From assembly GCA_965222075.1 (NCBI GenBank), contig OZ244937.1:64001-128000 (forward strand): a stretch of DNA of 64,000 nucleotides, written 5' to 3'. Below the pieces are notes generated by a model, which was given only the letters and a program-made list of their open reading frames with translations, had not been told where the DNA came from and searched no databases. The position numbers and the translations under genes are program-made. How positions within the stretch are numbered: position 1 is the stretch's first letter; every line of letters starts with the position of its first letter. The DNA comes from Candidatus Latescibacterota bacterium. Its GTDB lineage: Bacteria > Latescibacterota > UBA2968 > GCA-2709665. Shown here piece by piece: positions 1 through 64,000 of the stretch.

Positions 1-1833
1 GCGCTCTACGCCGTTTTGACCCACACCATCAGTCCGAAAGCCTTTTACGAGGTGCGAGTGTCGCATTACCGGAGCAAGCAGGACAGCAGCGACACGACGG
101 GGGACGTAACCTCAGACGAAAGGAGGGACAAGGAGGGGTGGTTCTACACCGGCCGGAATGTGGTGTGGAACTATCACATCGGCGAACAGAAGCGGGTGGG
201 TCTCAAGTTCGACCTGTCGAGTCAAATCACGAAGGGGCACTTCATCAAGGCCGGGGTAGATTTCACGAGTTACGACAACTGGTTTACGTGGGAGGGTGCT
301 ACAGCCGGCAACAAGGCGAAGAATATCGAATACATCGGCAACCCCGCTCCGGGCACGGGGCTCACGCCCAAGCAGATCGGGGTCTACATCCAGGACAAGA
401 TGGAGTTCGAGGGGCTGGTCGTGAACGCGGGTCTGCGATACGACCGGTTCTGGGGTGTGGACGTGCCGCTGATGGCCGCGCTGAGGGCCATGATTTACAA
501 TTCGATGTCGAAGTTCATCAACCACGCCCCCCGTTTTCCCTTCAAGCCGATCGTGAACTGGAGCCCGAGGCTGGGGATTTCGCACCCGATCACGGACAGG
601 TCGGCCCTGCACTTTTCCTACGGCCACTACATCCAGCTCCCGGGTTTCCGGCGCATGTTCCACGAGGAGTGGAAGACGGTCGGTACCCGAGCGATTGAGG
701 GCATCCCGTACAGCGATTATACCCAGGGGCTGCGGCCTACCGGCATGTCTGCGATTCGGCCCATCTGGGACGATACGCAGCAGAAGATCAGCTTCGAGCT
801 GGGCGTGGACTGGAACTTCGTGAGCGACTACACGGCGACGCTGGCTACGTTCTACAAGAACGGCTCGTCCCAGGAGGTCTCCGGCTGGAACATGTTGCAG
901 AATCCGACCAACCGCGCGCGGCATTATTTGAACTCCTCCTCGATCGACTGGTGGGAGGATGCACGGGGCTTCGAGTTCAGCATGAGGAAGGGCTTCAGCA
1001 ACTACTTCTCGTTCCGGGCCGCGTTCAACTTAGAGTGGACGGCCCAAGGCCGGGGCGGTGGCGGAGACAACGCGGGCGCCTTAGCCGCGACGCTCGACTC
1101 CACCTGGGTCGCCACGAGCCCGTACTACTTCGAGAAGTGGGAGGAGGGGCCCGGGGTTCAGCGGCCGGTGGAGCCTACGGCCGAGGAGCGGCTGGCGGCT
1201 GCGAGGGGCGCCGCCGGGTTGATGGAAACCATTCGTTCCGATCCCGGGTTTTTCGTGTACTGCTTCTTCAGCCCCGGCCTGAAGGCGAACGACAACGACA
1301 GGGTGAGCAGCGAGGCCAGGGACGCGGCGGAGGGCATCTGGTACGTTTACGACTATTGCCCGAGCGACACGAGAAGCAGTTCTCCGGGGCGCCGTGGGCA
1401 GGGCAGCCTGCAGTTTTTCTTCGGGTCCCCCTCGGACTTCGGGCCGGGTCCGAAGTTCGCCGGGAGCACCCTGCTGGGCGACCTGCGGGCAAACCTGATC
1501 TACCGGATCTACACGGGATCGAAATTCAGGTACTCCGAGCTGGCTACCGGGAAGACGGTGTGGTCGAGAGCGCCCTTACACACCAACATGGATTTGAGCG
1601 TGCAGAAGCGCCTCAACATCGGGAGGGTGAGCGCCGACCTGTTCCTTGAGGTGTTCAACCTGTTCGACCAGAAGGACGCGGGGTCCGTCGGCCGCACGGA
1701 ATACATGTGGTGGGGCATTGAAGGACCCAAGCCGGACGATGCGAACTACCTGAAGTACGGGGATTTCCAGGACCGGTCGCGGTTTATCGGCAGTCCCCGG
1801 GAGACGCACGTGGGCTTGAGGTTGAGTTTCTGA
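1..1833 (+). CDS. TonB-dependent receptor, C-terminal beta-barrel part (5' end outside window)
   Basis: Frame open from base 1; motifs YIQDKMEFEGLVVNAGLRYD, SPRLGISHPIT, FSYGHY, EVFNLFD; terminal GLRLSF (C-terminal Phe typical of outer-membrane barrels). Confidence 0.9.
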   Translation, partial: ALYAVLTHTISPKAFYEVRVSHYRSKQDSSDTTGDVTSDERRDKEGWFYTGRNVVWNYHIGEQKRVGLKFDLSSQITKGHFIKAGVDFTSYDNWFTWEGATAGNKAKNIEYIGNPAPGTGLTPKQIGVYIQDKMEFEGLVVNAGLRYDRFWGVDVPLMAALRAMIYNSMSKFINHAPRFPFKPIVNWSPRLGISHPITDRSALHFSYGHYIQLPGFRRMFHEEWKTVGTRAIEGIPYSDYTQGLRPTGMSAIRPIWDDTQQKISFELGVDWNFVSDYTATLATFYKNGSSQEVSGWNMLQNPTNRARHYLNSSSIDWWEDARGFEFSMRKGFSNYFSFRAAFNLEWTAQGRGGGGDNAGALAATLDSTWVATSPYYFEKWEEGPGVQRPVEPTAEERLAAARGAAGLMETIRSDPGFFVYCFFSPGLKANDNDRVSSEARDAAEGIWYVYDYCPSDTRSSSPGRRGQGSLQFFFGSPSDFGPGPKFAGSTLLGDLRANLIYRIYTGSKFRYSELATGKTVWSRAPLHTNMDLSVQKRLNIGRVSADLFLEVFNLFDQKDAGSVGRTEYMWWGIEGPKPDDANYLKYGDFQDRSRFIGSPRETHVGLRLSF

Positions 1834-1854
1834 TGTCCTCAAATTCTCCTCGGT

Positions 1855-1903
1855 CCCCGATACCAATGGGGGAAGAATCTGGTCTCCCCCATTGGTATCG
1901 GGG
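1855..1903. other. Perfect 19-bp intergenic hairpin (11-nt loop)
   Basis: CCCCGATACCAATGGGGGA (1855-1873) is the exact reverse complement of TCCCCCATTGGTATCGGGG (1885-1903); only a short T run follows, so not a clear intrinsic terminator. Confidence 0.8.
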
Positions 1904-1957
1904 GCGATTTCCAGATTTCTTGGCCGTAAGGACAATCGATTCAGGAGGTTCAGGATA

Positions 1958-4228
1958 ATGAAAAAAGCCATCATCAACGGAGCGCTGCTCCTGGCGATCG
2001 GTCTCCTGTTGTGGGACGGGTCCCCAGTATGGGCGCAGGATTTCAAACATCGGTTAGCGACCCGCGGCAGGGTGTGGGACGTGTTCTGGAATACCGGAAA
2101 CCAGGGCGTCTGGGAGCAGTTCTTGACCACCGAGTATCGAGCCATGAGCTTTTCCTATCCGGGCCAGTTTGTGCCCGACTATCGGTGGGACGGTCCGGAG
2201 TACTACGGGGGTCAGCGCTCCTTCGCCGGGCTGCAGCCGTATCAGTCCTCGAACATGGAGATGACGGCCCTCAGCGCGGGCTTAGATATGTTTATCGCGA
2301 CGGTGGTGGGCGGCGACTATTTTGTGACCGAGACAAAGCCGCCGATCCTGTCGGAAGATGTCTTCGCGATCGCCTACGATCCCTCCCAGGGGCCGGAGGC
2401 GAACATCGGGTATCCGAACATTTCCCCGGGGGGGGCTCCGATGGCCAACTGGTGGCCGGGTCAACCTTTGCCCGGCCCGGAGTTCCCGGTGGAGATCCAC
2501 AACTACCGCTACTTCCAGTATATGGACCCGGACAAGGATATGTTTGCGGAGAACACCATCATATCCAACTACGCCACAAAGCGGGGGATCACCGTCACGA
2601 AGAAGGCCTACTCCTGGAGCTATCCGGGCTACAGCGACTTCATCATCCTGGATTTGACTTTTGAGAATACCGGGGACTCCGACGGGGACGGTGTGGCGGA
2701 CCTGAACGGAGGGGCCGGTCTCCAGCTGGACGATACCTTCTTCATTTTTTCGAGCCGGTACTATATTTCGCTTGCCGGGCACACGTGGCACGGCAGCACT
2801 GCCCTATATGGCTATGCCCAGACCGACCTGGTCAAAGACGACTGGAGCAAGTACACCGAGGCCCCGAACTACGACGGGCCGGCGTCCGGGCAGGGACTGA
2901 AGATGTATTACGGCTACGACGGGGACAACCCGTTCGTTCCGTGGGACGACACGGGCCAGCCTTTCAAGTCGGATGTGAGCACATACGCACAGATCTCTGT
3001 CGGGAAGATCCGATTCGAGGGTGAACTGACGGCCTACCAGTACGCGGGCATCGCCCCGATCGCCTACATGCCCGGGACCGCCAACGATCCGAGCACATGG
3101 ACGTACGACACGGGGGGCGACGCGAGCTTTGTAGCGCCCAAGGTGGCAGACCAGCCCTATACGTACAAGTGGGGGGAGTTCCGTCAGAAGGATGATTTCG
3201 ACCAGCCTGATTCCCGGACCTTTACGTATGAAGCGATGTACAACGCGCTATCCGGGCCCGCACCGACGATTATGGATAACTCCACGGAAATGGGCCAGAT
3301 CCACGGAACGTTCGCCTACGGTCCCTATGACCTGGCCGTCGGCGACAAGGTCAGGATCGTCCTTGTGACGGCGGCGGCCGCCCCGGTAGAGGAGAATTTC
3401 TGGGGCTGGGCGCTGACGGCGAAGGTGGACGAAATGCACACGGACAGGACGTTCAACAACCTGGTCAAGCACGTCAATGCCGCCAAAGATGCCTTCAAGT
3501 GGGGCTACGACCTGCCTGATCCACCGCCGGACGTGGAGGTGAAGATGGGCGTCACGCCTGAGGCGAACAACAAATTGACGTGGGACGCGGGGATGGCCGA
3601 TGCGACGGATCCGGACTATTCGGGCGCGGAGGCCCGGGACGTGGCGGGCCTGCGTGTATACCATTCGGAGATCAAGATCGACAACTGGAAGCTCCTGGCC
3701 GACCTTCCACCCACAGCCACCGAGTATGTGGACGACAAATCGGTGGCCGGATTCGTATATGTCTACACCGTTCGTGCTTATGATAATGGGCACCCCGACT
3801 GGAATGGCACAGGGATGGCCATCCCGTCGCTCGAGGGCGGCAACAGTTCGCCCGAGCAGAAGGCGGCGGGGGGTAGGCCCTTCGTTCCCTTTGTGCCTGC
3901 CAACCCTGCTGCGGACCAGCTTCAGGCGAAGGTGGTTGTGGTGCCGAACCCGTACAGGGACGATGGCGCGCACGCCTACCCGGCGAAGGAGCGGGTCCGG
4001 TTTCTGAATCTCCCGCACAAGTGCACGGTCCGGATCTTTACGGCGTCCGGGGATCTATTTGGCGAGTTCACCCACGACGATCCGTCCAAGGGCGAGGCGA
4101 ACTGGGCGCAGGTCCCCATCGATTTCATCGGAAGGGCTTCCCCCGGCATCTATTTCTTTGTAGTTGAATCGCAGGTGCAGGCGAGCCTGGGACAGATCCA
4201 GACGGGCACGTTTATGATCGTCAAGTAG
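1958..4228 (+). CDS. Secreted protein with FN3-like region and T9SS-like C-terminal sorting domain
   Basis: ATG 1958 after AGGAGG/AGGA; signal peptide MKKAIINGALLLAIG...VWA; C-terminus VVVPNPY...RFLNLP..CTVRIFTASGDL...PGIYFFVV...FMIVK; next gene is PorV-like. Confidence 0.75.
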   Translation: MKKAIINGALLLAIGLLLWDGSPVWAQDFKHRLATRGRVWDVFWNTGNQGVWEQFLTTEYRAMSFSYPGQFVPDYRWDGPEYYGGQRSFAGLQPYQSSNMEMTALSAGLDMFIATVVGGDYFVTETKPPILSEDVFAIAYDPSQGPEANIGYPNISPGGAPMANWWPGQPLPGPEFPVEIHNYRYFQYMDPDKDMFAENTIISNYATKRGITVTKKAYSWSYPGYSDFIILDLTFENTGDSDGDGVADLNGGAGLQLDDTFFIFSSRYYISLAGHTWHGSTALYGYAQTDLVKDDWSKYTEAPNYDGPASGQGLKMYYGYDGDNPFVPWDDTGQPFKSDVSTYAQISVGKIRFEGELTAYQYAGIAPIAYMPGTANDPSTWTYDTGGDASFVAPKVADQPYTYKWGEFRQKDDFDQPDSRTFTYEAMYNALSGPAPTIMDNSTEMGQIHGTFAYGPYDLAVGDKVRIVLVTAAAAPVEENFWGWALTAKVDEMHTDRTFNNLVKHVNAAKDAFKWGYDLPDPPPDVEVKMGVTPEANNKLTWDAGMADATDPDYSGAEARDVAGLRVYHSEIKIDNWKLLADLPPTATEYVDDKSVAGFVYVYTVRAYDNGHPDWNGTGMAIPSLEGGNSSPEQKAAGGRPFVPFVPANPAADQLQAKVVVVPNPYRDDGAHAYPAKERVRFLNLPHKCTVRIFTASGDLFGEFTHDDPSKGEANWAQVPIDFIGRASPGIYFFVVESQVQASLGQIQTGTFMIVK

Positions 4229-4258
4229 GGAAACCGGATTGAAAAAGGAGAAACAGCG

Positions 4259-5209
4259 ATGAAACGGATATTCTGGATCGGACTGGCGGCGATGACGATC
4301 GTTGCGCTGCTCTTGCCCCGGGTTGCGGATGCGGGTCAGAGGCGGCTGGGGCGGATGGTGCTCCACATATTGAAGACGGACCACGGGGCGCGCATGAGCG
4401 GCATGGGGGGGAGTTTTGTGGCCATTGCCGATGACATTGATGCGATCCACGTGAACCCTGCGGGGTTGACCCACGTTGAGCGGATGGAGTATACGTTTTC
4501 CTACACGCGCTGGCTGGCGAACTCCAATTTTTTCTCGGGCGCGGTCGCTTATAAAACCGATTTGGGGATTTTGGGAGTGAGCGTGGTGGCGTTTTCGCCG
4601 GAGCAGATGGAGGAGAGGACGATCTTCCAGCCGCAGGGCACGGGTCGGATGCTGGATGCAGGGAATGTCAGCATCGGTGTGGCCTACGCCAGGAAGATTA
4701 CAGACAGGCTTTCCTTCGGATTGGTGGGCCGCTGGACGCAGGATACGCTGGACCAGGACCGGGTCAGCGCCGTCGACATCAGCATGGGGACGTTTTTCTA
4801 CACAGGGTTCAGGAACCTGCGGATCGCGATGGCGTTCAAGGACCTGGGCAAGGATGTTGAGGTGTTCGAGGAGGTGAATTACTCACTGCCGACGACGTTC
4901 AGTTTTGCGGTTGCAATGGACGCGTTTGGGCAGAAGGGCGATCCGGCGGTTCTGACGGCAACGGCGGAGAACTACTTCGCGACGGATTTTGCGGAGCCGC
5001 AGGCCCGGATCGGCGGGGAGTTGTGGCTGCAGAACATCGTGGCGGTGCGGGCAGGGTATCGGTTCAAACAGCCTGCGCAGTCCTACACCCTGGGGTTTGG
5101 GTTGAAGCTCCAGCCGGTGGAGGGGAAGGAGGTCCGTGCGGATTTCTCCTATACCCAGTTCGATTACTTCGATGCGCCGCTGCGGTTCTCGTTGAGCGGA
5201 TCGTTTTAA
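4259..5209 (+). CDS. PorV/PorQ family outer-membrane protein
   Basis: Signal peptide; GAR..GMGG.FVAIADD..A...NPAGL motif; ends RFSLSGSF; RBS AAGGAG. Confidence 0.85.
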   Translation: MKRIFWIGLAAMTIVALLLPRVADAGQRRLGRMVLHILKTDHGARMSGMGGSFVAIADDIDAIHVNPAGLTHVERMEYTFSYTRWLANSNFFSGAVAYKTDLGILGVSVVAFSPEQMEERTIFQPQGTGRMLDAGNVSIGVAYARKITDRLSFGLVGRWTQDTLDQDRVSAVDISMGTFFYTGFRNLRIAMAFKDLGKDVEVFEEVNYSLPTTFSFAVAMDAFGQKGDPAVLTATAENYFATDFAEPQARIGGELWLQNIVAVRAGYRFKQPAQSYTLGFGLKLQPVEGKEVRADFSYTQFDYFDAPLRFSLSGSF

Positions 5210-5446
5210 TCACGAAAGGCACGAAACCACTTCCGGCCCCCTATCCCCAGGGAAAGAGATGGGGTGGGGGGCAACGGAGGAGTACGGAGGGCTATAGAAG
5301 CACACAGAGCGTGGAGAAAGGGGCTGGAGCTTGAGGACCGGGGGCTTGTTTATACGATCCATCTCAGGAGGATGAGATTGGTTTTGCAAGCCTCCAGCCT
5401 TTTGTCTCCAGCCTCTGTTTTTTTCGTCTTTAGATTGGAGGATTGT

Positions 5447-6295
5447 ATGGCAACGCAGATGGAGCAGTACAGGACCGAGGGCTATTTTATCGCGAACCAC
5501 GCAGTGGACCCCGACATGCTCGACCCGCTGCTGGAGGCTGCCAGGCGGATAAAGGAGCGGTCCCGGTCGGGCGAGGTGGACATCGCCGTCCAGTGGGCCG
5601 CACCCGGGGAGCCCTGGGTCATCCGGGGGCTGTTCTCGCTCGCGTTCGGAGAGTCTATTTTTGCGGAGTACTTAGTGTCCCGGCCTCTGATGGACTATGT
5701 CGAGTCGTTTCTGGACAGCGATCTGCCGATGGGGGACGTGGTCCTGTTTACCAATCCACGAAACGAGGACTTCAGCACCGGGTGGCATCGGGATATGGGG
5801 GACTGGAGGCGGTACGGCAGCGAGGAGGTGGAACTGGCGTTCTTGAACCAGCCGATGACGAGTATCAAATGGCATTTGGCGCTGGTGGACGACGCCTGTC
5901 TCATGCTCGTGTCCGGGAGCCACAGGCGGTTCCGGACGGCAAACGAGGAGGCGTGTATGCGGTTGTCCGACGATTACCGGCAGTACCTCTCTCAGGACCG
6001 TCCTCCGGGGCAGGTACCGGCACCGGAGCATCCGGACATTCCGGGGCAGAAAGTGATCGAGCTGAAGGCGGGGCAGACTGTTTTCTGGACCGGGAACACG
6101 ATTCATCGAGGGGCCACGAAGAAGGATGTGGAGCGCATGACGCTGGCAGGGAACTGGCAGAAGTGCAGCGAGGACGATTCCCCCAGAGAGACCGGGCAAA
6201 AGGAGCAGTGGAAGCTGGCAGAGGGTCTGCGGGAGGCCCTGCCGGAGGCGATGCGCCCCTACTACGACCGGTGGCGGGCGCTTCAGAAGGGTTGA
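5447..6295 (+). CDS. Phytanoyl-CoA dioxygenase (PhyH) family Fe(II)/2-oxoglutarate oxygenase
   Basis: ATG 5447 after GGAGG; QYRTEGYF start, GWHRD (HxD), SGSH, distal IHRG. Confidence 0.85.
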   Translation: MATQMEQYRTEGYFIANHAVDPDMLDPLLEAARRIKERSRSGEVDIAVQWAAPGEPWVIRGLFSLAFGESIFAEYLVSRPLMDYVESFLDSDLPMGDVVLFTNPRNEDFSTGWHRDMGDWRRYGSEEVELAFLNQPMTSIKWHLALVDDACLMLVSGSHRRFRTANEEACMRLSDDYRQYLSQDRPPGQVPAPEHPDIPGQKVIELKAGQTVFWTGNTIHRGATKKDVERMTLAGNWQKCSEDDSPRETGQKEQWKLAEGLREALPEAMRPYYDRWRALQKG

Positions 6296-6323
6296 CTATC
6301 TTACAGGGCGGAGGTGGAAAGAG

Positions 6324-7022
6324 ATGAAGCTGAATGAAATGTGGGACATGGGCGAGTTGATCGATCTGAGCGCGGATATTTACGAGGGGATGGCTCAGAT
6401 GCCACCGCCTGTGTTTCCCGCCGTGGAGGTCCGGGAGCTGGATCTGAGCGAACGGGCGAAGGGACGGGAATATGTGAGCTATTCCCAGGCGATTCACATG
6501 CCCGTGCAGGTTGCAACGTATCTTGAGACGGGCGCGCACCTGTACCCGGAAATGGAGAAGATCAACGAGGTGGGACTGGAGCGGCTGTTCGTTTCGGCGG
6601 TGGTGCTCCAGATTCCGCGCGGCGCAGGCGAAAAGGTGACGGCTCCGGATATCGAGTCGAAGCTAAAAGATGCAGGGGAAACGGTGAATCCGGGGGAGGC
6701 GCTGTTGATCGGCACCGGATACAACTTTTTTGAAGATCCGGACTTCAAAAATACCCCCCATTTCCGGTACGATGCCGTAGAATGGGCTGTGCAGCACCGG
6801 TGCGCCATTCTGGGGTCTGACATGGGTTCCTGGCAGGATGCTGATGAGAAACCGTCGTTTTTTCCGATGTTTCTGCAATCGGGGACCCTGCTGCTGGCTC
6901 CGATGGTGAATGTAGATCAGATTCCGGTGGCGCGGATCAAGCTTGTCGTGATGCCGCTGAAGGTCCACGGGGTCTGCGCTTTTCCCAGCCGGGTAATCGG
7001 GATTGTGCCGACAAAGGGATGA
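6324..7022 (+). CDS. Cyclase / kynurenine formamidase-like protein with degenerate metal motif
   Basis: LIDLS..IYEGM, ALLIGTG, LGSD, MPLKVHG..AFPSRVIG; the HxGTHxDxPxH position reads QVATYLETGAH. Confidence 0.75.
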   Translation: MKLNEMWDMGELIDLSADIYEGMAQMPPPVFPAVEVRELDLSERAKGREYVSYSQAIHMPVQVATYLETGAHLYPEMEKINEVGLERLFVSAVVLQIPRGAGEKVTAPDIESKLKDAGETVNPGEALLIGTGYNFFEDPDFKNTPHFRYDAVEWAVQHRCAILGSDMGSWQDADEKPSFFPMFLQSGTLLLAPMVNVDQIPVARIKLVVMPLKVHGVCAFPSRVIGIVPTKG

Positions 7023-7043
7023 CCAAAATAAAGGAGGGTTGCG

Positions 7044-8174
7044 ATGAAGATAGAACGGATTTCCGCCCATCGGCTTAGAGAGTGCGAGATCAGCATGGAG
7101 AAGTGGACGCATTTTACGAAATGGAAGGCGAGCGAGGACTGGATTGAAGATGAGATTTTCGGCAAGAAGTGGATCTCGCCGACCTGCGTGCTCTACAATC
7201 CGAACGACGGGCTTGTCTACGTGGGGCTGACCGCGCTTGACAGGGATATCTTTTATACTTTCGATCCCAGGACGGATACGTGGGAATCGCTGAATTACCC
7301 CGGGGAAAGGGACCGCTACGGCAGCAAGATCCACCAGGGTCTGGAGGTGGACGGGGAGGGGCGCGTCTACGCCGGGGTCGCCACGTTGGGAGATGCGGAT
7401 GTCTGGCCGAAGGCGACGGGCGGTCCGATCTTTCGCTATGATCCGAAGACGAAAGCGTACGAGTTTTTGTGCATTCCGATCGAACACGACTACGTTCAGG
7501 GATTTGTGATGGACAAAGCGCGGGGAGTGATCTACGGAGACACGTTTCCGGGAAGGAAGATGTTTCGGTACGATATTGAAAGTGGGGAGGTGCGGGAGTT
7601 GACGATGCTGGGCGACGTGTCCACCGAGCACCTGGCGCTGGATGCGGACGGGGGCGCGTGGCACACGTACGAGTTGATGCAGTGGGCGGGACGGTACCCG
7701 CTTTTGCGCTACGATCCGGACCGGGATGAGATCGACTTTACCAATGTGGACCTGCCCGACGTGATGCCCGAAAAGAAGGGTTCCAACCAGATCGATACGG
7801 CGTTGTTGACGAGGGACGGCGCCCTGTACATCGGGACGGCCGCCGGGGCGCTGGCGCAGGTGGACCACCGGGGTCCGGAGGTGAGCGTGACCTACCTGGG
7901 CAAGCCCTACGTTGCGCCCCGCATGAAGGGGCTGATTGAGGGTCCGGACGGGCTGATTTACGGGGCGTGCGGGGGCGACTACGATACACACTTTTTCACG
8001 TATGACCGTTCATCGGGCATGTTCAACGACCTGGGGCCGATACGGGACACTCAGGATGGGACGCGGTGCTGGCTGGCGCACAATCTGTGCATGGTGGATG
8101 CCAGGACGTTTATCGTGGCCGAGTCCGACAACCATTGGCGGGCGAGTTTTCTGTTTAAGGTGGAGCTGGCGTAG
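7044..8174 (+). CDS. Beta-propeller repeat protein, function unknown
   Basis: Repeated DG.vY.G...iF.YDP blades; RBS AAGGAGG. Confidence 0.7.
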   Translation: MKIERISAHRLRECEISMEKWTHFTKWKASEDWIEDEIFGKKWISPTCVLYNPNDGLVYVGLTALDRDIFYTFDPRTDTWESLNYPGERDRYGSKIHQGLEVDGEGRVYAGVATLGDADVWPKATGGPIFRYDPKTKAYEFLCIPIEHDYVQGFVMDKARGVIYGDTFPGRKMFRYDIESGEVRELTMLGDVSTEHLALDADGGAWHTYELMQWAGRYPLLRYDPDRDEIDFTNVDLPDVMPEKKGSNQIDTALLTRDGALYIGTAAGALAQVDHRGPEVSVTYLGKPYVAPRMKGLIEGPDGLIYGACGGDYDTHFFTYDRSSGMFNDLGPIRDTQDGTRCWLAHNLCMVDARTFIVAESDNHWRASFLFKVELA

Positions 8175-8225
8175 CCGCTGATCAGGAGATGCATAAACGC
8201 TTGAACAAATCCCGGAGTTTGTACA

Positions 8226-9986
8226 ATGGCGGTGCAGCACACAGAGGCATACAGACGGATCCAGGCGCTGATTGTGGAAGATCGGTGCGTGATCTTAGAC
8301 GGAGGGGTGGCCACGGAGCTGGAGCGGGTTGGACTGAAGGACTACCGCATCAGCGATAAGGGGCTGTGGGGGACCTGGGCGCTGTACCACACCCCCCACG
8401 TGGTGCAGGAGGTCCACCACCGGTTTGTGCAGGCGGGGTGCGATCTGATATCGACGAATACGTGGGCGATTCTGAGTACCCCGGAGATGGAGACACGCAG
8501 TTTGATGGGGCACGCAGGGCCGGGGCACTGGATGGATGTGGCCAGGCTGGGGGTGAGGCTGGCGCGCCAGGCTGTTGATGAGGCCGGAAAGGGGGGCGAG
8601 TGTGCGGTGGGGTTCAGCCTCAACGGGGATATCGATACGCCCCAGGTGTTAGACAGGCTCCAGCTGCTGGCCCGGGTGTTCGAGGAAGAGCCCCCCGATC
8701 TGATCCTGATGGAGACGATGTCGTTGATCCGCGATGAGCGGACGTTTCCTGCGGTGGCGGCCATGCTCCGGACGGGTCTTCCGGTCTGGCTGAGTTTCCG
8801 GCGCTGCCGGCACGGGGTCTGCGGGGTGTTCGGGCAGCACTGGGGCGGGCCGGAGGGCGATCTGTTCGGGCGGACCGCCCGCGAATTTGAAAATATGGGG
8901 GTGGGCGCGTTGTTGATCAACTGTCTGCCGGCAGACCACGTGCCGGGGATGATCTCCTGGCTTCGGGACTTTACGGATCTACCCCTGGGCGCATATCCGA
9001 ACCTGGGACGCTATTTAGACCCGGGGTGGAAGTTTGACGATCAGGTGGGCCCCGAAGAGTACGCACAACTTACCAGGGGGTGGCGAGAGGAGGGGGCTCA
9101 GATTGTGGGGGGGTGCTGCGGGGTTACGCCGGAGCATCTTGTTGCCGTGCGGGAGGAGCTGGCAGAGACAAAGCCGGGCCGTCGGCGTGGAAGCGCGGTT
9201 CAACACCCGGTGCCGTCCGCGCCGGTTCGTGCGGTCCGTGCGCCCCAACCGTGGGTTGACGAGAAGCGGCGGAGCCTTTTCCCGCTTCCGTTTCCCGACA
9301 TTGTCTGTGATCCGGAGGTGTTCCGGCCTACGCAGGGTAGCTTCCTGCTGTGGAAATACCTGTTCCGGTCGGGGCTGGGGAAAGGGAAGCGGTGTCTGGA
9401 TGTGGGGTGCGGGACCGGGATTCTGACTGTGCAGCTCGCTTTGAACGGGGCCGAACACGTGCAGGCGATCGACATCCAGCGCGAAGCGGTGGGCAATACG
9501 CTTACGAACGCGTTTCGCAACGATGTTGCCGACCGGGTGAGCGGAGAGGTGGTTGACCTGTATACCTATCTGCCGGAAATGAAGTACGAGCTGATCGTTG
9601 CGAGCCTGTATCAGATGCCGGTGGATCCGATGGGGAATCCGATGGGGCACCGGCCAGCGGATTTCTGGGGCCGGAATCTGCTGGATCATCTGATTTCCCT
9701 GCTGCCGGAGCTTTTGGAGGAGGACGGGGTTGCCTACCTGATGCAGATTTCCGCGCTGGGCCAGCTTCGGACCGCAGAGCTTTTGGAGGAGGCCGGGTTT
9801 GACGCCAGGGTGGTGGATTACAGCTTTTTTCACTTCAGCTCGGCGTTTTATGAGAATATCGACCAAATCCACCGTGTGGAGGAGCTTTCAGACGCGTACC
9901 ATTTAACGTTTGGCGACGAGGACGTGATGGCGATGTATTTGCTGGAGATCACACGTCGGGCTGCGCAGGATGCTGCATCCGGATAG
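8226..9986 (+). CDS. Fusion: homocysteine S-methyltransferase domain plus class I (HemK-like) SAM methyltransferase domain
   Basis: ILDGGVATELE, LINC, GAYPN, IVGGCCG (Zn-binding cysteines); Pro/Arg-rich linker; then VFRP, LDVGCGTG, AIDI. Confidence 0.9.
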   Translation: MAVQHTEAYRRIQALIVEDRCVILDGGVATELERVGLKDYRISDKGLWGTWALYHTPHVVQEVHHRFVQAGCDLISTNTWAILSTPEMETRSLMGHAGPGHWMDVARLGVRLARQAVDEAGKGGECAVGFSLNGDIDTPQVLDRLQLLARVFEEEPPDLILMETMSLIRDERTFPAVAAMLRTGLPVWLSFRRCRHGVCGVFGQHWGGPEGDLFGRTAREFENMGVGALLINCLPADHVPGMISWLRDFTDLPLGAYPNLGRYLDPGWKFDDQVGPEEYAQLTRGWREEGAQIVGGCCGVTPEHLVAVREELAETKPGRRRGSAVQHPVPSAPVRAVRAPQPWVDEKRRSLFPLPFPDIVCDPEVFRPTQGSFLLWKYLFRSGLGKGKRCLDVGCGTGILTVQLALNGAEHVQAIDIQREAVGNTLTNAFRNDVADRVSGEVVDLYTYLPEMKYELIVASLYQMPVDPMGNPMGHRPADFWGRNLLDHLISLLPELLEEDGVAYLMQISALGQLRTAELLEEAGFDARVVDYSFFHFSSAFYENIDQIHRVEELSDAYHLTFGDEDVMAMYLLEITRRAAQDAASG

Positions 9987-10036
9987 AAGCCCTGGAAAGT
10001 TTGTGTAAACGCCAATAAGGCTTAAAGGGATGGCCG

Positions 10037-11785
10037 ATGGGATTCTCACCGCGTGCAATGGTGCAACGCCCCCGCCCCGAGAGCGAGGGGAACAGGGCCC
10101 TGCTGGTGCTGGTGGACAGTCGGGGCAGTTATACGGATACGAGCATCGTGGATCAAACCGTGCTGGTGGCTTTGCAGCACTTCGGGTTTCCGTTTCGCAT
10201 TCACGATTTGGCAGCCGGTCCGCTGACCCGCGACCTGCTGGAGAACTGCGCCGCCGTGGTTATCGCCCAGGCCCGCCTGGGGGATGTCCTCTCGTTAGAG
10301 GAGACAAAGCTGCTGGCCTCGGGGGTGGAAGAGGCCGGGCTGGGTCTGGTCAATTTCGATGGTGAGCTGCGGCTGTACAAACCGCCGCTGCTGCGCCTCC
10401 TGGGGCTGGAGGCGGACCGGATTCCGATGGCCTCGGACCTGCTGCGCATCGGGGGCAACGACCACTTTATTAACCGGACGCAGCAGGCGGGCAGTCTGGT
10501 CCGGTTGAAGCGACCGGTGACCACTGCTCAGATCAAGCGGGTGGGCCGACACGTTGTGGAGCTGGCGCAGGTTGCGATGGGCAAAGACCAGCTCATTTTC
10601 TCCCGCCACAACGTTCCGGGTACGGCCTACGAGCCGGACCAGTTTCCGGTTGTTCTGGCCGGGGTCTGCGGGAATGGCCGGGCCGTGCAGTTTGCCTGTT
10701 CTCCCCGGATCTGGCACCCGGAGTTTCTGGGCCATGCGATGGGGCTGGACGCCTTTTTCTGGCGCGCGATTGTCTGGGCGGCGCGCAAGCCGTTTGCCGC
10801 TCAGATGATGCCGCCCTATGTGACCATCCGGGTGGACGACGGCAGGGGGCGCCACGATTTCCGCTATACCGGGGTGATGAACCGGCACGGCTACCGTCCG
10901 ATGATCTCCTGTTTCCTGGATCTCGTCCCGGACGAGGTGGTGCCGTTTATGCGGGCCCAATACGAGGCCGGGCAGGTGGGCTGGGACGCGCATGCCTTCG
11001 ATTACTACACGCTGATTCCTTTCGATTTCGGCATTGGGGAGTACAGCGACGCGGAGCTGAAGGAGATCTTCGAGCGGGTGGACCGGTGGTACGACGAACG
11101 GGGATTGAGGCCGCCGCGCCGGGCGGTTTTTCACTGGGGCGAGGTGGGGGTGCGCGTCCTGCCTTATCTGAAGGCCCGGGGGCGGACTTTTATCTATTCG
11201 ACCTACCATCTGGGACAGGTGAAGTGGGAGCGGCTGTTTCCCAACTGGTGGCCCTACGGCCTCAACAGCCTGTTCTACGACTATGTGCCCGAAGATCCGG
11301 AGATGTACAACATCGGGGCTATGCTGCCCCGCCACCTTGTGGAGCCCGACGTGTTGACCGGCTGTACGACCTGGGCCGGCGACAATCCGACCAACGATAT
11401 GGTCAAGGCCGCAGACCGGGCGGGCGGCTCGGTCCGCCTGGCGCTGGACAGCGGGTTCTTTTCGGAGATCACCACCCACGAGCAGAAGTTCGGGGTGCTT
11501 ACCCTGGAGGAGATCGACCGATGGTTGTCGCTGCTGGGGCAGCAGACGGACCGTTACGACATCCGGGGGGTGAGCCACGATGAGGCCGCCGAGTATACCC
11601 GGGCCCGGGATGAGTCGTGGATTGCGGCTGCGTCCACGCCCGACGGCAGGGCGGTATGCCTCAGGCTGGGTGGAAAGGCGGGCGTGCCCCTGGAACTGGC
11701 CCTGTTCGAGAACGACGGGGACGGCGTGGCCCAGCGGTGGGAATCGGTCCCCGCCTTCGAGGAGGAGGTCCAGGTCAATCTCTGA
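10037..11785 (+). CDS. Hypothetical protein with polysaccharide-deacetylase-like C-terminal domain
   Basis: Long ORF with host-like codon use; IRVDD and downstream His motifs resemble a NodB-like barrel; start uncertain (10037 or 10058). Confidence 0.55.
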   Translation: MGFSPRAMVQRPRPESEGNRALLVLVDSRGSYTDTSIVDQTVLVALQHFGFPFRIHDLAAGPLTRDLLENCAAVVIAQARLGDVLSLEETKLLASGVEEAGLGLVNFDGELRLYKPPLLRLLGLEADRIPMASDLLRIGGNDHFINRTQQAGSLVRLKRPVTTAQIKRVGRHVVELAQVAMGKDQLIFSRHNVPGTAYEPDQFPVVLAGVCGNGRAVQFACSPRIWHPEFLGHAMGLDAFFWRAIVWAARKPFAAQMMPPYVTIRVDDGRGRHDFRYTGVMNRHGYRPMISCFLDLVPDEVVPFMRAQYEAGQVGWDAHAFDYYTLIPFDFGIGEYSDAELKEIFERVDRWYDERGLRPPRRAVFHWGEVGVRVLPYLKARGRTFIYSTYHLGQVKWERLFPNWWPYGLNSLFYDYVPEDPEMYNIGAMLPRHLVEPDVLTGCTTWAGDNPTNDMVKAADRAGGSVRLALDSGFFSEITTHEQKFGVLTLEEIDRWLSLLGQQTDRYDIRGVSHDEAAEYTRARDESWIAAASTPDGRAVCLRLGGKAGVPLELALFENDGDGVAQRWESVPAFEEEVQVNL

Positions 11786-11859
11786 TGGGGGGGACGATGG
11801 ATGGCGGACGGTTGACCACAAATGCGGTCCGTGGTCCATAAGCTTCTAAGTGGAGAGAC

Positions 11860-13899
11860 ATGGCTGAAAGGCGGGAGATAGCGGTCGTAAGGCGAGCGGG
11901 TGTGGCGGAGGACCTCCGGGAGGTCGAGGGAGAGGTGGGGCAGGAGCGGGGGGTGACGCTCCGGGCGGTCGTCTTCGGAATTTGCGTGGCCGTAGGGGTG
12001 AGCCTGCTGGCCAATACGGTGGTCTATGTCCTTCACGGGTCGTATATGACCATCAGCATGATGCCGATGGTGAACCTCATGCTCTTCCTCCTGTCGGTCC
12101 TGGCCTGCGCTGCGCTGGCACGGCTGTTCGGGCGCCGGTTCGTCTTCTCTCAGGCAGAGTGGATCACGATTTTCTGCATGGGGTTCAGCAGCGCGATTTG
12201 CCCTACCTACAGGACCTCCGGCTACCTCCTCAGCATTCTGGCGTCCCCGTATTATTTCGCGACGCCGGAGAACCGGTGGGCGGAGTACATCCATCCCTAC
12301 CTGCCCGGGTGGTTGATTCCCTCAAACGAGAATGGGGCGATCACGCAGTTTTTCGAGGGGCTGCCAAAGGGGGCGTTGATCCCCTGGGAGGTCTGGGCGG
12401 TTCCGCTGTTGTGGAGTTTTCTCCTGGTTGCGGCGTTCGTTTTTGCCTGTTTCTGCGTGTCGGTGATCCTGCATCGGCAGTGGGCAGAGCACGAGAAGCT
12501 GGTGTACCCGGCGCTGACGCCGATTCTGGAGATGACGGCGCGGGCGGGTACAGGGCGGCGGGCGCTGCCGGAGTTTATGAAGGGGAAGGCGTTCTGGGCA
12601 GGATTGGCATTGACCTCATTTGTGTTCTGCTGGAACATGATCGGCTGGTTCTACCCTCATTTTCCGCAGTTTCCAACGGGAGGCGGGTGGAGCGGTTCCT
12701 TCCATTACCTCTTGCCGAGGAACTATCCTCCTTTTTTTATTTTTCCAAGCACGGTCGTGATCTGTTTTTCCTATTTCGCCAGCCTCGAGGTGTTGTTCAG
12801 TATCTGGTTTTTTGACCTTTTGTACGTGTTCGAAGCGGGTCTACTGAACCGGTTTGGGATCGTGGCCACGTCCAGTTCCTACGTTGGGGCCGGGCCCTAC
12901 GCGGTGACCAGCTATAAGTGGCAGACGGCCGGGGCCTTCATTGCGCTGGTGCTCTGGTGGCTCTGGATTTCCCGGGGGCACCTCCGCAACGTGCTGAATA
13001 AGGCGATTCGGCCGTCTGTGGATGACAGCCGGGAGATGCTTTCTTACCGGACGGCGGTGGTGGGTCTGATTGTCTGCAGCCTCTACATCGCGGCCTGGTT
13101 TGGGCAGGTGGGAATCGAGGCGAAGATGGTTGTGCTGCTGGTTCCCACCGCGTTTCTGGTGTTTGTGGGTCTGGCGAAGATGATGGCGGATTCGGGGCTG
13201 GTCTACCTGGAGGCCTCGGCGCTGTGCTGGGACTATTCCCTGTTTGCCTTAGGCGGCGCAAGCGAGATGAAGCCGTCCACGCACGCGGCCAGCGGCCTGC
13301 TGGCGTTTACGCTCAATCATCCCTGGAGTTCGGTGATGCCGATGATGTCCCACGCCTGTCGCCTGGGGGACTTTGTGTGGAAGGACAAGCGGAGGCTCTT
13401 CTGGAGCATCTGGTGGGCGTTCATCGTGGGGGTGACGGTGTCTACGGTGTTCATCATCTGGCTGGCCTACAGGGAGGGGGCCCACAGTTTTCAGAACTGG
13501 TCGATTCTGAGGGAAGGGGTATGGCAGTACGGGTTGTCCATCAATGCGATGAGCAATCCCCGGCCGATTTTGACGGTCGAGTACTGGCTTTTTCTGGGTG
13601 GGGTCGTGAGTATGCTTTTCCTGACTTTTATGCGTTACCGGTTCGCCTGGTGGCCGTTTCATCCGGTGGGGTTTGCCTTCTCGGGCACGATTTTTACACG
13701 GCTGGAGAGTTTCACAATTCTGATCGCATGGCTGCTCAAGTTTCTGATGCTCAAGATCGGCGGCGTGTCTTTTTACCGGCGGTCGAGGCCGTTTTTCGTC
13801 GGCATGCTGGTCGGTTACATCCTGGCTGTGGTCGCAGGGCTTGTGGTGGACGCGGTCTGGTTTCCGGGGCAGGGGCACAGGGTGCATCAGTGGTATTGA
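11860..13899 (+). CDS. Polytopic membrane protein, DUF6785/DUF6784 putative transporter family
   Basis: Many TM segments; motifs PYYFATPENRW, IPWEVWAVPL, QWAEHEKLVYP, RFAWWPFHPVGF, RPFFVGMLVG. Confidence 0.8.
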   Translation: MAERREIAVVRRAGVAEDLREVEGEVGQERGVTLRAVVFGICVAVGVSLLANTVVYVLHGSYMTISMMPMVNLMLFLLSVLACAALARLFGRRFVFSQAEWITIFCMGFSSAICPTYRTSGYLLSILASPYYFATPENRWAEYIHPYLPGWLIPSNENGAITQFFEGLPKGALIPWEVWAVPLLWSFLLVAAFVFACFCVSVILHRQWAEHEKLVYPALTPILEMTARAGTGRRALPEFMKGKAFWAGLALTSFVFCWNMIGWFYPHFPQFPTGGGWSGSFHYLLPRNYPPFFIFPSTVVICFSYFASLEVLFSIWFFDLLYVFEAGLLNRFGIVATSSSYVGAGPYAVTSYKWQTAGAFIALVLWWLWISRGHLRNVLNKAIRPSVDDSREMLSYRTAVVGLIVCSLYIAAWFGQVGIEAKMVVLLVPTAFLVFVGLAKMMADSGLVYLEASALCWDYSLFALGGASEMKPSTHAASGLLAFTLNHPWSSVMPMMSHACRLGDFVWKDKRRLFWSIWWAFIVGVTVSTVFIIWLAYREGAHSFQNWSILREGVWQYGLSINAMSNPRPILTVEYWLFLGGVVSMLFLTFMRYRFAWWPFHPVGFAFSGTIFTRLESFTILIAWLLKFLMLKIGGVSFYRRSRPFFVGMLVGYILAVVAGLVVDAVWFPGQGHRVHQWY

Positions 13900-14026
13900 G
13901 GACCCCTCCCCCGGCCCCTCCCCTGAAAGGGGAGGGGAGAGGAGGAGTTCCGTAACTATTTGTGGAATAAAGACTTGCTCCCCTTTCCCTGTTAGGGAAG
14001 GGGGTCGGGGGGTTAGGTTCAGGAGG
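13900..14026 (+). repeat. GC-rich double-hairpin REP-like element (long copy)
   Basis: CCCCTCCCCT-GAA-AGGGGAGGGG hairpin, AT-rich spacer, second CCCCTTTCCCT..AGGGAAGGGG hairpin; ends AGGTTCAGGAGG; ends shared with 24943-24990. Confidence 0.7.
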
Positions 14027-14031
14027 CCAGG

Positions 14032-15129
14032 TTGGAGGAGGATGAGATGAATCCCGGGTATTTTGAGGTCAAAGAGATCAAGGGAAGTCCCTTCGATATC
14101 GGCGTGAGGTATGGCGAATTCATAAAGCTCGAGTTCAGCCAGATTGTAGCGCAGTATGCCGAGAGCTATTTGAAGAAACACGATCCGGCGCGGGTTGAGG
14201 TCATCAAGGAGGGTATGGAGGGCTATCTGAGGGATCACGCCCCGACGCTGATCGAAGAGATGGCCGGAATCGCCGAGGGTTCCGGCGTTCCTTTTGACGA
14301 TGTGTTCAAGCACAATCTGTGCAGTTGTATCGGGACGACGCTTTCTGCGGAAGCGTCCGTGCGTGAAGCTGTGCACTGTACAAGCATTGGGTTTCCGAAC
14401 AGCGACCGGGGGCCTCTTTTGGGAAAGAATACGGATTGTGGGGACCCCGAGGAGTCTCTCATCCGGTTTGTGCCCATGCTCCTCTGGCGCCCTTCAAACG
14501 GGCTGGCTTCGATCGGGTCTACCCATATGGGGACGGTGTGGAGACACGTAGGGGTCAACGAGAAAGGGCTGGCCCTGGGCGGGTCTTCGGTAAGCGGCAG
14601 GGTCGCGGACTTTGAGCCGGGGCTGACGGATGGATTCCTGGGCAGGCTGTTTCTGGACCGGTGTGCGACCGTGGGGGAGGCCGTCAATCTTGTGGAGGCG
14701 CATCCCTTTGTAGGCGCGGGGGTGAATTTTATCGTGGTGGATGAAGCGGGGGACGCTGCGGTGTTCGAGTTGTCGGCAGAGGGAAAGGTGGTGGAGCGGC
14801 TGAACGGGCACAGCCATCTGTTTACGACGAATTTTTACGCTTCCGGGAAGCTGCGGCACGGGCCCGACAGCCAGGCGTGGGCGCTGGACAATTCGAGGGC
14901 ACGACACGCGTTGCTGACCCGGATCGAGCCGGATCGGGACGGCGGGTTCCGCTTTGGGCAGATGGAGGAGGTGCTCTGTCACCGGGCTGGAGAGGGGGCA
15001 ATCTGCCAGTACAAGGATGTCAACAGGATGAGTACGACGTTTTCAACGATCGCGGTTTGCAAAGAGCGTGCGCTGCTTACGGCTTGGGGTAAGCCGTGTG
15101 ATACGGCATACCAGGTGTATCGTGTGTGA
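14032..15129 (+). CDS. Peptidase C45 / acyl-CoA:6-APA acyltransferase-like Ntn hydrolase
   Basis: EEMAGIAEGSG, cleavage-site Cys in HCTSIG, LLGKNTD, GVNEKGL, TTNFY, NSRAR, WGKPC; start TTG 14032 or ATG 14047. Confidence 0.85.
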   Translation: MEEDEMNPGYFEVKEIKGSPFDIGVRYGEFIKLEFSQIVAQYAESYLKKHDPARVEVIKEGMEGYLRDHAPTLIEEMAGIAEGSGVPFDDVFKHNLCSCIGTTLSAEASVREAVHCTSIGFPNSDRGPLLGKNTDCGDPEESLIRFVPMLLWRPSNGLASIGSTHMGTVWRHVGVNEKGLALGGSSVSGRVADFEPGLTDGFLGRLFLDRCATVGEAVNLVEAHPFVGAGVNFIVVDEAGDAAVFELSAEGKVVERLNGHSHLFTTNFYASGKLRHGPDSQAWALDNSRARHALLTRIEPDRDGGFRFGQMEEVLCHRAGEGAICQYKDVNRMSTTFSTIAVCKERALLTAWGKPCDTAYQVYRV

Positions 15130-15178
15130 CCGGTGGCAGCAGAATCGCATTTCAGGTTCTTAAGAGGAGGGTCGAAAG

Positions 15179-16081
15179 ATGGCGAAGCATCTTATGGATA
15201 TGTTGAAAGATGGCGTTGTACTGGGTGACGGTGGCATGTACCTGGAGGCAAACTGGCGGGGCTACGACGTGCCCGAAATCATCGGGTCGCACCCGGAGGC
15301 ATTGCGGCAGATCCACCAGGATTTTTACAATGCCGGTTCGCAGGTGCTTCAGGCGCTGACCTGGTTTACGTCGGGTGCGCAGCTGGAGGCGAAGTACGGC
15401 TGGGGCGACCGGGTGGAAGAGATCAATCGAACGGGGATTCAGGCGGCGAAGGAGGCATCGGACGGGGAGGCGCCGGTGGGGGGGTGTCTGGTGTCTACGA
15501 GGACGGGGTCGCGGCTGGGGGATCCGGTTTTCGATCCGGACGATCCGTCGTCGCACGCCCGGGCGCAGGCGGAGTGGGAGGAGCAGATTGCGATCCTGGT
15601 GGATGCGGGCGCGGATTTTCTGATTCCCGAGACCTTCAGTCGACTGGATGAGGTGCGGGTGTGTCTGGAGAGCTGCAAGAAGGCGGACGTTCCGACGATG
15701 GTGCTGATGGGGATCGGGAGTGAGAAGACGACACAGGATGGGGCGACTGCTGCAGAGTGTGCCCGGGTGCTGGTTGACGAGGGCGCGGATGTTGTGGGCA
15801 CGGTCTGCATCGGGGATGCCGAGCAGATGCTGCCGACCGCGCTGGAGATGCGGGAGGCGGTGGATGTGCCGGTCGCCTGCCAGCCGAAAGGGTTCAGGCA
15901 GAGAGTGGATACCGAAGGGGTTGACTACGCCGTGTCGCGCTTTTCGGAGGGCGTCAGTGCGGAGGAGATGGCGGAGTTTGCGGTGAAGGCGAAGGCGGAA
16001 GGGATTAACTTCATCGGGTGCTGCTGCGGCACGGGTCCTTCGCACATCCGGGCGATGGCGGAGGCGCTGGGGCTCAAGTAG
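15179..16081 (+). CDS. Homocysteine S-methyltransferase family protein (paralogue 2)
   Basis: VVLGDGGM, HPEALRQIHQDF, ETF, GTVC, IGCCCGTGPSHIRAMAEAL. Confidence 0.9.
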   Translation: MAKHLMDMLKDGVVLGDGGMYLEANWRGYDVPEIIGSHPEALRQIHQDFYNAGSQVLQALTWFTSGAQLEAKYGWGDRVEEINRTGIQAAKEASDGEAPVGGCLVSTRTGSRLGDPVFDPDDPSSHARAQAEWEEQIAILVDAGADFLIPETFSRLDEVRVCLESCKKADVPTMVLMGIGSEKTTQDGATAAECARVLVDEGADVVGTVCIGDAEQMLPTALEMREAVDVPVACQPKGFRQRVDTEGVDYAVSRFSEGVSAEEMAEFAVKAKAEGINFIGCCCGTGPSHIRAMAEALGLK

Positions 16082-16099
16082 GGACCAGCCAGGCAAAGA

Positions 16100-16164
16100 C
16101 CTGTCTGCCTGCTTGCCTGTCTGCCTGCTTGCCTGTCTGCCGTGCCGGGCACGGCACAGGCAGG
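16100..16164. repeat. CCTGTCTGCC...CAGGCAGG REP-like palindrome with tandem 16-bp units
   Basis: CCTGTCTGCCTGCTTG x2, then CCTGTCTGCC-GTGCCGGGCACGGCAC-AGGCAGG; related copies at 26325-26396 and 50363-50390. Confidence 0.75.
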
Positions 16165-16263
16165 TCTGCCCTGCGGACCTTTTGGGCGTTTTTTGGCGAT
16201 GGTGCTGGACGGAACCGCGCGGAAAAGCCCCTTCCCCCCGCCCCGAAGGCGCGGGAGGCGAAA
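16165..16263 (+). repeat. Left 99-bp inverted repeat of helicase cassette
   Basis: Matches reverse complement of 21620-21718 at 92/99 positions without gaps (manual alignment). Confidence 0.9.
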
Positions 16264-16466
16264 CGGGTGATCATGGGTGCCCCAGAGGGCGCATGACAAC
16301 TACTGAGGATAATCATGGAAACGTTCGCCCTGCTCGAAGCAGTATTATACCGCTTTCGGGACCTGTTGGGTAGTCAAAACTTCGCGCTATTTTGTGCCTT
16401 CTTTCTCCAAAGAGATAAGGTACCCACCCAAAAGGGTCAAATCCACGACGGCTAATGCACTGATTA

Positions 16467-19400
16467 TTGAGTATGGACCCCAGCCTTTTGCCTCGCTGCA
16501 TTTCGCTTGACCTCGAAGTCGGCAAGCAGGACCACCGCATCCGCGCCTTCGCTGCGGTTCGTCTGGGTATCGATCAAGCCTTGATCTTCCGCGGTGGCGA
16601 CCTGGCGGCGGCGTTGGCGAAGCTCGACGACTTCGCTGCTGGCGCGGACTTCCTGCTCGGACACAACCTGATCGCTTTCGATCTGCCACATCTGAAAGCC
16701 GCGAAGCCCGATCTACGAATGCTGAAGCTGTCGGCGGTGGATACGTTGTGGCTCAACCCTCTCGCCTTTCCCCGCAATCCCTATCACCACCTCGTCAAGC
16801 ACTATCAGGACGGACAGCTCAAGCGCGGGCGATTAAACGACCCGGAACTCGATGCCCGGCTCGCGCTGGAAGTCTTCGACAGTCAGGAAACTGCGTTACG
16901 CGATGCGCCCCCTGGCTTGCTCGCCGCGTGGCATTGGCTGACCGGAACAGAACCCGACGGCGCGGGATTCGACGCCGTTTTCGCCTCCATACGGTACGCG
17001 CCCCGACCAACCGACGCGGCAGCGAACGCGGCGGTCCGCGAGCGACTTGCGGACATCGCCTGCCAGAATCGCGGTCAGGATGTTCTCAAGAATGCCGCCC
17101 AAAGCGGCTGGCCGCTGGTTTACGCGCTGGCCTGGCTGTCAGTTTCCGGCGGCAATTCCGTGATGCCGCCGTGGGTTCGACATCAGTTCCCAGAAGCCGG
17201 TAAGCTGGTTCGCCAACTAAGGGATATGCCCTGCGGCGCGTCGGACTGCGATTGGTGCGGGGAGAGACACGATCCGCGCAAGGAGCTTAAACGCTGGTTC
17301 GGCTTTGACGATTTTCGCCCGGAACCGGTGGACGAGGACGACCGGCCCATGCAGCAGTCCATCGTCGAGGTGGCAATGGCCGGGGAGCACATCCTGGGGA
17401 TTCTGCCCACCGGCACCGGCAAGTCGCTCTGCTACCAGATCCCGGCCCTGTCCCGCTACGACAAGACCGGCGCTCTCACGGTGGTGATTTCGCCCTTGGT
17501 CGCGCTCATGGCGGATCAGGTGGCGGGGCTGGAGGCTCATGGAATCGGCTCCTGCGTGGCCATCAACGGGTTGCTGTCCATGCCCGAGCGAGCCGATGCG
17601 CTGGACCGGGTTCGGCTCGGGGACGCGGGCATCCTCATCGTCTCACCTGAGCAGCTCCGCAATCGTTCCCTGCGCAGGGTACTGGATCAGCGCGAGATCG
17701 GCGCCTGGGTGCTGGACGAGGCCCACTGTCTCTCGAAGTGGGGGCACGCCTTTCGGCCGGATTATCGCTACATAGGACGTTTCATCCGCGAAAAGGCGGG
17801 ACAGAAGCCGATCCCGCCGGTGCTATGCCTGACCGCGACGGCCAAGCCCGACGTGGTGGCGGACATCAAGCAGCATTTCCAAGACGAGCTTGGCGTAAGA
17901 CTGAAGATCTTCGACGGCGGTGCCCATCGCACCAATCTGGAGTTCACAGTGGTGCCGACGACCGGGGGAGAGAAGTTCTCGCACATCCACCAGATTCTAA
18001 TGGCCGACTTGCCACCGGACATGCCCGGAGGCGCCATCGTCTATTGTGCTACGCGCCGACAGGCTGAAGAGGTGGCGGAGTTCCTGCAGGACAAGGAGGT
18101 CGCGGCAGGCTACTTCCACGCCGGGTTGCCGCCAGAGACCAAGAAGAATGTACAGCAGTGCTTCATCAGCGGCGAGTTGCGCGTGATCGTGGCCACCAAT
18201 GCCTTCGGCATGGGCATCGATAAGCCGGATGTGCGGCTGGTGATCCACGCCGACATCCCGGGATCGCTGGAGAACTACCTGCAGGAGGCGGGCCGCGCCG
18301 GACGAGACCGACAGATGGCGCGCTGCGTACTGCTCTATGCGACGGATGACGTGGAGAGACAGTTCTTTATGTCGGCGCGTTCGCGGCTCACCCGGCGAGA
18401 GATTCACGGCGTCCTGAGAGCGCTGCGCAACCTGGACCGGAAGAAGCGTCTGGGCGGCGAGGTCGTGGCCACTGCCGGCGAGATCCTCGGCGAGGACGAC
18501 GAAAAGGTATTCGAGAGGGACTCAACCACTGACGATACCCGTGTGCGAACCGCCATCTCCTGGCTTGAGGAGGCGGTACTGTTGACCCGGGATGAGAACC
18601 AGGTTCAGGTGTTCCCTTCGTCTCTTCGGGTGGATTCGGTGGAGGAAGCACGCAGTCGGTTGGCGAAGGCGGTTGTGACCGATGACTACCGGAGACGGCT
18701 GCTCAGAATTGCCGAGACACTGATCGATGCCGACCCCGATGAGGGCATCTCTACCGACGATCTAATGGGCGTATCCGGCCTGAGGGCCGAAGGCGTACGC
18801 GGTGCTCTGTACGACCTGGAGCGGCTGGGCATCGCCAGCAACGATACGGCGCTGACCGCCTTCGTCCACGCGGGAGTGGCGCGTAACTCGCTCAAGCGCT
18901 TTGATGAGGCGGCGGAGTTGGAGACCGCCCTCATCGCGCAGATGCGTGAGGCGGCACCGGATATGAGCAACGGAGATAGGTGGCCACTACATTTACGCGT
19001 CGCCGCACAAACCCTGCGAGATGCGGGGGTGGCCGATCCCCTGCCGGAACGGCTGTGGCGCATTCTCCGCAGCATCGCCGGCGACGGGCGCGGCGACGGG
19101 GGCGACGCCGGCAGCCTCGGGGTACGACGGCGGGATGCGGAGACGGTGCAGGTGACGTTGCGACGCGAGTGGTCGGATTTGGAGGAGCTCGCGTCGCGCC
19201 GGCGCGAGGGGTCGAAGCGCCTGCTGGATCACTTGCTCGCCTGTCTGCCGCCCGGGAGTCGGGGCACGGACCTGCTGGCTGAAACCACCCTCGGCAAGCT
19301 GTTGGAAGCGATTACGTCCGACCTGTTTCTGAAGAGCAGGAACCCCGAGAGGTTGCTGCATCACGCCCTGCTATGGCTGCACGATCAAGAAGTTATTCGT

Positions 19401-21604
19401 CTCAACAAGGGCCTGGCGGTATTCCGTCCGGCTATGACCATACGGCTGGAGGAGGAGAGTCGCGGCTTCGCCAATCCCGACTTTGCACCGCTCAATATTC
19501 ACTATAAAGAGCAGGTACTGCAGATCCATGTGATGGTGGAATTTGCGCAGCGGGGCTTCGACGACATGGCCGACGCCCTGCGTCTGGCCATTGACTACTT
19601 CAGCCTGAATCAGGAGGATTTCCTTCGCCGCTGGCTGCCAGATCGGGACAGGGAGATTGCGAGGGAGACCACGCCCGAATCGTGGCGAGCCATCGTCGAA
19701 AGCCTGAAGAATCCCATCCAGCAACGCATTGTCGCGGATGATCGGGAGCAGACAAACGTGCTGGTGCTCGCCGGCCCCGGCTCGGGTAAGACGCGAGTGC
19801 TGGTGCATCGTATCGCCTACCTGGTGCGCGCAAGGCGCGAGAATCCCCACGGCATTCTGGCGCTGGCCTACAATCGGCACGCGGCAGTCGAGATCCGGCG
19901 TCGTCTCGGCGATCTGATCGGCGACGACGCCCGCGGGGTAACCGTGCTCACCTGTCATGCGCTGGCCATGCGAATAGTCGGCGTCAGCTTCCAGGAGCGG
20001 GAGAGGCACCTGCTTGATGACGGTGCATTCCGGGAGGTGCTGCGCCAGGCAGTGGCGCTGTTGCGCGGCGAGGGGCTGGAGCCGGAGGAAGCGGACGATC
20101 AGCGGGAACGGCTCCTCGCGGGTTTCCGCTGGATCCTGGTGGACGAATACCAGGACATCGGTGCGGATCAATACGAGTTGATATCGGCCCTGGCCGGACG
20201 GACCCTGAAAGACGAGGATCGCAAGCTCACCCTGTTCGCAGTAGGTGACGACGATCAGAATATCTACGCCTTCAACGGTGCTTCGGTGGAGTTCATCCGT
20301 CGTTTCGAGGCGGATTACGGGCCGAAGCCCACCTACCTGACCGACAACTACCGTTCCACCGGCCACATCATCGCAGCGGCCAACGCGCTGATCAACCCGG
20401 CGCGACAAAGGATGAAGACCGGACATCCCATCCGCATTGACCGGGCGCGTGCGAAGAATCCGCCCGGCGGTGACTGGGATGCGCTGGATCCGCTCACTCA
20501 CGGTCGAGTCCAGATTCTGTCCACCCGGCGTGATCCGATCTCACAAACGCAGGCTGCGATGACGGAGTTGCAGCGCCTCGCCACCCTCTCGCCGGACTGG
20601 GACTGGTCCAAATGCGCAGTGATCGCACGCGAATGGAAGTATCTGGATCCGGTGCGCGCATTCTGCGAAGTCCACCGTATCCCGGTGCAGATGGGGAACG
20701 AAGAAATTCCGAGCTTCTGGCACCTGCGAGAGACCCGGGCATTTTTTGAATGGCTGCGCGGACGGGAGACTCGGATCGTGGGCAGTGCTGATCTGAGGGG
20801 CTGGCTGGATGCGCAAACGCCTGGCCCGTGGAACGACCTGCTGCGGCAAGCCCTGGACGAGTATGCACTGGAAGCCGGCGGCGCGGAAGTGCCGGTGGAC
20901 CACTTCGTCGAGTGGCTGGCCGAGTGGGGGAGAGACGTACGCCGCCGCCAGCGCGGGCTCTTGCTGTTGACTGCGCACCGCGCCAAGGGATTGGAATTCG
21001 CGAGGATCCGGACGCGCCGCGCAGGCTCTACTACGTGGCCATGACGCGTGCCCGGCAGACCCTTGCGCTCGTGCGTTTTCAGGGATCGAGCCCCGCAGCA
21101 GGTACCACGCGGCCTGATTTTGTGAAGGAGCCTGAACCCCCGGCGTACCTGGGGGGCTTGCACTCGCTGCCGTATGCACTTCCGAACAACGGCTCGGTTT
21201 TGTACCGCACATCCAGCGGCTTGCAGCCGGAAACCCTGGAACTCGAACTCGCACGTCAATATCGGCGACCCAGTCTGCGTGAGGTCAATCTGGGCTTCGC
21301 GGGGCGTCGCCACGTCAATCATCCGGTGCATCGTGCGATTGCTGCCCTGTCGCCCGGCGATCAGTTAGAAACGCGGATTGCCAAAACTGGATCCTGGGAA
21401 TTGCTGGACCGGTCAGGGACGGTGGTAGGGCGTCTTGCCCAGGCGTTTGAACCCCCACCGGGAACGCGATGCAGATCCGCCACGGTCTTCGCCGTCGTGG
21501 CCTGGAGCCGCGAAGCATCGGAGCCGCAGTACCGCGACCACACGAAATGCGATGCCTGGGAGGTTGTGGTGCCGGAGCTGGTGTTCGAGCCGGACCGCGA
21601 ATAA
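16467..21604 (+). pseudogene. 3'-5' exonuclease-like / RecQ / UvrD multidomain helicase, frame broken near 21000
   Basis: SLDLE and GHN...FD (DEDD-like); PTGTGKS, DEAH, ATNAFGMGIDK, QEAGRAGRD (RecQ); AGPGSGKT, DEYQD, GDDDQ, NYRS, HRAKGLEF (UvrD); RRLYYVAMTRAR continues in the -1 frame (ORF 20828-21604). Confidence 0.8.
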
Positions 21605-21619
21605 TCCGTCGGCGACCAC

Positions 21620-21718
21620 TTTCGCCTCCTGCGCCTTCGGGGCGGGGGGAAGGGGCTTTTCCGCGCAGATCCCCCCAGCACCACCGCCCAAAAACGCCCA
21701 AAAGGTCCGCAGGGCAGA
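21620..21718 (-). repeat. Right 99-bp inverted repeat of helicase cassette
   Basis: Starts 16 nt after the TAA at 21604; partner of 16165-16263. Confidence 0.9.
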
Positions 21719-21774
21719 AGCTTCCGCTTCCACCCCAGGGGCTATTCGCGGAAAAGTAGCCCCCCTTCTTTTTC

Positions 21775-22202
21775 GGCCTTTTTCTTGGGCGGGCCAGCAA
21801 TTTCCGGTTAGGATTTTGCTGGAGTCAAAAAGCTGTTAAAATCCTCATAAGATATTTATAAATAAAATGTTAAGCATAATAACTTGCTTCGACACGACCG
21901 ATATCTACCTTGGATAACCCTGCCAAACGGCGCTCTCGGAACCCATCGCCTTCGGGATGGCGTCCAGATTGCTCGACTCGACTGCTCTTTGATCAAAAAG
22001 ACTGCGCCGAAAGGCCCAAATCGTCCAAAAGGCCGTTGGAAAGGCCTCGTTTGTATCCGATTTTTCGCTCGGAATCCTTAAGCAGGATGGTATGGCAAGA
22101 AAGGCTTCTGAGTTAAATCTTTGTTTCTAATTGTCTTATTAAACGTTCCTCTAACAAGCAATTTTCTAACCGGAAACTACTGGGGCGGGCAAGAAAAAGG
22201 CC
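21775..22202. mobile_element. MITE-like AT-rich element with 46-bp imperfect terminal inverted repeats
   Basis: 21775-21820 vs reverse complement of 22157-22202: 37/46 identical; no credible ORF inside. Confidence 0.5.
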
Positions 22203-22382
22203 AAGAACAAAAGAACAGTTGGACCCGGGTATCTACCGAAAGGTTATTTTCCAAGTTGCTTCTCAATGCTTCTGACGCGGGTGGATGGCTCTCGCAGACC
22301 CTCGACAGGAGCCGGAAGGCGGAGAAACTGATTCGGGAACACAAGGGCCGCACCCACCCAGCCTGCCCCGCACCATTTTCCC

Positions 22383-22411
22383 TTGCTTAAATCGTCGAGT
22401 AAGGATATTTT
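22383..22411 (+). promoter_or_regulatory. Candidate sigma70 promoter TTGCTT-N17-TATTTT (duplicate copy)
   Basis: Hexamers identical to 50525-50553; differences confined to the spacer. Confidence 0.4.
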
Positions 22412-22463
22412 TACTGCAGAAGGGGCCGCCGCAGTGCCAAGAACCGGCACGACGTGGCCTGGT

Positions 22464-22660
22464 GGAAGGGGCGGCCTACGAGCACTACGGTCCGCTGCAG
22501 AGCGGTCAAGGACTGCGTTATGTCGGTGACATCCTCCAGTTCGTCCATCAAGCGCTGGCCGGCGCCTGAGGCTGTCCTGGAAGCGCTTCGCGCGTGGTCC
22601 GCTGTCCAGGCTGAGAGGCACGGGGACCTGGTGGGGCCACCGGAAGGCCCGGGTTGCCCG
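22464..22660 (+). pseudogene. Remnant of HEPN-MNT toxin-antitoxin pair
   Basis: Encodes EGAAYEHYGPLQS...ALAGA*; the MNT start ATG is retained but its core is deleted at a CTGGTGG microhomology (22628-22634). Confidence 0.85.
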
Positions 22661-22769
22661 GGGGTCTGATCCTGCGTGGATTGTTCTAAAGGAGTCCGGG
22701 TGGTGTTCCACAGAGGATGGCAGCCTTATCTGGCTGCCATCTCTTTATCGGTTGTGATAGGAGGTTGAG

Positions 22770-23975
22770 ATGGCCACACCAGGGCAGGTGCGGATCGGTA
22801 TTGTGGGGTTGGGACCGCGCGGCAGGCGGGCGTGGATGAAAAATCTGCTGCGAATCAAGACGTGCAGGGTGACGGCCCTCTGTGATAAGGTCGAGGCCCT
22901 TGTGCAGCAGGCTTATGAGGAGGCGGGAGATCCGGATATTACGTGCTATACCGATTATGAGAAGATGCTGAAGGAGGCGAAGATCGACGCGGTGGCGATT
23001 GTGGCAGCGCCGCACGATCAGCCGGATCTGATCTGCCGGGCGATGGAGACGGGCAAGCATGCGGCCTGCGAGGTGTCGCTGACGTACGATATGGACGATT
23101 TGTGGCGGGTGGTGGTTGCGGTGGAGCGGAGCGGGCTGAAGTTTCAGATGGCGGAACAGGTGATGTACCATGCGTTTGTGAATGCATGGCGGAAGATGGT
23201 TCTGGAGGGGAAACTCGGTCATATCATTTTTGCCGAGGGGCAGTATCTTCACGGGATGACGTCGGACCGCTTCTGGGTGGATTCCGAGACCGGGGAGCGG
23301 ATCACTCTGGAGGAAGCTAAGGGTCATCCGAGGGCGGTAAAGAGCAGGATGTGGAACTGGTATCCACATCCGATCCTTTATATGGCCACCGATCTGGGGC
23401 CGATTTTGACGGTTCTGGAGGACCGGGTGGAGCGGGTGACATGCATGGCCACGCGTCCGGAAAGTTACTATTATGAGGGGATTCCGGCGTCCGATATCGA
23501 GGTGGCGTTGATGCACACGGAGAAGGATACGATTATCCGGATGGCAAGCGGGTTTACGTATGCGACCACCCCCCGTAACCACCACTGGTGGCACCTGGAG
23601 GGGACGAAGGGGAAGGTGGAGACCGCTCGTTCCGCGGAGATCTACGGTGGGGCTTCGGGGGTGGACACTCCGAAGATGTGGCTGGAGAGTTCCGGAAAGG
23701 AAGGCATGCAGTCGGTGGAGTGGCAGTATTCGCTCGATGAGCTTCCGGCGGCGGCGGTGGGGAGCGGGCATGGGAATATGGACTATTTTGCGCTGTCTTC
23801 TTTTTTGGATGCGATTCTGAACGATTCGGAGCCGCCGCTGGACGTGTACAAGTCTGCGGACTTGACGGCCCCGGCGATTGTGGCCGTGCAGTCGGTGGAG
23901 CAGGGGAGCGCGTGCCTGGAGGTGCCGGATTTCAGGCCTTCTGAGAAGCGGAGGGCGGGGGAGCTTCCGGAATAA
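22770..23975 (+). CDS. Gfo/Idh/MocA family NAD(P)-dependent oxidoreductase (GH109-like subgroup)
   Basis: IGIVGLGPRG, GKHAACEV, AEGQYLH, GSGHGNMDY, EVPDFR; RBS AGGAGG. Confidence 0.9.
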   Translation: MATPGQVRIGIVGLGPRGRRAWMKNLLRIKTCRVTALCDKVEALVQQAYEEAGDPDITCYTDYEKMLKEAKIDAVAIVAAPHDQPDLICRAMETGKHAACEVSLTYDMDDLWRVVVAVERSGLKFQMAEQVMYHAFVNAWRKMVLEGKLGHIIFAEGQYLHGMTSDRFWVDSETGERITLEEAKGHPRAVKSRMWNWYPHPILYMATDLGPILTVLEDRVERVTCMATRPESYYYEGIPASDIEVALMHTEKDTIIRMASGFTYATTPRNHHWWHLEGTKGKVETARSAEIYGGASGVDTPKMWLESSGKEGMQSVEWQYSLDELPAAAVGSGHGNMDYFALSSFLDAILNDSEPPLDVYKSADLTAPAIVAVQSVEQGSACLEVPDFRPSEKRRAGELPE

Positions 23976-24006
23976 AGGGCTGTTCCGACAAATGGGAGGT
24001 GACACG

Positions 24007-24942
24007 ATGGCATCTGGATTTCTGGAACGTCTGAACGAGGGGCCGCTGCTCGGCGACGGGGGTTACTACCTGGAGCTGGAGCGGCGGTGTCTGGGGAGTT
24101 TCGACAAGGGCGTGCCCTGGGCTGTGCTGGATCATCCGGAGGGTGTGCTGGAGCTGCACAGAGAGTTCGCGCGGGCAGGCGCAGAGGTGCTGCAGGCAAT
24201 GGCGTGGGGCGTGGGGAAGCTGGACCGGGACGAGGAGCTGCACCGCACGGCGGTTGAGCTTGCCCGGGAGGCGGCCGGGCCGAACCGGTTCGTGGCGGGC
24301 ACCCTCAGCCCGGCGGGGATCGGGCAGTACCAAAGGCGGTCGCCCATTACCGAAAAGGAGAGGCGCGAGGCGCAGGCGTTTTTCGAGCGACGGGTGGGAC
24401 AGCAGGTTGCCGCCGGGGTGGACCTGTTTATCGTGGAGACGTTTTACTCTGTAGAGGAAGCATCGCTGGGGTTGCCGTATATCAAAGATGCCGGCTTACC
24501 TGCTGTGGTGACACTGGAGTACAAGTCGGGAGAATATACGTCCGACCGGTACCTGCCGGATGAGGCTGCAAAGCGGCTGGTGGATTTTGGGGCCGATGTG
24601 GTAGGGATAAACTGCGGCCGGCCCTGGTACATGTACCGCGATATTATACACAAGATGATGGCGGCGGTGTCGGCGCCGATCTGCGCCCAGCCCTTGGCTT
24701 ATGTCCTGGAGAATGGGGCGGAGTATACACGGGAAATCGCCTCAGGCTCAAGCGTGCATTTCGAACTCCGGCACCAGCCCCGGCGAGAGATGGCCGATTA
24801 TGCGAGGGACGCGTGGGATATGGGGGTCAAGTTCATCGGGGCCTGCTGCGGAGCGTTGCCCTACCACATCCGGGCGATGGCCGAGGCGATCGGGAAGCCG
24901 ACGGAGATCCCGGACCGGGCCGGGCCTTATCAGCTTCAGTGA
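24007..24942 (+). CDS. Homocysteine S-methyltransferase family protein, BHMT-like (paralogue 3)
   Basis: ATG 24007 after GGAGGT; FLERLNEGPLLGDGG, LHREFARAG, GINC, IGACCG.LPYHIRAMAE. Confidence 0.9.
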   Translation: MASGFLERLNEGPLLGDGGYYLELERRCLGSFDKGVPWAVLDHPEGVLELHREFARAGAEVLQAMAWGVGKLDRDEELHRTAVELAREAAGPNRFVAGTLSPAGIGQYQRRSPITEKERREAQAFFERRVGQQVAAGVDLFIVETFYSVEEASLGLPYIKDAGLPAVVTLEYKSGEYTSDRYLPDEAAKRLVDFGADVVGINCGRPWYMYRDIIHKMMAAVSAPICAQPLAYVLENGAEYTREIASGSSVHFELRHQPRREMADYARDAWDMGVKFIGACCGALPYHIRAMAEAIGKPTEIPDRAGPYQLQ

Positions 24943-24990
24943 AGACCCCTCCCCTAAAGGGAAGGGGGCCGGGGGGTCAGGTTCAGGAGG
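24943..24990 (+). repeat. Short copy of the GC-rich REP-like element
   Basis: GACCCCTCCCC...AGGGAAGGGGG.CGGGGGGT.AGGTTCAGGAGG matches both ends of 13900-14026. Confidence 0.7.
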
Positions 24991-24996
24991 TGCTGT

Positions 24997-25413
24997 ATGG
25001 GCCAAGAATGTCCCGGTGAGTTCAGGGTGGTCGGGTATGAGGTCCAGAACTTTGTCGGGGATTTTAGTGCTGCGATTACGGCGATCCGCAGGCTCCGAGA
25101 ATCGCGCGGCTCAGGGAGGAGTACGGGCTTGAGGAGGTGGTGGCGGGGTGCGGGACGGAGTTTGAGGGGTTGGGACCCGAGCGGGTCGAGGCTGGCCGTG
25201 ACCCTGTCACACTGTATGCCGTTTTTCGACCATTATGAGATTCGCATCGATGAGGGAGCGTGGGAACGGTGCGAGGAGAGTTTCGAGTGGCCGATGCAGG
25301 AGGGGGTGCATTCGCTGGCGTGCCGGGGAGTGAATACGATGAACCGTCCGGGTATTTCAAGCCGGATTGAGGTGGCGTACGCCCGTCCGCCGTCGGGGAC
25401 CGGGTATTATTGA
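24997..25413 (+). pseudogene. Decayed transglutaminase-like domain protein gene (frameshift plus core deletion)
   Basis: -1 frame 25071-25169 reads CDYGDPQAPRIARLREEYGLEEVVAGCGTEFEG; frame 0 from 25171 gives an Ig-like tail (...MPFFDHYEIRID.G.W...FEW...G.HSL..R.VN); family recalled from memory. Confidence 0.5.
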
Positions 25414-25436
25414 TAAGTTAAAAGGAGGATCGAAAG

Positions 25437-26306
25437 ATGGCGAAGGATTTGATGGAGATGCTGGGGGAGGGCATTGTGCTGGGGGACGGCGGAATGTACC
25501 TGGAGGCACTCTGGCGCGGGTACGGCGTGCCCGAGATCATCGGGTCGCACCCGGAGGCATTGCGGCAGATCCACCAGGACTTTTACAATGCCGGTTCGCA
25601 GGTGCTTCAGGCGCTGACCTGGTTTACGTCGGGTGCGCAGCTGGAGGCGAAGTACGGCTGGGGCGATCGGGTGGAAGAGATCAATCGAACGGGGATTCGG
25701 GCGGCGAAGGAGGCGTCCAACGGGGAGGCGCCGGTGGGGGGGTGTCTGGTGTCTACGAGGACGGGGTCGCGGCTGGGGGATCCGGTTTTCGATCCGGACG
25801 ATCCGTCGTCGCACGCCCGGGCGCAGGCAGAGTGGGAGGATCAGATTGCGATCCTGGTGGATGCGGGCGCGGATTTTCTGATTCCCGAGACGTTTGCCCG
25901 GTTGGACGAGGTGCGGTTGTGTCTGGAGAGCTGTAAGAAGACCGACGTGCCGACGATGGTGCTGCTGGGAATGGGGAGCCGGAACGAGACTCAGGACGGA
26001 GTTAAGGCAGCGGAGTGCGCACGGATCCTGGCCGGAGACGGGGCGGATATCGTGGGCACGGTCTGCATCGGGGGTCCCGAGCAGATGCTGCCGACCGCGC
26101 TGGAGATGCGGGAGGCGGTGGATGTGCCGATCGCCTGCCAGCCGAAGGGGTTCAAGCAGAATCAGAAATACAATGTCGTTCCGCCGGAAGAGATGGGGGA
26201 GTTTGCGGTGAAGGCGAAGGCGGAAGGGATTAATTACATCGGCTGCTGCTGCGGCACGGGTCCTTTGCACATTCGGGCGATGGCGGAGGCGCTGGGGCTC
26301 AAGTAG
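25437..26306 (+). CDS. Homocysteine S-methyltransferase family protein (paralogue 4)
   Basis: Near-duplicate of 15179-16081 including RBS and 3' flank; GTVC, IGCCCG. Confidence 0.9.
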   Translation: MAKDLMEMLGEGIVLGDGGMYLEALWRGYGVPEIIGSHPEALRQIHQDFYNAGSQVLQALTWFTSGAQLEAKYGWGDRVEEINRTGIRAAKEASNGEAPVGGCLVSTRTGSRLGDPVFDPDDPSSHARAQAEWEDQIAILVDAGADFLIPETFARLDEVRLCLESCKKTDVPTMVLLGMGSRNETQDGVKAAECARILAGDGADIVGTVCIGGPEQMLPTALEMREAVDVPIACQPKGFKQNQKYNVVPPEEMGEFAVKAKAEGINYIGCCCGTGPLHIRAMAEALGLK

Positions 26307-26324
26307 GGACCAGCCAGGCAAAGA

Positions 26325-26396
26325 CCTGTCTGCCTGCTTGCCTGTCTGCCTTCGGCACAGGCAGGCGCGCTGCGCGCAGGCAGGCGCACAGGCAGG
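26325..26396. repeat. Nested CCTGTCTGCC/CAGGCAGG REP-like cluster
   Basis: Two left arms, TTC loop, three CAGGCAGG right arms. Confidence 0.7.
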
Positions 26397-26411
26397 CGCG
26401 GAGGATATTCG

Positions 26412-27596
26412 GTGGAGGAGATACGGATTGGCATCGCGGGGCTTGGTGGCCGCGCCCTGGCCTGGATCCGGCTGCTGCAAAGGATCCCTGGCTACCGCAT
26501 CACGGCGATCTGCGACTGGATCGAGCCGCTGTATGAGCGGGCGCTGGCGGAGATCGACTATCGCGACGACGTGAAGGTGTTCAGGGATTACGAGGATTTC
26601 CTCGGTTACGACGGGATCGATGCAGTCGGCCTGGTGGTACGGCAGAAAGAGGTGGGGGCGATGGCGACGCAGGCCCTGGAGGCGGGAAAACACGTGAACA
26701 GCGAGGTTCCGGCGGCCTACACCCTGGAGGATTGCTGGCGGATCGTGACGGCGGTGGAACGGACAGGACTGGTGTACAGTTTGGCAGAGCAGACGCGGTA
26801 CTGGGGGTTGGCGGAGGGGTGGCGGAAGCTGGTCTCAGAGGGACGACTGGGGAAGATCACCTACGCCGAGGGACAGTATATCCATTACATTGGCACTGGG
26901 CGGTGGTTTAGGGATTACAGGACGGGGAGGTTCTGTTCGATCGAGGAGCGGACAGATCACCCGGAAGCGGAGCCGGTCGAACACAGGCCGCCGATCATTG
27001 CCGCCTCCTATGACCTGAGTATCCTTTTGAAGGTCCTGGACGACCGTGTGGTGGAGGTGACTGCGATGGGTACGAAGTCACCCAGCTATGCGCATCCGGA
27101 GATAAGACGACCCGATTTTCAAGTTGCCTTGATGAAGACGGAAAAGGATACGCTGATCCGTATGCTGGACGGCCACACCCAACCGCGTCCACACGGCGAT
27201 TATCACTGGTGGCAGTTGATCGGGACGAAGGGCAGCGCCGAGTGGCGGCGGTCGCTTGGAGACAAGCCGAAGGTGTGGTTTGCCGACACCCAGATGAATG
27301 ACTGGGCAGAGGTGGACTGGCGGTACGAGCGCACGGATGCGCTCCCTGAGGCGCGGGGCAGCGGCCACAGCGATGCGGATTATTATGTGCACGCGAATTT
27401 TCGAGATGCGGTGCTGGCGGGTAAGCCGCTGGATTTTGACGTATACAGGGTGATGGACACGATGGCGCCGGCTGTTCTGGCGGTCGATTCGATCGAGGTG
27501 GGGAGCAGGCTGATGCGCGTGCCGGATTTTCGTCCAGGCGCAGACCGAACTGCGGGGGAGATGCCCGAGGATCTGGGAGGAATTGGGGTAAGGTAA
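26412..27596 (+). CDS. Gfo/Idh/MocA family oxidoreductase
   Basis: GTG after GGAGG; IGIAGLGGR, GKHVNSEVP, AEGQYIH, GSGHSDADY, RVPDFRP; paralogue of 22770-23975. Confidence 0.9.
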   Translation: MEEIRIGIAGLGGRALAWIRLLQRIPGYRITAICDWIEPLYERALAEIDYRDDVKVFRDYEDFLGYDGIDAVGLVVRQKEVGAMATQALEAGKHVNSEVPAAYTLEDCWRIVTAVERTGLVYSLAEQTRYWGLAEGWRKLVSEGRLGKITYAEGQYIHYIGTGRWFRDYRTGRFCSIEERTDHPEAEPVEHRPPIIAASYDLSILLKVLDDRVVEVTAMGTKSPSYAHPEIRRPDFQVALMKTEKDTLIRMLDGHTQPRPHGDYHWWQLIGTKGSAEWRRSLGDKPKVWFADTQMNDWAEVDWRYERTDALPEARGSGHSDADYYVHANFRDAVLAGKPLDFDVYRVMDTMAPAVLAVDSIEVGSRLMRVPDFRPGADRTAGEMPEDLGGIGVR

Positions 27597-27614
27597 TTAG
27601 AGATCAGGAGGGTC

Positions 27615-28511
27615 ATGAGGATGAAACCCATGGATTTGGGCGAGGCAGTCGATAGAATACACGAGAAAATCTCACCCTGGTTTGAGGGGAACGAAGCGTT
27701 AGAACGAGCCTGGAAACTCCTGGTGGCGAGTTTTCCGCGCCGCTCTGAAAGTCCTGGGAAGGGAAGAATGGAGGGGATGAGCATAGATGATCGCTGGTTG
27801 CCTCCATCGCCACACAAAGAGAAGGTGTTGAGGGTCATCCGTGAAGGACTGGGCCACATCGTGGTACGCGGGAACAATGTCTCCCCTCTGTTCGTGTCCA
27901 AATGGGGCGGGGTTATGGAACTTTCCAGCGTGCGATGGGACGGGAAAGGACTTGCAGCCTTTTGTGATTCTTCGACAGCCGGTCAGACCAGGCATCCGGA
28001 CCCCTGCGCTGCGCTGGATGAGCTAAAAGGGCTTCTCAAGGATGAGCCTGAATCGGTCAAGACGGACAAAGACCGTCTAAATCAACTCATAGACGACCTG
28101 GATCTGATGTACTCCAATATGCAAAGGCGTTGCGAGGAATACGAAAGGTTTTCAGCCGACATCGTTCATCTACACCAACAGATGGAGAAAGTGAGCAGGC
28201 CCGATACAGTGCAGGCCCGTCGGAAGTTGAGCGAAATCCGTACTGCGCTGCAAGCGTCTAAACCGGAACAGGTGCACAAACTTGCTGAGGTCGTACGGCG
28301 CATAGGGGGGGATTTGGAAAGATGCCTCTCAAAGCATAAAGACCTGGCAGTTAAAGTCGGCAGATTATATGAGAATATCAAGGGTGGCAGAGAATGGAGA
28401 GAAGGGCAGGCCCTGTACCTGGACGGCTGGATGAGGTTCACGGACGGACGGTATGAAAAATCAGCGAATCCATTGAGTGTCGAGACAACCGTAAACGGGG
28501 AGGAAACGTAG
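27615..28511 (+). CDS. Hypothetical protein with coiled-coil-like C-terminal half
   Basis: 298-aa ORF after AGGAGG; lower GC than flanks; no recognised motif. Confidence 0.65.
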   Translation: MRMKPMDLGEAVDRIHEKISPWFEGNEALERAWKLLVASFPRRSESPGKGRMEGMSIDDRWLPPSPHKEKVLRVIREGLGHIVVRGNNVSPLFVSKWGGVMELSSVRWDGKGLAAFCDSSTAGQTRHPDPCAALDELKGLLKDEPESVKTDKDRLNQLIDDLDLMYSNMQRRCEEYERFSADIVHLHQQMEKVSRPDTVQARRKLSEIRTALQASKPEQVHKLAEVVRRIGGDLERCLSKHKDLAVKVGRLYENIKGGREWREGQALYLDGWMRFTDGRYEKSANPLSVETTVNGEET

Positions 28512-28586
28512 GGGAATGGGGGTCTGTATGGAGGCGGAGTACAATTGCGACTACCGGCGGGAAGGGATTGAAAGGAGGACTTGAGG

Positions 28587-29447
28587 ATGGCGAAGAATCT
28601 TCTGGAGATGCTGAAAGAGGACGTGGTTTTGAGTGACGGGGGGATGATCCTGGAGGCGAGGTGGCGCGGGTATGATACGCCCAGGGCGATTGTGGAACAT
28701 CCGGACGCGATCCGGCAGATTCACAGAGATTTCTACAATGCAGGCTCTCAGGTGCTTGAGGCGGTGACGTGGTTTTGCTCCAGGTCTCAGCTGGAGCGGA
28801 ATTTCGGGTGGGGAGACCGGCTGGACGAGGTGAACCGGATGGGTGTGCAATTGGCGGTGGAAGCGTCGGACGGGGAGGCGCCGGTGGGCGGGTGCCTGGT
28901 GTCGACCAGGACCGGGTCGTGGGAGGGCGATCCGATTTTCGATCCGGACGATGCGTCGTCGCACGCCCGGGCGCAGGCGGAGTGGGAGGAGCAGATTGCG
29001 ATCCTGGTGGATGCGGGCGCGGATTTTCTGATTCCCGAGACCTTCAGTCGACTGGATGAGGTGCGGGTGTGTCTGGAGAGTTGCAAGAAGGCGGACATTC
29101 CGACAATGGTGTTGATGGGCCTTGGGAACAGGACGCCGGACGGCGCATCTCCGGCGGAGTGCGCTCGCATTCTGGTTGACGAGGGCGCGGATGTTGTGGG
29201 CACGGTTTGCAGCGGCCGCCCAAGCAGCATGTGGCCTGTGGTACTGGAGATGCGGGAGGCGGTGGATGTGCCGATCGGCTATCAGCCGAGCGGTTACGCC
29301 GGCCCCAACGCGATGGTTCCCGTGGAGGAGATGGCCGAGTATGCCCTGAAGGCGAAGGCGGAGGGTATCAACTTCGTCGGCGCTTGCTGCTATGCCGGTC
29401 CCAAGCACATTCGGGCCATGGCCAAGGCTCTGGGCCGCAAGGGGTGA
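28587..29447 (+). CDS. Homocysteine S-methyltransferase family protein (paralogue 5)
   Basis: ATG 28587 after AAGGAGG; VVLSDGGM, GTVC, VGACCYAGPKHIRAMAKAL. Confidence 0.9.
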   Translation: MAKNLLEMLKEDVVLSDGGMILEARWRGYDTPRAIVEHPDAIRQIHRDFYNAGSQVLEAVTWFCSRSQLERNFGWGDRLDEVNRMGVQLAVEASDGEAPVGGCLVSTRTGSWEGDPIFDPDDASSHARAQAEWEEQIAILVDAGADFLIPETFSRLDEVRVCLESCKKADIPTMVLMGLGNRTPDGASPAECARILVDEGADVVGTVCSGRPSSMWPVVLEMREAVDVPIGYQPSGYAGPNAMVPVEEMAEYALKAKAEGINFVGACCYAGPKHIRAMAKALGRKG

Positions 29448-29814
29448 GACTGAAGGGGGTGAGATTTGCAGGGTTTCGGATATGGAGAGATCCGGCGTCG
29501 GGCGTGAGTGGCCGATGGGTGTATCGGGTTCTGAAGCAGGGGAAATAGCTTGGTACGGTACTGAGATTGTATTAACTTAGGCCAGGTTTATCCTGAGCAG
29601 CTTGAGGAGATGGGGTTCCGACTCTTATGTGCCGTGCGCGAACCTATTCTGGTACTGGCCGGAGAGGAATAGCATAGGCAAAAGATCGAACACCTTGAGA
29701 CCAAACCCGTTAAATAGGGAGAGGTGTCCAATCCCATGGCTTTGAGGCGGTGCTGGCCTCCAGGTGCCAAATCCGGAATGAGCAACGGAGCAGAATAATG
29801 GTGCACCAGAAGGC

Positions 29815-31761
29815 GTGACCTCGGCGCGCTTTGTCACCCTGTGTCTCGGGTCGCTGGCTCTGCTTTCCCTTGGCGGGGCCTGGCAATTGAGCTGGACCGA
29901 GTATGTGCGGCTGGCCCTGATCGGTGGGGGATTGGTCTGGATGTACCTTACCATCAGGAGGGGAGGAGCGGGCCACGCCGGTCCGGCTCCCGTCGTGGAG
30001 CGGTATTTCCCGCACATCCTGGCAGCCGTTTTCATTTTTCTTATCACCCAGTTCGACCCGGCGACAAGCCGCGTCGGTCTTACCTATCCGCGCGATCCGT
30101 TTAATTGGTATTTCTGGATCTCCAGCTTGCTGGCCGGGCTCGCTTTCGGGGCTACTGCCGTGAGCGCATTCAGAGGGCGGGCACCGGGCTGGGGGTGCCT
30201 CGACGCCGTGGACAAGCTGGTGCTAACCGTATGCGTTGGAACTGTCCTGCTGTCGGCAGCGGTCGGACTGGTCTTCGACCAGGCCGTGGAGTCGTCGGCG
30301 GTGCGGTGGGGCGGCGGCCTCAAGGTCGCCGCCTATCTCATGCTCTGGTTCGCCACGACCCGCTCCCTGCGGCCGGCCGGTGCGGACCCGCCGTCGGTCC
30401 GTTCCGCCGCACAGGTCCTGCTGGCGGTCGTGCTGCTGGTCTTTGCCGGGGTCGGAGTGGTGGGACTCTACCGCACGACGACGACCTGGTTCACCTATTC
30501 CAAGGGACAGGCGCTTTTCAAAGCGGAGGAGTACTCCGATGCCCTCTCCCATTATCAGCGAGCGCGGCGGGCCAATCGCACGCTCGACCTGGCTTGGATC
30601 CGCCGGGGATGCTGGTCGGCGTTGCTGGCTCTGTACCGCCAGCGCGGCGACCAGGGAGGTGTGGAGGAGGTGGTGGCCGAGGTCGCGACCTACTACGATA
30701 GAGGGCACGACTGCGGTTTCGTAGGAGATATGTACTACGAGGCCGGGTTGTGGGAGCAGGCGATTCCCTCCTACAAAGAGGCCCTGAGGGGGGGGTACAG
30801 CGACCAGAAAACAATCGACAAGCTGGCATTCTGTTATCTGAGGACGAATAACCGTACCGCCCTGGTGGAGCTCGTAAAAGGTTTTAAGTACATACCCGGT
30901 CTTCCTGCGACCACCTATGATGAGCACATGCTGCTGGGCGAGAGCAGTTTTTCGCTTGGGGCGCTGGATCGAGCCTTCTCCCGGTTCGAGCGGGCGGCCG
31001 CCCTGTCGCCGGACCATGATCTGGCTCCTTTCAAGATGGGCCAGGTGCGATTGGCCCAGGGCGATCCGCGGGCGGCCATGGGCCATTTCCGGCGGGCGGT
31101 CCAATTGAACGCTGGTTTTGCGGAAGCCCATTACCAGTTGGGGGTCTGCTACGAACGGCTGGAACAGACCCGGCAGGCGTACCAGGCCTATAGAGCAGCC
31201 CTGGAAGTCGTCCCCGGACATCTGAAGGCCCTGCAAGCGCTGGGGGCACTAACCGCCCACCATCCCTACTCCTTCGACCACCAGCGCCTGGAGCAGTATA
31301 CGCCCAGCATTCGGCTCGCCTATACCCTGGGCGGCTACGTTGAGTTGTTGGGTATCGATGTCGGCAGTCCGACCATTGCCCCGGGGCAGTCGGTGGAGAT
31401 CATATTCTACTGGCGGCTGAGCCGGGATCTTCTGCTGGAAGACTCGACCGACCTGAAAAGGTTTAGCGTCAAATTCTTCGTCTACGATGGTAATTTGCGC
31501 TTCCTGGTGGCCTTCCAGAGTCCCCTTTTCAGACCGGGCCTGAAGCAGTGGCGGATGGGAGAGGTGATCAAGCAAGAGGAGTCTTTCTCTATCCCGGAGT
31601 ACGCGGCTCAGGTCCGTCGCAACGGCGTTCAGTTGAATAAGGAGGAGGCGCGCCGGATACCTCTTCCCAGGGACAGGCCTTGTGAGATCAAAATCGGGCT
31701 GCGGAGAGAGTGGCGGTTGATCGATACGCGGCGCCTTCGCGGCGCCCTATACCTGGAGTAA
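29815..31761 (+). CDS. Membrane protein with tetratricopeptide repeats
   Basis: About seven N-terminal hydrophobic segments, TPR motifs (FAEAHYQLGVCYE, A...F.RA..L.P), beta-rich tail (VELLG.D...PG....I.FYW). Confidence 0.7.
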   Translation: MTSARFVTLCLGSLALLSLGGAWQLSWTEYVRLALIGGGLVWMYLTIRRGGAGHAGPAPVVERYFPHILAAVFIFLITQFDPATSRVGLTYPRDPFNWYFWISSLLAGLAFGATAVSAFRGRAPGWGCLDAVDKLVLTVCVGTVLLSAAVGLVFDQAVESSAVRWGGGLKVAAYLMLWFATTRSLRPAGADPPSVRSAAQVLLAVVLLVFAGVGVVGLYRTTTTWFTYSKGQALFKAEEYSDALSHYQRARRANRTLDLAWIRRGCWSALLALYRQRGDQGGVEEVVAEVATYYDRGHDCGFVGDMYYEAGLWEQAIPSYKEALRGGYSDQKTIDKLAFCYLRTNNRTALVELVKGFKYIPGLPATTYDEHMLLGESSFSLGALDRAFSRFERAAALSPDHDLAPFKMGQVRLAQGDPRAAMGHFRRAVQLNAGFAEAHYQLGVCYERLEQTRQAYQAYRAALEVVPGHLKALQALGALTAHHPYSFDHQRLEQYTPSIRLAYTLGGYVELLGIDVGSPTIAPGQSVEIIFYWRLSRDLLLEDSTDLKRFSVKFFVYDGNLRFLVAFQSPLFRPGLKQWRMGEVIKQEESFSIPEYAAQVRRNGVQLNKEEARRIPLPRDRPCEIKIGLRREWRLIDTRRLRGALYLE

Positions 31762-31769
31762 TCGTTGCT

Positions 31770-33056
31770 GTGACGGTGGCTATCCGAGTTCTGTTGATGG
31801 GCCTTTTCGTGTGTATCCCCCTGGTCCCCTTCCATTTCCTGAACCTGAACAAGCTCTCCGGCCCGCTCTTCCTGGGTGCCCAGGCCGTGCGCTTCGCCCC
31901 CTTTGGGGTGGGACTGATCATAGGCGTTCTGTGGGCGGCGCGCGTCCTGCGGCGGCGGGAATGGCCCGGGCCCCTGGCCGGGGTGCTGGTGGGTTTGTTC
32001 CTCGTCCAGGTGTTGTCGTCCCTGGGCAGTATCGATCCGCTGCAGAGCCTTACCAAAGCAGTTTACTACTTCACGACGGGCGAATTGCTGGGCCTGGCCG
32101 CGGCTTCCAGTTTTGGCGACCGGGCCGCTATCCGGCATTGCCTGGGGGTAGGAATAGTGGGGGCCGTACTGGTCAGTGTGTACGGGCTGGTGGACTACGG
32201 GTATCACTTGCCCTATTTGCGGGAGGACGTCTTCGCCTTAGGCAATCCCCTGATGACCCAGTTTCACCATACCGTACCCCGAGCCAGGGCCATTGCCACT
32301 ATCGGCAATCCGCTGCCCCTGGGCACGTACTTGGTTCTGATCTGCCCGTTTTTTTTCCTGGCCGTCTTCCAGACACGGAGAAAATTGATCAGGACCCTTG
32401 CCGTCATCGGGATCGCTCTGGTGGTGGGCCTGCTTTTTTGCACGTTCAGCCGCGGCGCCTGGATCGGGTTCTTTGCGGGGACGGCTCTGTTTTTCTGGTT
32501 GGAGCGGTCAAAGTACCTGATAGCCGTGGCCATTTTGGGGTTGCTATTCCTGGCAGGGGCCCGCGAAGCCGAAGTCATGCAGCAGAGAAATCTTTTTGAC
32601 CAGCTGGTCTTTGAACACCAAACCTATCACCGTACTCGTTCCTTCGACACGGCCACGACGATCTGGGCCGGCCAGCCTTTGTGGGGGACGGGGACGGGCA
32701 CTTACCGCTATCACAGCCGGAGCACCTGTCTCGACAAAATGCCCGACAATATGTACGCGACGATCCTGGTCGAGACCGGTTTGCTGGGGCTGGCCGGTCA
32801 CCTGTTTTTCTTCTGCGCCCTGCTGCATGGGCTGTGGCGCCTCAGAGGTGGGTGGAAACCGCCTCCGGCTCTGGCTCTGACCTGGGAGGACCGCGGGATG
32901 GCCCACGCCTTTCTCGCCTGCCTTGTCGGGCTGTTGGTGAATCTGGCGACCTGGGACGCGCTTTATTTTCCTCTCACCCGGAGTGTGTCCTGGATACTGG
33001 CCGGTCTGGCGCTGGCGTTCGTCCGCCTGTTCGATCAGGAGAGGGCCGAGAGATGA
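31770..33056 (+). CDS. O-antigen ligase / Wzy_C family membrane protein
   Basis: RA.ATIGNP, TFSRGAWIG, PLWGTGTG, DNMY...LVETGLLG; start chosen at GTG after GGAG. Confidence 0.8.
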   Translation: MTVAIRVLLMGLFVCIPLVPFHFLNLNKLSGPLFLGAQAVRFAPFGVGLIIGVLWAARVLRRREWPGPLAGVLVGLFLVQVLSSLGSIDPLQSLTKAVYYFTTGELLGLAAASSFGDRAAIRHCLGVGIVGAVLVSVYGLVDYGYHLPYLREDVFALGNPLMTQFHHTVPRARAIATIGNPLPLGTYLVLICPFFFLAVFQTRRKLIRTLAVIGIALVVGLLFCTFSRGAWIGFFAGTALFFWLERSKYLIAVAILGLLFLAGAREAEVMQQRNLFDQLVFEHQTYHRTRSFDTATTIWAGQPLWGTGTGTYRYHSRSTCLDKMPDNMYATILVETGLLGLAGHLFFFCALLHGLWRLRGGWKPPPALALTWEDRGMAHAFLACLVGLLVNLATWDALYFPLTRSVSWILAGLALAFVRLFDQERAER

Positions 33057-33100
33057 CGATGTGCCATGCGCCGCCCCCCGATCTTTGGTCCAGCTGAAAT

Positions 33101-34342
33101 ATGAAACTCGTCCTCTTCACCCAGTATTTCCCCCCGGAAATGGGGGCCGCCTCCACCCGTCTTTCGGAATTGGCGAAGCGTCTGGCGGCCATGGGCCATA
33201 CCGTACAGGTGATCACCGCCCTGCCCAACTACCCGACGGGCCGGATTTTTCCCGGCTATCGAGGAAAGATCCGGATGGTGGAGGAGATGGAAGGGATCCG
33301 GGTGATTCGGACCTGGATCTACCCATCCACATCCTCCCGGACGCTGCCCCGCCTTTTCAACTATCTATCCTTTGTGCTGACGAGTATATTGTTGGGCTGG
33401 TGGGGCCTGGGCCGCCAGGATGTGATTTTGTGCGAGAGTCCCCCACTCTTCCTGGTGCCGGCGGGCTTGGTCATCGGCCGGATCACGCGGGCGCGGATGA
33501 TCATGAACGCGTCCGACATCTGGCCCGATCTCGTCGTGCGCCTGGGCTATCCGTTGGGCTGGCTGTCCCTGAAGCTCATGCACTTTCTGGAGCGCTTCGG
33601 GTACCAGTGCTCCGATGTCGTCGCGGTGACCAATCCAGGGGCCATGGAGCAGATTGAGAAGCGTTTCCCCCGGGTGGAGACGACGGTCATCAGCAATGGA
33701 GCAGATCTGGATCTGTTCCGCCCATTGCTGAGGAGCCAGGCCGTGCGGACCTCCTTGGGCGCGGGGCCGGAGACCTTCCTGGTGGGCTATTGCGGCCTGC
33801 ACGGACTGGCCCAGGGACTGGAAGTGGTGGTCGAGGCGGCCGCCAGACTGCGGGACCACCCCCGGATAAGACTGGTGATGGTCGGAGATGGGCCAACCAA
33901 AGAGGGCCTGATGGCACGGACCCGGCAGCTGGAGCTGGACAATCTGCGCTTTGAGGAGTGCAAACCCAGAGCGGACATTCCGGCCATCCTGGCCTCGTGC
34001 GACGCCAGCCTGATCCCCCTGGCGGCGGAGTTGCCCGGGACCATGCCCTCCAAAGTCTACGAAGCGCTGGCCAGTGGGGTTCCAGTGGTCGTGACCCGGG
34101 GTTGTGAAGCCGAAACGCTGGTTGACCAGTTCCATGTCGGGCGCGCGTTCGCCCCGCTGGACGCGAAAGACCTGGCCGCGGTCCTGATCGACCTGGCGGA
34201 CCGGCCCGAGGCGTGGGCTCGGATGCGGCGGAACGGTATAGAGCTGGCCGCCCGCTTCGACCGCAAGGTCATCGCTGCGCGGACCGAGGCGATTTTCCAG
34301 GCTGTGGCCGCCGGCCGGCCCCTGCCGAAAGTAAGCTGGTAG
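33101..34342 (+). CDS. Glycosyltransferase family 4 (WbuB-like)
   Basis: TQYFPPE.GA, PNYPTG, SPPLF, DIWPD, PSKVYEALASG. Confidence 0.9.
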   Translation: MKLVLFTQYFPPEMGAASTRLSELAKRLAAMGHTVQVITALPNYPTGRIFPGYRGKIRMVEEMEGIRVIRTWIYPSTSSRTLPRLFNYLSFVLTSILLGWWGLGRQDVILCESPPLFLVPAGLVIGRITRARMIMNASDIWPDLVVRLGYPLGWLSLKLMHFLERFGYQCSDVVAVTNPGAMEQIEKRFPRVETTVISNGADLDLFRPLLRSQAVRTSLGAGPETFLVGYCGLHGLAQGLEVVVEAAARLRDHPRIRLVMVGDGPTKEGLMARTRQLELDNLRFEECKPRADIPAILASCDASLIPLAAELPGTMPSKVYEALASGVPVVVTRGCEAETLVDQFHVGRAFAPLDAKDLAAVLIDLADRPEAWARMRRNGIELAARFDRKVIAARTEAIFQAVAAGRPLPKVSW

Positions 34343-34472
34343 GCGTCCCTGAAGCCGGGGTCACGCTACAATCCAATTGAGTTGGATGAGTCACATCTGA
34401 ACGGCACGACACTACATAATTTCTGCCAGCAGGCAGCTTCTACGGCTATACGTACAGCGCATGAGGTGATCC

Positions 34473-35669
34473 TTGCGCAGCGAGTTCTTGCCCTTCCAGG
34501 TCCCCCTCATTGGGGACGACGATATCGCCGAAGTGGTGGACACCCTGCGATCGAATTGGCTCACCACCGGGACGAAGGTGCGGCGGTTCGAGGAGCAGTT
34601 CATGGCCGCCGTCGACGCCCCGGCGGCACTGGCTCTCAGTTCCTGCACGGCGGCCCTCCACCTGGCACTCAAGGTCCTGGGTATTGGGCCCGGCGATGCC
34701 GTAATCACGACCCCTTTGACATTCTGTTCCGGGGTCAACGTCATCGAACACGTCGGCGCCCTGCCCATCCTCGTCGATGTGCGACCCGACACGCTGAACA
34801 TCGACCCCGAGCGTATCCGGGAAGTACTGGAAACATGGGACAAGAAGGGGTCGGGAACCCGGGTCAAAGCAGTGATACCCGTCCACCTTTACGGTCACCC
34901 TTGTGACCTGGACCCAATAGTCGAGATTTCTCTGAAACACAACCTGGCAATTATCGATGATGCGGCGCATGCCCTGCCTGCCAGGTATAAAGGCCGTCCC
35001 ATCGGATCCATGGCCGCTTCGTGCCCGGTTCCCATCCTGACCTGCTTCTCGTTTTACGCCATCAAGAATATGACTACCGCCGAGGGGGGCATGTTGGTGG
35101 GGGATCCCGACCTGATCGAGGAGGCGAGATTGTGGAGCCTGCACGGGATGAGCCGGGCGGCCTTCACCCGGTACAAGGCGAGGGGGTGGTATTACGAAGT
35201 GGTCCATCCCGGGTTCAAGTACAATATGACGGACGTGCAGGCCGCCCTGGGCCTCCACCAGTTGGCTCAATTGCCGGCTTTCCACGCCCGGCGGGGCGAA
35301 ATCACACGGCGCTATATGCAGGCGTTCTCCCGGATAGAGGCTCTGGAGGTCCCCGCGCAGGCGGCCCACGTAGGCCACGCCTGGCACCTTTATGTCATAC
35401 GGCTGCAACTGGACCTGCTTGATATGGACCGGGCCGGCTTTGTCGAAGCGCTGAGTAAACGCAATATCGGTACGAGCGTGCATTTCATCCCTATTCACCT
35501 GCACGCGTATTACCGCAAGCAATACGGATATCGGCCTGAGGATTTTCCGGTTTCATACCAGGAGTACCAGCGCATCGTCTCATTGCCGCTTTACCCCAAA
35601 ATGAGCGACCAGGATGTGGAAGATGTGATTGTAGCGGTCGGCGACATCGCGGCGCGGTACGGCCAGTGA
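34473..35669 (+). CDS. DegT/DnrJ/EryC1/StrS family PLP-dependent sugar aminotransferase
   Basis: WLTTG, SCTAALHLAL, IPVHLYG, DAAHA, FSFYAIKNMTTAEGG, GFKYNM, SLPLYP. Confidence 0.95.
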   Translation: MRSEFLPFQVPLIGDDDIAEVVDTLRSNWLTTGTKVRRFEEQFMAAVDAPAALALSSCTAALHLALKVLGIGPGDAVITTPLTFCSGVNVIEHVGALPILVDVRPDTLNIDPERIREVLETWDKKGSGTRVKAVIPVHLYGHPCDLDPIVEISLKHNLAIIDDAAHALPARYKGRPIGSMAASCPVPILTCFSFYAIKNMTTAEGGMLVGDPDLIEEARLWSLHGMSRAAFTRYKARGWYYEVVHPGFKYNMTDVQAALGLHQLAQLPAFHARRGEITRRYMQAFSRIEALEVPAQAAHVGHAWHLYVIRLQLDLLDMDRAGFVEALSKRNIGTSVHFIPIHLHAYYRKQYGYRPEDFPVSYQEYQRIVSLPLYPKMSDQDVEDVIVAVGDIAARYGQ

Positions 35670-35694
35670 AGACCTGGGAAAGGAGGCGGACCCT

Positions 35695-36654
35695 ATGCGG
35701 TTGGGCTGGATAGGCTGTCATCGAGAAGGTATCGCCGCACTCCGGGGCCTGCTGGAGCGGGGGGTCGGCCTGGCGGGTATCGTAACCCTGGATGCTGAGC
35801 AGGCCCGCAAGAGGAGTGGGAGTGGGAGGGACGCCTACCGGGCGGTGTCCCGAGAATTTGGAGTGCCTCTGTACGAAGTGGCCAGTATCAACAGCCGGAC
35901 AGGTGTCGCCATGATGGAAAAGCTGGGACTCGATCTGGTTTTTGTGATCGGCTGGAGCCAAATCCTGCGCCCCCGCGTACTGCAGACCCTCGCAGTGGGC
36001 GCCATCGGGGCGCATGCCTCGCTCCTGCCCTGCAACCGCGGCCGGGCACCCATCAACTGGGCCCTCATCAAAGGCGACCGCCAGACCGGCAATACCTTGA
36101 TGTGGCTGGCCGATGAGGTGGATACAGGTGACATCATCGACCAGAGGGTCATTCCCATTTCTCCTTACGATACCTGCGAATCGCTCTATGAACGGGTGGC
36201 CGAATCGAACCGGGAGATGATCCTGGCCGCCTTGCCCGGCCTGTTGCGCGGCCAGCGGCCGGGCCGTCCTCAGCCGGCCGGGGAAGGGAACCTGCTGCCG
36301 GGCCGCCGGCCCGAAGACGGTCTGCTGGATTGGGGACAAGAGAGCGAGTCCATCTACAATTTCGTCCGCGCCCTCACCCGACCCTATCCGGGGGCCTTCG
36401 CCTACTTGGCGGGCCAGCGCTGGTTCATCTGGCGCTGTGCCTTGCTGCCGGGGAACTTGACGGAAGACCACGGGCCGGGACAGATCATCGGCCCGGTGTT
36501 CAGCCCCGACCCGGCGGCCTGCGGCCAACAGGTCGCCTGCGGTCGAGGGAGCGTCGTGCTGCTGGAAGCCGAGCGGGCAGGCGGCCCCCTCCTGCAGGGA
36601 TACACGTTGAGCCAGCAGCCGTGGGAAGGAGAGCAGTGGACTCGTGAGCCCTAA
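35695..36654 (+). CDS. Sugar N-formyltransferase (Fmt-like)
   Basis: IGWSQI, HASLLP..RG.APINW, VDTGDI, VRAL..PYPGAF; lies in a glycan cluster. Confidence 0.85.
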   Translation: MRLGWIGCHREGIAALRGLLERGVGLAGIVTLDAEQARKRSGSGRDAYRAVSREFGVPLYEVASINSRTGVAMMEKLGLDLVFVIGWSQILRPRVLQTLAVGAIGAHASLLPCNRGRAPINWALIKGDRQTGNTLMWLADEVDTGDIIDQRVIPISPYDTCESLYERVAESNREMILAALPGLLRGQRPGRPQPAGEGNLLPGRRPEDGLLDWGQESESIYNFVRALTRPYPGAFAYLAGQRWFIWRCALLPGNLTEDHGPGQIIGPVFSPDPAACGQQVACGRGSVVLLEAERAGGPLLQGYTLSQQPWEGEQWTREP

Positions 36655-37321
36655 GAAGATCCTGGTCATCGCCGCCCATCCCGACGACGAAATTCTAGGA
36701 TGCGGCGGCACCCTGGCCCTGCACGCCCGCAAGGGCGATCAGGTAGCGGGGGTCATCGTCTGCGAAGGGGAGTCGTTGCGCTACGGGACCGAGGGGGTCG
36801 GCCAGGATCGCCACATCCAGGCCGCTGCCGAGAAGGTAGGTATTGGACGTGTAGAGCACCTGGGTTTTCCCGACCAACGGCTGGATACGCTGTCTCTGGT
36901 GGAGATCATCACTCCTCTGGAGAAGATCGTGCGCAGCTTCGAGCCCCATATTGTGTATTGCCAGCACGGCGGAGACATCAACCGCGATCACCATCTGCTG
37001 TTCGAGGCTTTGCTGGTGGCCGTCCGGCCGACGGAACCCTGCATCGAGGCCATCCTTGCCTTCGATACGGCCAGCAGCACGGAGTGGGCGTATCCGCGGA
37101 CCTTTGTCCCCGATACCTGGGTCGATATCTCCACTACGCTTGAGACCAAGTTGCAGGCCATGGCCTGCTACCCCAGCGAAGTGCGGGAGTACCCCCACCC
37201 CCGGTCGTTGAAGGCCCTGGCCCACAGAGCCCGGACCTGGGGCAACCAGTGCTGTCTGGATGCGGCCGAAGTCTTCATGACGGTGCGGAGGATCTGTCGG
37301 AATGGCCATACGCCTGTTTGA
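36644..37321 (+). CDS. PIG-L/LmbE family deacetylase
   Basis: AAHPDDEILGCGG, DQRLD, D.N.DH, YPHPRS. Confidence 0.9.
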   Translation: MSPKKILVIAAHPDDEILGCGGTLALHARKGDQVAGVIVCEGESLRYGTEGVGQDRHIQAAAEKVGIGRVEHLGFPDQRLDTLSLVEIITPLEKIVRSFEPHIVYCQHGGDINRDHHLLFEALLVAVRPTEPCIEAILAFDTASSTEWAYPRTFVPDTWVDISTTLETKLQAMACYPSEVREYPHPRSLKALAHRARTWGNQCCLDAAEVFMTVRRICRNGHTPV

Positions 37322-38000
37322 CGTCATGCTCGCTCTGGTCCTTCTCGTGCTCTTGTGTCCGCTGCTGCTGGCTGCGGCTTTGGGCATTGCCTTGGCCAGT
37401 CCCGGCCCCATTCTCTATCGGGCGCGGCGAGTGGGGCTGGACGGACAGGTGTTCACGATGTTCAAATTCCGCACCATGCACGTGGCTCAGGCGGAAAACG
37501 CCGGCGTCATTACCGCTAAGAATGACGCCCGGGTTTTTCCTCTGGGGCGCTGGCTGAGGCGTTTCAAGATCGATGAATTGCCGCAGTTGTACCATGTGCT
37601 GAGAGGGGATATGGCCCTGGTCGGCCCCAGGCCGGAAGACCCCGAGATCGTGGACCGGTACTATACGCCCCTCCACCGGGAGACGCTCCGGGTGTTGCCC
37701 GGTCTGGCCAGCCCGGGCAGTATTTACAACTATACCCACGGCGAGGACCTGCTCCAGGCGGACGAGGTGGAGAAGGCGTATCTGACGCGCCTTCTGCCGG
37801 TCAAACTGGCCCTGGATATCGTCTATGTCCGGGAAGCCTCCCTGGGATACAATCTGCGCATCATCGGGCGCACGATCGGAGCCATTTCGAGCAAAAGACG
37901 GCGGGCGCCCAAGCCGCCCGAACTGGAAAGAGGCCGGGCCTTGATCCAGCCAGTCGACACGACCTTCTTGAGGGAGAACAGTTCAAAAGAACATGTTTGA
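37302..38000 (+). CDS. Initiating phosphoglycosyl (sugar) transferase, PglC/WcaJ-like
   Basis: One TM segment, FKFRTM, D.RV...GRWLRRFKIDELPQL, LVGPRPE. Confidence 0.92.
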   Translation: MAIRLFDVMLALVLLVLLCPLLLAAALGIALASPGPILYRARRVGLDGQVFTMFKFRTMHVAQAENAGVITAKNDARVFPLGRWLRRFKIDELPQLYHVLRGDMALVGPRPEDPEIVDRYYTPLHRETLRVLPGLASPGSIYNYTHGEDLLQADEVEKAYLTRLLPVKLALDIVYVREASLGYNLRIIGRTIGAISSKRRRAPKPPELERGRALIQPVDTTFLRENSSKEHV

Positions 38001-38066
38001 GGAATTTCACAGGGAGCGCGCAACGACCGCCGGACCTGAGCCCTGGTCTGGAGAGGACATACAGGG

Positions 38067-39470
38067 ATGAGCGAACTCAGTTCACTTGGAGAACGCATCC
38101 GCAATCGGTCGGCTTCACTCCCACTGCAGGCCGTCGTGGCCCAAACTTTCCTTGCCCTATTTCTGCTGTTGTTCCTCACCGAACTCGACCGGGAACTGGT
38201 TCGGCGCGATTGGCTGCCGGTGCCGGGTGGGGGGATCGTGGTTTACTGTGGAGGCATGGTAGGGGTCGTAATCTGTCTGGCGGTCGCCGCCGGTCGTGCG
38301 AGAGCCGATCTCCTGGGCCAAGTCGTTGCCATTCTGCGGCACCATTGGCTCTTCGCGCTGGTCTTCCTGGCTCTCCTCCTCCTCAGCCTTGGGTATTGGT
38401 TTCGCCAACCGGCGGCAAAATTGCGAGACGCTCTGCTCATCGTAAGTCCGTCAATCGTCTGCATCGGTGCCGCCTTGTTGCCGCTGATCTCCCGTGTGCG
38501 GCGCGGTTGGCGAGCCTACCTGGGGCTCGCCTTTGTGGTCTACTGTCTGAGCATCTGGATGGATGTCTGGCAGCCCGGTACGTTTTCGACAATTGAGGGA
38601 CGGGCGGCTGGCTTGGCCGTGGATACCAACACGGGCGCCTACATGGTTGCGCTGTTGGCCGTTCCACTGCTTCACTACCGGCAGTTCAGTCTCGTCAGCC
38701 TGATCGTGTTGTACCTCGCGGGCCTGACGATCTTCTTGACCCTGTCCAGGGGGGGCGCGCTGTCCTGCCTGTTGGTGGCGGGTTGTTATCTCAGCCTCAT
38801 CTTCGCCAAGTCCCCCAGTCGGCGCGTGTTCGTCTCCCTCGCCTTCGGAGCGATGGCGGTCCTCCTGGTTTTTTTCGCGTGGTTATCTGTGCGATCCTTC
38901 GACCATTTCTCGGCCCCTGAAACCCAAACAAGGCTTAGACTCTTCCTCGGGAAAGCGAACTGGTTTCAGACCCGCTTGAAGGCCAGCAACAAGGCCGTAA
39001 TCGTCCCTATCCTCGAACGGTATAACAACCGATTTGGACGGGTAGTCCCAAAGGAAGGGCAGAATAACACCTCCGATCGAACCTACTTCCGCACCGACGG
39101 CGAATATGTGTACGTCGAGACGGCGAGGATGACCCGCCTGAAGAACGCCTTTGAAGCGATTGCGGCCTCCCCGATTGTAGGACACGGTACCGGGTTCAAT
39201 TCACATGGCGCCATATCCGCTCACAATATGTACCTGGCGCTGTGGATCGATTTCGGTCTCCTCGGCTTTCTCCTGTACATCGCCTTTTTGACCGCCGGAT
39301 TCTCGGGTTTTTACAGGTTGAAATATTGGCCAGGGATGTTCCTGATCGGGTTTGTGGCCTGCTGGAGTATGTTCAGTCACACCGTCTTTGCTTCCCGCCC
39401 CCTCTTCGTGGTGTTGGGGCTACTACTATCCCTGCCGCTGATGACAAGCCGCCACAGAGACGCTGCGTAG
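38067..39470 (+). CDS. O-antigen polymerase/ligase family membrane protein
   Basis: Polytopic; RAAGL..DTN, TLSRGG, PIVGHGTG, AHNMYL...DFGLLG. Confidence 0.8.
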   Translation: MSELSSLGERIRNRSASLPLQAVVAQTFLALFLLLFLTELDRELVRRDWLPVPGGGIVVYCGGMVGVVICLAVAAGRARADLLGQVVAILRHHWLFALVFLALLLLSLGYWFRQPAAKLRDALLIVSPSIVCIGAALLPLISRVRRGWRAYLGLAFVVYCLSIWMDVWQPGTFSTIEGRAAGLAVDTNTGAYMVALLAVPLLHYRQFSLVSLIVLYLAGLTIFLTLSRGGALSCLLVAGCYLSLIFAKSPSRRVFVSLAFGAMAVLLVFFAWLSVRSFDHFSAPETQTRLRLFLGKANWFQTRLKASNKAVIVPILERYNNRFGRVVPKEGQNNTSDRTYFRTDGEYVYVETARMTRLKNAFEAIAASPIVGHGTGFNSHGAISAHNMYLALWIDFGLLGFLLYIAFLTAGFSGFYRLKYWPGMFLIGFVACWSMFSHTVFASRPLFVVLGLLLSLPLMTSRHRDAA

Positions 39471-39522
39471 TAACATTCAACCCTGTCCGCTCCATGAGAC
39501 CGACCACCTCGGGTGCGTAAAA

Positions 39523-40788
39523 GTGTCTTCAAACAAGCTCCACATCGGCTTCGTGTTATCCTCCCTGGGGGGAGGAGGGGCAGAGCGGGTTACCCTTACC
39601 TTGGCCAACGCGCTCATACGGCGGGGCCATCGAATCGACCTGTTGTTGCTGCGCCCTTCAGGACAATATCGCGCCAGTATACCAAACAAGATGCGGCTGT
39701 ACTATCTGAAGGGGAGGCGTCCTGACCGAGATCTCTTTCAGGCCTGTCGAGAGCGCAATACTACGGTCACACCGTTATGGGTCAACCCATTGTCCATACT
39801 ACGCGCGTGGCCTGCGCTCAGGCGGAAGTATCCACAGGTGCGTGTTGGGTTAGGTAACGCCCGAGATGCCCTTGGCGTTGCCCAGTACGTTCGTGAAGCG
39901 CGTCCCATGATGCTGTTTTCGGCACTGCCACGAGCCAACACCGCTGTTGTCATCGGAACGGAACTGGCCTCACCAGTTGTTCCCACCGTGGTGTCGGTGC
40001 ACACTGTCGTCAGCATCGGTTACAGTGAAAAACAGTTGTCCAGAGCCAGAATTTTGCACCCTCGGTCAAACGCCGTTGTCGCGGTTTCGCAAGGTGTCCG
40101 CGAGGAAGTAATAAGGACATTGGGGATAAATGGCGAGAGCGTTTATTGTATCGACAACGGTATATCTCCTTCAGAGATACGACGGCTGAGCCAGGAGGAG
40201 GTGAACCACCCGTGGTTTTGCGACGATCCGGTGCCTGTGATATTGACCGTAGGGCGACCATCGCGCGAGAAGGATCATCTCACGCTGGTTGAGGCGTTTG
40301 GCCGTGTCCGTCGTCAACTGCGTGTTCGACTTGTCATTATGGGCAACCGTTTGGAGTCATACCAGACACGGCTGAGGTCTATGGCGGGGAGTTTGGGAGT
40401 GGAGCAGGACTTCGGCTTTCTCGATTTTGACGAAAACCCATTCCGGTACATGCGCAGGGCAAGATTGGTTGTGCTTTCGTCCCGGTCGGAGGCGTTCCCG
40501 ACCGTGCTTATGGAAGCCATGGCTTGCGGCACTTCAGTAATCAGTACCAATGCTCCGCATGGACCGGCTGAGATACTTGGGGGTGGCAGGTGGGGTAAAT
40601 TGGTCCCGGTCGGAGATCCGCCCGCTCTCGCGCAGGCTATCTTGGACGTTCTTGGTGGTGACGCGATTGCAGAGACAGAGTTAAGGCTACGTGCCGACGA
40701 TTTTGCCGACCACCACGCAGCTAGGGCGTATGAGGATCTGTTTGAGAAGGTAGTAAACTCTGTCTCGATCGTGCGGTCTGATCCATGA
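39523..40788 (+). CDS. Glycosyltransferase family 4
   Basis: GGGGAERV, VGR...EKDH, NPFRYM, EAFPTVLMEAMACG. Confidence 0.9.
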   Translation: MSSNKLHIGFVLSSLGGGGAERVTLTLANALIRRGHRIDLLLLRPSGQYRASIPNKMRLYYLKGRRPDRDLFQACRERNTTVTPLWVNPLSILRAWPALRRKYPQVRVGLGNARDALGVAQYVREARPMMLFSALPRANTAVVIGTELASPVVPTVVSVHTVVSIGYSEKQLSRARILHPRSNAVVAVSQGVREEVIRTLGINGESVYCIDNGISPSEIRRLSQEEVNHPWFCDDPVPVILTVGRPSREKDHLTLVEAFGRVRRQLRVRLVIMGNRLESYQTRLRSMAGSLGVEQDFGFLDFDENPFRYMRRARLVVLSSRSEAFPTVLMEAMACGTSVISTNAPHGPAEILGGGRWGKLVPVGDPPALAQAILDVLGGDAIAETELRLRADDFADHHAARAYEDLFEKVVNSVSIVRSDP

Positions 40789-42155
40789 GTGCATCTCATT
40801 TGAAACCGGCGACTGCACATATCCCACCTGTCCCGAATACGACCGGCGGACAGGAAGTATCTATTGTCTTTGCGTCACGGACCGGGTTGCAAGTATTCGG
40901 CCTCCTGAGTCAAAGTCTGCTCGCCTACACGCTCCTTCCCGAAGGCCGAGGCGCCTATGCGATTTGCGTCATGTTCACAGTCTTGCTGGGTATGCTCTTT
41001 ACGCTGAGTGCCGACAGGGGTGCGCAGTATTTTATCATGGCGAAACAGATGAGCGTGTCGCAGGGCGTATCCCTTGCCCTGACCACTGGTCTCGCGGCAA
41101 GCTTGTTGGCCACTGTATTGGCGATTCCGTTAATCCACAGCGACCTCGCCTTTTTTCAGCAGGCAGACACCCGTTCCTTTTACCTGGCGCTCGTATTGAT
41201 CCCACTGACGTCCATGGCGACGGCAACCGACCTCCTGCTTGCCGGGCTTAGGCGCTTTGGGCGGCTCGCGTTCTTTCTATTGCTTCAGTCCCTCGTCAGT
41301 GTGCTTGCCGTGGCAACGCTCGTTTGGGGACTGAGCCTTGGAGTGGACGGCGCCATCATATCATTGATCGTCGGAAATTCTGTGATGGTCGCGGCTTGCC
41401 TGTGGGACCTCCGCCGGCATTGTGGCTTGGTCTGGGAGATGCCGTCTCGTTCCGGGTTACGATGTGTTCTCGGGTATGGCTTGAAATACCATATTGCGCG
41501 GATGGGAAGCCAAGCCGATACGCGCGTTGGCGTTCTCATCCTCGGTATCCTCGCGAGCCGTGGCGAAATCGGCCTGTTTGCGGCTGCCAGTGCGCTTGTG
41601 TTTCGTTTCATGATTATATCCAACGCGGTCGGAACCGTGCTGTATCCCCGAGTCGCCGGCGATGTGGGAAGTCGCCCCGAACTGTGCGCGCTCTGTCTGC
41701 GTCTCGTTTGCGGGGCTACGGCAAGCGCCCTCGTGGCATTGCTCGCAATTAGCACGCCATTGGTCAGGATTCTGCTTTCGGAGGCCTTTCTGCCAGCAGT
41801 CTTGCTTATCTGGATCATGGCTCCCGGAATCTTTGTCTACGCCGGTGGTGGTATGTTCACGACGTATTTCCTCGGCATAAATCGCCCGGAACTCAGTTCA
41901 TGGGCCGTTTCGATTGGATTGTGCGTGAATGTCGTCTCGTTCTTTGTACTCTACCCCCCACTCGGTGTACAAGGCGCCGCCTGGGCCATGACCCTCGGCA
42001 TGTTTTGTCGCATGGCTTACCTGGCAATCGCCTTCCACCGGGCGACGCACATGACCCTGACCTCGACCTGGCTGCCACAGCGCGGTGACATGGTTTACCT
42101 GTGGGCTTCGAGTCGGTCCATGATCAACCGCACCATCGGGAGGAAATCTGCATGA
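40785..42155 (+). CDS. Wzx-type oligosaccharide flippase
   Basis: 12-14 hydrophobic segments, LLPEGRG.Y, LGV.GA motifs; ATGA overlap with upstream gene. Confidence 0.8.
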   Translation: MSASHLKPATAHIPPVPNTTGGQEVSIVFASRTGLQVFGLLSQSLLAYTLLPEGRGAYAICVMFTVLLGMLFTLSADRGAQYFIMAKQMSVSQGVSLALTTGLAASLLATVLAIPLIHSDLAFFQQADTRSFYLALVLIPLTSMATATDLLLAGLRRFGRLAFFLLLQSLVSVLAVATLVWGLSLGVDGAIISLIVGNSVMVAACLWDLRRHCGLVWEMPSRSGLRCVLGYGLKYHIARMGSQADTRVGVLILGILASRGEIGLFAAASALVFRFMIISNAVGTVLYPRVAGDVGSRPELCALCLRLVCGATASALVALLAISTPLVRILLSEAFLPAVLLIWIMAPGIFVYAGGGMFTTYFLGINRPELSSWAVSIGLCVNVVSFFVLYPPLGVQGAAWAMTLGMFCRMAYLAIAFHRATHMTLTSTWLPQRGDMVYLWASSRSMINRTIGRKSA

Positions 42156-42295
42156 AGAAAAGCAGCTTTGAAACCGAAATTTCCAAGGGACAGCGGTTCG
42201 AGTTTGGCAAGAATCGGCAAAGTTTGATTGACAGCCTTGGGTTATTCTGGTGGCAATTGAGCTATGCTTTCAGAGTTCATCATGAGCAGGTTTAG
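42152..42295 (+). pseudogene. 5' stub of a class I SAM methyltransferase
   Basis: ATGA-coupled start; E...GQRFEFGKN resembles the N-terminus of glycan-cluster methyltransferases (recalled); no SAM motif follows. Confidence 0.45.
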
Positions 42296-43541
42296 GAGAA
42301 CCCTATCCGGTCTGGCGTCCTATGTACCCGGCAACCGCAGACTTGACCATCAGCGGTGCCCTGTGAATGGCACCCGGGTCACACTGGTCATCGACCAACT
42401 GAATTCGGGAGGCGCGCAGCGCCAGCTCTGCATGCTGGCCGTGCATCTCAAACGCCGGGGCTACCATGTCGAGGTGCTGGTCTATTGGCGGGCGAACTTC
42501 TTTACTGGTCTGCTGAGGGAGGCCGGCATTCCCATCGTCTACGTGCCCTCCCGCAACAGGCTGTACCTTATCTACGCCATGCGTCGGGCTGTGCGGCGGA
42601 GCAGGCCCGATGTGGTCATCTCGTTCCTGTCGGGGTCCAACATGCTGGCGGAATTGGCAGCGTTGCCCCACCGGGACTTCGCGGTCATCACATCGGAGCG
42701 CAACCTGGACACGAGCGGAAGGAGCCTGCGGCGGGATTTGCGTTATACCTTGCATTGTTTTGCGGACGCCGTGGTGAGCAATTCCCACTCCCAGCGGGAT
42801 CGCATCAACCAGATTGCGCCCTACCTCGAAGAGCGCACTCACGTTGTCGTGAATGGTGTGGATCTCGACTACTTCAGACCGGCCGACCCGCCTGGGCACA
42901 GCCAGTCCAACGAGATGCGCATGGTTGTGCTGGCCCGATACGCGCCACAAAAGAATCCTTTCGGTCTGCTGGCGGCGGTGGAGATCATCCGACGCGAACA
43001 TCCCGCGCTTAACCTTGTGGTTGACTGGTATGGAGCCCCCATCGCAGTGGACAGCCGACGCCATTCGAAGTGGGGGTATGGTTCCCGCCAGAAACTGGCG
43101 AATTACTACCGCAAGTTGGAGGAAGCCATTGGGAAGCAGTGCCTTTGGGATCGGTTCCGCTTGCACCGGACTCGGCAGAACGTGGTCCCCCTCTACCACG
43201 CGGCGGAGGTGGTCTGCCTGCCTTCGCTCTACGAAGGCACATCCAACGTCATTTGCGAAGCCATGGCCTGTGGAATCCCTGTACTAGCCAGTCGCGTTAG
43301 CGACAATCCTCGTCTGGTGGAGGAGGGGCGGAACGGTCTGCTGTTCGACCCCCTATCGCCTTGGGACATGGCAGACGCTATTGTGCGCTTTGCCGCCGAG
43401 CCTTTAGAGGTTCGGCGGCGTATGGGTCTGGAGGGACGCAAGATGGCCGAGGCCATGCTGTCGCCGGATGTGTACGCCGATCGCTTCGTTGAACTGATTA
43501 ACCAGGTCATCCTCCACAGAGACAAGGGCGGGTGTACGTGA
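42264..43541 (+). CDS. Glycosyltransferase family 4
   Basis: GGAQRQL, SERN, NGVD, PSLYEG.SNVICEAMACG. Confidence 0.9.
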   Translation: MLSEFIMSRFRRTLSGLASYVPGNRRLDHQRCPVNGTRVTLVIDQLNSGGAQRQLCMLAVHLKRRGYHVEVLVYWRANFFTGLLREAGIPIVYVPSRNRLYLIYAMRRAVRRSRPDVVISFLSGSNMLAELAALPHRDFAVITSERNLDTSGRSLRRDLRYTLHCFADAVVSNSHSQRDRINQIAPYLEERTHVVVNGVDLDYFRPADPPGHSQSNEMRMVVLARYAPQKNPFGLLAAVEIIRREHPALNLVVDWYGAPIAVDSRRHSKWGYGSRQKLANYYRKLEEAIGKQCLWDRFRLHRTRQNVVPLYHAAEVVCLPSLYEGTSNVICEAMACGIPVLASRVSDNPRLVEEGRNGLLFDPLSPWDMADAIVRFAAEPLEVRRRMGLEGRKMAEAMLSPDVYADRFVELINQVILHRDKGGCT

Positions 43542-43722
43542 GCTTGTGGTCCCGGGTCAAGGCTTCTTCCTTCGCATTTGATTGCAAAAAGCACATCGCC
43601 GAACTGCGTAACGGCAAAGTTAGGAAATTGGATCTGATTGCAGTCAATGGCGTAGAGTCGGCGACTGGCAAACGACCCGGCATGGAACGGAAGAAGCCGG
43701 TTCGCCGGGAAAGGCTTGAAAC

Positions 43723-44814
43723 ATGAGCGAGAGAGTTCCAGGGGGGACAAAGGTCCTGATCATCGGACCGCTGCCGAGCACTTCAGCCTCCGTCACCGAG
43801 GTCACCGGGGGCGCCAAAGTATTGTTTGAGGAAACCGTGCGCCAACTGCGCATGCGGGACTTTGAGCTGGACATCCTCAGCTCGTCGAGGCCGCGGCAAA
43901 ATCTCTCCTTCTGGAAGGTTCAGGTCTACAACCTGCTGGCGTTCGCACGGGTTGTCTTGGATATTCTGAAGAAGATTCGGTACTCCCAGCTGGTTTTCCT
44001 CAATCTGGTTCCCTATGCGGCATGGATCGTGGCTTCCTCTGTTTGGGTGATCTGCAAAGTCTCCCGCCGTCCCATGGCATTGCGGTTCTTCGCGGGCAAC
44101 TTGAGCCTGATCTATCAGGAGTACAGTTCCATGACCCGCTGGTTGGCCGACAGAACCTATATGCGGTGCCCGCTCGTGTTCGTAGAAACGCAGCAGTTGT
44201 GCCAGGACTTCCGCACCTGGGGCAATTTCCGCTGGCTGCCCAATACGAGGGACATCAAGACCCCTACCGCGACCAGGCGGGATAAGATCCGCAGGCTGAT
44301 CTTCGTTGCTCCGTTGCGATTGGAAAAAGGATTGGCCGAGGTCCTCGAGGCCTGCCGCTCGTTGCCCGAGGGCTGCCATCTTGGGGTATTCGGGCCCCGA
44401 ATGCTCAACACCGACTTCTCCTTGTTCGAGGGTCATCCCCGGGCGACATATAGGGGAGTTCTGGAGCCGGCGGAAGTACCTCGGGTCCTGGCTGAACACG
44501 ATCTGCTGTTGCTTCCCAGCTACCACAGAAGCGAAGGCTATCCAGGCGTTATCCTCGAAGCCTTCCAGTGTGGGGTGCCGGTCATCGCCACCCGGTGGCA
44601 AGCCATTCCCGAGGTCGTCCAACACGAAGAGAACGGGTTGCTCGTAGAACCCCGCTCGGCCACGGCCCTGCAGGCCGCGATAGAGCGGCTGCTGGAAGAT
44701 CCCGATCTGTACCGACGGCTGTGCAGGGGAGCCGAGCGTCGAGGTGCGTTCTTCCGCAGCGCGGTCTGGTACGACCAGGTCGCCGTAGACTTGCGCGGTT
44801 TGGTCAGCTGGTAG
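43723..44814 (+). CDS. Glycosyltransferase family 4
   Basis: IIGPLP, EKG, LLPSY..EGYPGVILEAF..GVPVI, NGLLVEP. Confidence 0.9.
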   Translation: MSERVPGGTKVLIIGPLPSTSASVTEVTGGAKVLFEETVRQLRMRDFELDILSSSRPRQNLSFWKVQVYNLLAFARVVLDILKKIRYSQLVFLNLVPYAAWIVASSVWVICKVSRRPMALRFFAGNLSLIYQEYSSMTRWLADRTYMRCPLVFVETQQLCQDFRTWGNFRWLPNTRDIKTPTATRRDKIRRLIFVAPLRLEKGLAEVLEACRSLPEGCHLGVFGPRMLNTDFSLFEGHPRATYRGVLEPAEVPRVLAEHDLLLLPSYHRSEGYPGVILEAFQCGVPVIATRWQAIPEVVQHEENGLLVEPRSATALQAAIERLLEDPDLYRRLCRGAERRGAFFRSAVWYDQVAVDLRGLVSW

Positions 44815-44819
44815 AGGCC

Positions 44820-46043
44820 ATGTTTAGCAAAATACTTCGTCGGTGGTATAGAGGGATCCGTTCTCCCAGGATTCGGGACGCGGTAAGTCGGATGCGTAAC
44901 TGGGGGCAAGATATACAGCTGTCCCCTGCAGCGAGAGTGGAGCGTTCCTGCGATCGCAGTGGTCAGTTGCCTCCCGACCCTGGAATAGACGCCATCGTCG
45001 ATTCCTGCGTTGACTGGTTGCGCCATGCCCAAGACAACTCGGCATCCCAGGACGGGGGAGTGGCGGCGCATTACAGCCTAATCACTGGATGGTCCGCATC
45101 CTATCCGGAAACTACGGGCTACATCGTTCCCACCATGTTGGATTACGCCCGTCGGCGGGAAGACGGCGACGCTCAAGACAGAGCACGAAGGATGCTCGAC
45201 TGGCTGGTTTCAATACAGTTCCGGGAAGGCGGATTTCAGGGCGGACATATCGATGACAGCCCGCGAGTTCCGGTGACCTTCAATACCGGCCAGGTCTTGC
45301 TCGGCCTGGTGGCCGGGCACCGCGAGTTCGGAACACTCCGGGAGCCTCTCAAGCGCGCGGCGGATTGGCTTGTGACGACCCAGGACCTCGACGGGTGTTG
45401 GCGTCGGCATTCGTCTCCATTCACCGCCTCCACCGAGAAGGCTTACGATACCCATGTGGCCTGGAGTCTTCTGGAGGCGGACTCCATCGAAACAGGCGGT
45501 TCGTACGCGGTCGCGGCGATGGCTAACATTCGCTGGGCGTTGACCCATCAACGCGAAGACGGTTTTTATGAGAATTGCTGTCTCAATGGCGCCACGTGGC
45601 CCCTCACCCACACTCTTGGGTACGCCCTGCGTGGCATTATAGAAGCCTATCGAGCGAGCAAGAACGAAGCGCTCTTGACCGCCTCGCGGCTGACTGCAAA
45701 CGGGTTGCTACAGTGTCTTGGTGGAGACGGTTTTCTACCAGGCCGTATCATGCCGGGCTGGCGCCCGGCGGTGGATTGGGCTTGCCTCACCGGGACGGCA
45801 CAGATCGCATATTGCTGGCTCACGCTGTACGGATTCACGGGAGAGGGCCGATATCTGGATGCCGGCCGGCTTGCCAATTCCTTTGTACGACGCACCATTC
45901 GAGTCGCCGGACCACCGGAGCTCCGAGGCGGTGTCAAGGGCTCTTACCCCATAGACGGTGATTATAAACGGTATCTCTATCCCAGCTGGGCGGTCAAATT
46001 CAGCATTGATTCAAATCTGCTCGAAGCCACTTTTTGTTGTTGA
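44820..46043 (+). CDS. (alpha/alpha)-barrel protein with prenyltransferase/squalene-cyclase-like repeats
   Basis: ATG 44820 after GAGG; repeated WL..Q..DG units; SYPETTGY, FNTGQV, CLTG.AQ, W..KF. Confidence 0.7.
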   Translation: MFSKILRRWYRGIRSPRIRDAVSRMRNWGQDIQLSPAARVERSCDRSGQLPPDPGIDAIVDSCVDWLRHAQDNSASQDGGVAAHYSLITGWSASYPETTGYIVPTMLDYARRREDGDAQDRARRMLDWLVSIQFREGGFQGGHIDDSPRVPVTFNTGQVLLGLVAGHREFGTLREPLKRAADWLVTTQDLDGCWRRHSSPFTASTEKAYDTHVAWSLLEADSIETGGSYAVAAMANIRWALTHQREDGFYENCCLNGATWPLTHTLGYALRGIIEAYRASKNEALLTASRLTANGLLQCLGGDGFLPGRIMPGWRPAVDWACLTGTAQIAYCWLTLYGFTGEGRYLDAGRLANSFVRRTIRVAGPPELRGGVKGSYPIDGDYKRYLYPSWAVKFSIDSNLLEATFCC

Positions 46044-46151
46044 CGGCAGTTGGACCACCAGAGCCCGCTTTCTTCCATTGGGCGCGACTTTGATAGTCGT
46101 CTCGTATTCCCGCTCCCTGTTGTACGGCTTTATATCCGCAGGAGCTGTCCG

Positions 46152-46997
46152 TCATGGTAAGCGTCCGGATGAACCGGCTTTCCGCAAGTATATCCCCTCT
46201 CCCATCCGCTCCGATGAGATCTCGATGATTGCCCGGCATTCAAGCGATGAAGCGTCCAACACCTTCAACGACTCTTCAGAAAGGCGCGGTTTCTCTCCAT
46301 CCTGAGACAGTGGAACGAAGAACACCTTGTTGACCAGTTCGTTTTCTTTGATTCTCTGCAGTAGACGCCTGAAGCCAAGCTTGCGCAGTGCGATACCACA
46401 TGACCACCCAAACGCCGAGAGCCAGATGAATCTCGGACTGACCGATTCGTTCACTGCTCCTTGCGGAACGGAATTGAACTTCGAAGCCTGACAGAGAGAA
46501 GCCAGGACCTCCAGCACAGCGGCCGTATCCTTGGTAAGTGCGGAAAAGTAGACGGTTAGAATGTCGACATCGATTCGGTAAATATCTAAAAGTACCTTCG
46601 GGACCAGCCTGTCACGTACCGTAACCTCCTCCGAGTGCCTGTCGCCAAAGAGAGCTGAGGGCTCTCCTCGGCTCTTCCTAAACCGCATCATTGAAATGGC
46701 CCGGTCCCGATGGTTTCTGACAAGCACCATCAGCAATATCCTGAAGCCTTCTCTCCTTAGTGTCTCAACCGCCTCGGATAGCCCAGGATCATTGTAGGCA
46801 TCGGGGGCGATGTCACTTAGCAGTTTTCCTTGTTGGCCATGCACCTGTTTCCACGCTCGTTTAAACGCCCTTGGAGACCGGTAATAGAACCGATCTTTGA
46901 TTTCAGGCAAGGCGAAGTCGGGATGGTCTTTTAAGATGCGGTACAGAAAATCGCTTCCGGACCGCCCAGGTCCAACTACTAGCAGATAATCGTACAC
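46152..46997 (-). CDS. Sulfotransferase-like P-loop protein
   Basis: LVVGPGRSGSDFLY..L..HP...P..K (5'-PSB-like) and VRN..DRAIS (3'-PB-like); only minus-strand gene. Confidence 0.65.
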   Translation of the reverse strand: MYDYLLVVGPGRSGSDFLYRILKDHPDFALPEIKDRFYYRSPRAFKRAWKQVHGQQGKLLSDIAPDAYNDPGLSEAVETLRREGFRILLMVLVRNHRDRAISMMRFRKSRGEPSALFGDRHSEEVTVRDRLVPKVLLDIYRIDVDILTVYFSALTKDTAAVLEVLASLCQASKFNSVPQGAVNESVSPRFIWLSAFGWSCGIALRKLGFRRLLQRIKENELVNKVFFVPLSQDGEKPRLSEESLKVLDASSLECRAIIEISSERMGEGIYLRKAGSSGRLP

Positions 46998-47549
46998 GTT
47001 TGACCTGCCTTCTCAGTTGTAGTGCCAGCGCGTGGCCTGTCTGCGCTTCGTTGAGCGACGTGAGCGACCGAAGTCGCGTGGTGCGCCACTGACCAAGAAC
47101 GTAGCGGAATTGTCCTTGACATGGCTGGCCACTGTAGCTACATTCGAGCCATATCAGGAGGGCATTCAGGATGAGTACCGATACCGTACCAAAAATGTAC
47201 CGAAATAGAGCAGATGCTGTCAAGCGTACGGATTCACGGTCGACAATGGGTGAGATGGTATCGCTCTGAAGGCTTCGCCGAGGTTCTCAACCATCGCGGC
47301 TTGGCATACGATTCGTGCGGGTCCAGCGCACCGAGCAATCGGCACGCCCTGACTCTCGATCACAGCCGAATTGTGGACCGAGGGCCGGTCCTTGCCGGAG
47401 GTCCTCTGGTAGGCTGTATCACAAACCTGGGAAAGCCTACTTTGCACAAGGCAAACCTGTACGTCGGCATCAGTCCGGAAAGCGAGAGCGAAGATTTGCG
47501 CGGTGCCTGCTTGTATCATAGGCTTCAAGTCTTCGGTTCGGAGAGTTGA

Positions 47550-49151
47550 GTGATGACTATGCCTTTTTCATTTCGGCTGCGCCTGAACTGGGGCACGGCC
47601 GCCCGGGTTGCGGCGGATGTCCTGCTGATCAATCTGGCCTTCGCGGTTGCCTTGAGCATTCGTTTTGCCCTGATCGTCTGGAGCATTACAGGCAGCCGCC
47701 CCGGCGAATACGGATCTATTTTCCAGCGTTTTATCGAGGTTTACACATCGACCAGCTGGATCATCACCGGGATCTGTCTCATCGTCTTCGCGCTGAGCGG
47801 CTTCTACACCTACGGCCGAAATTACAAGGGCCGCTACAAAACCCTGGTCATTTTCCAGGCCGTGAGTCTGGGCTACCTCATATCCGGGATCGTCCTGTAC
47901 ATGCTGATGGACGCGGAGGTCCGGGAGATCCTGGGCATCACGGATCGGCCGGTGCCCAGGGCGGCCTTTTTCATCTCCTGGTTGAACACCTTCCTGCTGG
48001 TGGCGGGTGCGCGGTTCTGGTCGGCGATATGGCGGAAGATCCTCCACCGGGAGTCGCAACAGCCGGCTTCTTCCAGCAGACAAAAGCCGGAGCATATCCT
48101 GGTGATTGGCGGGGCGGGCTACATCGGGTCGGCTTTGCTGCGCCGCCTGCTTGAGCGGAACTATACCGTGCGGCTGATGGATCTCCTGTTGTACGGAGAA
48201 GAACCGATCGCGGACTTGGTGGGCCATCCCAGGCTGGAACTGATCCGGGCGGATTTCCGCCAGATCGACCGGGTCGTGCAGGCTATGCAGGGTATGGATG
48301 CCGTGGTCCATCTGGGGGCCATTGTGGGCGATCCGGCCGGCGCCCTGGACGAAAAGCTGACCATTGACATCAACATGATCGCCACGCGCATGATCGCGGA
48401 GATCGCGCGCAGCAACGATATCGAGCGGTTTGTTTTCGCCTCGACCTGTTCGGTGTACGGCGCTGGCGAGCAGGTCCTGGACGAGCACTCCGTGCTCACG
48501 CCCGTCTCCCTGTACGCGCGCACCAAGCTGGCGGCCGAGCAGATGCTTTTGGGCATGACCTCCACCTCCCCTGGTTTCGCGCCCGTCATTCTGCGTTTCG
48601 GGACCCTGTACGGCTTTTCGGGGCGGGCGCGGTTCGATCTGGTGGTGAACCTGCTGACGGCCAAAGCGCTGCACGAGGGCCAAATCCCGGTGTTCGGCGG
48701 GGAGCAGTGGCGCCCATTCATCCATGTGGAGGACGCGGCCCACGCGGTCCTGCGGGTCGTAGAGTCCCCGTCCTCGGTGGTGAGTGGGGAGGTATTTAAC
48801 GTTGGCTCCAACGAACAGAACTACCAGATAAGGACCATTGGAGAAATCATCCAGCGAAGGGTCCCTGCCGCCCAGGTGATCGACCAGGGAGACGAGGCGG
48901 ATCCGCGCGACTACCGCGTCAATTTCGACAAGGTCGGCCATTTGCTCGGATTCGCCCCCGAATGGACGGTGGAAGAAGGCATCCAGCAGGTCATCGAGGC
49001 CTTTGAGCAAGGCCGGATACACGACTACCAGGACAAGCTCTACAGCAATGTCCGGTTTCTGACGGACGAAGGCGCCTCCCGACTCCTGGGGCACGCCGAG
49101 GACTGGATGAGCGAGTACCTGCAGGGGTCCTCAAAAGAAAACCACGGTTGA
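47550..49151 (+). CDS. N-terminal 4-TM domain fused to NAD-dependent epimerase/dehydratase
   Basis: TM helices in aa ~15-160; GGAGYIG, STCSVYG, YARTK, RFDLVVN, WRPFIHV. Confidence 0.85.
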   Translation: MMTMPFSFRLRLNWGTAARVAADVLLINLAFAVALSIRFALIVWSITGSRPGEYGSIFQRFIEVYTSTSWIITGICLIVFALSGFYTYGRNYKGRYKTLVIFQAVSLGYLISGIVLYMLMDAEVREILGITDRPVPRAAFFISWLNTFLLVAGARFWSAIWRKILHRESQQPASSSRQKPEHILVIGGAGYIGSALLRRLLERNYTVRLMDLLLYGEEPIADLVGHPRLELIRADFRQIDRVVQAMQGMDAVVHLGAIVGDPAGALDEKLTIDINMIATRMIAEIARSNDIERFVFASTCSVYGAGEQVLDEHSVLTPVSLYARTKLAAEQMLLGMTSTSPGFAPVILRFGTLYGFSGRARFDLVVNLLTAKALHEGQIPVFGGEQWRPFIHVEDAAHAVLRVVESPSSVVSGEVFNVGSNEQNYQIRTIGEIIQRRVPAAQVIDQGDEADPRDYRVNFDKVGHLLGFAPEWTVEEGIQQVIEAFEQGRIHDYQDKLYSNVRFLTDEGASRLLGHAEDWMSEYLQGSSKENHG

Positions 49152-49192
49152 TCTTCCGGGCGGCTCGATTGGCGTCCTTAGCGTTGGGTGGA

Positions 49193-49215
49193 TTGTAATC
49201 GACGCGTGATTACAA
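49193..49215. other. Intergenic palindrome TTGTAATC-N7-GATTACAA
   Basis: 8-bp perfect arms; operator or REP remnant, function unknown. Confidence 0.35.
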
Positions 49216-49297
49216 CGCAGCGGATCAAGCAAATGGCGGATGAAAAGGGGGGGTTAATGAATCAGTTCATCACCTATGGGATCGGGGGCTTCAGGCC

Positions 49298-50266
49298 ATG
49301 AAATTCATCGTGACGGGGAGCAACGGCTTTATTGGCTATCACACTTGCCGGCGCCTGATGGACCTCGGGGAGGTTATCGGTGTTGATGACCTGTCCACCG
49401 GCTCAGCGGACAACGAGGTGGATGGCGTTCAATACCACACCCACAGCATTACCGATGCCGATTGGCTGGTGCATCTGCTTCGGGACACAAACCCGGAGGT
49501 GGTTATCCATTTGGCGGCGATGTCGCGGGTTGCCTTCTCGGTGCAGTACCCGCTGCGCAGTGCGGCGGCGAACGTGATGGGGACCATCTCCGTGCTCAAC
49601 GCGATTCTCAAGGCGGAACGGGTGGGGGGAACCAGGCTCGTGTTCGCCAGCAGTAGCTCGGTCTATGGCGGCGCCAAGCGCCTGCCCACGCCAGAAATGC
49701 ACCCCTGTGATCCGCAATCACCGTACGCCCTGGCGAAGTTGCACGGCGAGCAGTGGTGTGACATGTTCCATCGCCTGTACGGGCTCGATGTGGTGAGCCT
49801 GCGGTATTTCAATGTGTTTGGGCCGGGCGCGCGCTTCGGCGGCGCCTACTCTACCGTATTACCCGCGTGGATGTATCACATGTTTGTCGATCGGTCATAT
49901 CAGCCCTATCTGGAGGGTGACGGCACCCAGTCAAAGGACTTCTGCTTTATTGACAATGTCGTACAGGCGAACATCGCCGCGGCGACGCGGGCGCGCGGCT
50001 TCGCGGCAGACGTGCTGAATATCGGGCAGGGGCACGCCCACTCTCTCCTTGAGATCAAGGATATCATCGAGCAGATTGCCGGCAGGAAGCTCCCGCTCGA
50101 ACGCCGCCCGCCGCGCGTCGGTGATGTCAAGCATACCCTGGCCGACATCTCGCGGGCCCGGGCGGAGCTGGGGTTCGAGCCCACGACGGACTTTCACGCG
50201 CAGCTTGCCCTCACGGCAGCCTGGAACCGCGAATGCTATGGCCAGCCGTCTTGCAGGCAGGACTGA
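49298..50266 (+). CDS. NAD-dependent nucleotide-sugar epimerase (WbpP-like)
   Basis: TGSNGFIG, ASSSSVYG, SPYALAK, LRYFNVFGP, GDGTQ.KDF, R.GDVKHTLAD. Confidence 0.9.
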   Translation: MKFIVTGSNGFIGYHTCRRLMDLGEVIGVDDLSTGSADNEVDGVQYHTHSITDADWLVHLLRDTNPEVVIHLAAMSRVAFSVQYPLRSAAANVMGTISVLNAILKAERVGGTRLVFASSSSVYGGAKRLPTPEMHPCDPQSPYALAKLHGEQWCDMFHRLYGLDVVSLRYFNVFGPGARFGGAYSTVLPAWMYHMFVDRSYQPYLEGDGTQSKDFCFIDNVVQANIAAATRARGFAADVLNIGQGHAHSLLEIKDIIEQIAGRKLPLERRPPRVGDVKHTLADISRARAELGFEPTTDFHAQLALTAAWNRECYGQPSCRQD

Positions 50267-50362
50267 AACTTTTGATCAAGGACCAATATTGCGTCTCACA
50301 TCCCGATGCCTGATAGATCTCTGAAACGGTGTGAGGGCCACTGCAGATTATCACGCCCCATA

Positions 50363-50390
50363 CACCTGTCTGCCATCTGCACAGGCAGGT
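50363..50390. repeat. Single CCTGTCTGCC...CACAGGCAGG REP-like palindrome
   Basis: ACCTGTCTGCCATCTGCACAGGCAGGT. Confidence 0.65.
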
Positions 50391-50524
50391 AGGCACAAAA
50401 TAGCTTGTTAGTCCTTTATCATTTTCATATATCTCCGCCACTCGAGGACGATCAACAGCTGGCGATGAACCTCGCTCACCCGCTCGACAACGGCCGCACC
50501 CAGCCCACTCCGCACCATTTTCCC

Positions 50525-50553
50525 TTGCTTAAATCATGGATTAAGGATATTTT
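50525..50553 (+). promoter_or_regulatory. Candidate sigma70 promoter of the HEPN-MNT operon with palindromic spacer
   Basis: TTGCTT-N17-TATTTT; overlapping imperfect palindrome CTTAAATCATGGATTAAG. Confidence 0.45.
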
Positions 50554-50611
50554 TAACCTGGCGGTTTGAGGCGCATCCAGGTTAGATCTGAATTATGGAC
50601 GGAGAGACGTG

Positions 50612-51001
50612 ATGGCGCAGCGATGGAAGGACTGGCTCACCCAGGCGAAGCACGATCTGGAGCAGGCCGCCTCCTCGCGGAGGGAAGGCCGTCATGATTG
50701 GGCCTGCTTCGCGGCGCAGCAGGCTGCTGAGAAGGCGGTCAAAGCGCTCCATCTCGCCCGGGGTCAGGAGGCGTGGGGCCACGTCGTCGCCCGCCTCTTG
50801 TCGGAGCTCCCGGACGCCCCGCCTGAGCATCTCGTCGAACAAGGGCGGGCGCTCGACAACTTCTACGTACCAACACGCTACCCGAACGGGCATCCGGAAG
50901 GGGCGGCCTACGAGCACTACGGTCCGCTGCAGAGCGATCAAGGACTGCGTTATGCCGGTGACATCCTCCAGTTCGTCCATCAAGCGCTGGCCGGCGCCTG
51001 A
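50612..51001 (+). CDS. HEPN domain protein (putative toxin)
   Basis: W..QA..DL, WACF.AQQAAEKA.KA, WGH, Y.PTRYPNGH (R-x4-H). Confidence 0.9.
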   Translation: MAQRWKDWLTQAKHDLEQAASSRREGRHDWACFAAQQAAEKAVKALHLARGQEAWGHVVARLLSELPDAPPEHLVEQGRALDNFYVPTRYPNGHPEGAAYEHYGPLQSDQGLRYAGDILQFVHQALAGA

Positions 51002-51329
51002 GGCTGTCCTGGAAGCGCTTCGCGCGTGGTCCGCTGCCCAGGCTGAGAGGCGGGGGGACCTGGTGGCGCTGGGCTTTTTCGGCTCCTACGCCCGTGGGGA
51101 CGCCGGGTTCGGCAGCGATCTCGACCTCGTCGCAGTGGTTGAGAACAGTTCCGCCTCCTTTATCGAGCGGGCTCGTGGGTGGCCGACCCACGCCTTGCTC
51201 GTGCCCGCCGATCTGCTTGTCTACACCGTTGATGAATGGCAGACGCTGCGGGAGGACGGAGGCCGTTTCGCCGAGGTCCTCTCAGAGGAAACGGTCTGGC
51301 TGGTGGGCCCACCGGAAGACCCGGGTTGA
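50952..51329 (+). CDS. Minimal nucleotidyltransferase (MNT, putative antitoxin)
   Basis: FGSYARGD....SDLDL, DLLVYT..EW; ATG 50952 overlaps HEPN 3' end. Confidence 0.9.
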   Translation: MPVTSSSSSIKRWPAPEAVLEALRAWSAAQAERRGDLVALGFFGSYARGDAGFGSDLDLVAVVENSSASFIERARGWPTHALLVPADLLVYTVDEWQTLREDGGRFAEVLSEETVWLVGPPEDPG

Positions 51330-51440
51330 CTGGGGGTCTGATCCTGCGTGGATTGTTCTAAAGGAGTCCGGGTGGTGTTCCACAGAAATGGCAGCCTTAT
51401 TTGGCTGCCATCTCTTTATCGATTGTGATAGGAGGTTGAG

Positions 51441-51502
51441 ATGGCCACACCAGGGCAGGTGCGGACCGGTATTGTGGGGTTGGGACCGCGCGGCAGGCGG
51501 GC
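51441..51502 (+). pseudogene. 5' stub of the Gfo/Idh/MocA gene found intact at 22770
   Basis: MATPGQVRTGIVGLGPRGRRA, then homology stops. Confidence 0.85.
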
Positions 51503-51612
51503 ATGCCCTGCCGGACCGCGGTGGTGTACGCCCGCCATCGGGGATCGGTTGTTGTTGATGAGGCGAAAGATCACGGAGCATCCCGTGGGGGTGCCTTCTG
51601 TGGAGGGTTGCG

Positions 51613-52743
51613 ATGATCTCAATTGCCGCTGATTTCGAGTGCGGAAACGCGAAGAATGTCCAGCAGATCGCGATCGATCGGTTTCGGCTCGAGGTTGTAG
51701 GCGACAAGGCGTCTTACAGTTACTACTTTTGCTTTGACGTCCGGAATGATGGGCCCCGCACGGATGTGACTGTCGAAGTGTGGGCCGATCCCGATTTCGG
51801 TCCGACGGGTTTTGTCGTCTGTTTGCCCACGACCATCTGGATCAGGTCCGGAGGCCGGGACCGTTTCAAGCCGCTTGATCGCTCCAGCGTCGAAAATTTC
51901 GGGGAACCCCTGCTGATCCGCCTGAATCTGGAGGAGAACGAATCCGTTCGGGTGGCCAATGCCTGGCCGGCGCCCTATGGCGATACCTGCGAATTCCTCC
52001 GGAAACTGGCCGATGAACGTGGGGACCGCTGTGAGCTGTTCACCCTGGGCAAGTCGGTCCAGGGCCGGGACATCCCCGGCATCCGCGCCGGCGCGTCCGG
52101 CAAGCCGAAACTCCTCTGCGGGGCCGGTCAACACGCGGTCGAATTTACCGGCACGTGGGGTATGCGGGGTATTGCCGACTTCATCACCTCCCTCCTGCCC
52201 GATGCCACTGCCCTGCGAGAGCAGATACAGGTTGAGGTCATACCGGTGGTCAATCCGGATGGAAATGTGATGGCCCGAAACGCCTTCAACGCGGAAGGGT
52301 TCGACATGTACCAGGCTTTTGGGGACGATCCGGATTCGGAGCATCCCGAAGCCCACGAGAGCCGGCTGCTTTGGCGTAAATTTATTGAAGAACAACCCGC
52401 CCTCTGGATGAATATCCACGCTTTTGCGGGCTGGCGAAATAACAGCGAATACCCCTATGACGGCTGGTATGAGGTGGTCGATCCGGTCTTCCGGAACTCC
52501 GACCGGGCGCGGCTTTACCAGGCTCTGTGCGATACCATGCGCCTGGAGACCGATGGGCTTTCCACGCACGGCAAAGCGAACGTCCATCGCGAGCATACGA
52601 TGTGTTATCAGATGGCCAGAAGGTTTGGCATTCCCAGCGTCTTCTATGAGATCAATGTAGCCACTGCAGGCCCGCACGGGTCCGCCAAACGCGCGATCCA
52701 TGTCTTCAAGCGGGCGGTTCATACCCTGCTCAACAGCCGCTGA
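51613..52743 (+). CDS. M14 family zinc carboxypeptidase
   Basis: DFECGN, LGKSVQGRDI, QHAVE (HxxE), PVVNPDG, MNIH. Confidence 0.85.
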   Translation: MISIAADFECGNAKNVQQIAIDRFRLEVVGDKASYSYYFCFDVRNDGPRTDVTVEVWADPDFGPTGFVVCLPTTIWIRSGGRDRFKPLDRSSVENFGEPLLIRLNLEENESVRVANAWPAPYGDTCEFLRKLADERGDRCELFTLGKSVQGRDIPGIRAGASGKPKLLCGAGQHAVEFTGTWGMRGIADFITSLLPDATALREQIQVEVIPVVNPDGNVMARNAFNAEGFDMYQAFGDDPDSEHPEAHESRLLWRKFIEEQPALWMNIHAFAGWRNNSEYPYDGWYEVVDPVFRNSDRARLYQALCDTMRLETDGLSTHGKANVHREHTMCYQMARRFGIPSVFYEINVATAGPHGSAKRAIHVFKRAVHTLLNSR

Positions 52744-52790
52744 GGTGGAGGGTTGACAGAACAGAATGTACACAGGGAGAGGAGCCCAGG

Positions 52791-54059
52791 ATGAACGAGA
52801 GCAGGCGGGATCTTTTGGAGAGGTTTCTGGCCAGAGATTGGTATTCGGAAAAGGCGAGACAGGTCAAGATGGAGCGGTACCTGGTATGGATGGCGGCGCA
52901 GGAGAGGCCACCCCTTAAGGTAACCGGCCCTGATAAGGGCGCCGAGGTTTTAAACGTGGGGGTGGTTGGACTGGGACGCGGCAGGTATATGGCGAAATTC
53001 TGCGACCTCCTGGACCAGAGCCGAACGGTGGCGGTGTGCGATGAGGTGGAGGACCTGGCAGCGTTTGTGGCGGAAGAGCAGAAGATCCCGAAGTCGTACC
53101 GGGACTACGGGGAGATGCTCAAGGACGAGGAGGTCCGGGTGATTGTCGTGGAGACGGGCACGGACCGGCACGGGGAGCATACGATCCAGGCGCTGCAGGC
53201 GGGGAAGCACGTTTTTGTAGAGATGCCGGCTGCGGTTACGCTGGAGGAATGCCGGGCGATTGTGGATTTGAGCGAGGAGACCGGTCTGAAGGTGCAGATG
53301 GGCAACCAGTTGAGGTGGTACAACCGGTACGAGGCGCTCAAGAAGCTTTGCATGGAGGAGGAGTTCGGGAAGATCCAGTATATGGAGGCGGAGTACAATT
53401 GCGACTACCGGTGGCGGAAGCGGTTCTGGGGGGATCGGGAGCGGGAGGTGGGCATGCCGGCGGACCGGGGGTGCGAAGGGGGGATCGAGCCCCCGCTGAA
53501 CGCAGCGGTGCATACCACGTTTGACACGTCGCGCTGGCTGCTGGGGGACGAGCAGATCGTGGAGGTGGAGGCGTTCGGGATGCGGGGCACGAGTTTTGTG
53601 AAGGGCAGGCCGGAGGAGGGCTTTGGCGCGAAAACCGGCGACGGCTGCGACAGCGTGGTGGCGCTGATGAAGAGCGAGAGCGGTGTGGTCATCAAGGCGT
53701 TGCAGTGTTACGGGTTCCGGCGCCCCCACCTGAACTATCTCGCCCTGTACGGGACGATTGGGTGTTACGAAGGGGAGCGGCGCAACGAAGTGGGGTCTGG
53801 ATATGTACACCTGCCCCACAAGTTTCTGAATACGGTGGAATCGGGAGATGGATGGATGGATCTGCCCCTTGTGGTGGGTACGGGGCCGGGTCACCAGGGG
53901 GCGGAGTTTGATATGATGCTGGATTTTTTCGACGCCATTATCCGGGACCGGCGCCCGCTGATCGATGCGGTCCAGGCCGCTCGTTCGTGCGCGCCGGCGA
54001 TCTGCGGGGAGCTTGCAGCGGTGCGTGGGGAGCGGATGTCGGTTCCCCAATTTCCATGA
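52791..54059 (+). CDS. Gfo/Idh/MocA family oxidoreductase
   Basis: VGVVGLGRG, AGKHVFVEMP, GNQLR, EAEY, GHQGAE. Confidence 0.9.
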   Translation: MNESRRDLLERFLARDWYSEKARQVKMERYLVWMAAQERPPLKVTGPDKGAEVLNVGVVGLGRGRYMAKFCDLLDQSRTVAVCDEVEDLAAFVAEEQKIPKSYRDYGEMLKDEEVRVIVVETGTDRHGEHTIQALQAGKHVFVEMPAAVTLEECRAIVDLSEETGLKVQMGNQLRWYNRYEALKKLCMEEEFGKIQYMEAEYNCDYRWRKRFWGDREREVGMPADRGCEGGIEPPLNAAVHTTFDTSRWLLGDEQIVEVEAFGMRGTSFVKGRPEEGFGAKTGDGCDSVVALMKSESGVVIKALQCYGFRRPHLNYLALYGTIGCYEGERRNEVGSGYVHLPHKFLNTVESGDGWMDLPLVVGTGPGHQGAEFDMMLDFFDAIIRDRRPLIDAVQAARSCAPAICGELAAVRGERMSVPQFP

Positions 54060-54094
54060 GAATCGCCGTTCTTGACATAAACGGGAGATAAAAT

Positions 54095-54220
54095 ATGGCA
54101 TCAGGATTTCTCGAACGTCTAAATGAGGGTGCGCTGCCGTATCACGTACGGGCGATGGCCGAAGCCATCGGCAAGCCGACCGAGCTACCGGACCGGCCCG
54201 GTCCTTACCAGATGATATGA
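54095..54220 (+). pseudogene. 41-aa in-frame mini-ORF: N- and C-termini of a BHMT-like gene with the core deleted
   Basis: MASGFLERLNEG+ALPYHVRAMAEAIGKPTELPDRPGPYQMI* matches both ends of 24007-24942; GGGAG upstream; TGA overlaps next ATG. Confidence 0.9.
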
Positions 54221-55956
54221 ACATGTTGCGTATGAATTCTCTCTACCCCACCGGGTTGAGCGTATGCCTGCTTGGGGCATGCGTGAGCGGGACGCTCCAC
54301 GCAGGTCCTCCACGCTTCGTGGACGTAACCGCCTCCTCAGGCATTGGCTTTCGACACATCCATGGCGGGACCGGCAAGAAGTATTTTGTGGAGACGATGG
54401 GTTCGGGGGGTGCGTTTTTTGACTATAACAACGACGGCTGGCTGGACATCTTTGCCGTCAACGGAGGGGTGTTGCCGGGTTATATCGGAGCGCGTCCGCT
54501 CAACCGGCTGTACCGGAACGACGGCAACGGCGCCTTCTCGGATGTGACCCGGTCCGCGGGTATCGGGGTTACGGCCTACGGGATGGGCAGCTGCGTGGGG
54601 GACTTCGACAACGATGGATACGACGACCTCTATGTGAGTTGCTACGGACCCAACAGCCTGTTTCACAACAATGGAGACGGGACGTTTACGGAGGTGGCCC
54701 GTACGGCCGGTGTATCCGGGGATTCGGTCTGGAGCGTGGGTTGCGCCTTCCTGGATTACGACGCGGATGGGTATCTGGACCTCTATGTGGCCAACTACGT
54801 GGCTTTCTCGCTCTCCTCGGTCTCCGCCGGCCTGAGACCTTACGCATCCCGTGTCGCCGCCGATCTTTCCGAAGACGCCCGGTTTTATCCCCATCCCGAC
54901 AATTTCAAAGGTGTCGCCGACCGGCTCTATCACAACAACGGAGACGGAACGTTTACGGATGTGACGGATCGGGCCGGCATTCTCAACCCTTCCGGAAAGG
55001 GGATGGGGATGGTGTGCGGCGATGCCGACGGAGACGGGGACGTTGATATCTTTGTGGCCAACGACATGACGCCCAACTTCCTCTACCGAAATCGTGGGGA
55101 TGGGACCTTTGTGGAGAAGGGGCTGCTGGCGGGGGTAGCCTACAGTGGCGCGGGCGACCTGCAGTCCAGCATGGGGGCCGATTGGGGGGATTTTGACCGG
55201 GACGGCCGCATGGACCTGGTGGTGACGAATTTCGGGATGGAGGGCGCTGGACTCTACCGCAACGAGGGCAGCGGGCTCTTTACGGATATCTCATCCAGAT
55301 CCGGGACCCGGAAGGCCACCTTTCGTTATGTTGGCTGGGGTGCCGGCTTTCTGGACTATGACAACGACGGGTGGTCCGACCTGCTGATGGTGCACGGCCA
55401 TGTGCTGGACAACGCGGATCGGGTCGGCAGCGTTTATCCCCAACCCGCAGTCCTGTTCCGCAACAGCGGGAGCGGACGGTTCGTGGACGTGACGCGGGAG
55501 GTGGAGGACGATCTGTCCGCGCCTTTTGCGAGCCGGGGAGCTGCGTTTGGGGACTACGACAACGACGGAGATGTGGACGTGTTCGTTCTAACGGTGAACG
55601 GCCCGGCGAGGCTTCTCAGAAACGAGGCCGGAAATCGGAACCACTGGCTGAGAGTGAAGCTGGTGGGAGGCGCAGGGCAAGAGGTGGAGCGCCCGGGACG
55701 CACGACGCTTTTATCGAACCGCAACGGCATTGGCGCACGGGTGACGGTGTGGGCCGGGGGGCGGCAGCAGGTCGGGGAGGTAAAGAGCGGGTCGAGTTAC
55801 CTGTCCCAGAACGACTTTCGCCTGCATTTCGGGCTTGGCTCGGCCGTGGAGGCCGACTCGGTCGTGATTCGCTGGCCGGGTGGGATCGTGGACCGGCTGG
55901 AGACCCTGGCGGCGGATGGGGAAGTCGTTGTACAGGAAGGGGAGACGCGTCCATGA
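54217..55956 (+). CDS. CRTAC1 family protein (FG-GAP/VCBS repeats plus ASPIC/UnbV domain)
   Basis: ETMGSG.AFFDYNNDGWLD, repeated N.GDGTF.DVT, N.NGIGARV, SYLSQND.RLHFGLG. Confidence 0.92.
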   Translation: MNMLRMNSLYPTGLSVCLLGACVSGTLHAGPPRFVDVTASSGIGFRHIHGGTGKKYFVETMGSGGAFFDYNNDGWLDIFAVNGGVLPGYIGARPLNRLYRNDGNGAFSDVTRSAGIGVTAYGMGSCVGDFDNDGYDDLYVSCYGPNSLFHNNGDGTFTEVARTAGVSGDSVWSVGCAFLDYDADGYLDLYVANYVAFSLSSVSAGLRPYASRVAADLSEDARFYPHPDNFKGVADRLYHNNGDGTFTDVTDRAGILNPSGKGMGMVCGDADGDGDVDIFVANDMTPNFLYRNRGDGTFVEKGLLAGVAYSGAGDLQSSMGADWGDFDRDGRMDLVVTNFGMEGAGLYRNEGSGLFTDISSRSGTRKATFRYVGWGAGFLDYDNDGWSDLLMVHGHVLDNADRVGSVYPQPAVLFRNSGSGRFVDVTREVEDDLSAPFASRGAAFGDYDNDGDVDVFVLTVNGPARLLRNEAGNRNHWLRVKLVGGAGQEVERPGRTTLLSNRNGIGARVTVWAGGRQQVGEVKSGSSYLSQNDFRLHFGLGSAVEADSVVIRWPGGIVDRLETLAADGEVVVQEGETRP

Positions 55957-57938
55957 AGGGATGGAGAATGGACACGTGGACCGCGGTCCTGTGCGGAATG
56001 CTCGCCCTGACGCCTTTCGGCAGGTTTGCACGGGCGGAGCGGCCCAGGGAGATCCGCTACATTGGACCGGCGCTGAGCACGCTGAACAGCTACCTGTACA
56101 CAGGGGGGATGTATGCGCAGATCACGCTGGGGACAAAAGAGGGACTGGTTCAACTGGATCCCGAGGGGGGGCTGATTCCGGCGCAAGCCGAGCGGTGGGA
56201 GGTCTCCGAGGACAGGTTGACCTACACCTTCATCCTGCGCCGGGACAATCGCTGGTACGACGGGACTCCGGTGACCGCGTGGGACTACAAGGCCGCCTTC
56301 ATCTATCAGATGGAGCCGGGGCGGGAGAGCAAGTGGATCTGGGACACGCCTTTGCAGTATGTGGAGAAGGCGATGGACTTCAGGAACGGCGCGGCCCGTG
56401 TCGAGGAGGTAGGGGTGGATGTGGTGGATGACTATACGCTGCGGTTTCGGCTGGCCAAGCCCTACCCTGCGTTTATGAACGCAATGGTCACCGGGAGCAT
56501 GTTCCCGATCCACCGGGGGGCGCTGGAAAACTACGGAGAAGACTGGCACAAGCTGGAGCACTATCAGGGGAACGGACCGTACCGGATTGTGGAGTGGGAG
56601 CTCAACTCCCATGTGATCTTAGAGCCGAATCCCGGATACAACCTGACCCGGGGCAATCTGGAGCGGATCTACAGCCGGTTTGCAGGCAGGCCCCTGGAGG
56701 GCTATCAGAGCGGTGAGATCGATTTTGCGATCCTGAGTTCGATCGCGGATATCTACTATGCCAAACACCATCCGGCACTCAGCCGGGAACTGGTCTGGAC
56801 GCCGACCAGTGGGCTTTCTTATGTCAAATTTCTGTTTTCGAAAAATCCGATCTACTGGGACGCCAGGGTGCGGCGGGCGATCGCTCTGGGGTTCGACAAG
56901 CGCCGGGTCGTGGAGACGATCTTCCTGGGGCGGGAGACGCCGATGGATATGCTTTCCACGCCGGCCATGCCCGATTGGGATGCGGAGTTCGGGATGAGAT
57001 TCGACCCGGAGGAGGCGCGACGGCTGCTGTCCGAGGCGGGGTATTCGGGTGGAAAGGGAATTCCCGAGTCGGTTATCCTGATCCCTTCCTACCTGGCGCC
57101 GGAGATGGTTTCGCAGTTCGTGGTTATCGCCGCCATGCTGGAAGAGAATCTGGGCATCCGGTTCAAGATCGACAATCAGGAACTGGGCGTGTATGCAGAT
57201 AAGCGGGTTTCTTTGAACCCGCCTGAGTATGTGGGGATGTGCTTTGCGGCATCCGGGGCGCCCTGGCCCAACCCGATCTACGGCACGCAGTGGATTGAGA
57301 ATGTCCACTGGACGGACAGCCCGGAAGTTTACGGCGTCTGGTGGGAGGGACAGCGGCGGATTCTGCAGATCCGGTCGGGTATGGTTCAGCTTGAGGGCGG
57401 AAAAGCTCTCGCCGACTTCAAACGGGTGCACCGGGAGATCGGGGCGTATAAAGACTCGGTTATGGCGCTCCACACAGATGGAAAACACGGTCCGCACCTG
57501 CGGCGGGAGGCGGAAGAGGCGATGAGCGGTTGGCAGGAAGCGGGAGACGAGATCCTGCGGGCGGCGCGGCAACCGGATGCGGATCTGAAGTGGGGGTGGA
57601 AGGCGTTGAATGTGACGCTCCTGCAGGTGAAGCAGTACTATTTTCAGTGGTCGCATGCCAGCGACTTGCGCTGGCGGCTTGAGGAGATGCGTCAGGAAGC
57701 GCACCAGGCGCGCGATCGGGTCAGGCAGGCAGAGATCAACCGGGAGATACACCGTCTGGTGCAGGCTTATAGCTGGGACTTCCCGCTCCACGTTGCCAAT
57801 GCCACGGCTCTGGTCAAACCCTACGTAAAGGGGGCGAAATTCTGCGCTTACTGGTGGGCCAATCCTATGTATCTGAAATGGATCAGCATCCAGGACGGCA
57901 ACGGGGCGGAGACAGCGCAGAGGTCCGAAGTCGACTGA
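55953..57938 (+). CDS. Opp/Dpp-family ABC transporter substrate-binding protein
   Basis: ATG 55953 overlaps upstream TGA; signal peptide; EGLV..D, WEVS.D.LTYTF.LR, W.DG.PVTA.D, GNGPY.I.EW, VRRAIAL. Confidence 0.85.
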   Translation: MKGWRMDTWTAVLCGMLALTPFGRFARAERPREIRYIGPALSTLNSYLYTGGMYAQITLGTKEGLVQLDPEGGLIPAQAERWEVSEDRLTYTFILRRDNRWYDGTPVTAWDYKAAFIYQMEPGRESKWIWDTPLQYVEKAMDFRNGAARVEEVGVDVVDDYTLRFRLAKPYPAFMNAMVTGSMFPIHRGALENYGEDWHKLEHYQGNGPYRIVEWELNSHVILEPNPGYNLTRGNLERIYSRFAGRPLEGYQSGEIDFAILSSIADIYYAKHHPALSRELVWTPTSGLSYVKFLFSKNPIYWDARVRRAIALGFDKRRVVETIFLGRETPMDMLSTPAMPDWDAEFGMRFDPEEARRLLSEAGYSGGKGIPESVILIPSYLAPEMVSQFVVIAAMLEENLGIRFKIDNQELGVYADKRVSLNPPEYVGMCFAASGAPWPNPIYGTQWIENVHWTDSPEVYGVWWEGQRRILQIRSGMVQLEGGKALADFKRVHREIGAYKDSVMALHTDGKHGPHLRREAEEAMSGWQEAGDEILRAARQPDADLKWGWKALNVTLLQVKQYYFQWSHASDLRWRLEEMRQEAHQARDRVRQAEINREIHRLVQAYSWDFPLHVANATALVKPYVKGAKFCAYWWANPMYLKWISIQDGNGAETAQRSEVD

Positions 57939-57987
57939 GTGCATTTCCAGTTCGTAAACGAGCGCAATCTCGAGCCGGAGAATCGTT

Positions 57988-58965
57988 ATGGTCATGTTTG
58001 TTATTCGCCGCATCGGTCAAATCGCGGTGAGTCTGGTGGTGATCCTCGTTATTACGTTTTACCTGATGCACGCGGCGCCCGGCGACTTTTTCAATATCGA
58101 ACGGCTGATGAACCAGCAGGTAACCGGCAGTCGGCTGAGCCAGTTTGAGGAGAAGAGCCAGACGCTGATGCTGTGGGAGGAACGCTACGGGGAGAATACC
58201 CCTGTCTGGAAACAGATCCTGATCTACCTCCGGCACGCGGCGGTGCTGGACTTCGGGCCGTCGTTCCGGTACCCGGATACCACGATCCAGGAGATGATGA
58301 CCCGGGCTTTCCCCCGGACGTTCGTTCTGGCTTTCTCGCCGATGCTCCTGGCCCTGCTGATCGGCATTCCCATGGGCATTGGGGCGGCGCTCTACCGGAA
58401 TACCTGGGCCGACCGGGCGACGATGTTTATTTCCATGCTGGGCATTTGCATTCCTTCCTACGTCATCGCCCTGCTGGTCATTGTCTTTTTCGCGGTGATG
58501 CTTCAGATGTTTCCGACGTCGGGATGGGGGACGTGGAAGTCCGCCGTGCTCCCGGTGATGGCGATGGTCTTTCAGCCTGTTGCAGGCATCGCCCGGTACG
58601 TACGGGTGAGTTTGATCAAGGAGCTGGGTGAAGACTACGTGCGAACCGTGTTCTCCAAAGGGGGGGACCGGAACAAGGCGGTGTTTCGCCATGCGCTGCG
58701 GAATTCGCTGATTCCACTGCTGACCATTACCGGACCGCAGTTCGCCAACCTGATGGTGAGCACCGCTTTTATCGAGGAGATTTTCAACATTCCCGGCCTG
58801 GGCAAGCTGTTCGTGGCCGCCGCGGGGACGCGGGATTACCCGATGATCATTACGTCTACCCTCTTTTTCGGGTTCCTGATTATGCTGATGAACCTGCTGG
58901 TGGACATCGGCTACGCGCTGATTGACCCGCGCATCCGGGCGGGCTACCAGCGGAAAGGGCGATGA
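57988..58965 (+). CDS. Opp/Dpp ABC permease (OppB-like)
   Basis: DFGPSF, EDYVRT..SKG, HALRNSLIP, E.IFNIPGLG, RDYP, DPRI. Confidence 0.93.
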   Translation: MVMFVIRRIGQIAVSLVVILVITFYLMHAAPGDFFNIERLMNQQVTGSRLSQFEEKSQTLMLWEERYGENTPVWKQILIYLRHAAVLDFGPSFRYPDTTIQEMMTRAFPRTFVLAFSPMLLALLIGIPMGIGAALYRNTWADRATMFISMLGICIPSYVIALLVIVFFAVMLQMFPTSGWGTWKSAVLPVMAMVFQPVAGIARYVRVSLIKELGEDYVRTVFSKGGDRNKAVFRHALRNSLIPLLTITGPQFANLMVSTAFIEEIFNIPGLGKLFVAAAGTRDYPMIITSTLFFGFLIMLMNLLVDIGYALIDPRIRAGYQRKGR

Positions 58966-58987
58966 AGTCACAGAGAGGAGAAGCCGT

Positions 58988-59881
58988 TTGGCCCCTTTAA
59001 ACCGGGTACCATACGGAGCAGCAGAGAAGGCGATTGAACCCCGGCGGGTCTCCTACTGGGGCAACGTCTGGCAACGCTTTGCGGTGAACCGCTTGGCCGT
59101 CCTGAGCCTGGGGTTTGTCATTCTGATGATTTTGGCGGGGGCCTTGGCGCGCTTTGTTGCACCTTATGGGTACAACGAGATCGACCTGGACAACGCATAC
59201 CAGCCTCCGTCGTGGCAGCATATTGCCGGAACGGACGAGGTCGGGCGAGACATTTTCAGCCGCCTCATTTTCAGCCTTCAGACGGCCCTGGCCGTCGCAT
59301 TCGGGGCCACGGTGATCTCCGTGGTGATCGGCGGAGTGATCGGGGCCGTGTCGGGCTATTCGGGGGGCGTTATAGACAATATATTGATGCGGATTACAGA
59401 TGTGATGTACGCATTTCCGGGGTTTCTGTTCAGCATCATCCTGGTGTCGGTGCTGGGGCGGGGGATGGTTACGATTTTCATCGCTATCGCGGCCACAAGC
59501 TGGGTGGGATTCGCCCGGCTGATGCGGGCGCAGGTGCTGTCGATCAAGAACCTGGAGTACGTGGAGTCGGCCCGGGCGCTGGGGGCGCCCCACCGGTATA
59601 TTATCCGGCGGTATATTCTGCCGAATTCCTTCGGCCCGCTGATTGTTGCCATCGCCTTTATGGTTCCCGGGTTGATGATGACGGAATCGGCGTTGAGCCT
59701 GCTGGGGCTGGGGGTGATGCCGCCCAGGCCAAGCTGGGGAGTGCTGATTCAGGTGGGGAGCGTGAATTTCAGGGCGTTTCCCTATCAGCTTACCTGGCCC
59801 GCGGCTACGTTTGCGCTGGCCCTGCTGTCGTTTACCTATCTGGGGGACGGGCTGAACGATGCGTTCAATCCGAAAGATTGA
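58988..59881 (+). CDS. Opp/Dpp ABC permease (OppC-like)
   Basis: TTG 58988 after GAGGAG; GTD..GRDIFSRL, EYVESARALGA, ESALS.LGLG, GDGL.DAFNPK. Confidence 0.9.
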   Translation: MAPLNRVPYGAAEKAIEPRRVSYWGNVWQRFAVNRLAVLSLGFVILMILAGALARFVAPYGYNEIDLDNAYQPPSWQHIAGTDEVGRDIFSRLIFSLQTALAVAFGATVISVVIGGVIGAVSGYSGGVIDNILMRITDVMYAFPGFLFSIILVSVLGRGMVTIFIAIAATSWVGFARLMRAQVLSIKNLEYVESARALGAPHRYIIRRYILPNSFGPLIVAIAFMVPGLMMTESALSLLGLGVMPPRPSWGVLIQVGSVNFRAFPYQLTWPAATFALALLSFTYLGDGLNDAFNPKD

Positions 59882-59910
59882 GCCTGTGCGCCTGTGAACG
59901 AGGAGACCCT

Positions 59911-60867
59911 GTGTCCGTTTTGCTGGATATCCGGGATCTGAAGACGTATTTCTACCGCCGCGATGGCGTGGTACGGGCGGTGGACGGGATCTCTTACGCC
60001 GTATACGGGGGAGAGAGCGTGGGAATTGTGGGGGAGAGCGGCAGCGGTAAGAGTGTGAGCATGCTGTCGATTGTGAAATTGATCGGGGGACGGGGAAAGA
60101 TCGAAGCCGGGGAGGTGTTCTTTGAGGGGCGGAACCTGCTGGCGCTGGACGAAAAGGCGCTTCAGGATGTGCGGGGCAACGAGATCGGGTTTGTTTTCCA
60201 GAACCCGCAGACGTCTCTCAACCCGACGATGCGCAGCGGACCCCAGATTGAGGAACCGATCCTGTGGCACGGGCGGGCGGACCGGAAGCAGGCGTTCGAC
60301 CGGGCGGTCTCGCTGCTGGAAGAAGTGGGTATTCCGGCCCCGTCGTCGCGCTATCGGAACTACCCGTTCGAGCTGTCGGGGGGGATGAAGCAGCGGGTGA
60401 TGATTGCGATGGCGTTAAGCTGCGAGCCGAAGCTGATGATCGCCGACGAACCGACGACGGCGCTGGATGTGACGACGCAGGCGCAGATCGTGGATCTGAT
60501 GAACCGGATGAAGGCGTCCTACGGGATGTCGACGGTGCTGATTACGCACGATTTCGGTCTGGCCGTGGAGTTCAGCGACCGGATTGTTGTGATGTACGCA
60601 GGCAGGGTGGCTGAAATTGCGCCCACACCGGCGTTCCTGAACACCCCGCGCCACCCTTACTCGATCGGCCTGCTGGAGAACGCGAAGATGGTCCGGGGGC
60701 GGTTGAATACCATTCCCGGGCTGCCGCCCGATATGACCCGCCCACCGTCGGGATGCCGGTTTCACCCCCGCTGCCCCCGGGCGACGGACCTGTGCAGGGA
60801 GAAGGTCCCCGAGATGACGCGGGTGTCGGAGGATCACACCGTCTTTTGCTGGCACATAGAGGACTGA
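59911..60867 (+). CDS. Opp/Dpp ABC ATP-binding protein (OppD-like)
   Basis: GTG after AGGAG; [34 protein letters not shown]. Confidence 0.93.
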
Positions 60868-60904
60868 GCGGTATGGCTATGCTGAAAAAACAGGTTTTGG
60901 AGTA

Positions 60905-61864
<960 letters not shown>

Positions 61865-61918
61865 GGGATAGGCACGGCCCGCCTGCCATGGAACTGTTGA
61901 GAAAGGAAGGGGAGCACG

Positions 61919-63625
61919 ATGCGCATCGCGATTCTGTCCGGTTCGTCGCCCGATCTGTCGGCTTATGTGGCTGAGATATTGAAGACCTGGGGCCTTGTTC
62001 TGTTCGAGGCCGTGGAACCGGCGGTTATTGCCAGGCTGGATCCTTCGGATGTGCCGGTGGTGGTCTATCCCGTGTCGGAGGGGGTGGGCGAAGACGCGCT
62101 GATTGGGTACGCGCGCCGGGGGGGAACGGTGGTGTGCTTCCTGCCCGGGGGGGGGCTTGCGCGCGCTGCGGGGCTTGCGCGCGAGGGCGAAAAAGAGGCG
62201 CGGCTGCGGCTGCGGGTGACGGAAGCGCCGGCCGCGGGACTGGCGGGCGAGCTGCTTCCGATCGTGGGCCGCACAGGGGTGTACCGGCCCGGGACCGATG
62301 TCCGGGTTCTGGCCTATCTCTGCCATCCAGGGCGTTATGAAGGAGAGGATGTGGGCATTACGGTGGCGCCTGTGGGCAGGGGGAGGATCGTGGCGTTTGC
62401 GTTCGATCTGGCGCTGTGCGTACTCCTCCTGCGGCAGGGCGATCCGGGCCGCGCGGAGGTTATTCCGCCCGGGGATGGGTGCGCCCGGGCCTCCCACATG
62501 GCCGCGGACATCGGTCCGGGGGATTGTGGATGGGCGCCCTTTGCGGATCTGCTGTCCCGGCTGTTCGTGGATGTGCTGCGGAAGCGCCTGCCCGGGCCGG
62601 CTCCGCTGATTTCTCATCTTCCCGGAACAGCGCCGGGGATGCTGCTGTACTCGGGGGATGAGGATTACGCCGATGTGGCTTCGACCGATGACGAGCTGGA
62701 TTATGTGAGGGCCGCGGGAGGACGTATGAGCCTCTACATTATCCCGAACCACACCCGCTCGACCCGGGCCGACGTGCAGCGCTACACCGCCCACCACGAT
62801 GTGGGACCGCATCCCAATTTGCGGCCTTTGGACGGGCGCCCCGTGGCCGAGCGCCTGTTAGCGTTTGAGCGCCAGGTGCGGATGTTTGAGGAGATGTTCG
62901 GGACGCCGGCACGGTCCGTGCGCAATCACTGCCTGGCGTGGGCGGGCTATATGGATCTGGCTGAAGTCCAGGAGCGGCTGGGGGTGCGGATGGATGCCAA
63001 TTATTGCTGTTCCGCTTATATGCGCAACCGGGATTTTGCGCCTTACACGTCGTTCGGCGCGGCGATGCCGATGCGCTTCTGCCGGCCCGACGGCCGCCCG
63101 ATCGAGGTGTTCCAGCAGCATACGCACCTTTCGGATGATGGCTGGTTCGGTCCTGAGGAATACTCCTACAAGATTTCGGCGCAGCAGTTCGAGGTGATCC
63201 TGAGCCGCATCTTTGCGGATATTCAGACGCGCTTCCACACGCCCTACGGCGTTATTATCCACCCGGGGAACTGGGCGAAGTTCTCCCGGGGCCAGGGGGA
63301 GGCGCTGCTGCGGCAGGCAGCGGAGCGGGACATGCCGGTGTGGTCTTATGATCGGTGGTCGGCGTTCTGGGAGGCGCGGGATACGTGGCGTTTCCACGGG
63401 GTGCGCTGGGACGGGCGTGAGTTGCGGTTTGCCGCAGAAGGGGAGAGGTCGTGCGAGGGCCTCTGTTTTGCGCTTCCGGAGACGTATGCGGGCGCTTCTC
63501 TTGCGGATGTACGGCTGGACGGAGAGGGACAGGGCTGGCAGCGGGTGGTCCGCTACGGTGAAACGCTCGGGCTGGTGTCCGTTTCTGCGGGAAGATCTGT
63601 TGAAGTCAGCGCAAGCTACGCGTGA
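61919..63625 (+). CDS. Hypothetical protein with polysaccharide-deacetylase-like domain
   Basis: YSGDED, VGPHP, VRNHCLAW, IIHP motifs suggest a NodB-like barrel; RBS GGAG. Confidence 0.6.
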   Translation: MRIAILSGSSPDLSAYVAEILKTWGLVLFEAVEPAVIARLDPSDVPVVVYPVSEGVGEDALIGYARRGGTVVCFLPGGGLARAAGLAREGEKEARLRLRVTEAPAAGLAGELLPIVGRTGVYRPGTDVRVLAYLCHPGRYEGEDVGITVAPVGRGRIVAFAFDLALCVLLLRQGDPGRAEVIPPGDGCARASHMAADIGPGDCGWAPFADLLSRLFVDVLRKRLPGPAPLISHLPGTAPGMLLYSGDEDYADVASTDDELDYVRAAGGRMSLYIIPNHTRSTRADVQRYTAHHDVGPHPNLRPLDGRPVAERLLAFERQVRMFEEMFGTPARSVRNHCLAWAGYMDLAEVQERLGVRMDANYCCSAYMRNRDFAPYTSFGAAMPMRFCRPDGRPIEVFQQHTHLSDDGWFGPEEYSYKISAQQFEVILSRIFADIQTRFHTPYGVIIHPGNWAKFSRGQGEALLRQAAERDMPVWSYDRWSAFWEARDTWRFHGVRWDGRELRFAAEGERSCEGLCFALPETYAGASLADVRLDGEGQGWQRVVRYGETLGLVSVSAGRSVEVSASYA

Positions 63626-63636
63626 TAGGAGGGGAT

Positions 63637-64000
63637 ATGAAGCTGCTGGATATTAACGTGATGCTGGGACCGACGCAGGACGACGCCGAACCGAGTTTTC
63701 AGACTACGGATGCGCTGTTGGAGGAAATGGACCGGCTGGACATTGCCGAGGCGCTGGTTTACTCCAGCCACGCCCGGTACGGACATCCCCGGGAGGGGAA
63801 CTGGCGGCTGTTTGAACAGCTTGAGGGACACCGCGACCGGCTGCACCCCTGCTGGTTGCTGCTGCCGCCGGGCACTGCGGAGCTGCCCGCTCCCGCCGAG
63901 GTGGTGCGCCAGATGCAGGAGAACGGGGTCCGAGCAGCCCGGCTCCTGCCCGGCCAGCACCTGTTCCCGGTGAGCCGCCGCATCCTGGGATGCCTGCTGG
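63637..64000 (+). CDS. Amidohydrolase family protein (runs off window)
   Basis: ATG after AGGAGG; MKLLDINVMLG...LLEEMDRLDIAEALV...GN..L...RLHPCW...GVRAARLLP; not in ORF track because no stop occurs in the window. Confidence 0.75.
   Translation, partial: MKLLDINVMLGPTQDDAEPSFQTTDALLEEMDRLDIAEALVYSSHARYGHPREGNWRLFEQLEGHRDRLHPCWLLLPPGTAELPAPAEVVRQMQENGVRAARLLPGQHLFPVSRRILGCLL

Follow-up and report, generated by a model that had tools for sequence, protein, structure and literature searches.

Why should a bacterium keep five homocysteine S-methyltransferase (HMT) genes within about 21 kb, interspersed with genes for oxidoreductases and transporters? The question is raised by the window analyzed here, a stretch of 64,000 nucleotides from the 5.36 Mb genome of a sponge-associated Candidatus Latescibacterota. 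An earlier note had read it as part of a catabolic system in which diversified zinc methyltransferases demethylate onium compounds, coupled to NAD-dependent oxidation. The features of the window are collected in Table 1.

Table 1 Features of the window, with the evidence for their assignment.
Feature	Position	Strand	Evidence and remarks
TonB-dependent receptor, 3' part	1..1833	+	CarboxypepD_reg + Plug (Pfam on whole gene L006:6105-9149); this part alone without Pfam match
OM800, ~780-aa secreted receptor partner	1892..4228	+	N-terminal hydrophobic segment; no Pfam match
PorV/PorQ-family outer-membrane barrel	4259..5209	+	NCBIfam NF033709, 161 bits (cut-off 90); weak Pfam PorV/UPF0164
PhyH-family Fe/2-oxoglutarate dioxygenase	5264..6295	+	Pfam 1.7e-10
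Putative cyclase/formamidase-like protein	6324..7022	+	PF04199, 2.9e-21
Kelch-like beta-propeller protein	7044..8174	+	Weak Kelch_6; directly upstream of fusion HMT
HMT + SAM-methyltransferase fusion	8226..9986	+	PF02574 E 5.4e-41, residues 22-311; class I SAM-methyltransferase ~370-508
U582	10037..11785	+	Distant U600-family member (17% identity); family carbohydrate de-N-acetylase-like
DUF6785+DUF6784 putative inner-membrane permease	11860..13899	+	Pfam; ~13 hydrophobic segments
C45-family autoproteolytic Ntn acyltransferase/hydrolase	14032..15129	+	NCBIfam, 158.5 bits (cut-off 85)
HMT clade A	15179..16081	+	PF02574 E 2.6e-43; BHMT-like, Cys triad, DGG, Glu
DEAD + UvrD helicase fusion, 1525 aa	16467..21044	+	In probable insertion; outside system
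Gfo400, GH109-like NAD-binding protein, Gfo/Idh/MocA superfamily	22770..23975	+	PF01408 5e-12; PDB comparison
HMT clade B (HMT-B)	24007..24942	+	PF02574 E 2.1e-37; frame open from 23878, conserved Met at 24007
HMT clade A	25437..26306	+	PF02574 E 8.4e-41; 86% identical to 15179 copy
Second Gfo400	26412..27596	+	PF01408 1e-11; 43% identical to 22770
U298, helical protein, no assigned family	27615..28511	+	Orthologue in G004 at 91%
HMT clade A	28587..29447	+	PF02574 E 9e-41; frame 28581; 74-75% identical to 15179 copy
Polysaccharide-synthesis cluster	29815..50266	+	TPR, Wzy x2, GT4 x5, DegT, formyltransferase, PIG-L, Bac_transf, epimerases
M14 zinc carboxypeptidase	51613..52743	+	Directly after HMT block in genus g2
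Gfo/Idh/MocA oxidoreductase, 422 aa	52791..54059	+	Pfam; upstream of HMT remnant
Clade-B HMT remnant, internally deleted	54095..54217	+	HMM match E 6e-07
U600-family de-N-acetylase-like paralogue	61919..63625	+	24% identical to modelled U600

An expanded family of BHMT-like enzymes

A Pfam scan of 45 open reading frames recovered the five intact PF02574 genes and one deletion remnant that the earlier note had reported. All five genes score 130-149 bits against a gathering cut-off of 22, and all five retain the three zinc cysteines claimed for them. Across the genome there are 26 matches, i.e., 22 full-length genes, one split gene that is counted twice and two fragments, which makes the expansion about four times larger than first seen. 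Fifteen of these matches lie within ~253 kb (4.7% of the genome), a region that wraps the start of the record. Most genomes of the same family carry 6-32 matches, and the HMT block of the window is syntenic in other genera. The remnant also proved real: its 41-codon frame fuses the first 12 HMT residues to the last ~29, and in the same position, behind the orthologue of the Gfo gene at 52791, the sister genome G001 has a full-length HMT (L093) and G004 an HMT interrupted by a single TAA (L096). The segment from 16.1 to 22.7 kb, which is missing between the orthologous flanks in L017, is probably an insertion that splits the ancestral block; the polysaccharide-synthesis cluster is probably another insertion and lies outside the HMT system.

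A profile of the 22 paralogues matched BHMT1 best (1umy, 3e-76, 259 bits), followed by the homocysteine domain of Thermotoga maritima MetH (182 bits) and MmuM (122 bits). To judge from sequence, the 22 copies form an expansion specific to this lineage and made up of stand-alone homocysteine S-methyltransferases that are BHMT-like and zinc-dependent. They share the (beta/alpha)8 PF02574 domain with BHMT and BHMT2 (EC 2.1.1.5 / 2.1.1.10; 1umy, 1lt7/1lt8, 4m3p), and Pfam family and zinc chemistry also with MmuM/YagD (5dml) and the MetH homocysteine domain (1q7m). All paralogues stay below every NCBIfam equivalog cut-off. On the BHMT model NF005718 (cut-off 338 bits) the five window copies score 54.7-95.7 bits, the highest value being that of the 15179 copy, whose best NCBIfam model yields 150 of the 453 bits required. 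On the MmuM model NF007020 (cut-off 215 bits) the fusion gene scores 107.9 and the other window copies 58-68 bits. The stand-alone HMTs of the window comprise 286-316 residues, while BHMT chains have 406-407, and alignments to the latter stop at residue 340-342; since the proteins end near BHMT residue 300-340, they lack the C-terminal part of BHMT. None of the HMTs has an N-terminal hydrophobic segment, which indicates a cytoplasmic location.

The Cys217/Cys299/Cys300 zinc triad of BHMT aligns with cysteines in 20 of the 22 copies, one following the beta-strand in the motif NC and two in GCCG (C210, C282 and C283 in the 15179 protein). Two tandem copies outside the window lack all three. With BHMT residue numbers counted from the alignment of the 22-paralogue profile, the glutamate corresponding to E159 is present in 21 and the DGG motif in 19 of the 22 copies, in each case including all five of the window; we take these to be the residues that bind the amino-acid end of homocysteine. 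The picture differs for W44, Y77 and Y160, which are presumably the betaine-pocket residues of BHMT. Ten different residues occupy the W44 position, Y160 is replaced by Thr (13), Ala (6) or Ser (2) and kept as Tyr once, and a deletion removes 10 residues of clade A at the W44 loop. In the window, the W44 position is taken by D, G or W, the Y77 position by F, G or A, and the Y160 position by T. As read from this alignment, the paralogues agree on the thiol side and vary on the donor side, in line with the diversified zinc methyltransferases envisaged earlier.

Methionine synthesis is an unlikely explanation for the copies

Pterin-binding, B12-binding, MetE and MetF families gave no match in the 45 scanned reading frames of the window, in agreement with the earlier statement that met and folate genes are absent, and pterin- and B12-binding families gave none among 177 genes around the HMT copies outside it. 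Pterin_bind matches occur in the genome only at 2008541 and 4075857. A full-length MetH (~1220 aa) is absent, the best PF02574 match of the genome giving an E value of 1e-45 versus 1e-96 in MetH-bearing relatives. The genome encodes three MetE-like proteins and a single pair of MetK and S-adenosylhomocysteine (SAH) hydrolase, the genes of which are adjacent.

In principle, the paralogues could be the homocysteine-side modules of a split, corrinoid-dependent network whose methyl-corrinoid proteins are loaded elsewhere. PF02574 proteins act in this way in split MetH systems, an excerpt of PMC9324843 describes a cluster of genes for an MttB homologue, an HMT, a corrinoid protein and an activation protein, and an MttB gene resides ~6 kb from a broken HMT in one Chloroflexia locus. 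The missing MetH and the pterin-binding match at 4075857 would also fit. However, genes for corrinoid proteins, MttB, MtaA or activase were found in none of the 11 HMT loci among the genes scanned, so that the HMTs, unlike MetH, split MetH and MttB-corrinoid clusters, have no pterin, B12 or activation modules nearby, and ~0.6 Mb separate the region at ~4.08 Mb from the nearest HMT. The profile, moreover, is nearer to corrinoid-independent BHMT than to MetH. In split networks it is the donor-side enzymes that diversify, not the homocysteine side, and 22 acceptor modules would therefore be odd. Because the HMTs do not adjoin pterin or corrinoid modules, a split cobalamin methionine synthase, the alternative named in the earlier note, does not agree with the gene context, and we consider it very unlikely.

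Ordinary methionine salvage, by redundant HMTs dependent on S-methylmethionine (SMM) or S-adenosylmethionine or by plain glycine-betaine BHMTs whose position in an island merely reflects duplication history, is quite improbable. The copies would supply methionine in a genome lacking the ~1220-aa MetH, source annotations name relatives 'betaine-homocysteine S-methyltransferase', and recent tandem duplicates exist (86% identity in one case, 92-95% in others). On the other hand, three MetE-like genes are available, donor-side positions vary by clade, and sister families manage with 1-3 copies in similar settings. Orthologous HMTs are kept 1:1 between genera at synonymous saturation, each with conserved neighbors of its own. 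Their dN/dS ratios of 0.05-0.19 (0.05 for HMT-B versus genus g2, against which dS is ~1) indicate that the HMT subfamilies are under purifying selection. Contigs matching HMT-B by at least 99% over positions 24344-24944 are present in two sponge metatranscriptome libraries of one study and hint at expression in the sponge, although such RNA-library contigs may hold DNA.

HMT genes reside in uptake and degradation loci

The neighbors listed earlier, i.e., a TonB receptor, a PhyH oxygenase, an Ntn hydrolase (family C45) and a transporter (the DUF6785 membrane protein), were all recovered, and the catabolic setting extends well beyond the window. Sixteen of the 22 HMT copies lie within six genes of a DUF6785 or receptor gene, as compared with 15% of all genes (binomial 2e-9); at the level of loci, this applies to 8 of 11 (3e-5). 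The genome contains 47 copies of DUF6785 and, by label transfer, 21 trios of receptor, OM800 and PorV-like protein. These loci resemble the SusC/SusD polysaccharide utilization loci (PULs) of Bacteroidota in that TonB receptor, surface protein and degradative enzymes are co-localized, some 21 times over. They differ in that SusD is absent and a PorV-like barrel and the ~800-aa partner are found instead, with the 13-helix DUF6785 protein, a putative permease, as the inner-membrane step. No PUL that includes a homocysteine methyltransferase is known to us, and a full-text literature search for this pairing returned no paper.

Loci of clades A and B contain genes for heparinase II/III-like, PcRGLX/GH127-like and Agd3/PelA/NDST-like de-N-acetylase proteins, sulfatase, CBM9 and polysaccharide deacetylase, and peptidase-type genes (GGT, C45, S15, M14) recur. 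Gene order is strongly conserved: Gfo400 is followed by HMT-B, and HMT-B by HMT-A, in 16 of 17 loci each; a heparinase-like gene precedes the HMT in 11 of 11 loci, with U574 downstream in seven; and Gfo400, DUF6785, a Cys-less HMT and an HMT follow one another in 18 loci, though these counts are not independent because the relatives compared are kin. These neighbor sets recur in family f4.

Homologues also occur in other phyla. Of 17 Chloroflexota loci, 12 have a DAO-type flavoprotein flanking the HMT homologue, as in betaine catabolism (in one case with FAO_M), and six have a flanking DegT. On a Thermoplasmata contig a flavin amine oxidase gene follows directly. In Thermobaculum, the homologue is located between Gfo and GH4 genes, with genes for NagB, a BadF-type kinase, ROK and a sugar-binding protein nearby. 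Amine oxidases also lie within three genes of 4 of the 23 HMT matches in G000 (p 2e-4 to 1.4e-3).

GH109-like and de-N-acetylase-like partners

The three Gfo-HMT pairs described earlier (Gfo genes at 22770, 26412 and 52791) are present, and the linkage is retained across four genera of the family and in a second family, and more loosely in Chloroflexota. The proposed coupling to NAD-dependent oxidation did not hold in its general form. The Gfo family has 93 Pfam matches in the genome and, taken as a whole, is not enriched beside HMTs (2 observed versus 0.5-0.9 expected, p 0.10-0.24). The only enriched group is a subfamily of ~400 residues, here termed Gfo400, whose best PDB matches are the GH109 alpha-N-acetylgalactosaminidases NagA (2ixa) and AmGH109A (6t2b) with 95.8 and 76.6 bits, followed by DgpA (74 bits) and inositol dehydrogenases (69 bits). 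The match to GH109 spans two stretches, the Rossmann domain and a C-terminal segment with the motif G-x-G-H-G-x-x-D-Y-F, in which the invariant S-G-H of Gfo400 (G-S-G-H-G-N) aligns with G-A-G-H-G-G of NagA. The segment aligns with the GGHGG loop of GH109, which contains the catalytic His; the loop is named in the title of a reference given in PMC10755693. Gfo400 differs from GH109 in its low identity, the sequence of its loop and the absence of a signal peptide; its structure model (pLDDT 48) was too poor for comparison. Gfo400 looks like a GH109-like NAD-dependent glycosidase rather than a plain dehydrogenase. Since only this subfamily is enriched, the coupling is better read as one to a redox-type glycosidase.

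U600 and U582 gave no Pfam, NCBIfam or PDB match in sequence searches. The model of U600 (pLDDT 88, pTM 0.91) retrieved Agd3 (6nwz), PelA (9cgy), NDST1 (9f6z, 8cd0) and CE4 enzymes as top Foldseek matches (E 4.6e-13 to 1e-08), with whole-chain TM-scores of only 0.25-0.41. The U600 alignment contains a conserved GDSDG motif and invariant or near-invariant His residues, candidates for the metal-binding Asp/His set of such enzymes. U600 differs from Agd3, PelA and NDST1 in being cytoplasmic and in lacking any sequence-level match. U600 and, through A3, U582 are regarded as putative Agd3/PelA/NDST-like carbohydrate de-N-acetylases. Together with the heparinase-like and DegT partners, they are no less suggestive of amino-sugar or glycan-derived substrates than of free osmolytes.

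A glycosidase partner also brings another acceptor into view, namely a thiol or selenol freed within the locus, e.g., by cleavage of a thioglycoside or cysteinyl conjugate by the redox-type glycosidase, and then S-methylated. Thioglycosides are cleaved by GH4- and GH109-type mechanisms, selenocysteine methyltransferases belong to the HMT family, and the recurrent GGT, C45, S15 and M14 peptidases would suit such a conjugate. Yet the motifs that align with the presumed homocysteine-binding residues of BHMT are kept, and a methyl donor would still be required and is not encoded nearby. We find this hardly probable at all.

Proposed function

We tentatively propose, doubting it slightly more than we believe it, that the HMT paralogues are not methionine synthases but catabolic demethylases that need neither cobalamin nor oxygen and whose donors have diversified. 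The paralogue-specific loci suggest an undescribed way to strip methyl groups from host-derived food, with each paralogue assigned to one substrate-specific locus. The TonB receptor trio would import a host-derived compound across the outer membrane and the DUF6785 permease would carry it into the cytoplasm. There, homocysteine would be held on the Cys3-Zn site of the HMT and its thiolate would take over one methyl group, yielding methionine. The donor would most likely be a quaternary ammonium or sulfonium center, as in BHMT, BHMT2 and MmuM, with BHMT serving as the working model for corrinoid-independent methyl transfer. The demethylated product would pass to other cytoplasmic enzymes of the locus: flavin amine oxidases and PhyH dioxygenases for further N-demethylation or hydroxylation, DegT aminotransferases, GH109-like glycosidases or Gfo oxidoreductases, Agd3/NDST-like de-N-acetylases and peptidases. 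The single MetK and SAH hydrolase pair would regenerate homocysteine. That homocysteine is the methyl acceptor in vivo, that the role is catabolic, that the donors are onium compounds and that each paralogue has one donor are inferences.

A quaternary nitrogen is out of reach for flavin amine oxidases, and a prior transfer of a methyl group to a thiol would therefore be chemically complementary. The onium donors of the earlier note fit the flavin N-demethylase-type oxidases that flank Chloroflexota and Thermoplasmata homologues. Several observations run counter to the proposal. The paralogues miss the NCBIfam equivalog cut-offs and are without the C-terminal part of BHMT, and the window copies do not retain its betaine-pocket positions. 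Stoichiometric use of homocysteine would be costly for bulk catabolism, and clades A and B have their strongest partners among enzymes of glycan type (GH109-like, de-N-acetylase-like, heparinase II/III-like, sulfatase). To our knowledge, quaternary ammonium and sulfonium groups seldom occur in natural glycans.

The donors might instead be O-methyl ethers or methyl esters of uronic acids on glycan-derived sugars, which we regard as unlikely. In that case, the HMT would demethylate sugars without cobalamin or oxygen and conserve the methyl group as methionine, and the group may leave better after NAD-dependent oxidation by the adjacent GH109-like/Gfo enzyme. The PUL-like loci of clades A and B with their glycan-type enzymes, the tight linkage of Gfo400 to HMT-B, the Thermobaculum homologue amid sugar genes and the absence in clade A of the loop that closes the small betaine pocket of BHMT all speak for this. 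Nevertheless, we know of no family member with an ether or ester donor, all characterized donors known to us being onium compounds, methylcobalamin or methyl-tetrahydrofolate. Alkoxides leave poorly, methoxy beside a ketone would be eliminated as methanol without the help of an HMT, and the flavin oxidase neighbors in other phyla suit N-methyl chemistry better. A bolder reading, which we also regard as unlikely, would make the Latescibacterota-specific clades A and B a new HMT class of cytoplasmic B12-, O2- and folate-free demethylases. These would remove methyl decorations from host-derived amino-sugar or glycan fragments in concert with GH109-like NAD-dependent glycosidases and Agd3/NDST-like de-N-acetylases and capture the methyl group as methionine, with the Cys-less paralogues acting as regulatory or scaffolding partners of the active ones.

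The fusion gene

The fusion gene at 8226 stands apart from the other window copies. Its HMT domain is MmuM-like, with MmuM as the nearest model despite the missed cut-off, and has an intact Cys triad, but unlike MmuM the protein carries an additional SAM-methyltransferase domain, nearest to N6AMT1/HemK2 (30 bits). Its best 120 relatives are all fusions of ~560-620 aa with 65-100% identity and bear several phylum names. Paralogues of the Kelch-like protein encoded next to it adjoin HMTs in L016, G318 and G321.

HMT genes in the window and in the genome

The window lies in a 5.36-Mb single-contig genome (G000). Its genes were surveyed with a six-frame ORF list and Pfam scans of 45 ORFs, among which five encode a homocysteine S-methyltransferase-type (HMT, PF02574) domain with E values of 2e-37 to 3e-43, the number counted in the earlier note. 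An alignment of all copies in the genome bears out that these five keep all three zinc cysteines; the DGG motif and the glutamate aligned with E159 of betaine-homocysteine S-methyltransferase (BHMT) are also present in each. The sixth, degenerate copy that had been suspected at 54095 is genuine. It is a 41-codon frame that runs from the initial 12 residues of an HMT directly into its last ~29, and it lies 35 bases past a Gfo/Idh/MocA (Gfo, PF01408) gene at 52791-54059. A full-length HMT gene comes after the orthologue of this Gfo gene in the sister genome G001, and one with a single TAA in the related genome G004. The three Gfo-HMT adjacencies are as described earlier, and so are the named neighbours, i.e., the end of a TonB receptor, PhyH, a C45 Ntn hydrolase and a DUF6785 membrane protein. 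Likewise, none of the met or folate gene families was found among the 45 ORFs.

HMT genes of the window and their domains
Feature	Position	Family
HMT fused to a class I SAM-methyltransferase domain	8226-9986	PF02574
HMT	15179-16081	PF02574
HMT	24007-24942, frame open from 23878	PF02574
HMT	25437-26306	PF02574
HMT	28587-29447	PF02574

Genome-wide, 26 PF02574 matches correspond to 22 complete genes, two fragments and a frameshifted gene that accounts for two matches, and 15 of the 26 fall into ~253 kb around the start of the record. An HMT read in two overlapping frames at 5070234-5071113 (L016:8690-9569), adjoined by a Kelch and two DUF6785 genes, was probably split by a frameshift. Copy number was also compared among relatives: in a set of 41 genomes, members of the same family (f1) carry 6-32 PF02574 matches each, except for genus g3 with 1 and 3, and the sister family f2 mostly has 2-3. 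Across 151 genomes sampled from the phylum, with up to 15 matches scored per genome, counts of ten or more were confined to the f1 genera g1 and g2 and a single genome of family f4, for which the family profile yields 18 matches. The closest public loci, retrieved with a 10-row subfamily alignment that biases the scan to the large clade A described below, are labelled Candidatus Latescibacterota and in a few cases Gemmatimonadota; several stem from sponge or coral MAG sets.

A MetH of ~1220 aa was not found in G000 (best PF02574 E value 1e-45 vs 1e-96 where MetH is present), and full-length MetH occurs in some relatives of its own family. The genome also has three short MetE-like frames (at 888437, 4231692 and 4248638), Pterin_bind matches only at 2.01 and 4.08 Mb, and one adjacent pair of MetK and SAH-hydrolase genes.

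Conserved thiol site, variable donor side and phylogeny

The thiol site of the HMTs is intact and their donor side is varied. A profile of the 22 G000 proteins matched mammalian BHMT1 best (1umy, 3e-76, 259 bits), followed by the homocysteine domain of T. maritima MetH (182 bits) and E. coli-type MmuM (122 bits), and none of the copies reached an NCBIfam equivalog cut-off. With residue numbers counted from the printed alignment, the conserved columns align with BHMT D26-G27-G28, E159, C217, C299 and C300. Variable positions align with W44, Y77 and Y160, which we take to be the betaine pocket: ten different residues occur at the first of these among the copies, and the last is occupied by Thr (13), Ala (6), Ser (2) or Tyr (1). 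The W44 loop is shortened by ten residues in clade A.

A tree of 82 domains (FastTree, midpoint root) places the fusion protein with Chloroflexota counterparts in an MmuM-like clade and two further G000 copies, at 2107627 and 1207953, in a BHMT-proper clade that mixes Chloroflexota, Thermoplasmata and Acidobacteria. Clade B comprises window gene 24007 and three others. The large clade A is exclusive to Latescibacterota; besides window genes 15179, 25437 and 28587 it includes eight intact copies from elsewhere in G000 and two that lack the zinc cysteines. Copies of G000 and G004 mostly form one-to-one pairs, and dN/dS between orthologues is 0.05-0.19, with dS ~1 against genus g2. The expansion of these BHMT-like zinc methyltransferases is lineage-specific and selected.

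The two copies devoid of all three zinc cysteines are located at 151002-151937 (L008:4072-5007) and 3085609-3086529 (L014:7548-8468). Both are conserved across genera, and each has an intact copy as its tandem neighbour, at 151984 in the first case. The set of Gfo400 (a ~400-aa Gfo subfamily), DUF6785, Cys-less HMT and HMT recurs in 18 loci. As their dN/dS is 0.18-0.19 at a dS of 0.8-0.9, they are maintained, probably as pseudoenzymes and perhaps as partners of the active copy.

Genomic context of the HMT genes

Sixteen regions around all HMT copies, with 177 called genes, were scanned against Pfam. Each paralogue is tied to its own set of cytoplasmic enzymes behind a receptor and a permease. 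One recurring element is a trio of a CarboxypepD_reg/Plug TonB receptor, a ~800-aa secreted protein and a PorV-like barrel, of which G000 has 21 as judged by label transfer. Another is a DUF6785+DUF6784 protein with ~13 hydrophobic segments, which is present in 47 copies (one at 11860-13899 in the window), is absent from 14 control genomes and probably serves the receptor loci as their inner-membrane permease. For 16 of the 22 HMT genes a DUF6785 or receptor gene is no more than six genes away, which holds for 15% of all genes (2e-9); counted per locus, the figure is 8 of 11 (3e-5). The cytoplasmic partners include Gfo proteins, DegT pairs, PhyH, flavin amine oxidases, amidohydrolases, polysaccharide deacetylases and sulfatases, together with heparinase II/III-like, PcRGLX/GH127-like and ceramidase-like proteins and S15, M14, C45 and GGT peptidases. 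The HMT, Gfo400, C45, Kelch and PhyH proteins and U582, the product of the gene at 10037, lack an N-terminal hydrophobic segment. No pterin, B12, MttB or MtaA domain was present among the 177 genes, and the HMTs are without a link to corrinoid or folate modules. The HMT block of the window closes with a second route of uptake, an ABC importer of the Opp/Dpp type (SBP_bac_5, two permeases, two ATPases) encoded at 55371-61864 after an FG-GAP/ASPIC gene.

The link to Gfo proteins

The coupling of Gfo and HMT genes proposed in the earlier note stood for one subfamily and not for the Gfo class in general. G000 has 93 PF01408 matches, and permutations with family labels transferred by BLAST from ~176 hand-labelled genes, rather than taken from full Pfam annotation, gave no excess of the whole family next to HMT genes (2 observed vs 0.5-0.9 expected, p 0.10-0.24). 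Gfo400, a weakly scoring subfamily with 11 members by label transfer, including window genes 22770 and 26412, has a member no more than three genes away from 7 of 23 HMT matches, although these represent only three independent loci; 0.4-0.9 were expected, and none of 5000 permutations reached seven. Synteny is the stronger evidence for the link. The order Gfo400, clade B HMT (HMT-B), clade A HMT is kept in 16 of 17 loci with an orthologue of 24007 (genera g1, g2 and g4), the sole miss on each side of HMT-B being a contig end. HMT partner sets of f1 reappear in family f4.

In genus g2 the HMT block continues straight into M14, Gfo and FG-GAP genes. Two stretches of the window, 16082-22769 and 29815-50266, have a GC skew near 0 vs 0.2-0.28 around them and are missing between orthologous flanks in relatives. 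Probably, then, both were inserted into a single HMT super-locus that was contiguous in the ancestor. The former contains a 1525-aa DEAD+UvrD helicase fusion, and the latter is a 20-kb polysaccharide-synthesis cluster.

By sequence, Gfo400 appears GH109-like. Its closest relatives are alpha-N-acetylgalactosaminidases of this family (2ixa, 95.8 bits by profile; 6t2b, 76.6 bits), the match takes in the C-terminal G-x-G-H-G loop, and DgpA (74 bits) and inositol dehydrogenases (69 bits) come next. The label is one of sequence similarity; the AlphaFold model, built from a 10-row alignment, is too poor for comparison (mean pLDDT 48.2).

Further partners

U600, a family of ~600 aa lacking a Pfam assignment, has 11 paralogues in G000, one of them in the window at 61919. 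Its structure model, a confident one (pLDDT 88.3), matches Agd3, PelA, NDST1 and CE4 deacetylases. U582, encoded directly after the fusion gene, is a distant relative, and protein-atlas leads agree with the deacetylase matches. Neither these two nor U298 (27615) gave a useful PDB sequence match. At 38585-46944 (L005:1037-9396) three HMT + U600 pairs form a tandem array with U600 directly after HMT; the U600 copies are 92-95% identical and thus point to recent amplification. U574 and U423, encoded beside two HMT genes, were considered as further U600 relatives and rejected (hhalign probability 1.2% and 0.1%). One HMT orthologue has a heparinase-like gene ahead of it in 11 of 11 loci and U574 behind it in seven.

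Relatives of the fusion protein are numerous (2641 matches at E <= 1e-10), and the best 120 of the 2641 are all fusions with 65-100% identity; their source names range over Poribacteria, Acidobacteria, Tectomicrobia, Planctomycetes, Gemmatimonadota and Anaerolineae. Proteins with 65-76% identity are named under six or more phyla, and many come from lineages of sponge symbionts. The methyltransferase half is nearest to N6AMT1/HemK2.

Possible methyl donors

We infer that the HMTs demethylate imported compounds with homocysteine as acceptor, and donors would vary from paralogue to paralogue. The most economical assumption is that the donors are onium compounds because, to our knowledge, the family has no characterised direct donor of any other kind; the neighbouring flavin oxidases fit as well, being compatible with a path from quaternary via tertiary to primary amines. 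Given the glycan-type partners of clades A and B, a bolder and less likely reading would have methyl groups on sugar-derived substrates as donors.

In known routes, nutrients are demethylated by oxygenases (P450, Rieske and 2-oxoglutarate enzymes), flavin oxidases and corrinoid methyltransferase systems. We know of direct BHMT-type transfer to homocysteine only for a few small onium donors, usually with one or two genes per genome. Full-text searches returned no account of HMT genes multiplied in this way or placed in PUL-like loci, none of DUF6785, no text pairing 'homocysteine S-methyltransferase' with 'polysaccharide utilization', and none on Latescibacter, sponge and homocysteine. Titles or abstracts of work on betaine with sponges and Latescibacter, sponge-symbiont homocysteine methyltransferase and PF02574 mention no such expansion; passages of PMC12879404 and PMC9324843 deal with ordinary BHMT and a corrinoid cluster.

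A symbiont lineage with ~10-30 HMT copies, each in its own uptake and degradation locus, suggests a donor range much wider than known, and a route by which sponge and coral symbionts may draw on compounds of their host for methyl groups and methionine, with no need for B12 or oxygen. DUF6785, U600 and the HMT-methyltransferase fusion, three large families without function, receive a first context, and concrete enzyme sets become open to testing. Automatic labels such as 'BHMT' or 'methionine synthase I' mask this diversity.

Weak evidence for expression comes from two sponge RNA libraries of a single study, whose contigs match HMT-B at 99% or more. Most of 22700-29500 is without cover in the two metatranscriptome runs, which is not a sign of silence.

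HMT genes in other phyla

Homologues at E <= 1e-50 occur in 18 of 201 sampled Chloroflexota genomes. In 17 other loci from this phylum, for which 51 of 65 flanking frames were scanned and short frames dropped, DAO-type flavoproteins were found in 12 loci, DegT in 6, Fe-ADH in 3 and SBP_bac_5 in 2. One Chloroflexota locus has an HMT-methyltransferase fusion beside a BHMT-like HMT. Three further contexts were covered by scanning 33 proteins. In Thermobaculum the order is Gfo, ROK, Gfo, sugar-binding protein, Gfo, HMT, GH4, NagB and BadF-type kinase; a Chloroflexia locus has Gfo, ROK, a broken HMT, two Gfo and ABC transporter parts, with an MttB gene ~6 kb on; and on a Thermoplasmata contig a flavin amine oxidase gene directly follows that for the HMT.
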